A stretch of DNA of 35,452 nt from Ignavibacteriota bacterium (GTDB lineage: Bacteria; Bacteroidota; Ignavibacteria; UBA10030; UBA6906), in the NCBI GenBank assembly GCA_963801355.1, contig CAWDEM010000007.1, positions 1 through 35,452 of the forward strand, given 5' to 3'. A model generated the notes under the pieces. It ran no database searches, had not been told where the DNA came from, and saw only the letters and a program-made list of their open reading frames with translations. Every line of letters starts with the position of its first letter. The first letter of the stretch is position 1. A program made the position numbers and the translations under genes. This document shows, piece by piece, positions 1 through 35,452 of this stretch.

Positions 1-1285
1 ATCGGCTCGAACCGTTGGTCTCGGACACCCAACCGATGAGGAAGGTGGAGAGGATTCTGCCGAGACCCGCGCCGGTACCCGAGATACCGCTGACCGAGGC
101 GACCGAGCCGCTTGGGAAGAGGTCAGACGGCAGGACGAGAATCATTGTCGAGAAAGAAGCGTACGCAAACGTGGAGAAGCCGAAGAGGGCCGCAAGCGCA
201 AAGGGGCTGGAGACGAATGCCGTCGTGGAGAGCATCGCCATTCCCAGGCCGCCGAACCAGATCACGGCTTTGCGGGCCTTGCCGACGGACCACCCACGCC
301 GGATGAGCCAGCTCGACATCCCGCCTCCGAAGAGAAATTGCCGAGATCAGCCGCAAGGAAGGGGATCCAGAACACCAAAATTCCTTCCTCGATGGCAATG
401 CCCTTTGCCACTAGGAACACTGCGAACCAATCCGCGATGAAGAAGCCGACGGGATCAGTGAGAGACCGTCCGATGATCACTCCCCAGGTCGGGGGAAGGG
501 TCGGCGGTACATGCCAGCTCATCGTCGAAGCCTTCATCGAATCCCATAGGAATCATGTTGACCGTTCTGCCGGATCATGGCAAGTTCTTTTTCGCTGATA
601 CGGGGATGCTCCTCCGGCCGATGATACAGGAAACGCCACGCGATCGCCCAGATGAAGCCCAGGGTTCCTGTCAGCATGAACGCCAGCCGCAGCCCACCGA
701 ACGTTTGGTAAAGCCAGATGACCAGAAACGGCGCAATGGCCCGCCCGGCACGCGACAGGCGCTGAAAGGGCGGGGTCGCCGGCCCGCGCTCGCCCTCGTG
801 CAGATCGCTTCGCCGCCGCTGGCGTCGCACCAGGCCAGTTCCTCGTTTCGCCGCCCAGGAGGGAACAGAAGGTGCTAAGTTCTGCGAGTGCGCTCGCGCA
901 ACGATGCGCCGTTGCTGGAGATGGGATTGCCGAGAGCACAGTCAAGGACGGGCGCTTCCCGTCCCGATCCTGTCCAGAATCCTGCCCAGGGCCGCCTGGC
1001 CTATGGCGTGAGCAACCCGGAAGGAAATAACCACAAGCACGAAATCCTAATTGTTGAGATCATTCCTCTGAGGAACAGTCTAGGCCCGAGAGTCTGTGTG
1101 GATCCTGGAATGTAATGAATAACCTCCATCAAGAGTCAAAAAGCAATGGTGCAATCGCCATCGCCAGCGGCCTTCCTCGATTTCCTCTTCCCCCCCGGTA
1201 CCGGGTTGGTGCTGTCCCGCTTCGGGCTGTGAAGCGGCAGGTGGGGATCGTGGGGAGCCATCGGATACTTTCTGGCAGAACTCAT
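1..1285 (-). pseudogene. Frameshifted ExuT-like (ACS family) MFS sugar-acid transporter, running off the window start
   Basis: Successive - strand frames give ExuT-like segments in the right order: VVISFRVAHAIGQAALGRILDRIG (~1040-970), NWPGAT (~840-825), [75 protein letters not shown]...[12 protein letters not shown], then after a shift at ~332 [20 protein letters not shown]...LPSDLFPSGSVASVSGISGTGAGLG. There are multiple stops and frameshifts. Candidate ATG at 1285 follows GAGG. It may be a sequence-error artefact. Confidence 0.8.
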
Positions 1286-1374
1286 GGGTGCCTCTTGTCG
1301 AGGACGGTGGTACGAACACGGTTTGCTGAGCGCTCCGGCCGCCGGGATGACATGGATCTCGATGGGAAAGGCTT

Positions 1375-3168
1375 TCAGAGCCGGATCTGGCCAGCGATCG
1401 ATTTCCGGTCCCGCCCCGCCATCAGACGCACGTCGCCCGAATCTACGTGGAAGACCACCTCCCGCCGTGAACCGGCGATGCGTATCGTTCCGGCATCGGT
1501 CTGCCGGTATGTCATCCCGTTGTGGTCGATCACAGGCTCCACGATGGTAATCTCCGGCTGCGCATCACGATAGTGAAGAGTCACGGTCTTCCGGATGGAG
1601 GTGTCGGAAATCGTGTGATGCAGAGTATACCCGACCGCTCCGTTCAACCATGTGCTGTCTCTGAGTTCGCCGGTGGCGGACAAGGTGAAGACCGATGTGT
1701 CCTGGCGATGCGTTTCCAGGACAGCATCGTACTCAAACAGATTTGTGTAATAGCCGGTGGAATCCTCATACTCGATTCGTGGGGTAAGGCTTTTTAATTC
1801 CCCCATCACCGGAAAGCTCATCGGCTCCCATCGATAGTAGAATGTCTGGCTTGATGATTGGAGCGATCCGTGATCTTTCAGCCACAGATTTGATATGACG
1901 CCGCCCGTCGGCCGGTACATGTACTTGCTTCCCGACCGTTTGGCGTAGTCCTTGTAGCGGTACGCCGTCACGGTTGCCATGAAATTCTTTGTACGTACCT
2001 CGACGACGTCGAGTGTCGGAAAGAGCTTCATCCAGCCGGGCAGTTCGGTCGGAAGTGCTGCGGCAGGCCGTACGTCCCGCGTGTCCACCTCATAGGCAAG
2101 CGCCAGGTTCTTGGCTTTTGTGAAGGTCGGATATATGCAAGGATCCTTTGAGAAGATATCCCAATAGTGGGGTCCGTATCCGACCAGTCCATCCTTAACG
2201 TTCGTTCTCAGATAAGCGAGGTTCATGACCGCAGCAGATGCAAAGCGGGGATCGTCATCCGCGAACAAGGCAAAAAGTACCTGACAGCCATCGGAAGTTG
2301 CGCTTCCGTAGGTCGTCCACTTGTTGGAACGAATTCCCCAGGATCCATCCATGGAGCCGTCCGGATAGATGAAATACAGGTGATTGGCAAGCGATGTTCG
2401 CACCCGTTCCCTGACGCGTTCGTCGCCGGTAAGCCAGGCATAATACCCCAGGCCCCAGAGCGACATCTCCATATCGTATCCCAGGTCCACGCCCAACTTG
2501 TTTCCGAGGCGGCCCCGTCCGCCCTCCGCGCTGATAAATCCATCGCGATCCATCTTCGCTATGGTCCGGCGGGCGAGTTCTTTCGCCCTTCCCGAATAAT
2601 CGCTTTTGGGTATCAATGTGTATGTGGAAGCCAGGGATGCGGCAGTGGTGGCGCAATAGTTGATGCTGGCAAATTCCGGGGTCATCACTCTGGTGAGATA
2701 GTCGGCGGCCTTCTCGATCGAAGTCTTCCAGGCGATCCGTTGCCTCTCATTGAGCAGGCCGGACAGATGGCTGTACGCCAGCACCATCATCAGCAGTTGA
2801 TCGGTCGTGGTTCCGGTCCACTCTTCAGGAGTCTCCTTCCAGCTGCCGTCCTTCTGCTGCTGTTTGATCAGCCAATCACCGAGAGCAACGGCAGAGCGCG
2901 CATACTGTGCGTCTCCGGAGATGCGGGAGGCTACCGCAAATGGATAGAGTGCTTCTGCCGCACGAGTGTGGAGAACCCCGCAGTGATCGCATCGCAGAGC
3001 CCCGTAGTTTGCGTCCGCCTTGTCCGGGATCTGCCGGCTCAGTAGCGCAGGCACAAACTCCATCAACGTGGATGCAAGCTCTTTCCGCAGAGCGATATCA
3101 TGCGAGGATTGGGCGCATGCGGAAGCCGCGGAAACCAACAGGAGCAGAAGTAGTATACGCTGACGCAT
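1375..3168 (-). CDS. Secreted uncharacterised protein, predicted helical-barrel N-terminal region plus beta-rich C-terminal region (putative carbohydrate-active enzyme)
   Basis: 597 aa from ATG 3168 with signal peptide MRQRILLLLLLVSAASACA. It has a CDHCGVLHTR motif and helical-hairpin motifs (WLIKQQQKDGSW; YPDGSMDGSWG). The last ~8 codons may be frameshifted. Confidence 0.8.
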   Translation of the reverse strand: MRQRILLLLLLVSAASACAQSSHDIALRKELASTLMEFVPALLSRQIPDKADANYGALRCDHCGVLHTRAAEALYPFAVASRISGDAQYARSAVALGDWLIKQQQKDGSWKETPEEWTGTTTDQLLMMVLAYSHLSGLLNERQRIAWKTSIEKAADYLTRVMTPEFASINYCATTAASLASTYTLIPKSDYSGRAKELARRTIAKMDRDGFISAEGGRGRLGNKLGVDLGYDMEMSLWGLGYYAWLTGDERVRERVRTSLANHLYFIYPDGSMDGSWGIRSNKWTTYGSATSDGCQVLFALFADDDPRFASAAVMNLAYLRTNVKDGLVGYGPHYWDIFSKDPCIYPTFTKAKNLALAYEVDTRDVRPAAALPTELPGWMKLFPTLDVVEVRTKNFMATVTAYRYKDYAKRSGSKYMYRPTGGVISNLWLKDHGSLQSSSQTFYYRWEPMSFPVMGELKSLTPRIEYEDSTGYYTNLFEYDAVLETHRQDTSVFTLSATGELRDSTWLNGAVGYTLHHTISDTSIRKTVTLHYRDAQPEITIVEPVIDHNGMTYRQTDAGTIRIAGSRREVVFHVDSGDVRLMAGRDRKSIAGQIRL

Positions 3169-3228
3169 GAATGAACTCCCGTGCCATGGTTCACGTAAAC
3201 CGGCCATCAATTGCAGCAGACACACCAC

Positions 3229-4887
3229 CTATCGGAAATTTCCCTCCGAGACCACGCCCACACCGCGTTCCGCCGTGAAGTCCTTCGTGACGTTGCGAAA
3301 GAGATTCCCATGCAGGAAGATGTCCCGGGACCGGCTCCCGCGAACCTGCAAAAAGGTTTCTGTCCGTGATGCGGGCGCAGAATGCCGGATGGTAATGGCA
3401 CGCGAGTCTTCAACCGTGATGAATGCTTCGCTGAGGGAGTCCACATCCGCGCGAAGTCCGTCGACGATCCCGTTCTCCACGTCCACCAGGCGTACGACAG
3501 GACGCATGTCCCGCGTCTTGCAGTCGAGCGTCCAGTCTACTACAGAAATGCCGCGGGCATGACGGACGTACAGTCCGTATGCAGGCAACTTGTCCCATGC
3601 AGTGCTCTCGGGATAGATGTCCTCGAGTTCAGGCATTTCCTTTTCCGCATCCGCTGCAGTGCCACCGCCGGCATACGTGACACGGATGTTGCTCAGTCTG
3701 ACGTTTTCTACCGGATGACCCGGGATGCCGCTGACGGAGCATCCGATTGCCCCTGCATTGCTGACGATCAGATCGTGAACAGAAATATTTCGCACGACCC
3801 CGGCAGGCGGAACCGGGGCTGACGGCGTGTACTTCCTTGCACGGTTCCCGAGTCTCACATACACAGGTACCCGGGGTCCATCAATCGTGATATTCCCGAT
3901 AGTGATCCCTTCCATGATTCCCCCGTCGACCACCGCGAGGGTAATCCCGCTGATCCCCGCAGCATGTCCCGACAACACCGTATCGGCCATCGAGGGCTTC
4001 ACCACGATATTCGACACCGTGATGTTGCGGAATCCGCCGGTGGATTCGGTACCGCATTTGATGGCATTACAGTGACTGCTCAGGATGCAGTTGGTGATCG
4101 TGACATTCTCGGTCATAAGGGGTGAAGTGCTCTTAAGCGTGATAGCATCATCATCGGTATCCCCGATGCAGTCGGAGATCACGACATTCTTGCATCCGTC
4201 GATATCCATCATGTCGTTGTTCTTGTTGGCGTGGTTGTACACCCTGATCCCGTGGATGATCAGGTTGTCACACCCGAGGTAGTGTTGCATCCACATGGCG
4301 GAGTTCCGCATAGTGATCCCCTGGATGCGCACGGAAGTGCATCCCACGAAACGGAGAAGGTACGGCCGGTTCATGTAACGGTCCGGTCTGACCGTCGTTG
4401 TAACCTTGAACGCGCCTCCCTGACCATCGATTGCTCCTTCACCACGAATCGAGATATTCTCCGCTCTCTCAGCATAGAACAGGCTGTATTTCAAGAAGAC
4501 GTCATTGTACGAACGGAAAGCCGGAACGTGCTCTGCATAGTCCTTCAGGTCCTTGCTCCCCAGAATCACTGCTCCGGCTGCTATGTAGAGATCGACATTG
4601 CTTTTTAGGTCGATGGAGCCTGTCAGGAAATTCCCCGCAGGGACAAACACCGTCCCGCCCTGGCTTGCACAACGGTCGATAGCCGACTGAAGCGCCTTTG
4701 TATCCAGAGTGACGCCGTCCCCTACCGCCCCGAAATCCCGGACGTTGTATGAAATGCCGGATTGACTGGCGAGGGATGCTGCTCCGCAGAGCATGAGCAA
4801 TCCGGTCAGAAGCATCGCATTTCGAAGACGCGTTGTCATATTCATGCCGGTTGGATCGAGCTCCGAAAGAAGTGGCTGACGGATCAT
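3229..4887 (-). CDS. Glycoside hydrolase family 28-like (pectin lyase fold) secreted protein
   Basis: YNVRDFGAVGDGVTLDTKALQSAID N-terminal motif, NNDMMDIDGC, DTDDDAITLKS and NAIKCGTES, plus a signal peptide. The start is either 4887 (ATGA overlap with the upstream stop) or 4845/4839. Confidence 0.88.
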   Translation of the reverse strand: MIRQPLLSELDPTGMNMTTRLRNAMLLTGLLMLCGAASLASQSGISYNVRDFGAVGDGVTLDTKALQSAIDRCASQGGTVFVPAGNFLTGSIDLKSNVDLYIAAGAVILGSKDLKDYAEHVPAFRSYNDVFLKYSLFYAERAENISIRGEGAIDGQGGAFKVTTTVRPDRYMNRPYLLRFVGCTSVRIQGITMRNSAMWMQHYLGCDNLIIHGIRVYNHANKNNDMMDIDGCKNVVISDCIGDTDDDAITLKSTSPLMTENVTITNCILSSHCNAIKCGTESTGGFRNITVSNIVVKPSMADTVLSGHAAGISGITLAVVDGGIMEGITIGNITIDGPRVPVYVRLGNRARKYTPSAPVPPAGVVRNISVHDLIVSNAGAIGCSVSGIPGHPVENVRLSNIRVTYAGGGTAADAEKEMPELEDIYPESTAWDKLPAYGLYVRHARGISVVDWTLDCKTRDMRPVVRLVDVENGIVDGLRADVDSLSEAFITVEDSRAITIRHSAPASRTETFLQVRGSRSRDIFLHGNLFRNVTKDFTAERGVGVVSEGNFR

Positions 4888-7412
4888 GGGACCCGGGTCA
4901 TCACAATTTCTGTGAGGACTCCCGGAGGAAGCGTCAAGGGGACATGTTCACCTGGCGTTGTCACAGAGACGGTTGTCTTGACGATCCGGCCTTGTGATCG
5001 CAGTTCCAGCGTGTAGCGGCCACGTGCAAGCCGCCAGGGCCTCATGATCACCTTTGTATCCCCATCATTAAAGTTGAACGCATCCACAGTCAGGAGAGAT
5101 TCAGTCGAGGTTTTGGCGAGAATGGCCAGATGTTCGTTTGTCTCGCGCCATGACACGGCAAAGTAGGGGGAATTACCCTCGGGAGTGGCATCTCCGGAGA
5201 TCATGGCTTTGAGATGTTCTGTGCCCGGGATCCTGACCCGGTCTGTGTGCATCACCAGCGATGTCCGGAGGGGAGCATTGTAGCGAAGTGTCTCGAGCAG
5301 CTCAAGCAGTCCATCTTCGAGAGATTCCTCGCCCTTTGTGAGCTGGTATTTGAGATAGGGTGTACTCTGTTTCGCAATGAGGTCGTCGAAGGCGTCATTT
5401 CCCGTGAGCATCCGCCATTTCTGCACGGTCGACCAGAAGGCATTGTTGCGGAGCAAACATTCGGCTACCCATGGTTCGCTTCCCGGCTCGAAAGTGCGCT
5501 TGCTGAGGTCTTTCTGAGCGGCCAGCTGGTTCTTCACGAGCTGTAGAGTAAGTTCCATCGGGCGGAGCAGGGAATCGTTGCCGGTAAGACCGTATGTGAA
5601 CACCAGGTGGTCCAGAATGGTCCCGCCGCACCTGCTGGACCAGGAATAATAGTCCCACATCATGTTAGGCTCGTACCAAGTGGGTTCATCGCCGTTGATC
5701 GCTTCATCGGACCAGCGGATCGACGCCGGGACGATGCCTGACGGTTTTCCTTTGTCGGTACGGAGGGAGGCGGAGAGCCATGCACGCGCCCATTCATCGG
5801 TCAACCGGACATACCGTTCGTCGCGGGTTGCCCAGGCAAGGTAGCGCAACGGTTTCAGCGCGCGGGAGTTCATCTCCAGATCACGATTGCGGGGAGGACG
5901 TTCGTCGATGCCGGTTGCCCCGAGCCATGCCGACCTGAAGAAGCGGTGGCCGTATCTGTTCTTCGCAGACCAGAGGTGTTCGAAGTAATCGGGGGTGAAC
6001 ATCAATCGTTTCAGGTAGGTGGAGTCGTCGTCGACGAGCAGCAGCTCGGGGGTGGAATCTGAAATGAATTCAGCCGAATGCTCGACATCCCGCACATATT
6101 TTGAGTATCCATTGTGCACACGCGGATTAACCCAGACGGCATCGGCAAGTCGCTTCCACCCGCGTATGGTCGTCTCATCGCCGAACAACAACATGGGGAT
6201 CCACTCACGCAGGATTTCCACATCATCGTCGATCTTCCCTCCCAACTCACCGTTGGCGCCCTGGCGCGTGTTCACCCACCAATCGATCTCGAATGTGAGC
6301 CGGCTGATCGCCTCGCGCTCCAGCACTGCCCAGCGGGGGGCATTCGCCGGTGCAGGGAGATGGTCGCTGGGATCGGGGAGGTCCACCCGCCGTCCGTTCA
6401 GCATGGCCAGCCTACGATCCTCCGGGTACCGCCCCAGGAGCCAGCGGAGATCCTGGCGTCCGATTCTTGCCTGGTACCACCCTCCTCGTTCGAGCACCAG
6501 ATCATAACAGATTTTTCCCCTGACCCAGCGTGCGCGTTCGATGAGGGGATTCGTTTCCTGCGGGAAGTTCTCAATGTTCGCATCCAGCAGCATCAATGCC
6601 TCGTGCATGCGATCGAAGATCGATACTCCGGTGATCTGCGTGGCCCACTCCCATCCCTCCATGTTCCTGAGGCGCTCCGCTTCGGCCAGCAGTCCCATCT
6701 GCTGGTGCCAGTAGAACAGTCGTTCATCCGAGGGATTGTTTTTCAGTTCAATGGTCAATGCGCGGAAGAGTGCCTCGGACGAGACAGTAGACCCGTACTT
6801 CCCCGCATCCGTGATCAACCTGCCGGACTTCGAATCCGGGATAGGGGCACTGCCGTCCCCGGGTATGAATGTGCAACCGAGCAGCCGGACGGAATCCCGT
6901 ACGCCGCGCAATTCGAACGAAAGGCCGGGAGCGGTCAGAGCATAATTGAGGTGAATGACCCTGTAGACTGCAGAGGGTGCGGTCCGGCCTTCTTCGTCCG
7001 GTTTCAAGAAGTGCCATACCACCGGGTGGGGACTGCCATTGATGGTGAGGAGAGTAGTTGCAGAGTCCTCATACCCAACTTCCATCCAGAATGTGAACCA
7101 CCAATTACCTTTTGGGAGATCGATGCGAAAGCCGATAGTCTTCGCGGTCACTCCGTCGGAGGTCAAATCATCGCGCAGTGTTCCGTTGCGTTCCTTCTCT
7201 TTCGTGAATGTGGAGACCATGGGAGTGGTCCATCCGAATCCCCGGGACTCGCTGTACGTATCAGCCGCCGTGAGCGGAATTGAAAACCGGTCGACGGTGC
7301 CTCCTGCGGGACCTGCGTCAAACGCATAGGGCTTTGTTGTCAGTTCTGCAGCAAAGAGGGGAGGAAGGAGAAGTGTGAAGAGCAGAGCATAGAGAGAGAC
7401 CCGACTGCGCAT
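4884..7412 (-). CDS. Secreted 842-aa uncharacterised protein: N-terminal galactose-binding-like beta-sandwich plus predicted (alpha/alpha)-barrel
   Basis: Signal peptide MRSRVSLYALLFTLLLPPLFA at 7412, just downstream of a consensus promoter. YAFDAGP...TYSESRGFGW...FRIDLPKGNW resembles the accessory domain of YesT/YxiM-type esterases. It has an acidic motif WWVNTRQGANGELGGKIDDDVE and DVEHSAE. Confidence 0.8.
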   Translation of the reverse strand: MRSRVSLYALLFTLLLPPLFAAELTTKPYAFDAGPAGGTVDRFSIPLTAADTYSESRGFGWTTPMVSTFTKEKERNGTLRDDLTSDGVTAKTIGFRIDLPKGNWWFTFWMEVGYEDSATTLLTINGSPHPVVWHFLKPDEEGRTAPSAVYRVIHLNYALTAPGLSFELRGVRDSVRLLGCTFIPGDGSAPIPDSKSGRLITDAGKYGSTVSSEALFRALTIELKNNPSDERLFYWHQQMGLLAEAERLRNMEGWEWATQITGVSIFDRMHEALMLLDANIENFPQETNPLIERARWVRGKICYDLVLERGGWYQARIGRQDLRWLLGRYPEDRRLAMLNGRRVDLPDPSDHLPAPANAPRWAVLEREAISRLTFEIDWWVNTRQGANGELGGKIDDDVEILREWIPMLLFGDETTIRGWKRLADAVWVNPRVHNGYSKYVRDVEHSAEFISDSTPELLLVDDDSTYLKRLMFTPDYFEHLWSAKNRYGHRFFRSAWLGATGIDERPPRNRDLEMNSRALKPLRYLAWATRDERYVRLTDEWARAWLSASLRTDKGKPSGIVPASIRWSDEAINGDEPTWYEPNMMWDYYSWSSRCGGTILDHLVFTYGLTGNDSLLRPMELTLQLVKNQLAAQKDLSKRTFEPGSEPWVAECLLRNNAFWSTVQKWRMLTGNDAFDDLIAKQSTPYLKYQLTKGEESLEDGLLELLETLRYNAPLRTSLVMHTDRVRIPGTEHLKAMISGDATPEGNSPYFAVSWRETNEHLAILAKTSTESLLTVDAFNFNDGDTKVIMRPWRLARGRYTLELRSQGRIVKTTVSVTTPGEHVPLTLPPGVLTEIVMTRVP

Positions 7413-7444
7413 GTGCTTGAGCCTGTAGCCATGGTTAAAAGCTA

Positions 7445-7474
7445 AGTATACGCATTTCAGAAAGCGAATGTCAA
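7445..7474 (-). promoter_or_regulatory. Sigma70-type promoter for the leftward operon
   Basis: On the - strand TTGACA (7474-7469), N18, TATACT (7450-7445), about 32 nt upstream of ATG 7412. Confidence 0.7.
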
Positions 7475-7761
7475 GGTACACTCGCATGATCGCATCGCCC
7501 GCGTGATCGCGTCGCGATGGATGTCGTCGCAATCGCCATGAGTGCAGGGAACCCATCCAGCAGCACGAACGTTGAGAATAGCAAAATGAATTCCGAATCC
7601 GGCGACAGCAATTCCTCCGGGAAAGGTCTTCACAGGACTCGCATCCGGTGTGCACAGCATCCTGCGGGGTGCGAATGAAGAGAAGAAGTGAGGATGTCTC
7701 ATCCGGGATCGTATCCCTGAGAATGTACTCTAGGTATTTCCTGCGATCCCAAAAATAATCC

Positions 7762-7790
7762 TTGATTTTCTTTTAGCTTTGTAGTATGTT
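7762..7790 (+). promoter_or_regulatory. Sigma70-type promoter for the regulator/TBDR operon
   Basis: TTGATT (7762-7767), N17, TATGTT (7785-7790) in an AT-rich tract. Confidence 0.6.
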
Positions 7791-7793
7791 TCC

Positions 7794-7820
7794 CCTGGTT
7801 TACCAGGTATACCAGGTATA
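7794..7820. promoter_or_regulatory. Putative GntR-family operator (palindrome plus tandem repeat)
   Basis: CCTGGT-TT-ACCAGG inverted repeat (7794-7807) overlapping tandem TACCAGGTA x2 (7801-7818), immediately after the -10 box. It fits the GntR GT-Nx-AC pattern. Confidence 0.7.
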
Positions 7821-7858
7821 TCCCTCAGAGCTTTTCCGGATCGGTGGACGCGCAAAAC

Positions 7859-9034
7859 ATGCCAGTGGATCTAAAAAAACCGGCTCCTCTTTACTTGCAG
7901 ATCGCGGAAGACATTAGCACCAAGATCGGTTCCGGGACCTTTCACATCGGTGATCAACTCGGTTCGCAACAGGAGCTTTCCCGCGAGTACCGTGTGAGCC
8001 TGATGACGGTGAAGAAGGCGCTCGCACATCTGGCGCATCAAGGATGGATCTACAGCCGGGTGGGAAAGGGCTCTTATGTTGCGAGACAGACGCCCGAACC
8101 GCAACCGGTGATCCACCGCTCCATCGGCATCGTCCTCGAAAACCTCCGGAGTGCGTTCTTCTCCATGATTGTGCAGGCAGTCGAGGAAGCTGCTTACCGC
8201 GAGGGGTACAACGTCCTCGTCTCCGATTCTTCCGGACAAACGGAAAGGGAAGAGCAGCAGATACGGCATTTCCGAAAAATAGGCGTGAGCGGCCTCATCA
8301 TTGCGTCCCTACGCCACGTATACCATGCGACGCCCACCATCCAGATGTTGTATCGGGAAGGTTTTCCCTTCGTCATGGTCTCGTATATGGACGACCTTGA
8401 AATTCCGTTCGTGGGAACCGATCATGAAGAGGGTGCGTACTTGGCTGCAAGGCACCTCCTGGGAGAAGGCTACGAGCATATCGGCTACGTCAATGCCGAA
8501 CGGGGAAACCTTGTTGGCGACTTGCGGAAGAAGGGCTTCCTTCGGGCCCTCCACGAGGATGCGCGAGAACTGGACCCACGGTTTCACTTTCGAATTCAGG
8601 TCCATGGTGTCCGGGATTATTTCCAGGGCGGATACGAGGTCGGGCGCAGGTTTGTGCACACGACGGGTCAGCGTCCGGATGCGCTCTTTCTCTACAACGA
8701 TTCCTCTGCACTCGGTTTCGAAAAGGCGGTTCTCGAAGCGGGCCTCCGCATTCCGGAGGACATTGCGATCATAGGCTTCGACAACATCGAGCAGGGGGAG
8801 TATGCCGCGGTTCCCCTGACGACCATACAGCAGCCCACTGGACGCATCGGCGCTCAGGCCTTCGACGTCCTGATCCGAAAGATCGAAGGCAGGAAAGTGG
8901 AAACGCGCACCGTGTTCATGCCCGGGCTCGTGATCAGGAAGTCCTGCGGTTGCGGCGCTGCCACCACTCAAGCCGCGGACACGAGTGTACCCACCGACAC
9001 AAGACAACTTCAACACACTGCGCAGGAGTCGTGA
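7859..9034 (+). CDS. GntR-family transcriptional regulator with LacI-type sugar-binding domain (AraR-like architecture)
   Basis: wHTH PLYLQIAEDI...QQELSREYRVSLMTVKKAL...GKGSYV. The effector domain has IGIVLENLRSAFF and IPEDIAIIGFDN...PLTTIQQP. Confidence 0.93.
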   Translation: MPVDLKKPAPLYLQIAEDISTKIGSGTFHIGDQLGSQQELSREYRVSLMTVKKALAHLAHQGWIYSRVGKGSYVARQTPEPQPVIHRSIGIVLENLRSAFFSMIVQAVEEAAYREGYNVLVSDSSGQTEREEQQIRHFRKIGVSGLIIASLRHVYHATPTIQMLYREGFPFVMVSYMDDLEIPFVGTDHEEGAYLAARHLLGEGYEHIGYVNAERGNLVGDLRKKGFLRALHEDARELDPRFHFRIQVHGVRDYFQGGYEVGRRFVHTTGQRPDALFLYNDSSALGFEKAVLEAGLRIPEDIAIIGFDNIEQGEYAAVPLTTIQQPTGRIGAQAFDVLIRKIEGRKVETRTVFMPGLVIRKSCGCGAATTQAADTSVPTDTRQLQHTAQES

Positions 9035-11889
9035 TGACCATGAAACGACGCCTCCAACTTTCCCCCCAGGAACGGCGCATCTCGTGCTGCGTCCTTGCCT
9101 GCATACTGCTTCTCGTCGCCATTTCCTCGGCGCAGGCGGCCGTAGGACGCATCGCGGGAAAAGTCATCGACGCCAAATCCGGTGATGCTCTCGTGGGAGC
9201 GCACGTGATGTTGCAGGGGACCGCTATTGGAGCATCCACAAATGTCGACGGGGAATATACCATTGCCAGCGTAGGGCCGGGTTCCCATACCGTGGTGGTC
9301 TCCTATCTCGGATACAAGAAGTATTCCGTGCCGGTTCAGGTTTCCGCCGACTCCGCCCTTTACCTTGACGTCCGCCTTCAGCTTGATGTCGTGCAATTTG
9401 AAGAGGTCACGATCACCGCACAGCTCGAAGGGCAGGTGCAAGCGATCAACCAGCAATTGACCTCAAACACCATCGTGAACGTCGTCTCCGGCGACCGCAT
9501 ACGGGAATTGCCCGATCAAAATGCCGCGGAATCCATCGCACGGCTTCCCGGCATCTCCATTCAGAGGGATGCGGGCGAGGGCCAGAAAGTTGTGGTACGT
9601 GGCCTCGCACCGAAGTTTAATGCCATCACGGTCAACGGCGTGCGCATTCCGTCGACCGATGCAGCTGACCGCTCGGTTGACCTCAGCATGATCTCTTCGG
9701 ACATCCTCTCCGGCATCGAAGTGTTCAAGGCACTGACGCCGGACAAGGACGGGGACGCGGTCGGCGGGACTGTCAACCTGGTGTTGAAGCGGGCACCGAC
9801 GGGTCTCAGGGGAGATTTCCGGGGTCAGACCGGATACAATCAGCAACGGAAGGAGTACGGACAGTACAGAGCCGGTCTCAGCTTGAGTGACCGTTTTCTC
9901 GATGACCAGCTGGGTGTCCTCGTGACGGCGAGTCTGCAACGGGCAAACAGGGGATCCGACCGTTTGTCCGCCGACTATGTGTTCAAACGCGAGGCGGCGG
10001 GAGCGGAGACGCGGAGCGTCATACAGATTGAGAATATGAATCTGGCGTACCGCTCAGAAACCCGCGACCGGTACGGGGCCGGGGCGACGGTCGACTACAC
10101 CCTGGGCAACAGCGATCTGTTCTTCAGTTCCTTCATCAGCAAGACCGATCGCGATGAGTTGACACGCCGGAAGCGCTATCGGGTAGGATCCTTCTGGACC
10201 GAATATGACCTGACCGACCGCCAGCAGAGCACGCGGCTCGTGACCACCTCGCTGAGAGGAGAGCACAAATTTGATGTTGTCGACATCGATTGGCAGGCCT
10301 CCTATTCGAACAGCCTCCAGGATGTGCCGTACTCCAACTATGGCAGGTTCCAGGAAATCGGAGCGTATTATGACGGGCTCATCGACGACCAGGGACCCCA
10401 GGTGATCCCCCAGTTTGCCCGAAATGACCTTTCATCGACATGGTTCCAATATGCGACATTCAATCCCCAGAGAGTCGTCGATCAGGACAGAGGGTTTCAA
10501 CTCAATGCAATGATACCCTACCGTTTCGGCGAGGACATCGCCGGGTCGGTGAAGTTGGGCGGGAAATACCGCGGAAAAGACCGGACGCGCAATGTCACAG
10601 AGTACAGGACTCCTTTCGGAGAAACCGACCGCATTGGGATGGCGAACCCCGACAAGTTCACCCTGTATCGGGCAAAGAGCATCCTCGTGGAGAACTTTGC
10701 CGATCCGGATTTTCATGCAGACAACTTCCTGAACAATCAATATCAGATGACGTTCGGACTGAACCGGCAACGCCTGGATGATTTTCATGCCAACTACATC
10801 AGCCACTATTGGCTGAATCGCTACCTCGAGCTCGACGACTATGATGCCGGAGAGAAAGTCACTGCCGGATACCTGATGACCGACATCAACATCGGGGAGC
10901 AGCTGACCATCCTGCCGGGCTTCCGATTTGAACACACATCGACATCCTACAGAGGGAACTTCGGGTACTTGCAGGGGAATCTTGGAGAAGTCGGCGCAAT
11001 CCGTGATACCACGGGTGGCCGGTCCTATGATGAAATACTTCCCATGATCCATCTCCGCTATCGATTCACACCCTGGCTCGATGTGCGCCTTGCCTTTACC
11101 CGGAGCCTGTCCCGTCCGGATTACTTCAACCTCGTGCCCTACGAGCGGATCGTCTTTGCCGAGCAGACCATCGCGCGCGGTAATCCGGACATCAGGCAGA
11201 CGCGGGCAAAAAACTACGATGTGTATGTCTCCTTCTACAGCAACGACCTCGGTCTCCTCACGCTCGGCGGCTACTACAAGAAACTTCAGGATATCGACTA
11301 TATCAGGCAGACCCGCATCGTGGGTGGCCAGTTCAATGCCTTCGAATTGACCGAACCGGTGAACGGCGATGAGTCAAACGTGTGGGGAATCGAGATAGAT
11401 GTGCAGACCAACCTCCGCAATCTCCCCAGCCCGTTTGACGGATTCGTCATCAACGCCAACTATTCCTACATACACTCCGAAACATTCTTTCCTTACTTCG
11501 AAATCGGACCGCGAAGTCCCGACCCGCCCTATACGCCCGTCATCATCAACACGTTCCGGAAAGGAACACTGCCCGGTCAGGCGGAGCACATCGGGAATCT
11601 CTCTCTGGGATATGAAAAAGGAGGGTTCTCCGGACGTATTTCCATGACCTATCAAGGGAAGGCCCTTCAACTGGTGGGGGCCCGGAGTGAGCTGGACGGC
11701 TACACCGAGGCTTTCACGCGCTGGGATGCGTCATTTTCACAGAAGGTCTCGTCTCTGTTCAGTGTCTTTTTTGATATCAACAATATCACAAATCAGCCGG
11801 ACCAGGCATTTATCGGTGAAGCGATTTACGCAACAAATCAGGAGTATTTCGGATGGACTGCTGACCTCGGTGTGCGCGTGACATTCTAA
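9034..11889 (+). CDS. TonB-dependent receptor (N-terminal carboxypeptidase-regulatory-like domain, plug, beta-barrel), not of the SusC/RagA subtype
   Basis: AGGAG RBS and TGATG overlap with the regulator stop. GRIAGKVIDAKSGDALVGA domain, plug ELPDQNAAESIARLPGISIQRDAGEGQKVVVRG, IEVFKALTPDKDGDAVGGTVN, GNPDI, and terminal ...LGVRVTF. Confidence 0.95.
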   Translation: MTMKRRLQLSPQERRISCCVLACILLLVAISSAQAAVGRIAGKVIDAKSGDALVGAHVMLQGTAIGASTNVDGEYTIASVGPGSHTVVVSYLGYKKYSVPVQVSADSALYLDVRLQLDVVQFEEVTITAQLEGQVQAINQQLTSNTIVNVVSGDRIRELPDQNAAESIARLPGISIQRDAGEGQKVVVRGLAPKFNAITVNGVRIPSTDAADRSVDLSMISSDILSGIEVFKALTPDKDGDAVGGTVNLVLKRAPTGLRGDFRGQTGYNQQRKEYGQYRAGLSLSDRFLDDQLGVLVTASLQRANRGSDRLSADYVFKREAAGAETRSVIQIENMNLAYRSETRDRYGAGATVDYTLGNSDLFFSSFISKTDRDELTRRKRYRVGSFWTEYDLTDRQQSTRLVTTSLRGEHKFDVVDIDWQASYSNSLQDVPYSNYGRFQEIGAYYDGLIDDQGPQVIPQFARNDLSSTWFQYATFNPQRVVDQDRGFQLNAMIPYRFGEDIAGSVKLGGKYRGKDRTRNVTEYRTPFGETDRIGMANPDKFTLYRAKSILVENFADPDFHADNFLNNQYQMTFGLNRQRLDDFHANYISHYWLNRYLELDDYDAGEKVTAGYLMTDINIGEQLTILPGFRFEHTSTSYRGNFGYLQGNLGEVGAIRDTTGGRSYDEILPMIHLRYRFTPWLDVRLAFTRSLSRPDYFNLVPYERIVFAEQTIARGNPDIRQTRAKNYDVYVSFYSNDLGLLTLGGYYKKLQDIDYIRQTRIVGGQFNAFELTEPVNGDESNVWGIEIDVQTNLRNLPSPFDGFVINANYSYIHSETFFPYFEIGPRSPDPPYTPVIINTFRKGTLPGQAEHIGNLSLGYEKGGFSGRISMTYQGKALQLVGARSELDGYTEAFTRWDASFSQKVSSLFSVFFDINNITNQPDQAFIGEAIYATNQEYFGWTADLGVRVTF

Positions 11890-11957
11890 GCAGGATCTCA
11901 GGTACAATTTGCAGTCTCACTGTTCCAATACGTTCACCAATCGTGGAGGGTTGCATC

Positions 11958-13499
11958 ATGAAACACCGGTTCTCTCTTGGGCGGGGGGGGTTGGTTCTGT
12001 GCGTTGCGTTCCTCGTCGTCATCATGGCGTGCGGAGTAGCACAGGCCCAACGGATTGTGAACATCTCTCCGGGGTTCGGGACTCTCAACAGCATTATCAT
12101 GGGGGACACCCTTGCCACCGGAGCCCGCGTTGACAGCAATACGGTGTACCGCCTGGCCCGGGGCGGGCTCTATATTCTGAACGGCACGATGGATCACCGC
12201 TATCCGATTACCATCGAGGCGGCACCGGGTGCCGGAGCCAAGCCGAGAATCATTCAGGGCGTTCCTTCAGGTGGCACGGCGCCGACCGAAGCATGGGCGG
12301 CCCGCGCTACTCTGCGCATGAAGAACATCTATATGACCGCACTCGATGAACTCGGAGGAGGGCACGAGAGGGTCATCCGTATCCGCGAAAACAACATCCG
12401 TCTCGTGCTGGACTCATGCATTCTGGATCAGGCGACCCAGGCGGGTTTCCGCTTTGACGCCACGGGCGCGAGGGTGTACTTCTACAACTCGATCATCAGC
12501 AATATCGGTACCGGTGACAGTCCGAATAACGGGCGTGGTTTCGATGACCGCGGCAACGACATCGACACACTGTGGTTGGAGAACAGCACCTTCTACAACC
12601 TCACCAGCCGTGTCATCCGCGATGCCGGCGGCATTACGAAGTCCTGCAAGATGAACCATTGCACCATGTACAACATCGGTCAGTGGGCCGTGACCTTCGG
12701 ACCGTGCGTTCAGGCGATCTACACGAACAACCTCGCCATCAACGGCGGGTATTATGGCGCGAACCCCCGCGGGATTGACCTCACGGGCGGTGAACAACAA
12801 ATCCAGGTTCGGCTGTCTGTTCTGCCGCCTGCAAGCGGCACGCAGACGGCGCAGATCACCAACAACGGTTTCTACCTGGATTCACTTGTGATCAAGGCTT
12901 TTCCCGATACGATCAAGCCGGAGTTGTATTTTGACTCGCTATGGACGGCCTATATGACCACCCAGGGGACAGGCGCGACAGTCTACACCGAAAAGATCAC
13001 CTTCCAGCATGCCCCTGAGGCACCCGCCAATGTTGTGACGGATTGGTATGCGAACCCCGCACCACCGAATCCGGGACTTGACACCGTCGGTGTCTTCGAC
13101 TTCAAGTATGCCAACACCCACCTTGCGTACACGCGGGGTGCCGATGGCAAGCCTCTGGGCGACCTCACATGGCATGGCATTCCCCTCACGGGAGTCGAAG
13201 ATCTCGGGACACCAATCCCGGCCGCCTTCCAACTCTATGAGAACTATCCCAACCCCTTCAATCCGGAGACCAACATCAGGTTTGATCTCAGGCAGGGTGG
13301 CAATGTCGTTCTGGATGTCTTCAATGCACTCGGCCAGAAAGTGGCGACGCTCCTGAACGAGTCAATGGCGGCAGGCAGCTACAACGTCCGTTGGAACGGC
13401 ATGAGCGATGACGGCAGCCGTGTGTCCAGCGGTGTCTACCTCTATCGCCTCTCCGCAAACGGTTTTGTGGATGTAAAGAAGATGGCCTTTGTGAAGTAA
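11958..13499 (+). CDS. T9SS type-A/FlgD-Ig C-terminal domain protein with predicted beta-helix body (candidate surface glycan-binding protein)
   Basis: GGAGG RBS at 11945 and a signal peptide. Asn-ladder-like repeats (FYNSIISNI, LENSTFYNL, MNHCTMYNI, YTNNLAIN) and GADGKPLGDLTW. CTD FQLYENYPNPFNPETNIRF...VFNALGQKV...WNG...SSGVYLYRL...KKMAFVK. Confidence 0.88.
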   Translation: MKHRFSLGRGGLVLCVAFLVVIMACGVAQAQRIVNISPGFGTLNSIIMGDTLATGARVDSNTVYRLARGGLYILNGTMDHRYPITIEAAPGAGAKPRIIQGVPSGGTAPTEAWAARATLRMKNIYMTALDELGGGHERVIRIRENNIRLVLDSCILDQATQAGFRFDATGARVYFYNSIISNIGTGDSPNNGRGFDDRGNDIDTLWLENSTFYNLTSRVIRDAGGITKSCKMNHCTMYNIGQWAVTFGPCVQAIYTNNLAINGGYYGANPRGIDLTGGEQQIQVRLSVLPPASGTQTAQITNNGFYLDSLVIKAFPDTIKPELYFDSLWTAYMTTQGTGATVYTEKITFQHAPEAPANVVTDWYANPAPPNPGLDTVGVFDFKYANTHLAYTRGADGKPLGDLTWHGIPLTGVEDLGTPIPAAFQLYENYPNPFNPETNIRFDLRQGGNVVLDVFNALGQKVATLLNESMAAGSYNVRWNGMSDDGSRVSSGVYLYRLSANGFVDVKKMAFVK

Positions 13500-13524
13500 G
13501 GCCACGCAGGCAATTCGCAATGAA

Positions 13525-13573
13525 CAGGTAGCAGGCGGATAGTGGCACCGTTGGCTGTTCCGCCTGCTACTTG
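13525..13573 (+). terminator. Strong stem-loop after the TBDR/T9SS gene pair (terminator or mRNA-stabilising hairpin)
   Basis: GTAGCAGGCGGA (13528-13539) / TCCGCCTGCTAC (13559-13570) is a perfect 12-bp stem, extendable to 15 bp. The U-tract is weak. Confidence 0.6.
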
Positions 13574-13778
13574 CTGCTTACAATTGCCTTCTGAAGCCGC
13601 TGAGTCCACAGAGCACGGGGGCCAGGTCCAACATCCTTTCAGTGTTCTCCCCGGGTGAGTCGGAATTGAGCACTGGACCTGATCTCTGCATCAGTAGTCC
13701 CAACGACAGAACGAATGGACTTTCACCGATGACCATGCAACGCCGGTACACGCAGTCCTGGAAGCAGGTGTTTGCCGC

Positions 13779-15266
13779 ATGAATTTCGGGACGATTGACT
13801 GGGTGCTGACGATAGTGTATCTCGTCGGGACCGTGACGGTCGGCATCTGGGCCAAGCGATATGTCGAGAACCTGGCCGGCTACATGGTTGCCGGCAGGAG
13901 AGTGAGAACATCCCTGGGCATCGCTACCTTCGTGGCCACTGAGCTGGGGACTGTCACGTTCGTGTACTACGGAGAGCTCGGGTATGTGGCCGGCTTCTCC
14001 GGTTTCATTATCGGCATCATGGCGATGATCGCCTACATGCTTATTGGACGCAGCGGCTTCGTCATCGAAAAGCTGCGCCGTCTCCGCGTCATGACCATCC
14101 CCGAGTTCTACGAACTTCGCTACTCGCGTAATGTTCGCCTCATCGGAGGAGCTATCCTCTTCCTGGGTGGTGTGCTGAACATGGGGATATTCCTGAAGTT
14201 TGACGGCATCTTCCTCTCTGAAGTCATGGGGTTCGGGTCCGGGGCACTGGCCATCATCATGACGGTGATGATCGTCGTCGTCATCGCCTACACGATTCTT
14301 GGTGGGATGTTCTCCATTGTGGTCACGGATTTTGTACAATTCGTGATCCTCACGTTCGGGATGCTCGTCGCGACCATCGCGGTATTGGTACACGTCGACC
14401 TGACGAGCATGAGTGCCGCCGTGGCGAACACGCTGGGGAGCGCAGGGGTTGACCCATTCACGAACCCGCGCTTCGGCTGGAATTTTGTCATCTGGATTTT
14501 CGTCGCAAGCTCTGCTGCCGGTGCGTTGTGGCAACCCGGGACTTCAAAGGCGCTTTCCTCCGAGAGTCCGGCTGTAGCGAAAAAGATGTTCTTCTGGACC
14601 GGATTGACGTTTGCCGGGCGGGCTATGATCCCGATGTTCTGGGGTATCGCGGCCCTTGCGTATTTTGGCGCGGGTCTGCCGAGTGCGGCAGCGATGCCAA
14701 AGCTGTTGGGCGCGATTGTGCCTCCCGGCTTTCTCGGGCTGCTCGTTGCCGGAATGCTCGCCGCATCGATGTCCACTTACAGTGCCTACCTGCTCGCCTG
14801 GAGCTCTGTGCTCGCCCGCGATGTGATTGCCTGCGCCAGGCCGAAGGACTTCCCTGAGAAGACGACCGTCACGATCACACGTGTCGTTGCTGGCGTGATC
14901 GGTGTGTTCCTTCTCGTGTTCGGGCTCTGGTATCAAATTCCGGACACGGCATTCCAATACCTGTATGTGACGGGTGCCATGTACACGTCCGGTGCAATGG
15001 GGTGCGTCGTGGCGGGGATGTACTGGCCCCGGGCGAACAAAGTGGGCGCATATGCATCGCTCGTTATGGGCGCTCTTGCACCGGCAGGATTTCTCCTGCT
15101 GGAGAAATCACGCGATGTCCTGCCGTCATGGTTGGTGTTCATCAGCGATGTGAACATCGCGGGCATGCTGAGTTTCATTTTGGCGGCGCTAGGCATGATT
15201 GTGGGTTCTCTTGTCACGCAACACACCTCACCCCCCAAACAGCTGCAACAGGTGGAGGAACCATGA
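13779..15266 (+). CDS. Sodium:solute symporter (SSS) family protein
   Basis: 495 aa, highly hydrophobic. YMVAGRR, VMTIPEFYELRY, YTILGGMFSIVVTDFVQF and GLLVAGMLAASMST. Confidence 0.93.
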   Translation: MNFGTIDWVLTIVYLVGTVTVGIWAKRYVENLAGYMVAGRRVRTSLGIATFVATELGTVTFVYYGELGYVAGFSGFIIGIMAMIAYMLIGRSGFVIEKLRRLRVMTIPEFYELRYSRNVRLIGGAILFLGGVLNMGIFLKFDGIFLSEVMGFGSGALAIIMTVMIVVVIAYTILGGMFSIVVTDFVQFVILTFGMLVATIAVLVHVDLTSMSAAVANTLGSAGVDPFTNPRFGWNFVIWIFVASSAAGALWQPGTSKALSSESPAVAKKMFFWTGLTFAGRAMIPMFWGIAALAYFGAGLPSAAAMPKLLGAIVPPGFLGLLVAGMLAASMSTYSAYLLAWSSVLARDVIACARPKDFPEKTTVTITRVVAGVIGVFLLVFGLWYQIPDTAFQYLYVTGAMYTSGAMGCVVAGMYWPRANKVGAYASLVMGALAPAGFLLLEKSRDVLPSWLVFISDVNIAGMLSFILAALGMIVGSLVTQHTSPPKQLQQVEEP

Positions 15267-15409
15267 CGGACGGTGCGCTCTTCTGGTTTATCGTCCTCGC
15301 AGTGGCTGCGCTTCTCTTCTTCGGCGTTGCACTGGTGGTGACGATCCGCGGTGTCGGCGACCTGCGTGATCTCCTCAACCGGCCCTCGCGACGGGGAGAC
15401 AACGAATGA
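15263..15409 (+). CDS. 48-aa single-TM membrane microprotein (putative SSS accessory subunit)
   Basis: GGAGGA RBS and ATGA overlaps with both neighbours. Sequence MTDGALFWFIVLAVAALLFFGVALVVTIRGVGDLRDLLNRPSRRGDNE. Confidence 0.8.
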   Translation: MTDGALFWFIVLAVAALLFFGVALVVTIRGVGDLRDLLNRPSRRGDNE

Positions 15410-17100
15410 TCCTGGGGCTCGCGACAATCGATTTTGCCGTCATCATCCTCTATCTCGTCGGCATCACCTACATCGGCTTCCGCTCCTCTCGGTCCGTGAA
15501 AAGCTCGGGAGATTTCTTCATGGGCGGCCGGCGCTTTGGCAAGCTCTCGATGATCGCGAAAGCTTTCGGGGTGGGGACGCGGGTGGATCATGTCGTTGCG
15601 GTCACAGGGGCCTCGTATGAGGTCGGCATGTCCGGCGTGTGGTATCAGTGGCTTTATATTTTCAGCACACCTTTCTTCTGGATTATCGCGCCAATCTACC
15701 GGCGGCTCCGCTATGTGACCACGGGAGACTTCTTTGAGGAGCGGTACGGGACGTCTGCGGCGGCGGCCTATACCTTCGGGGCGTTGCTGTTTCTGGCGGT
15801 CGAGATCGGCATGATGCTCCGCGGCACGGCGACTACAGTCGAAGCGCTCACGCAGGGAGCATTGAGTGCGGATGTCATGATACTCGTTGCGACACTCGCC
15901 TTCATTGGCTACAGCAGCGTTGGCGGACTCGTTGCCGCCGTGTCCACCAAGGTCCTCCAGAGTTTTCTGATCCTTGTACTCTCGCTCCTGCTGGTGCCGT
16001 TTGCGCTCTCTCGCGTCGGTGGGTTCGAACAATTACACCGTACGCTGCCTGCGGCCATGTTCGATCTGTTTTCCTCCCTGGAGGTGAGCCCATTCTTCAT
16101 CCTGATGGTAACGATTAACGGGCTGGTCGGCGTCATCGCCATGCCCCACCACATGTCTATCGGAGGAGCTGGAAAGTCAGAGAACAGCTGCAGGACCGGG
16201 TGGACGTACGGTAACGTTGTGAAGCGATTCGCAACCCTGGCCTGGGCATTTACCGGGGTCATTGGCGCCGCGCTGTTTCCGACACTGGTGGTAGGCGGTC
16301 ACCGCGAACAGGCCCTCGGAATGCTCATTTTGAATCTCCTTCCCGCCGGTCTGGTGGGACTCATGATCGCGGCGATGCTTGCTTCCCTCATGGCTGTGTG
16401 CGATGCGTACATGATTGACGGCGCTGCCCTCTATACGCGCAACGTGTACAGGAAACTTGCCCGGGCGGCAGCTGACGATCAAAAGGTCCTGCGCGTCGGG
16501 AGGATCTCCTCCATCGCCGTGGCTGTGGTGGGCGTCGGATTCGCGTTCCTCCTCTCGGATGTGGTGACCGGCCTGACAATTATCTGGAAAATTACCGCGT
16601 TTCTCGGCATTCCTTTCTGGATAGCGGTTTTCTGGCAACGGGGCAACCGCTACGGTCTCTGGGCCTCCCTGGCCGCCACGACCGCGGCTGCATTGGGAAC
16701 ACAAACCCTCGGGTGGAATCTGGCGGACCAGATTGCCTTGTACCTGCCGGCAGGCATAATCGTGTTCGTGCTCGTAAGCCTACTGACTCCTCCGGAGCCG
16801 GCAGAAAAGCTGAAGGCCTTCTATCTGTTGCTGCACACCCCGGTGGGGGAGGAATACCGGCTTGCGGAAGCGGGTGTGCAGCCCGTGCTGCAGGGGCAAT
16901 CGGTGGCGTCGCCTTCGGCGGAATCGGGCGTTCCCCTTGAACAACAGGGCCACAGTCTGCTCCTGGTAGATCTGCTCTCACTCGTCCGCACGTTTTCCTT
17001 CAAACGATATCGTGTTGACATCGTCGGGTTCCTCGCGGCGACAATATTGATACTCGCGATCATTGGCAGCGGTATACTGCTTGCTCGCATTGGGACTTGA
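15406..17100 (+). CDS. Sodium:solute symporter (SSS) family protein
   Basis: 564 aa. DFFMGGRRFG, TTGDFFEERY and GLVGLMIAAMLASLM, with a C-terminal extra TM after a loop. Confidence 0.92.
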   Translation: MILGLATIDFAVIILYLVGITYIGFRSSRSVKSSGDFFMGGRRFGKLSMIAKAFGVGTRVDHVVAVTGASYEVGMSGVWYQWLYIFSTPFFWIIAPIYRRLRYVTTGDFFEERYGTSAAAAYTFGALLFLAVEIGMMLRGTATTVEALTQGALSADVMILVATLAFIGYSSVGGLVAAVSTKVLQSFLILVLSLLLVPFALSRVGGFEQLHRTLPAAMFDLFSSLEVSPFFILMVTINGLVGVIAMPHHMSIGGAGKSENSCRTGWTYGNVVKRFATLAWAFTGVIGAALFPTLVVGGHREQALGMLILNLLPAGLVGLMIAAMLASLMAVCDAYMIDGAALYTRNVYRKLARAAADDQKVLRVGRISSIAVAVVGVGFAFLLSDVVTGLTIIWKITAFLGIPFWIAVFWQRGNRYGLWASLAATTAAALGTQTLGWNLADQIALYLPAGIIVFVLVSLLTPPEPAEKLKAFYLLLHTPVGEEYRLAEAGVQPVLQGQSVASPSAESGVPLEQQGHSLLLVDLLSLVRTFSFKRYRVDIVGFLAATILILAIIGSGILLARIGT

Positions 17101-17117
17101 ATCTCCGGAGTGGCACC

Positions 17118-18998
17118 ATGCTCTTTCCCCAACAGAATGCATATCGTACTATCCTCGACCTGAGCGGGTTCTGGAACTTCAGGCCTGATCCAGACGACGC
17201 CGGCAAGAACGACGCGTGGTTCTCGAAGGGTCTGCCGGAAGAGACCTCGTTGATTGCCGTCCCCGGTGCGTGGAACGAACAGCTCGCAGAGAGCGGCCTG
17301 AAGAACTTCGTTGGCTGCGGATGGTATGAGACAACTTTTATGTCGCCCCGGTTTGACAAAGCGGCGAACCGGCTCCTGCTGCGGATTGGCGCTGCAGATC
17401 ATCGTGCCTCTGTCTGGTTAAACGGCACACCCTGCGGCTTCCATGAAGGCGGGTACCTGCCGTTCGAAGTGGATCTCACCGGAGTACTGCGCGCGGAGGG
17501 GGCCTCCAACCGTCTGGTCATCTGTGTCGACAGCCGGCTGACCATGGAGACCATCCCGCAGGGAATCGATCCCGACGCCGCTCCCTACAACGGCTCAGGA
17601 TACGATCGCCGCCACCTCTTTCCTCCGACGCGATTCGACTTTTTTCCGTACGGCGGTCTCACGCGTCCGGTGCAGCTTCTTCTGGTGCCGGCCAGCCGCA
17701 TCACATCGATTGCCGTGCAGAGTTCTTTAGCCGGGAGAGTGCATGTTACCGTCGGCGCAACAGGGGCAGGTGCCGTCGGATCATTGGAAGTCCATGACGG
17801 AGACAGGGGGTGCGTAGCACTCTCCATCGACCTTGCCTTCGTGGATGGCAAGGCTGTGTGCGTTGTTGATATTTCCAATCCCCGCCTCTGGTCTCCTTCG
17901 ACACCTCATTTGTACACAGCTGTTGTACGACTCCGGGATTCCTCGGGGAAGGAAGCCGACAGATATGATCAGCCGTTCGGGATTCGCGAGGTCGCCATCA
18001 AGGAGGGCACGTTGCTCCTGAACGGGGAGCCGCTGTACCTTGCCGGCTTCGGTAAGCACGAGGATTTCCCGATTGTAGGACGCGGCCAGTTCCGGCCGGC
18101 CTATCTCCGTGACTTCGAACTGATGCGGTGGGCTGGGGCGAATTCGTTCCGGACGAGCCACTATCCGTACGACGAAGAAGTGCTCCATCTTGCCGATCGT
18201 CTGGGATTTCTGGTTATCGACGAAGTCGCCGCGGTCAGCCTGGGTTTCCCCTCCGACCGCTTCGAGGATCTGACACCGCTGCTGGATGTTCACCGGCGGA
18301 CACTGACGGACCTGATCGAACGGGACCGGAATCATCCCAGTGTTGTTGCCTGGTCGCCCATGAATGAGCCGAATCTCTGGAGCGAGCCGCACTATCAAAA
18401 CGATGCAAGCCGCCGCTATTTCCGCGCCATCTTCGATCATGTGCGCAGTCTCGATGCAACGCGCCCCACCATCGCAATCACGATGGGGGTATTTTCGGCA
18501 GAGGACGTGGCACTCGAGGCTTGTGACATGATTGGGATCAACAGGTATTTCGGGTGGTACACCGAGCCGGGGGATTTGGCGAGGGCACGAGCTTCCCTGG
18601 AAAAGGAGATGGATGCGCTCCACGAGAGGTACGGACGTCCGATAATGATCACCGAGTGCGGCGTCGACACGATGGAGGGTTATCACGCGACTACAGCGCA
18701 GATGTTCACGGAGGAATATCAGATCGAATTCCTACGTACGTACGCCTCGGTGGCCGACCGGAAGCCGTTCTGCGCGGGATTTCATGTCTGGAACTTCGCC
18801 GACTTCCTGACCCCGCAGCATTACCGGCGGGTAGTGCTTAACAAGAAAGGTGTATTTACGCGCGAACGGAACCCGAAAGGTGCGGCATTCTTTCTGCGAG
18901 AGCACTGGAGATCTCTGACCCGCATTAGGGCGAACCACCGGCCAAAGGGTCAGAGCGGATCGTTTCTCGTCGAGGATGTGAAGCCCAGCGGTACGTAA
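17118..18998 (+). CDS. uidA: GH2 beta-glucuronidase-like enzyme, cytoplasmic
   Basis: LDLSGFWNF, HEGGYLPFE, DFFPYGGL, GFGKHED, GANSFRTSHYPY, acid/base MNEP, YFGWY, nucleophile ITECG, WNFADF and the uronidase N-K motif NKKG. No signal peptide. GGAG RBS before ATG 17118. Confidence 0.9.
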   Translation: MLFPQQNAYRTILDLSGFWNFRPDPDDAGKNDAWFSKGLPEETSLIAVPGAWNEQLAESGLKNFVGCGWYETTFMSPRFDKAANRLLLRIGAADHRASVWLNGTPCGFHEGGYLPFEVDLTGVLRAEGASNRLVICVDSRLTMETIPQGIDPDAAPYNGSGYDRRHLFPPTRFDFFPYGGLTRPVQLLLVPASRITSIAVQSSLAGRVHVTVGATGAGAVGSLEVHDGDRGCVALSIDLAFVDGKAVCVVDISNPRLWSPSTPHLYTAVVRLRDSSGKEADRYDQPFGIREVAIKEGTLLLNGEPLYLAGFGKHEDFPIVGRGQFRPAYLRDFELMRWAGANSFRTSHYPYDEEVLHLADRLGFLVIDEVAAVSLGFPSDRFEDLTPLLDVHRRTLTDLIERDRNHPSVVAWSPMNEPNLWSEPHYQNDASRRYFRAIFDHVRSLDATRPTIAITMGVFSAEDVALEACDMIGINRYFGWYTEPGDLARARASLEKEMDALHERYGRPIMITECGVDTMEGYHATTAQMFTEEYQIEFLRTYASVADRKPFCAGFHVWNFADFLTPQHYRRVVLNKKGVFTRERNPKGAAFFLREHWRSLTRIRANHRPKGQSGSFLVEDVKPSGT

Positions 18999-19018
18999 TC
19001 ACAACGGATACAGCGACA

Positions 19019-21589
19019 ATGCGGAAACTCCTCCTGACCGTCGTTCTCTGTGGCATGTGTATCTGTCCATCCCTGAGCGCACAGCGTACGGTGCCAATAG
19101 TGCCCCAACCCCAAGTGATCAGGGAGCTGGGTGGGTACGTCACCTTCATCCCGGCACAAACGTCCATCCAGCTGGCTATCCGCGACACCGCCGCTATCAT
19201 GCCGGCGATCAACGACCTCTGCTCGACCTCCGTTGCGCTCTATGACAAGGCGCCATCGTTCGCAGGGAAGGGCCGCCTTCTCCTCAGGGCAGGCGTCTTT
19301 GGCGTTGATCCTCGGTTTGACCGCCTCTGTGCAAGGAAAGGACTTGCCGCGGAAGACCGCCTGGGAGAAGAAGGCTATCACCTGCTGATCGAACCCGGAA
19401 CCATCCTTGTGGCAGCCCGATCGCCTCGCGGCGTTTTCTATGGACTCCAATCCTTCCATCAGCTTCTCAGGGGAGCAGCCTCGTCGAAGGGCAGGATACC
19501 GGCCATGAGGGTGAGTGATTGGCCGGTCATGCGTGTCCGTGCGGTAATGGACGACATCAGCCGGGGACCCGTGCCGACGCCCGCATACTTTCGTCAGCAG
19601 ATCCGGAGGAGTGCTGAGCTGAAGGTGAACACGATGTCCTACTACACAGAGCATGTCGTAGCCACGAGGAGTCACCCCGAGTTTGCACCCCCCGGAGGAG
19701 CGCTCAGCATCGCCGAGTGGAAAGAGATCGCTGCCTTTGCCCGCATGTACCATATCGATCTCATCGGCAACTTCCAGTCATTCGGCCATTTCGACAAGAT
19801 CCTGGCCACGCCCCGGTATGCGCATCTGAAAGATGGCAAGAGCTTGCTTTCTCCCGCACTCGATGAGAGTTATGCATTGCTCCGGGATGTCTATGATGAA
19901 ATGGTTCCCGCATTCTCATCACGGTTCTTCAACGTAAACTGCGACGAAACATTTGACCTGGGACGCGGGCGATCCAAAGCGATGGTGGACAGTCTCGGAA
20001 AGGGGAGGGTGTACCTCGGACACATTCTGAAACTCAGAGAGATGCTCCAACGTCTGGGGGTGCGCATGGTCGTCTGGGGGGACGTCTTGCTCGAGCACCC
20101 CGAAGTGATCGAACTTGTTCCCAGGGATGTGGTCATCGGGACCTGGACATACGACTCGCTCGCCGACTTCCGCCGTTACATCACGCCCTTCACATCCCGG
20201 GGGTTCGATGTGCTCGTCACCCCCGGGGTGCTGAATTCAGGGAACGTCCTTCCCAATTTCCGGCAGTCATTTGCCAACATCCGGCGGTTTGTCCGCGACG
20301 GCGTGGCGGAGCACGTCATGGGCGCGATCACAACGGTATGGGATGACGGGGGGACGGCGCAGTTCATGAGAGACTGGTACGGCGTGGCGTATGCCGCCGA
20401 TCAGATGTGGAATTCCGACACGCTCGACACATCCTTCCCGCAGCGATTCGACGTCGCGTTGTACGGCGACCAACAGCACGTACTCTCGCGGGGCATTGAC
20501 ACACTCCTTCAGTTGGCTGATCTTGCCCCGACAGACGGCATGAGTGAACGGAATCTCTGGCAGCCCGTTATCCCGCCTCCGGGCCAGTCGATGCGCCTGG
20601 ATATGACAGATTGGGAACGGGTGCTTTCAACTGCGGACGCGGCGGATGCCGTTCTTCGCAGCGGTCACTCTCAGGTATGGCCGGAGGACCTGGATGCAAT
20701 GCGGTTCGTTGCAGAGCTCTATGCCGGAGTGGCCCGGTTGCGTCTTGGCATCCGCGATGCGGCGGAACGTTACAGAGTTGCGGTGCAGGACCAGCAGCCA
20801 GAACCCGGGCGCGCCCGGGAGGGTGTAGTGGTAGCTTTGAATATTGTCGGGAATTTGCGCGACGAGTACAGGCGGCTGAAGACCCGTGCCATCACGACGT
20901 GGCTGATGGAGAGCCGCCTCTTTGCGCTTGATTCGGTGGAGCGTTTCTATGACGAGCGAATCCGGGACCTGTCGGATGTAGAACAGCACCTCCGCTCTGC
21001 GCTGGCCGGCTTTGAACAAGGCCGACCCCTTCCATTGCCGGAGACAGTGAGACTCGGCATCATCGAATCGACGGGCGGGTATTTCCGCGACTGGCTGGTT
21101 ACGGGACCCGTGGAGGGAAACGAGATCTCGACGGACTATCTTTATCCCATGGGGGGTGAAGCACGGAACATCCGGCCTCGTGTGACCCAGGAATTTGTCC
21201 GCGCGGGCAAAACCTACAGATGGAGCAGGCTCTCCGCGCGCACAGCCGCGGAAATTGATTTTGCGCAGTTATTCCCCCAGGCGGGCAAATCGACAATGTA
21301 TGCCTATGCGACGATTGAAAGCCCTGCCGCCATGACAGTTCCCGCCCTGCTGGGCTTTGGAGGGAGCATGCGTGTTCTCATCAACGGCATCCAGGCCTAC
21401 CAGCGTGAGGGCCGCGAGAGCTTGATCGTCGATGAGGACACGCTCTATATTCCTCTCAACCCCGGAATCAATCACCTCCTGATCAAGATCTGCAGCGGAA
21501 CTTCCGGCGATTGGGGATTCTCCTGTCGCCTCTCCGATTCCGCCGTGCGGAACAGGAAAAACCGGTATCGAGTCGTCCTGCAGAACTGA
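19019..21589 (+). CDS. GH20-like beta-N-acetylhexosaminidase with C-terminal beta-sandwich domain, secreted
   Basis: Signal peptide. GH20 domain 2 (IVPQPQ...EEGYHLLI...GVFYGLQSF), DWP..RAVMDDISRGPVP, QSFGH, catalytic pair in NVNCDETFDLG, and TTVWDD. Confidence 0.85.
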   Translation: MRKLLLTVVLCGMCICPSLSAQRTVPIVPQPQVIRELGGYVTFIPAQTSIQLAIRDTAAIMPAINDLCSTSVALYDKAPSFAGKGRLLLRAGVFGVDPRFDRLCARKGLAAEDRLGEEGYHLLIEPGTILVAARSPRGVFYGLQSFHQLLRGAASSKGRIPAMRVSDWPVMRVRAVMDDISRGPVPTPAYFRQQIRRSAELKVNTMSYYTEHVVATRSHPEFAPPGGALSIAEWKEIAAFARMYHIDLIGNFQSFGHFDKILATPRYAHLKDGKSLLSPALDESYALLRDVYDEMVPAFSSRFFNVNCDETFDLGRGRSKAMVDSLGKGRVYLGHILKLREMLQRLGVRMVVWGDVLLEHPEVIELVPRDVVIGTWTYDSLADFRRYITPFTSRGFDVLVTPGVLNSGNVLPNFRQSFANIRRFVRDGVAEHVMGAITTVWDDGGTAQFMRDWYGVAYAADQMWNSDTLDTSFPQRFDVALYGDQQHVLSRGIDTLLQLADLAPTDGMSERNLWQPVIPPPGQSMRLDMTDWERVLSTADAADAVLRSGHSQVWPEDLDAMRFVAELYAGVARLRLGIRDAAERYRVAVQDQQPEPGRAREGVVVALNIVGNLRDEYRRLKTRAITTWLMESRLFALDSVERFYDERIRDLSDVEQHLRSALAGFEQGRPLPLPETVRLGIIESTGGYFRDWLVTGPVEGNEISTDYLYPMGGEARNIRPRVTQEFVRAGKTYRWSRLSARTAAEIDFAQLFPQAGKSTMYAYATIESPAAMTVPALLGFGGSMRVLINGIQAYQREGRESLIVDEDTLYIPLNPGINHLLIKICSGTSGDWGFSCRLSDSAVRNRKNRYRVVLQN

Positions 21590-21600
21590 AGGTTCGCGCC

Positions 21601-22866
21601 ATGACATCACATCGTATCATCCCGTCCCTCTCCCTTGTGCTCCTTCTTTGCATTGCGGCGGGGGCGCAGACAAAAAAGAGTGACCTCCGGGAAGAGATCC
21701 TCAATGCTATCGTCTCATGTTCCGACTACATGACCGGTGTGCTGATCGACAGTACGGGTAAATCCCGTTGTGATTACCAGATGGTGAAAGGCCTATGGCA
21801 GGACTATGAACCGCCATGGCATACCGGACAGATCATCAACGCGCTGGTGGAGGCACACCGTGTGACCGGGAATCAACGCTTTCTCGATGGGGCACGGAAG
21901 GCCGGCGACTGGTGGGTCGGGATGGAGATCAGAGACCATCCGGTGCTTCGGGGGATGGTACGCGCCATTCACGGTGACGGTCTCGAGTACATCGTGTTCG
22001 CCACCGTGTCGGATGGTACGCCGGGACTCTTCCGTTTGTACCGGGCCACGGGCGAGCAGCGATATGCCGAAGTGCCGACCAATGCCGGCCGGTGGATGCT
22101 GGCGAACATGTACAACCCCCAGCACCGCGTGTTCTATGATTGCGTGGACCCGCTCACGGGAAAGGTCATGAAAGAGCGGAGTCCCTTCTGGCCGGCAAAA
22201 CAGAAGCAGAGCATCTTCGATGTCGCCCGCCCCAACAATGAGGGATCGCTCTTCAAGGATATGTATCTGTACACGCGGGACGAGCGCTACCGGTCAATGT
22301 TCATCGAACTCTGCGAAAGCCTGCTTTCATATCAGGACGAGCATGGTCTGTGGATGCAGTTTGTGCCAAACAATGCGAGTGACAGTTCGTTCCATCCGCG
22401 CTTCAATCTGTGGTATGCGGAGTCGTTGCTGGAGGGGTATGTATTGACGAAAGATCCTCGCTACCTGGAGGGCGCCCTGCGAACTGCCCGGACCTATGCG
22501 AAGTTCATGCAGAAGGATGGAACCTTCTACTACACAAACTATCTCAACGGGAGTTCCAACAAGAACTCCATCTGCGGTTCCGCGACTGCATTCTGCGGCA
22601 TCGTATGGCTCAGGCTTCTCGAGTACGGCGTGGGCGAGGAATTCCGGCCCTTGATCGAGCGTGCCGCAGCTTGGATCCTCAACAACAGGTTTGCCCCGGA
22701 CCATCCCGATCCAAATCTCGCGGGCGGTGTGCTGGAGACGCGGGTCCGCACAAAGGGGTCGGGCGTCTGGCTGGTGAATAGAGACATCGCCACGTCGTTC
22801 GGTGTCCGGTTTTTGTGCGACTACTATACATGGATGACGAAAGGGGCGGAGAAGAAGATCAAATAG
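21601..22866 (+). CDS. Secreted six-hairpin glycosidase-like protein, family unassigned
   Basis: 421 aa from ATG 21601 with a signal peptide. Repeated hairpin motifs (AHRVTGNQRFLDGA, LYRATGEQRY, MYLYTRDERY, GYVLTKDPRYLEGA). Confidence 0.8.
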   Translation: MTSHRIIPSLSLVLLLCIAAGAQTKKSDLREEILNAIVSCSDYMTGVLIDSTGKSRCDYQMVKGLWQDYEPPWHTGQIINALVEAHRVTGNQRFLDGARKAGDWWVGMEIRDHPVLRGMVRAIHGDGLEYIVFATVSDGTPGLFRLYRATGEQRYAEVPTNAGRWMLANMYNPQHRVFYDCVDPLTGKVMKERSPFWPAKQKQSIFDVARPNNEGSLFKDMYLYTRDERYRSMFIELCESLLSYQDEHGLWMQFVPNNASDSSFHPRFNLWYAESLLEGYVLTKDPRYLEGALRTARTYAKFMQKDGTFYYTNYLNGSSNKNSICGSATAFCGIVWLRLLEYGVGEEFRPLIERAAAWILNNRFAPDHPDPNLAGGVLETRVRTKGSGVWLVNRDIATSFGVRFLCDYYTWMTKGAEKKIK

Positions 22867-22914
22867 TGCTACTGCAATAGTCTGACGATCGGCATAAACA
22901 AGCGGAGGTCATAC

Positions 22915-23667
22915 GTGCAAAATCATGAAGTGGCGGTACACGTGTTTTCGAGCCGTGAGCGGATGGGTGATGCAGCCGGCCAAGCGGTGCGCGGAGCGCT
23001 GTTCGAGGTTCTGAAGAACAAGCCGGAGGCACGCGTAGTATTTGCCGCCGCCCCGTCCCAGGTGGAGTTTCTCGCCGCACTCGTCCGGTTTGACGACATC
23101 CCCTGGCAACGGGTGATTGGCCTCCATATGGATGAGTACTTCGGTCTTGCGAAAAATGCTCCTCAGAGCTTCGGTTTCTTTCTGCGGCAACATATATTCG
23201 ACCGGGTTCCGTTCGGGCGGGTTGAATACATCGATCCCACAACGGTGGACCCCGCCTCCGAGTGCAGGCGCTATGCAGAAGTACTGAAGCAGGCGCCCAT
23301 CGATATCATGTGCATGGGGATCGGAGAAAACGGGCATATTGCGTTCAACGATCCGCCCATCGCCGATTTTGCCGACCCTCTCACGGTGAAGATTGCCGAT
23401 CTCGACGAACGGTGCCGGCAGCAGCAGGTGAACGATGGAAGCTTCCCGACTCTTGCAGACGTGCCGCGGCAGGCCATCACGCTGACTATCCCCGCACTTC
23501 TCACTTCGCCGAGAATCTTCGTCGTTGTGCCGGGGCCGAGAAAAGCGCAGGCGGTGCATGATGCCCTGCGAGGTCCGGTAAGCAGCGCGTGCCCGGCTTC
23601 TGTGCTCCGGACACATCCCCGGGTGGAATTGTTTGTTGATGCACAGTCGGCCGCACTCTTGAGGTGA
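22915..23667 (+). CDS. nagB: Glucosamine-6-phosphate deaminase-like protein (NagB family variant)
   Basis: GGAGG RBS plus GTG start. HMDEY, GIGENGHIAFNDPP, VPRQAITLTI and CPASVLRTH. The phosphate loop is FAAAPSQ rather than the canonical GxxTGxTP. Confidence 0.8.
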   Translation: MQNHEVAVHVFSSRERMGDAAGQAVRGALFEVLKNKPEARVVFAAAPSQVEFLAALVRFDDIPWQRVIGLHMDEYFGLAKNAPQSFGFFLRQHIFDRVPFGRVEYIDPTTVDPASECRRYAEVLKQAPIDIMCMGIGENGHIAFNDPPIADFADPLTVKIADLDERCRQQQVNDGSFPTLADVPRQAITLTIPALLTSPRIFVVVPGPRKAQAVHDALRGPVSSACPASVLRTHPRVELFVDAQSAALLR

Positions 23668-23670
23668 ACG

Positions 23671-24909
23671 ATGAGACGGCATGCAAGGCAAATCCTCCTC
23701 GCCGGCTTCATCATTCTGGTCACTGCCTGTACCTGTACGGCCCAGAATGATCCACGGGCGGTGCTTCAGCGCATCACCAACCGGATCGTGCAACAGACTT
23801 CCTACCAGATCGTCGACACTGCAACAAAGGCACTCCTCCCGGCCGGACAGCTGGGGAAAGTGTCGCACTCCGTGCGGATTGCCAGTGACTATAACGACTG
23901 GACATACTTCATGGGAGTGGTCTTGAGCGGAATGATGAGCGTTGCCGATGCAACAGGGGAGGAGGAACGCCGGGCGTACGTCATTCGCGACTTTGATTTC
24001 ATTTTTGACTGTCTGCCGTACTTCCAGGAACAATGGGAGGTCCTGCAGGTGAGGCGGGCGAGCTATTACCGGATATTCAGGATGAACATGCTCGATGACT
24101 GCGGCGCAATCGGTGCGGCGCTGGTTGACGCGTACCGGCAGAAGCATGATGAACGGTATCTCCGGATGATCAGAAAAATTGCAAACTACATCAGCAACGT
24201 GCAGCTTCGACTTGAGGATGGGACGCTTTCCCGCCCGGATCCGAGATACATGACCCTCTGGGCAGACGATCTCTATATGAGCGTGCCGTTCCTTGCCCGC
24301 ATGGGTACCCTGACAGGCGAGACACGCTATTATGACGATGCGGCCCGTCAGGTGACGGGGTTTATGTCCCGATTGACTGATCCAGAGACAGGGCTTTTGA
24401 AGCACGCGTGGTTCAGTGATTCGAAGACCGTCTCGGTTGCTTCTTGGGGACGTGCAAACGGATGGGCCATCATGGCGCAGGCGGAACTCCTGCGTCATCT
24501 CCCGTCCAACTATCCGATGCGCGATTCGCTGGAGCAGCTGTTCCGCCGGCACCTCCTGGCACTCTGCCGTTATCAGGATGCCACCGGGTTGTGGCATCAG
24601 GTGCTGGACCATCCAGACTCGTACCTCGAGACCTCCTGTTCTGCAATGTTCTGTTACGGGCTTGCGTTTGCCGTGAACACCGGGATAATCAAAACCTCTT
24701 ACCGTGACACTGCACACAAAGCCTGGAAGGGAGTTGCCTCACGTGTGCGTGCAGACGGCCAGATCGAGGGGATATGTCGCGGGACAGAAGTGGGATTCGA
24801 TCTGAAATTCTATTACGATCGTCCGGCACCCCTAAACGATACACGTGGAATCGGTGCTGTACTCCTCGCGGGCGCCGAGCTCATCCGTCTTGACCGAAAG
24901 CAGCGTTGA
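23671..24909 (+). CDS. GH105 (GH88/105) unsaturated uronyl hydrolase, secreted or lipoprotein
   Basis: LDDCGA, LWADDLYMSVPFLAR, WGRANGW, GLWHQVLD, SYLETSCSAMF. The N-terminal signal has a possible lipobox VTAC. Confidence 0.9.
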   Translation: MRRHARQILLAGFIILVTACTCTAQNDPRAVLQRITNRIVQQTSYQIVDTATKALLPAGQLGKVSHSVRIASDYNDWTYFMGVVLSGMMSVADATGEEERRAYVIRDFDFIFDCLPYFQEQWEVLQVRRASYYRIFRMNMLDDCGAIGAALVDAYRQKHDERYLRMIRKIANYISNVQLRLEDGTLSRPDPRYMTLWADDLYMSVPFLARMGTLTGETRYYDDAARQVTGFMSRLTDPETGLLKHAWFSDSKTVSVASWGRANGWAIMAQAELLRHLPSNYPMRDSLEQLFRRHLLALCRYQDATGLWHQVLDHPDSYLETSCSAMFCYGLAFAVNTGIIKTSYRDTAHKAWKGVASRVRADGQIEGICRGTEVGFDLKFYYDRPAPLNDTRGIGAVLLAGAELIRLDRKQR

Positions 24910-24963
24910 AGCGATACGGCAGACATCCATCACGCCTCTACCACGCAGCATGCTGACCGTGGT

Positions 24964-26037
24964 ATGACACTCCAGGACCTCACCCCGTATCTGGACGACC
25001 TCGAACAACGGATTGACGAGGCCGCAGAAGCCTCACTCTTCCAGGCTTGGGTGGAGTTCACGGAGGGAAGGTGCAGTGAGCCGCTGTTCGCGCCTTACAG
25101 GTCTCTCCGGAGACCTCCCAATCTTGACTGGCCCGCCGCCAGTCTCAATTCGACTCTCTCCGATCCCCTGTTGATGCTCTACCATCAGCTTTCCGTGAAC
25201 TCCAGAATCCTTGCCGGGGGAACCGGCGCACTACTCGGTATTCGTGCGAACTTTGGCACGCCGATTCTCCCTTCGATGTACGGCGCCAGTCTCTACCTGA
25301 TGCCGGAGGCAACAGACACTCTTCCTACCTGCTACCCGCTCCCGGGCGGGTTGGATGATGCACTCCGACTTCTGGACAAGGGAGGGCCGGATCTGACAGC
25401 GGGCCTGGCCCCCGCGGTGCTCGAAACGGGAGAGCTTTTCCGCGACGTGCTCCGGGAGCGCCCGCGTCTTGCGCGTCGCATTACACTCTATCACCCTGAT
25501 TTGCAGGGTCCGATGGATGTGTGTGAACTTCTTCTGGGGAGTGAACTCTTTACCGATCTCATCGATCGTCCGGAGGGAGTCCACGCCGTGCTGCAGTCAA
25601 TTACGGGAACCTATGCAAGATTTATGAGACGCTGGCTGGAGATCGTCCCGCCGATGGAGCGTTGGAGTGTTCACTGGCATATGCTTCACCGCGGACGGAT
25701 CATGCTAAGGGATGATTCCGCCACAAACCTGTCGCCGGCGATGTTCGAGGAGTTCATCAAGCCGTACGACCAGGAGCTGCTTGAAGCGTTTAGCGGTGGA
25801 GGGTTACACTTCTGCGGCAGGGGAGACCGGTTCATTGAGGTGGCCGCGACCATCCCACGTCTGCACGCGATCCATATGTCTCAACCGGAGCTTAATGATG
25901 TTGAGAAGGTTCTCCGGCACACAGTGGATAGAGGGATCCATATCATCGGACTGAAGCGCGAGGCCGGGCAGCAGTTGACACGGCAGGGGAGTCCACTCAG
26001 GGGGCGTGTCCACTGTTGGGATGGGATTCCGAAGTGA
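24964..26037 (+). CDS. Uroporphyrinogen decarboxylase/MtaA-like (URO-D/CIMS fold) protein of unknown function
   Basis: DLQGPMDVCELLLG, DDSATNLSPAMFEEFIKPY and GLHFCG motifs. It lacks the HemE N-terminal PVWxMRQAGR signature. Confidence 0.75.
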   Translation: MTLQDLTPYLDDLEQRIDEAAEASLFQAWVEFTEGRCSEPLFAPYRSLRRPPNLDWPAASLNSTLSDPLLMLYHQLSVNSRILAGGTGALLGIRANFGTPILPSMYGASLYLMPEATDTLPTCYPLPGGLDDALRLLDKGGPDLTAGLAPAVLETGELFRDVLRERPRLARRITLYHPDLQGPMDVCELLLGSELFTDLIDRPEGVHAVLQSITGTYARFMRRWLEIVPPMERWSVHWHMLHRGRIMLRDDSATNLSPAMFEEFIKPYDQELLEAFSGGGLHFCGRGDRFIEVAATIPRLHAIHMSQPELNDVEKVLRHTVDRGIHIIGLKREAGQQLTRQGSPLRGRVHCWDGIPK

Positions 26038-26063
26038 CCGGACCGAAGCGTTCAACAGCCTCA

Positions 26064-26092
26064 TTGACTTCACAACACTAAGTCCGTATTAT
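26064..26092 (+). promoter_or_regulatory. Sigma70-type promoter for the NhaC-family gene
   Basis: TTGACT (26064-26069), N17, TATTAT (26087-26092). Confidence 0.7.
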
Positions 26093-26219
26093 CTCACTAT
26101 TGAACCGCTGCTTCAGGCCGACATCACGTGTCCGTTCCGCTCCCAGAGCGATTTCATATCAATATTGGTGTCTCTGACTTCATCCTTCGACCACCACCGA
26201 ACATCCAGGACGAAACATT

Positions 26220-27620
26220 ATGACAGAACTCGGTATCCTCAGCATCCTCCCGCCGGTGATTGCGCTGGCACTCGCCCTCTGGAAAAAGAAAATCATTCCA
26301 GCTCTACTTGTCGGCGGACTGATGGCAGCGTTCCTGCTGGCGTCGTCCAGGTGGAGCTTTGTGGTGGATTACCTCGAGCGGGTGATCCAGGTGACCGGCA
26401 ATCGCAGTAACCTGCAGTTGATCCTGTTTGGTGTTCTGGTGGGCGGATTGATAAAGCTGATGGAAACTTCGGGCGGTTTCAAGGGGATGATCCTGTTGCT
26501 GGAATCTTTGAATATCCGCACGAAAAGGCCGGTCTTCATCCTCACGTGGGCTATCGGCCTCCTCATGATCCTGGAGAACTACTCCAATATCATGGTCAAT
26601 GGAACCACCGTAGGCAGCCTGTACGACAGGATCGGCGTCCCGCGGGCCAAGCTGGCCTATTTCCTTCACAGCATCAGTATCAACTGGGTGGCGATCATCG
26701 TTTTCAACAGCTGGGGGGCCTTCTACATGACTCTGCTGGCTGGTCAGGGAATTGCAGATCCCTTTCGCGTTGTCATCAACTCGATGACCATGAATTTCTA
26801 CTGCATGGCAAGCCTGGTGATGATTGTCCTAACCATGATCTTCGGCTGGAACCTCGGGGCGATGAAGAAGTATCCTGAAAGAGGTCCGCAGTCAGCCGAT
26901 GGTGAAGGCCAACCGGCAGGAAGAAGTGACGAGGCACCTGACACTTCTCATTCGTCCCCTTCTGCCAGTCTGCTCGTTATCCTTCCGGTCCTGGTGTTGG
27001 TTGCCACCATGCTGATCTCCCTGGCAGCCACCGGAGGAGGATCGATGCTCAAGGGTGACGGGACCGCTTCAGTGTTCTATGCAGTCCTGGCAGCGATTGC
27101 GGTCCTGGCATTGATGGTGCAGTTCAGGCCAAAAGCCGAGCGGCCTTCGATCGAAAAATCGGTCTATTCGGGCATCGGTGATTTCATGGAGGTGGGAATT
27201 CTGCTTGCTCTGGCTCTCACGCTGGGGAGTCTCTGCAAGCAGATGGGGACCGGCCAGTACATCGCAGGCCTGGCTTCCGGAAACGTTCCGGAATTTCTGA
27301 TGCCTCTGATCTTCTTCTTTGTGAGTTGTCTGATCTCCTTTGCAACCGGCACATCATACGGAACATTCAGCATCATGGTTCCGCTGGCCGTTCCTGTTGC
27401 TCAGGCCATGAATATCCCCTTGCCATTGATGTTTGCGGCATGTATATCGGGCGGGGTATTCGGAGACAATACCTCTCCATTCTCAGATACTTCGGTCATC
27501 ACGGCCATTTCGGCCAAGACCGGAGTGGTTGAACACGTAGAGACACAGCTGCCGTATGCGCTGGTTTCGGCGACCTTTGCCGGAGTGATGTTTGTGGTGG
27601 CCGGGTTGTTGTTGGTATGA
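26220..27620 (+). CDS. Na+/H+ antiporter NhaC-family transporter (amino acid transporter-like subgroup)
   Basis: LSILPPVIALALAL, SWGAF, ISFATGTSYGTFSIMVP, GGVFGDNTSPFSDT and HVETQLPYA. Confidence 0.9.
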   Translation: MTELGILSILPPVIALALALWKKKIIPALLVGGLMAAFLLASSRWSFVVDYLERVIQVTGNRSNLQLILFGVLVGGLIKLMETSGGFKGMILLLESLNIRTKRPVFILTWAIGLLMILENYSNIMVNGTTVGSLYDRIGVPRAKLAYFLHSISINWVAIIVFNSWGAFYMTLLAGQGIADPFRVVINSMTMNFYCMASLVMIVLTMIFGWNLGAMKKYPERGPQSADGEGQPAGRSDEAPDTSHSSPSASLLVILPVLVLVATMLISLAATGGGSMLKGDGTASVFYAVLAAIAVLALMVQFRPKAERPSIEKSVYSGIGDFMEVGILLALALTLGSLCKQMGTGQYIAGLASGNVPEFLMPLIFFFVSCLISFATGTSYGTFSIMVPLAVPVAQAMNIPLPLMFAACISGGVFGDNTSPFSDTSVITAISAKTGVVEHVETQLPYALVSATFAGVMFVVAGLLLV

Positions 27621-27864
27621 AGGGAAACAGGTATACGGGATATTCACTATATAGGCACGCCTCTACGAGGACGGCTCATGTGATGGGGAGTATCAGGTTA
27701 TGGACCATGTTGTTGACTGGAAGTCCTCCAACAAGTGGCACGGCAAAGTCCTGTCATTGAAGTTCGATGGTAACTCGGTTCTGGTGGGAGGAATGGAGAC
27801 AAACATAGAGGTTTACAACGGCTGGTACGATGCATTTCTACTCGTTTTGGGCCCTGCCGTTCAT

Positions 27865-27893
27865 TTGACAATCGTCATACCGTTTGTTATCAT
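27865..27893 (+). promoter_or_regulatory. Near-consensus sigma70 promoter with extended -10 and no adjacent convincing ORF
   Basis: TTGACA (27865-27870), N17, TATCAT (27888-27893), with TG at 27885-27886. Confidence 0.6.
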
Positions 27894-28046
27894 GCGCGGG
27901 TAAAACATCGGTCTCCATGCGGTGGACGGGGCGGTTGCCGTGTGAGGCCTGAGAGCGCAAGTCCGATCCTTGCCTCTGCTCTTGTACTCACGTCTCTCGT
28001 TCACGGTAGCCAGCCTCGCTTGTAGCCCAAGCTTCTTCGTCACCAC

Positions 28047-28175
28047 AGCGGCTCGTGCCGTCCCAACTATCATTTGCGAGAAACATCCCCTCGTGTCATT
28101 GTTGGGACGCGTCCCGCTTCAGCGGGATGCCCCGTTCATTCATAGGAAACAATAGTTGCAGGGGCACGAGTCTCT
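28047..28175. repeat. MITE/REP-like element with imperfect terminal inverted repeats and internal hairpin
   Basis: Left end CTCGTGCC-GTCC-CAACTAT (28052-28070) versus reverse complement of the right end CTCGTGCC-CCTG-CAACTAT (28170-28152). Internal hairpin GCGTCCCGC-TTCA-GCGGGATGC (28109-28130). Confidence 0.55.
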
Positions 28176-28459
28176 CTATGCTTAAGCTAACAGTTGCGCG
28201 AGCTCTTGAGCTGGACACGTATCCCGCATCCTCATCGCGGGTGCTACGCCGAAGATTTTAGATACCATCAGATGGATGGACCTTTTCGTCTCTCGTGGTG
28301 AGTTTCTTCCGATTGGGCAGAAAAGAAGGATCCTCCTATGAAACGCATGCCGGTTGTCGCTGCGCCGCCGAGTGTTTCTGGGATAACTGTCTACCCGACG
28401 ACCCACCGAGTCCTATCTCGAGTCAGTATCCACCTACAACCACCCTTACGGAGGCTAAT

Positions 28460-28915
28460 ATGCGAAAGCTATGCTTGGTCGTTGCAGTCCTGATGTTGCT
28501 CCCTTCTGCGTATCTCATTGCGCAAGAATGGTCGGCGGCTCAGAAGGAAATCTGGAAGGTTGAGGAAGAGACTGTCGCAGACATAGAGAAGGGGGACGTG
28601 GAGAAGATTATGAGTTATATTCACCCAGATTATCGTGGGTCTGGTCATGGCAGTCCCCTCCCAATTGACAAAAGCATTTTTCGCAAACAGGCTGAGCAGA
28701 TGGTAAAGACCTACCCGGCAAGAAGCGTGTTTCTGCAACCAGCTGCCATTCAGGTCTTTGGAAACACTGCCATAGTCCACTACATTGCGACGATAACACT
28801 GAAATCAGTGGATGGTAAAGAGGCAACATCACAAGCGGCGTACATCGACGTCTTTGTGAAACAAGGTGACAAGTGGCTCATCGTTGCCGATAACGGCTAT
28901 GAGTTGAAAAAGTGA
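28460..28915 (+). CDS. Secreted NTF2-like (DUF4440/SnoaL-type) protein
   Basis: GGAGG RBS, signal peptide MRKLCLVVAVLMLLPSAYLIA, and NTF2 pattern KGDVEKIMSYIHPDY...IQVFGNTAIVHY...DVFVKQGDKWLIV. 151 aa. Confidence 0.85.
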   Translation: MRKLCLVVAVLMLLPSAYLIAQEWSAAQKEIWKVEEETVADIEKGDVEKIMSYIHPDYRGSGHGSPLPIDKSIFRKQAEQMVKTYPARSVFLQPAAIQVFGNTAIVHYIATITLKSVDGKEATSQAAYIDVFVKQGDKWLIVADNGYELKK

Positions 28916-28925
28916 AGACGAATGC

Positions 28926-29285
28926 GTGTGGATGTGCAACTGCAAGTATTGCAGCCCGGGCAGCGATGTCCGGGCTCTTGATTTCGGGTGCTGCTGCAAT
29001 TCCGCTCCGCCCTTGTCTCTGAGGGTTGGCATTAGTACATTGCCGATGAACAAGTACGGGAAAATCGACTACGACATTTCAGGGAGACTTGCTGGTAGCT
29101 GGTTCGTCGAAGGGTTGCCCGCTGGTCCCGCAACCGTCGTTTCGGCTGGGTGCACGAAGCATCTAGCGATCGTGTACGACATGTTGAACCCTTCTGCGAT
29201 CCGTATCGCCATCGGGAAAGTGGCACTAAACGGCGAACGGCGATGTACTATTGCGGCTCTGTCTAGCGTCCGGGAGAACACATGA
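28926..29285 (+). pseudogene. Probable internal fragment of a larger hypothetical gene
   Basis: Only the middle (GKIDYDISGRLAGSWFVEG...HLAIVYDMLNPSAIRIAIG) is protein-like. There is no RBS or credible start and the flanks look non-coding. Confidence 0.4.
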
Positions 29286-30292
29286 GACCCAAGATGATCT
29301 TGTTCCTTGCCGTAATTGCAGTTATGGCTTTTGGACAATCCAGTATTCGCCCCCAGACCGGTGAAGCACGAACCCAAAAGGCTGACGGCTTGTCAATTTC
29401 ACCTGCCGACTTCACGAAATCCGGTCTGGTCTATATAAGTCATGTGACCCTTGATTATGTGACGGTGCTCGACCCTGAAACCAATCGGTTCATTGGCAGA
29501 ATCAAATCAGGAAATGGTCCTTGCTGCGTCGACCTCATGTCTGCAGGTGACCGCGGGTACATCGCCAACTATAGATCAAACGATGTAACGGTCTTTGACA
29601 AGAAGACTGGAAAGACCATCGCAACAGTGCCGGCAGGCGAACATCCGTCTCATCTCAGCCTGACAACTGATTCAAGATTCTTGCTCATTGGTCACGAATC
29701 CAGCTACGGTCTCTGGTTCCTGGACACTCGTACAAACCAGATCACCAAGAAACTCTCAGAGGGAACTGGGATATTGTGCAGACTAGATCACGGCAAGAAG
29801 ATCTACCAGAGCCAGATCTTTATTCCGTACGTATTTGTGATAGACCCAGAGACCCAGATAGTTACAAAGAGGATCAATGTTGGCGGACGCCCTCTCGACC
29901 TTGCGTTCTCACCGGATCAGAAACATCTCTATATCGCAAATTATGACCTAAATGAACTGGAGGGCATCGATACGGAAACCGATTCCGTCGTTGTGAGAAT
30001 TCCTCATGTGAGCAATGCACGCGGGATTGCCGTAACACGCGACGCCAGGTTTGCCTTCGTAACAAACGTCGAATCGTCAACCGTGACGGTCGTTGACCTG
30101 TCATCTGCAGAGATCGCAAAGGTTATCCCTGTGGGGGCGATGCCGACGTCGATTGCTTTACGTACCGACGGGAAACTTGCCTATGTGTCTTGTCAGGGTA
30201 GTGCCTCTGTTTTTGTCATAGACACGCAAACTCAGGAAATCGTTCGCTCAATTGTTGTTGAGAGTAATCCAATCCAAGTGCAGGTGAAGTAA
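29282..30292 (+). CDS. Secreted YVTN/YncE-type beta-propeller repeat protein
   Basis: GGGAG RBS and signal peptide. About 7 repeats such as YIANYRSNDVTVFD...IATVPAGEHP and FVTNVESSTVTVVD...IPVGAMP. Confidence 0.9.
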   Translation: MRPKMILFLAVIAVMAFGQSSIRPQTGEARTQKADGLSISPADFTKSGLVYISHVTLDYVTVLDPETNRFIGRIKSGNGPCCVDLMSAGDRGYIANYRSNDVTVFDKKTGKTIATVPAGEHPSHLSLTTDSRFLLIGHESSYGLWFLDTRTNQITKKLSEGTGILCRLDHGKKIYQSQIFIPYVFVIDPETQIVTKRINVGGRPLDLAFSPDQKHLYIANYDLNELEGIDTETDSVVVRIPHVSNARGIAVTRDARFAFVTNVESSTVTVVDLSSAEIAKVIPVGAMPTSIALRTDGKLAYVSCQGSASVFVIDTQTQEIVRSIVVESNPIQVQVK

Positions 30293-30704
30293 TGTGACAG
30301 TTACGGATTTCCGCCACTACCGAGATCAGTACTTGCCATTTGACTATCCTTTCGTTTCCGCGTACCTTCTGGCAGAATCGTGGGTGAGCCCCCGCCCGCG
30401 ATCGACTCTAAATGTTGTCGACTGACTGCAGCGGGAATTTGTGGTATTATTGGCTCGATGTCTTGCGAACGACATTCTTCTTGTCGGTTCCCACCTTCGG
30501 CCGATATCGTCTTCCATGAACTCGATAGTCAAGTTGGTAGACGGTGGAGCCTTTGGAGGACCGCCTTGCTTGAGAGTAGCCTTTGGAGTGGCCATGCTGT
30601 ATCCCTACCTTTCTCTGTGGTTCCTTGAAAGATGGGCACGATTTGGACACGTGGCCAAGAGGTGAGCACTTTTGTGTAACAACGATGCGGGGGAAACGGA
30701 AGAG

Positions 30705-30791
30705 CGGAGAGGCAGGGATTCGAACCCTGGATACCGCAAGCGGTATACCGGTTTTCGAGACCGGCGCCTTCAACCACTCGGCCACCTCTCC
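30705..30791 (-). tRNA. tRNA-Ser(CGA)
   Basis: GGAGAGG/CCTCTCC acceptor stem, D arm GCCGAGTGGTTGAAGGC, anticodon arm CCGGT-CTCGAAA-ACCGG, long variable arm, T loop GTTCGAATC, discriminator G. CCA is not encoded. Confidence 0.97.
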
Positions 30792-30806
30792 ATGGTTGAA
30801 TTTAAA

Positions 30807-30835
30807 AATATACGCAAAGCTCTCCGGATCCGCAA
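30807..30835 (-). promoter_or_regulatory. Promoter for tRNA-Ser
   Basis: - strand TTGCGG (30835-30830), N17, TATATT (30812-30807). Confidence 0.65.
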
Positions 30836-30873
30836 CAGCAGCCGAGCAATCATCCCGTCCATTGCGCACTTCG

Positions 30874-30902
30874 TTGCGATTGAGGCGCCCGGATTGTATA
30901 TT
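30874..30902 (+). promoter_or_regulatory. Promoter for gmd (probably leaderless)
   Basis: TTGCGA (30874-30879), N17, TATATT (30897-30902). The ATG lies only 5 nt downstream. Confidence 0.65.
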
Positions 30903-30907
30903 GAAAA

Positions 30908-31885
30908 ATGCCTCGCGCGCTCATAACGGGTATCACCGGCCAGGATGGCTCCTATCTCGCCGAACTCCTCCTTTCAAAGGGGTACGAAGTTCACGGCATT
31001 GTCCGCCGTGTCGCCCTTGAAGATCCTTCACACCGCATGTGGCGGATTAAGCACCTCCAGAACGACATCCAGTTGCATGCGGGCTCGCTTGAGAGTTTCC
31101 CGAGCATCTACCGGACGATCGTCAACGTCAAACCTGACGAGTGTTATCACCTCGCCGCACAAAGTTTTGTGAGCTATTCCTTCGAAGATGAATTTTCCAC
31201 GCTGAACACGAACATCAATGGCACTCATTTCATGCTGACCGCCTTGCGCGACGCACGGCCGGAGTGCCGGTTCTATTTTGCTGGTTCGAGCGAGATGTTC
31301 GGCAAGGTGCGGGAAGTGCCGCAAAGCGAAAGCACATCGTTCCACCCGAGATCGTCGTACGGGATTTCCAAAGTCGCCGGATTTGACCTCACCCGGAACT
31401 ACCGGGAAAGCTACGGGTTATTTGCGGCGAACGGCATCCTCTTCAATCACGAGTCTCCCCGGCGCGGGTTTGAATTTGTTACGCGGAAGATCACCTACCA
31501 AACCGCGCGCATAGCACTGGGATTGGCGACCGAACTGCGGCTGGGAAACCTTGAGGCAAAACGGGATTGGGGGCATGCCAAGGAATACGTCCCCGCAATG
31601 TGGATGATGTTGCAGCAGAAGGAGCCGGATGATTATGTCGTCGCCACCGGCGAAGCGCATTCCGTCCGTGAGTTTTGTGAAGCCGCATTCGCGTACATCA
31701 ACAAAGACTACCGCGATTTCGTGGTGGTAGACGACCGTTTCTTCCGTCCGGCCGAAGTGGAAGTGCTGAAAGGCGACAGCAGCAAGGCCCGGCGCGTTTT
31801 GGGATGGAACCCCCGGATCGGTTTCAGCGATATCGTGAAAGAGATGGTACAGACGGATATTGACTTGCTGAAGGAAGGGAAATAG
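30908..31885 (+). CDS. gmd: GDP-mannose 4,6-dehydratase (copy 1, short type)
   Basis: [50 protein letters not shown] and RDWGHA. Confidence 0.95.
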
Positions 31886-31889
31886 GCAC

Positions 31890-32951
31890 GTGGCACTTTC
31901 AAACCCGACCATGACCCGCGCACTCATTACAGGCATCACCGGACAGGATGGCTCGTATCTCGCAGAGCTGCTACTCGAAAAGGGGTACGAAGTTCACGGC
32001 ATCATCCGCCGCAGCAGTTCGTTCAACACCGGACGCATCGATCATATCTATAATGACCCGGAGATTTCGGGCAAGCGGTTCTTCCTGCACTACGGAGATC
32101 TCACCGACACGAGCAATCTCAACCGTCTGCTTGAAAAGGTCGAGCCCGATGAGATTTACAACCTTGCCGCCCAGAGCCACGTCAAGGTCTCATTCGAGCT
32201 GCCGGAGTACACGGCCGAAGTAGACGCCGTCGGGACGCTGCGCTTCCTGGATGGTATTCGGGAGACCGGCTTGAAGACGCGGTTCTATCAGGCATCCACC
32301 AGCGAGCTATACGGAAAAGTGCAGGAAGTGCCGCAGAACGAGAAGACCCCGTTCTATCCGCGCAGCCCGTACGGTGTCGCCAAACTCTATGCCTACTGGA
32401 TCGTCGTGAACTACCGTGAAGCGTACGGTCTCTACGCAACGAATGGCATTTTATTCAATCACGAGTCCCCGCGTCGTGGTGAGACGTTTGTCACGCGAAA
32501 GATCACACTCGCTGCAGCGCGCATCAAGCTGGGACTCCAGAAGAAGCTCACGATCGGCAACCTGAGCTCGCAGCGCGACTGGGGATATGCGCCGGAATAC
32601 GTTGAAGGGATGTGGCGCATACTGCAACATCCGCGACCGGGGGACTACGTCATGGCGACCGGCGAGAAACACACCGTGCGGGAGTTTGTCGACCGATCAT
32701 TCGCCGAGCTCGGCATGCCGTTGGAGTGGAAGGGCGAAGCGGAGAATGAAAAGGGGGTAGCAGCCTCCACGGGAGAGGTGGTGGTGGAAGTCGACCCCCG
32801 GTATTACCGGCCGACTGAGGTCGAACTTCTCATCGGCGATTCAACGAAGGCACGCACGGAACTGGGTTGGATGCCGAAGACCCACTTCCGGGAATTAGTC
32901 CGCATCATGGTGCAGGCCGATTTGGAGAAAGTAAGGAAGCGCGGGTTCTGA
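31890..32951 (+). CDS. gmd: GDP-mannose 4,6-dehydratase (copy 2, E. coli-like)
   Basis: [41 protein letters not shown] and [16 protein letters not shown]. The start is GTG 31890 or ATG 31911. Confidence 0.96.
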
Positions 32952-32969
32952 GCAGTTGTGCTCAGAAAT

Positions 32970-32998
32970 TTGGACGTGGCGATTTTGGGTCGTATCAT
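32970..32998 (+). promoter_or_regulatory. Possible internal promoter upstream of fcl
   Basis: TTGGAC (32970-32975), N17, TATCAT (32993-32998). Confidence 0.45.
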
Positions 32999-33035
32999 CT
33001 GTTCTCGAACTGCATTATGAATCCCTAACCTTTAG

Positions 33036-34040
<1,005 letters not shown>

Positions 34041-34048
34041 AATCTACC

Positions 34049-34243
34049 ATGCCTTCTCCGACAGAAATCCAAACCTCCATACTCCGGCATATGACGCCGG
34101 AAGAGAAGCTCAGGGCAGCGACTCAGCTTTTTTGGTCTGCATGGGGGTTGAAAGAGGCGTACGTGCGGTCAATGCATCCCGAATGGACTGCGAAAGAAGT
34201 GAACGAAGAAGTCAAGAGGTGGATGCAGAGTGGAACAGAATAG
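34049..34243 (+). CDS. Small hypothetical protein (64 aa) of the type found upstream of nucleotidyltransferase genes; possible antitoxin-like
   Basis: LRHMTPEEKLRAATQLFWSAWGLKEAYVRSMHPEWTAKEV helical pattern. It overlaps a truncated partner ORF. Confidence 0.65.
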   Translation: MPSPTEIQTSILRHMTPEEKLRAATQLFWSAWGLKEAYVRSMHPEWTAKEVNEEVKRWMQSGTE

Positions 34244-34316
34244 TCCGCTGTTGTTGTTGTTCTTGCGCCCGCTGAACGGGTCTGGGATCGTCTACTCGAC
34301 GATAATTTGTAGATGA
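34230..34316 (+). pseudogene. Truncated 5' stub of a probable nucleotidyltransferase-like partner gene
   Basis: GTG start after GAGGTGG gives MEQNSPLLLLFLRPLNGSGIVYSTIICR*, resembling the L-x-x-x-G-I-x-Y start of such proteins and stopping after 28 codons. Confidence 0.4.
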
Positions 34317-34432
34317 ATGGCACGTCATTTGCTGCCACGTATGGTGTGATTGGCGGCGCTTATTAGGAATGCGCGTCAATTTGGCCCAAATCTGCTCTCA
34401 AACACAAGTCCAACCCATCTGTGGAAGAAGAA

Positions 34433-35413
34433 ATGGAAAAGCAAAAGTCAGCTCTAGTGTGTGGTGCAGGAGGCTTTATTGGAAGTCATCTTGTGAAACG
34501 GCTGAAGCGCGAGGGATACTGGGTGTGCGGGGTGGATCTGAAGTATCCGGAATTCAGTCCGACCGCGGCAGATGATTTTGTCATTGGCGACCTTCGCGAT
34601 CAGAATGTGTGCAAGAACATCACTGATCGGAAGTTTGATGAGTTATATCAACTTGCAGCGGACATGGGTGGGGCGGGGTACATTTTTTCGGGGAACCATG
34701 ATGCCGACGTGATGCATAACTCGGCGACCATCAACCTGAACATGGCAGATCGGGCAAGGGCTACGGGGTTGGGCAAGGTTTTCTATTCTTCTTCCGCGTG
34801 TATGTATCCTGAATACAACCAGATGGATCCGGACAACCCGAAGTGTTCCGAGGATTCGGCGTATCCTGCTGCTCCCGACAGTGAATACGGGTGGGAGAAG
34901 CTCTTCAGTGAGAGGTTGTTCCTTGCCTACATGCGGAACTATGAACTTCCAGTCCGTATAGCCCGATTCCACAACATTTTCGGGCCTGAGGGGACGTGGC
35001 AGGGTGGACGTGAGAAGGCGCCGGCTGCGTTATGCCGGAAGGTTGCAGCGGCTCCCGATGGTGGCGAGATAGAAATTTGGGGCGATGGTTTGCAGACTCG
35101 GTCGTTTCTGTACATTGACGAGTGTCTAGAGGGTGTGCGCCGGCTGATGCAGAGTGAATTCACAGGACCGGTGAATATCGGTTCCGAAGAGATGGTGACG
35201 ATAAATCAGTTGGCTGAAATGGCGATGGGGATTGCGGGGAAGAAGTTGCGGTTGAATCACATCAAGGGTCCTCTGGGTGTTCGTGGCCGCAATTCGGACA
35301 ATCGTCTGATCCGGGAGAAGCTCGGTTGGGAACCATCGCACAAACTCAGTGAAGGATTGAAGGTCACGTATAAGTGGATTGCGGAGCAGCTCAAGGCGAC
35401 GAAGAAGGGGTAG
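34433..35413 (+). CDS. GDP-mannose 3,5-epimerase-like NAD-dependent epimerase
   Basis: GAGGFIGSH, LAADMGGAGYI, SSACMYP, PDSEYGWEK, RFHNIFGP.GTW.GGREKAPAALCRK and GVRGRNSDN, the motif set of plant-type GME. Confidence 0.88.
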   Translation: MEKQKSALVCGAGGFIGSHLVKRLKREGYWVCGVDLKYPEFSPTAADDFVIGDLRDQNVCKNITDRKFDELYQLAADMGGAGYIFSGNHDADVMHNSATINLNMADRARATGLGKVFYSSSACMYPEYNQMDPDNPKCSEDSAYPAAPDSEYGWEKLFSERLFLAYMRNYELPVRIARFHNIFGPEGTWQGGREKAPAALCRKVAAAPDGGEIEIWGDGLQTRSFLYIDECLEGVRRLMQSEFTGPVNIGSEEMVTINQLAEMAMGIAGKKLRLNHIKGPLGVRGRNSDNRLIREKLGWEPSHKLSEGLKVTYKWIAEQLKATKKG

Positions 35414-35452
35414 CTGCAAGTGCTCAGCCGAATACGGAGCCGGTTCCGTGAC

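Follow-up and report, generated by a model that had tools for sequence, protein, structure and literature searches.

A TonB-dependent, SusD-less locus of an Ignavibacteriota bacterium that may target an unsulfated acidic heteroglycan, and its conserved orphan protein family

GH105 enzymes remove the 4,5-unsaturated uronate that polysaccharide lyases leave behind. According to PMC12915356, ulvan utilisation loci contain TonB-dependent receptors (TBDRs), glycoside hydrolases and MFS transporters with multiple sulfatases as core components, and the PL40 enzyme Uly1040 is an 856-aa protein with a strictly conserved catalytic His in its β-domain; a review (PMC11395424) gives a mass of 69 kDa for the Formosa PL37 enzyme. 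The window analysed here, a stretch of 35,452 nucleotides from an Ignavibacteriota bacterium, holds a sugar-harvesting gene cluster whose two divergent arms lie on either side of a 431-bp control region. Its source is an uncultured member of the FCB group, and the nearest relatives bear the labels Bacteroidota, Ignavibacteria and Melioribacteraceae.

The locus shares with the ulvan loci of Formosa agariphila and Alteromonas macleodii (PL37/PL40 plus GH105; Uly1040) the combination of a toroid-plus-β-sandwich lyase-type protein, here of 597 aa, with GH105, TBDR and MFS genes. Pfam 38 calls the domains of the 597-aa family Ulvan_lyase_N/C, a likeness that is here one of Pfam name, and the mass stated for the Formosa enzyme in the review is similar to the 600-650 aa of this family. 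However, sulfatases are core components there and absent from the window, no rhamnosidase was recognised in the window, and the family alignment of the 597-aa proteins has no invariant His in the C-terminal domain, whereas Uly1040 has its catalytic His there. The lyase-plus-GH105 logic is also common to the Bacteroides thetaiotaomicron rhamnogalacturonan-I PUL: the window GH105 is closest to PDB 3k11, a B. thetaiotaomicron protein, and the best NCBIfam model of its GH28 is a BT4146-type rhamnogalacturonidase, at 295 bits and thus below the 500-bit equivalog cut-off. In contrast to that PUL, the window has no SusC/SusD pair, and has GH20-like and NagB-like genes and a β-glucuronidase equivalog; pectin-type lyases of families PL9, PL11 and PL26 were not seen in the window.

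Glycosaminoglycan (GAG) utilisation systems come close in that the β-glucuronidase, hexosaminidase-type enzyme and NagB of the window fit a HexA-HexNAc polymer, and in that the top structural neighbours of the 597-aa protein are the GAG lyases of PL33/PL35, namely GAGase II/VII (8khv, 8khw) and PL33 hyaluronan lyases (8r73, 8r71). They differ in that the unsaturated uronyl hydrolase of the window is of GH105 and not GH88 type, that the window has no sulfatase, and that the 597-aa protein has no sequence-level match to solved lyases. TBDR-based carbohydrate utilisation (CUT) loci of Xanthomonas and Caulobacter likewise have a TBDR, transporters of the inner membrane, glycosidases and a regulator but no SusD, and the window TBDR (9034-11889, plus strand) scored 434.6 bits with the TonB-Xanth-Caul model TIGR01782 (cut-off 310). 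Unlike in those loci, it has an N-terminal CarboxypepD_reg domain like that of SusC proteins and is paired with a T9SS-exported β-helix protein, a pairing that is not known from CUT loci. Membership of the SusC family was considered for this TBDR and rejected, as TIGR04056 SusC/RagA matched at 67 bits (cut-off 368) and over the N-terminal part only.

The minus arm runs from an orphan gene (4884-7412) through GH28 (3229-4887) and the 597-aa protein gene (1375-3168) to an MFS transporter gene (about 1-1050). The plus arm begins with the regulator (7844-9034), the TBDR, the T9SS-CTD β-helix protein (11943-13499) and two sodium:solute symporters (SSS), and continues with GH2, GH20-like, toroid-only (21601-22866), NagB-like, GH105 and URO-D-like genes. 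Family models matched GH28, GH2, GH20-like, GH105, NagB-like, both SSS and the TBDR, all of which a preliminary description had listed, and its picture of a SusD-less, sulfatase-free locus stands, since neither family was found among the 27 ORFs scanned. At each of the gene starts it gave (3168, 7412 and 21601), the translation has a hydrophobic, signal-peptide-like stretch at its N-terminus; judged by eye, the proteins of the periplasmic set have such N-termini, and GH2 and the NagB-like protein do not.

The same description had seen no recognisable lyase, which has to be revised. The secreted 597-aa protein (1375-3168, minus strand) has a polysaccharide-lyase fold, an (α/α) toroid plus an antiparallel β-sandwich, and PF25840 and PF25841 (Ulvan_lyase_N and Ulvan_lyase_C) matched it and all 120 relatives listed; no PDB sequence matched the family. 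Foldseek matches listed for its AF2 model (pLDDT 83.9) were toroid-plus-β-sandwich lyases and a dermatan sulfate epimerase only, among them PL35 (8khv, E 1.2e-09, TMq 0.58) and also PL33, PL17, PL15, PL12 and PL8, aligned over the full length (TMq 0.5-0.6, >600 columns). The C-terminus is frameshifted against homologs, with a second tblastn segment of the family in another frame at 1447-1310, and the last ~45 family residues are out of frame, which could reflect a broken gene or an error-prone contig end. The secreted 421-aa (α/α)6-barrel protein at 21601-22866 (plus strand), previously held to be unassignable, is a homolog of this toroid without the β-sandwich: hhalign aligned the two families at a probability of 98.6% (E 1e-15) over 283 columns of the N-domain of the lyase-fold protein. 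Its profile matched GH76 (1.6e-10), cellobiose 2-epimerase (2.5e-07), UGL (5.4e-05) and PL10 (1.6e-04) in the PDB, and relatives were found fused to GH28, GH2 and esterase. A predicted, uncharacterised lyase candidate is therefore recognisable in the window, because the 597-aa protein falls into a lyase-type family and fold and 21601-22866 is homologous to its toroid. Of the three proteins once left unassigned, 4884-7412 is still without a family, while 1375-3168 now belongs to a named one.

The remaining enzymes were assigned with varying precision. The secreted GH28 β-helix glycosidase (3229-4887, minus strand; PF00295 73.1 bits, cut-off 22.9) is of the α-galacturonidase or rhamnogalacturonidase type. 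GH2 (17097-18998, plus strand) scored 557.3 bits with the NCBIfam β-glucuronidase equivalog NF007538 (cut-off 544), with N582 and K584 of its N-x-K motif kept in 34/35 and 35/35 relatives, and is probably cytoplasmic, as it has no signal-peptide-like N-terminus. The secreted 856-aa protein at 19019-21589 (plus strand) is a distant GH20 enzyme with a GH20b domain, a TIM barrel and ~450 C-terminal residues without assignment (PF02838 54.6 bits, PF00728 34.4 bits); its D309-E310 pair is invariant in 40/40 relatives, and lacto-N-biosidase 8hvb (E 1.1e-11) is the protein's best match in the PDB. The cytoplasmic NagB/AgaI-type sugar-amine-6-phosphate deaminase or isomerase-like protein (22915-23667, plus strand) matched PF01182 at 64.4 bits and scored 123.5 bits with TIGR00502 nagB, short of the 236.9 required, while the secreted GH105 unsaturated uronyl hydrolase (23671-24909, plus strand) matched PF07470 at 289.5 bits and, in the PDB, 3k11 (2.4e-70), YteR 1nc5 (1.4e-41) and ulvan-type 4ce7 (5.9e-20).

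For the ExuT-like MFS transporter of the preliminary description, matches of ExuT/DgoT type (anion:cation symporter family) were indeed present, but the gene (1-1050, minus strand) runs off the window edge, and its pieces lie in three different reading frames. Frames 537-941, 265-552 and 2-346 (stop-to-stop, minus strand) matched, in order, positions 115-190, 217-267 and 271-376 of TIGR00893 (E 5.4e-10, 0.018 and 1e-07; in every case falling well short of the 395-bit cut-off), and Pfam MFS_1 matched on 2-319 (E 5.8e-06). The two SSS (13779-15266 and 15406-17100, plus strand) scored 92.8 and 109.8 bits with PF00474. The regulator (7844-9034, plus strand) joins a GntR-type HTH (PF00392 52.6 bits, residues 16-79) to a LacI-type periplasmic-binding-protein sugar sensor domain (PF13377 108.9 bits, PF00532 91.8 bits). 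The intergenic region (7413-7843), a putative control region shared by the divergent arms, contains a minus-strand promoter-like site (7474-7445; TTGACA-18-TATACT, 11/12 matches) and, just upstream of the regulator gene, a palindromic candidate operator (7794-7818; inverted repeats I2 and I3); its core AGGTATACC has no other exact copy in the window.

Gathering related loci with the orphan protein as query bore out strongly the co-occurrence in other genomes that had been proposed as a check: the neighbourhood is conserved in 80 loci of several FCB and PVC lineages, with GH20-like, NagB-like, GH105 and β-glucuronidase genes and with a pair formed by a TBDR and a T9SS β-helix protein. In the 65 related loci that span 16 kb or more, tblastn detected GH20-like in 37, TBDR in 31, NagB-like in 30, GH105 in 29, the T9SS β-helix protein in 27, β-glucuronidase in 25 and GH28 in 18. 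Across phyla, the orphan family is the conserved core companion to GH105, GH20-like and NagB-like genes. The lyase-fold gene is accessory (only 4/65), and the last plus-arm gene, encoding the URO-D/MtaA-like protein (24964-26037; PF01208 24.1 bits, barely above the 23.9 cut-off) and of uncertain relation to the locus, lies outside the conserved set, with 0/65 by tblastn and one URO-D-like ORF in L003. Genes typical of uronate catabolism, namely KduI, an SDR and DUF4861, turn up repeatedly in related loci. The commonest companions of the orphan elsewhere, Nramp (41/80 loci) and a xylose-isomerase-like TIM barrel (38/80), are absent from the window locus and have no role in the model proposed here.

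With somewhat better than even confidence, the cluster is read as a TonB-dependent, SusD-less utilisation locus for an unsulfated acidic heteroglycan of β-glucuronic acid, 4-linked uronic acid and hexosamine. The T9SS β-helix protein would bind, and perhaps cut, the polymer at the cell surface beside its partner TBDR, which would import oligosaccharides. In the periplasm, the 597-aa protein would, going by its fold and family name, cleave at 4-linked uronates by β-elimination and GH105 would take off the resulting 4,5-unsaturated uronate, while GH28, the GH20-like enzyme, the toroid-only protein and the orphan may trim the remaining linkages. The two SSS and the ExuT-type MFS would take up mono- or disaccharides and uronates, β-glucuronidase and the NagB-like enzyme would complete breakdown in the cytoplasm, and the regulator would govern both arms from the shared intergenic region. 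A uronic-acid and amino-sugar glycan, as suggested before, fits the β-glucuronidase, GH20-type, cytoplasmic NagB-like and GH105 proteins. The enzymes give both rhamnose-uronate-type signals (GH105, GH28) and GAG-type ones (β-glucuronidase, GH20, NagB), so that no one substrate is singled out; GAG-like, rhamnose-uronate-type and EPS glycans are all candidates.

Where the polymer is cut could be read differently. The T9SS-exported protein (11943-13499, plus strand; ~430 aa with weak right-handed β-helix signals) sits where SusD would and is a candidate surface binder or depolymerase; that it goes beyond the binding role of a TBDR partner and acts as surface endo-lyase or depolymerase is somewhat unlikely. 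The right-handed β-helix is a common lyase fold (PL1, PL3, PL6, PL9), the T9SS CTD (TIGR04183 35.8 bits, cut-off 23) implies export, the gene directly follows the TBDR in 25/30 related loci, the invariant residues include a cluster with many Arg, Asn and Asp (N196 G197 R198 D201 R203, R146, R170, R226), and Beta_helix and DUF4957 matched weakly in 15 and 13 of 48 family members. However, no lyase family model matched, the N-domain has no PDB sequence relative, and a family of 2672 matches fits a generic partner or binding protein for many substrates. It is unlikely that the locus lacks its own lyase step, with GH105 scavenging unsaturated oligosaccharides from lyases elsewhere in the genome or in neighbouring organisms and the rest being exo-hydrolytic. 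A complete exo-set (β-glucuronidase, GH20-like, GH28), the frameshifted end of the lyase-fold gene, and a recognisable lyase in only 6 of 30 GH105-bearing related loci, in a survey spanning just 10 kb on each side, would suit this; yet the lyase-fold gene shares its orientation with both GH28 and the orphan gene and follows GH28 after 60 bp, and its toroid paralog is also in the locus. Very unlikely is a uronyl C5-epimerase role for the 597-aa protein. Lyase and epimerase share the fold and the first chemical step, C5 proton abstraction, the dermatan sulfate epimerase 6hzn had the highest TMq (0.60) among the matches listed, and precomputed C5-epim_C matches were found on relatives P0013, P0014 and P0060, but most matches listed are lyases, the Pfam family is named for ulvan lyase, and GH105 of the same locus requires a lyase product.

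The orphan itself (4884-7412, minus strand) is a secreted 842-aa protein with an N-terminal β-sandwich, a central helical barrel and a C-terminal β-sandwich, for which 60 relatives and no Pfam, NCBIfam or PDB sequence match to the core were found. It is rather unlikely that this protein makes the GH105 substrate throughout the locus family as an undescribed lyase, with the Ulvan_lyase-like protein a window-specific accessory. It adjoins GH105 in 12/30 loci, is fused to a GH88/105 domain in relative P0173, and its helical-barrel model (pLDDT 93.2, pTM 0.90) had chondroitin ABC lyase I among weak Foldseek matches (E 3.4e-05). On the other hand, its presence in these loci is by construction, the model has no large β-sandwich typical of toroid lyases, and hhalign did not link it to the lyase-fold family (probability 1%). 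Its best structural neighbours are hydrolases (GH127, GH76, GH78, GH146), at low TM (weak barrel matches; GH127 E 6.8e-06, TM ~0.2; GH76 TMt 0.56), and the invariant residues, mostly Asp, Glu and Trp besides a single His and a single Tyr, are more like a glycoside hydrolase or metal site. While the window thus has a recognisable lyase candidate, the idea of an undescribed lyase, raised in the preliminary description, survives for the locus family: an undescribed depolymerase in its conserved core is still plausible, because in 24/30 related GH105-bearing loci no lyase could be recognised within 10 kb. The favoured reading keeps β-elimination with the 597-aa protein, and the orphan proteins most likely make up a new family of carbohydrate-active enzymes; 4884-7412 would then found an uncharacterised enzyme family that is conserved across several bacterial phyla.

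The ORF listing and the family scans agreed on two divergent operons around one control region, as the preliminary description had proposed, with a G+C content of 55-60% over the locus. The two gene arms flank an intergenic region of 431 bp (7413-7843). Read in the direction of transcription, the arm on the minus strand comprises the gene for an 842-aa protein (7412 to 4884), a GH28 gene that overlaps it by 4 bp (4887 to 3229), the gene for a 597-aa protein (3168 to 1375), and lastly an MFS transporter gene running off the left window edge. The arm on the plus strand begins with a GntR-HTH/LacI-sensor regulator (7844-9034), whose candidate operator is a palindrome at 7794-7818, and continues with a TBDR (9034-11889), a beta-helix protein with a T9SS C-terminal domain (CTD) (11943-13499), two SSS transporters (SSS1, 13779-15266; SSS2, 15406-17100), a GH2 enzyme (17097-18998), a GH20-like protein (19019-21589), a 421-aa protein (21601-22866), a NagB-like protein (22915-23667), a GH105 enzyme (23671-24909) and a weakly URO-D/MtaA-like protein (24964-26037; 24.1 bits in Pfam against a cut-off of 23.9). 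Neither SusD nor a sulfatase was found among the 27 ORFs scanned, in line with the earlier reading.

The transporter types, GH105, beta-glucuronidase, GH28, the GH20 catalytic pair, the T9SS signal and the lyase fold could all be assigned at the family level. The GH105 gene matched PF07470 with 289.5 bits and, in the PDB, 3k11 (2.4e-70), YteR (1.4e-41) and the annotated GH105 entries 3qwt and 4xuv, while an entry labelled family 88 (5noa) reached only 2.2e-16; a GAG-type GH88 reading of this gene was rejected on the grounds that its best matches are annotated GH105 entries. The GH2 protein passed the NF007538 beta-glucuronidase equivalog cut-off (557.3 bits against 544), and the N-x-K uronidase motif noticed earlier, a carboxylate-binding motif, was kept in its relatives (N582 in 34/35, K584 in 35/35). 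GH28 scored 73.1 bits for PF00295 (cut-off 22.9) but 295.1 bits for the BT4146-type rhamnogalacturonidase equivalog NF049898, whose cut-off is 500. The GH20-like protein matched PF02838 (GH20b; 54.6 bits against 26.1) and PF00728 (34.4 against 22.3), with an invariant D309-E310 pair (40/40), a lacto-N-biosidase as top PDB match (1.1e-11) and ~450 C-terminal residues without a family match. The NagB-like protein has no signal-peptide-like N-terminus and reached the superfamily PF01182 (64.4 bits against 27), but stayed below the deaminase equivalogs TIGR00502 (123.5 against 236.9) and NF001682 (128.5 against 528). As for the proposed ExuT-like MFS transporter, the gene is real, with three minus-strand stop-to-stop frames matching TIGR00893 (D-galactonate/hexuronate transporter) in colinear order, yet it is broken over these three frames.

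The claim that the locus held no recognisable lyase, and that 1375-3168 could not be assigned, did not survive. PF25840 and PF25841, named Ulvan_lyase_N and Ulvan_lyase_C in the Atlas, were found on the 597-aa protein (P0001 in the protein database) and on all 120 listed relatives of 695 matches, an assignment taken from precomputed matches. The local Pfam and NCBIfam scan of 1375-3228 returned no family, the local Pfam copy being without these two models, and the literature search found no papers on them. An alignment-based AlphaFold model (pLDDT 83.9, pTM 0.86) showed a helical toroid to about residue 361 and beta-sandwich strands from residue 379, the two-domain fold of the toroid-plus-beta-sandwich lyases (PL8/12/15/17/33/35/39 class). 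The Foldseek search against the PDB returned PL35 (8khv; E 1.2e-09, TMq 0.58), further full-length matches to PL33, PL17, PL15, PL12, PL8 and PL39, and also dermatan sulfate epimerase (TMq 0.60), with TMq values of 0.49-0.60 over about 600-720 alignment columns. PDB sequence and profile searches with the protein gave nothing meaningful and matched no solved structure.

Invariant positions in the 597-aa family include H67, N170, Y231, H263, Y268, Y403, Y405 and R419, and the 47-sequence alignment contained no invariant His in the C-terminal domain. The PL40 enzyme Uly1040 (856 aa) carries a catalytic His that is strictly conserved in the beta-domain, along with conserved Asn, Tyr and Asp (PMC12915356); compared by this published residue list, the 597-aa family is shorter and shows no invariant His in that domain. 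By size, the one property compared, the Formosa PL37 enzyme (69.31 kDa; PMC11395424) is close to the 597-aa family. Judging from the modelled fold, 1375-3168 is a putative lyase.

The 421-aa protein (21601-22866) likewise lost its unassigned status, its family (254 representatives) aligning to the toroid domain of the 597-aa family with an hhalign probability of 98.6% (E 1e-15, 283 columns). By this profile comparison it is a homolog of that domain, reduced to the toroid. Its profile matched GH76 (1.6e-10), cellobiose 2-epimerases, UGL and PL10 in the PDB; among its near-invariant positions are a His, Gln, Tyr and three Arg but no Asp or Glu, and relatives occur as fusions to GH28 (P0302, P0304), GH2 (P0307, P0314) and an esterase (P0388). 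Of the three proteins that the preliminary description could not assign, only 4884-7412 is still an orphan.

The left end of the window was disrupted: besides the MFS gene, the lyase-fold gene is affected, its last ~45 codons lying in a different frame relative to the homologs (second tblastn segment 1447-1310), and the reading frame is broken at least four times within 1.45 kb (1-1450). Intact orthologs of the lyase-fold protein include P0002 and P0010. Over the other ~24 kb of the locus, no such break was noticed in the genes scanned. Either the end of the left arm has truly decayed, or the breaks are indel errors close to a contig end.

To the right, the locus is directly followed by a Na+/H+ antiporter (NhaC-type) family membrane protein (26220-27620). 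The G+C content falls to about 0.51-0.53 at 28295-30292, where three small genes encode a DUF4440/SnoaL-like protein, a 119-aa ORF without a family and a YNCE-like beta-propeller. A tRNA-Ser (anticodon CGA) lies on the minus strand at 30704-30791 (ARAGORN and Rfam). The stretch 30908-35413 encodes four NAD-dependent epimerases/dehydratases in a row, two of which score strongly for the GDP-mannose 4,6-dehydratase family (401.6 and 516.1 bits); these genes probably serve nucleotide-sugar synthesis for a surface polysaccharide. Long ORFs antisense to real genes at 6114-7283 (plus), 13578-14534 (minus), 17781-18686 (minus) and 22909-24717 (minus) most likely stem from the high G+C content; the last (602 aa), the one scanned of the four, had no family match.

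At the outer membrane, the gene directly 3' of the TBDR encodes the T9SS beta-helix protein instead of a SusD. The TBDR belongs to the TonB-Xanth-Caul subfamily (CUT-type; TIGR01782, 434.6 bits against 310) and is not of the SusC/RagA type, TIGR04056 reaching 67.2 bits against a cut-off of 368.25 over residues 68-219 only. Its partner carries a type A cargo T9SS sorting domain (TIGR04183, 35.8 bits against 23), and PF18962 was found in 48/48 members of its family. None of the lyase models (PL1/3/6/9) matched this family, generic matches were to Beta_helix (15/48 members) and DUF4957 (13/48), and PDB sequence and profile matches were confined to the CTD; its role would be at the surface. A near-identical database protein (P0190) has 372 aa compared with 518 in the window. 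In 25 of the 30 TBDR-bearing related loci, the beta-helix gene directly follows the TBDR. The papers listed by a literature search on SusD-less, TonB-dependent/T9SS polysaccharide utilisation in Ignavibacteria described no such loci in title or abstract.

The orphan 842-aa protein (4884-7412) has 60 relatives. No family was found on its core in a Pfam scan of all 53 members of the alignment, nor in the local Pfam and NCBIfam scan of 4884-7655; the sequence alone had no match in the PDB, and the profile search matched only an N-terminal YxiM-like domain (E 0.0074). The AlphaFold model was confident (pLDDT 93.2, pTM 0.90) and places a helical barrel between a beta-sandwich at the N-terminus and a small one at the C-terminus. 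Foldseek returned weak barrel matches only, to GH127 (E 6.8e-06, TM about 0.2) and GH76 (TMt 0.56), with other weak matches to chondroitin ABC lyase I (E 3.4e-05), GH78 and GH146. According to hhalign, the orphan family is unrelated to the lyase-fold family (1.0% probability) and the toroid-only family (1.5%). A 98%-identical database protein (P0121) has 733 aa compared with 842 in the window.

The 842-aa alignment was searched against one genome per species, which yielded 120 relatives and 80 loci that were kept. By their record labels, these came from Balneolaceae and allies (16), Ignavibacteria/Melioribacteraceae (12), Planctomycetota (11), unspecified Bacteroidota (9), Saprospiraceae (7), bacteria without a lineage label (6), Cytophagia-type bacteria (5), Rhodothermales (4), Opitutaceae/Opitutales (4), KSB1 (3), and Calditrichaceae, Fidelibacterota and Zhuqueibacter (1 each). 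The window's proteins were then searched by tblastn in those 65 loci that were 16 kb or longer, where the expected co-occurrence was borne out for the GH20-like protein (37/65), TBDR (31), NagB-like protein (30), GH105 (29), T9SS beta-helix protein (27) and beta-glucuronidase (25), with GH28 (18), SSS1 (14), the toroid-only protein (11), SSS2 (10), the regulator (8) and the lyase-fold protein (4) at lower counts; since the orphan served as the query, all of these frequencies presuppose its presence. The URO-D-like gene matched in 0/65 loci and was rejected as a member of the conserved system; a URO-D-like ORF is present in locus L003 despite this.

Clustering 965 ORFs from all 80 loci showed that the orphan's commonest neighbours are an Nramp-family transporter (41/80) and a xylose-isomerase-like TIM barrel (38/80), both absent from the window; examples lie at 12507-13760 and 18067-18966 in L051 (Balneola sp. 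EhC07) and at 2638-4859 in L008. Balneola sp. EhC07 is a cultured carrier of the related locus, and in Bythopirellula polymerisocia Pla144 (L057), also cultured, the orphan gene occurs by itself. Other genes included KduI, SDR, DUF4861, MR_MLE, GFO/IDH/MocA, 3-keto-disaccharide hydrolase, PhyH and GATase1-like, and sulfatases were found in 7/80 loci. Two operon layouts recurred: the one labelled Balneola/Balneolaceae runs TBDR, beta-helix, orphan, Nramp, GUS, (GATase, SSS), TIM, GH20-like, NagB-like, (PhyH, GH105), and the one labelled Ignavibacteria/Melioribacteraceae, with unlabelled relatives, runs toroid-only, Nramp, TIM, GH20-like, (GH105), NagB-like, orphan, followed either by TBDR, beta-helix and GH105 or by PL22-like, 3-keto-disaccharide hydrolase, GFO, GH28 and MR_MLE. 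The GH105 homologs in related loci mostly have 544-638 aa compared with 412 in the window, and they carry a ~200-290-aa extension without a family ahead of the PF07470 match (e.g. L008 7429-9171, L034 12509-14425). A protein with TonB_C and a weak PL22 (oligogalacturonate lyase) match occurred in L007, L008, L013, L055 and L067, just after the orphan in 4/5 and followed in three by a 3-keto-disaccharide hydrolase and a GFO/IDH/MocA oxidoreductase, a set that by analogy resembles an oxidative glycoside-cleavage module.

GH105 enzymes are known to act only on lyase products. With 1375-3168 in the window, a lyase is not clearly missing there. Among 30 related GH105-bearing loci, a recognisable lyase-type gene was found within 10 kb in six, namely a PL22-like protein (L008, L013, L067), Alginate_lyase (L037) or a member of the lyase-fold family (L056, L075), counted on one representative per ORF cluster (54 in total, 40 scanned in a final sweep of ORFs of at least 200 aa and 14 earlier) with a local Pfam without the newest models. 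Most related loci with GH105 are without a recognisable lyase, and a whole pathway step is therefore probably carried out by unrecognised proteins. For the orphan, a lyase reading is kept alive by its adjacency to GH105 (12/30 loci) and by a 1394-aa relative (P0173) fused to a GH88/105 domain (residues 1052-1387). Asp, Glu and Trp abound among its invariant residues, which contain a single His and a single Tyr and include D396, D397, E399, D442, E444, H445, E448, D452 and Y686; this pattern leans towards a hydrolase or metal site, and any activity of the orphan is putative. A literature search on GH105, glucuronic acid and novel lyase families listed only ulvan, gum-arabic and general papers.

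As regards the substrate, GH105, GH28 and the name Ulvan_lyase suggest linkages of the rhamnose-uronate or pectin-like kind, and a GAG-like HexA-HexNAc polymer is suggested by GUS, the GH20-like and NagB-like proteins and the PL33/PL35 structural neighbours; speculatively, an algal, cyanobacterial or bacterial acidic EPS with both linkage types would fit. In the best-supported reading of the mechanism, with predicted compartments, the beta-helix protein would bind the glycan at the surface beside the TBDR, which would import oligosaccharides for the periplasmic lyase-fold protein, GH105 and other glycosidases, followed by SSS/MFS uptake and processing by cytoplasmic GUS and the NagB-like protein.

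A locus with TBDR, glycosidases, lyase, GH105, transporters and regulator is already known as a kind; what is new is the orphan family with its conserved context, the toroid-only paralog of the lyase domain, and the recurrent pairing of TBDR and T9SS beta-helix protein in place of SusD. It is possible, if on balance doubtful, that the orphan founds a new carbohydrate-active enzyme family, perhaps a new PL family making the GH105 substrate, and that the orphan and the T9SS-anchored beta-helix protein, the latter standing in for SusD next to the TBDR, together make up the core of an undescribed acidic-glycan utilisation system common to loci labelled Ignavibacteria/Melioribacteraceae, Balneolaceae, Rhodothermales, Saprospiraceae, KSB1, Fidelibacterota, Planctomycetota and Opitutaceae. 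With a confident model, no family, no close structural neighbour and a gene neighbourhood strongly conserved across several FCB and PVC lineages, the orphan is a target for enzyme discovery, and the missing lyase step is probably a gap in an environmentally widespread glycan pathway. The pairing of TBDR and beta-helix protein may be a SusD-independent uptake architecture and points to a different design of outer-membrane capture in non-Bacteroidia FCB lineages, one that genome mining based on SusC/SusD pairs would miss.
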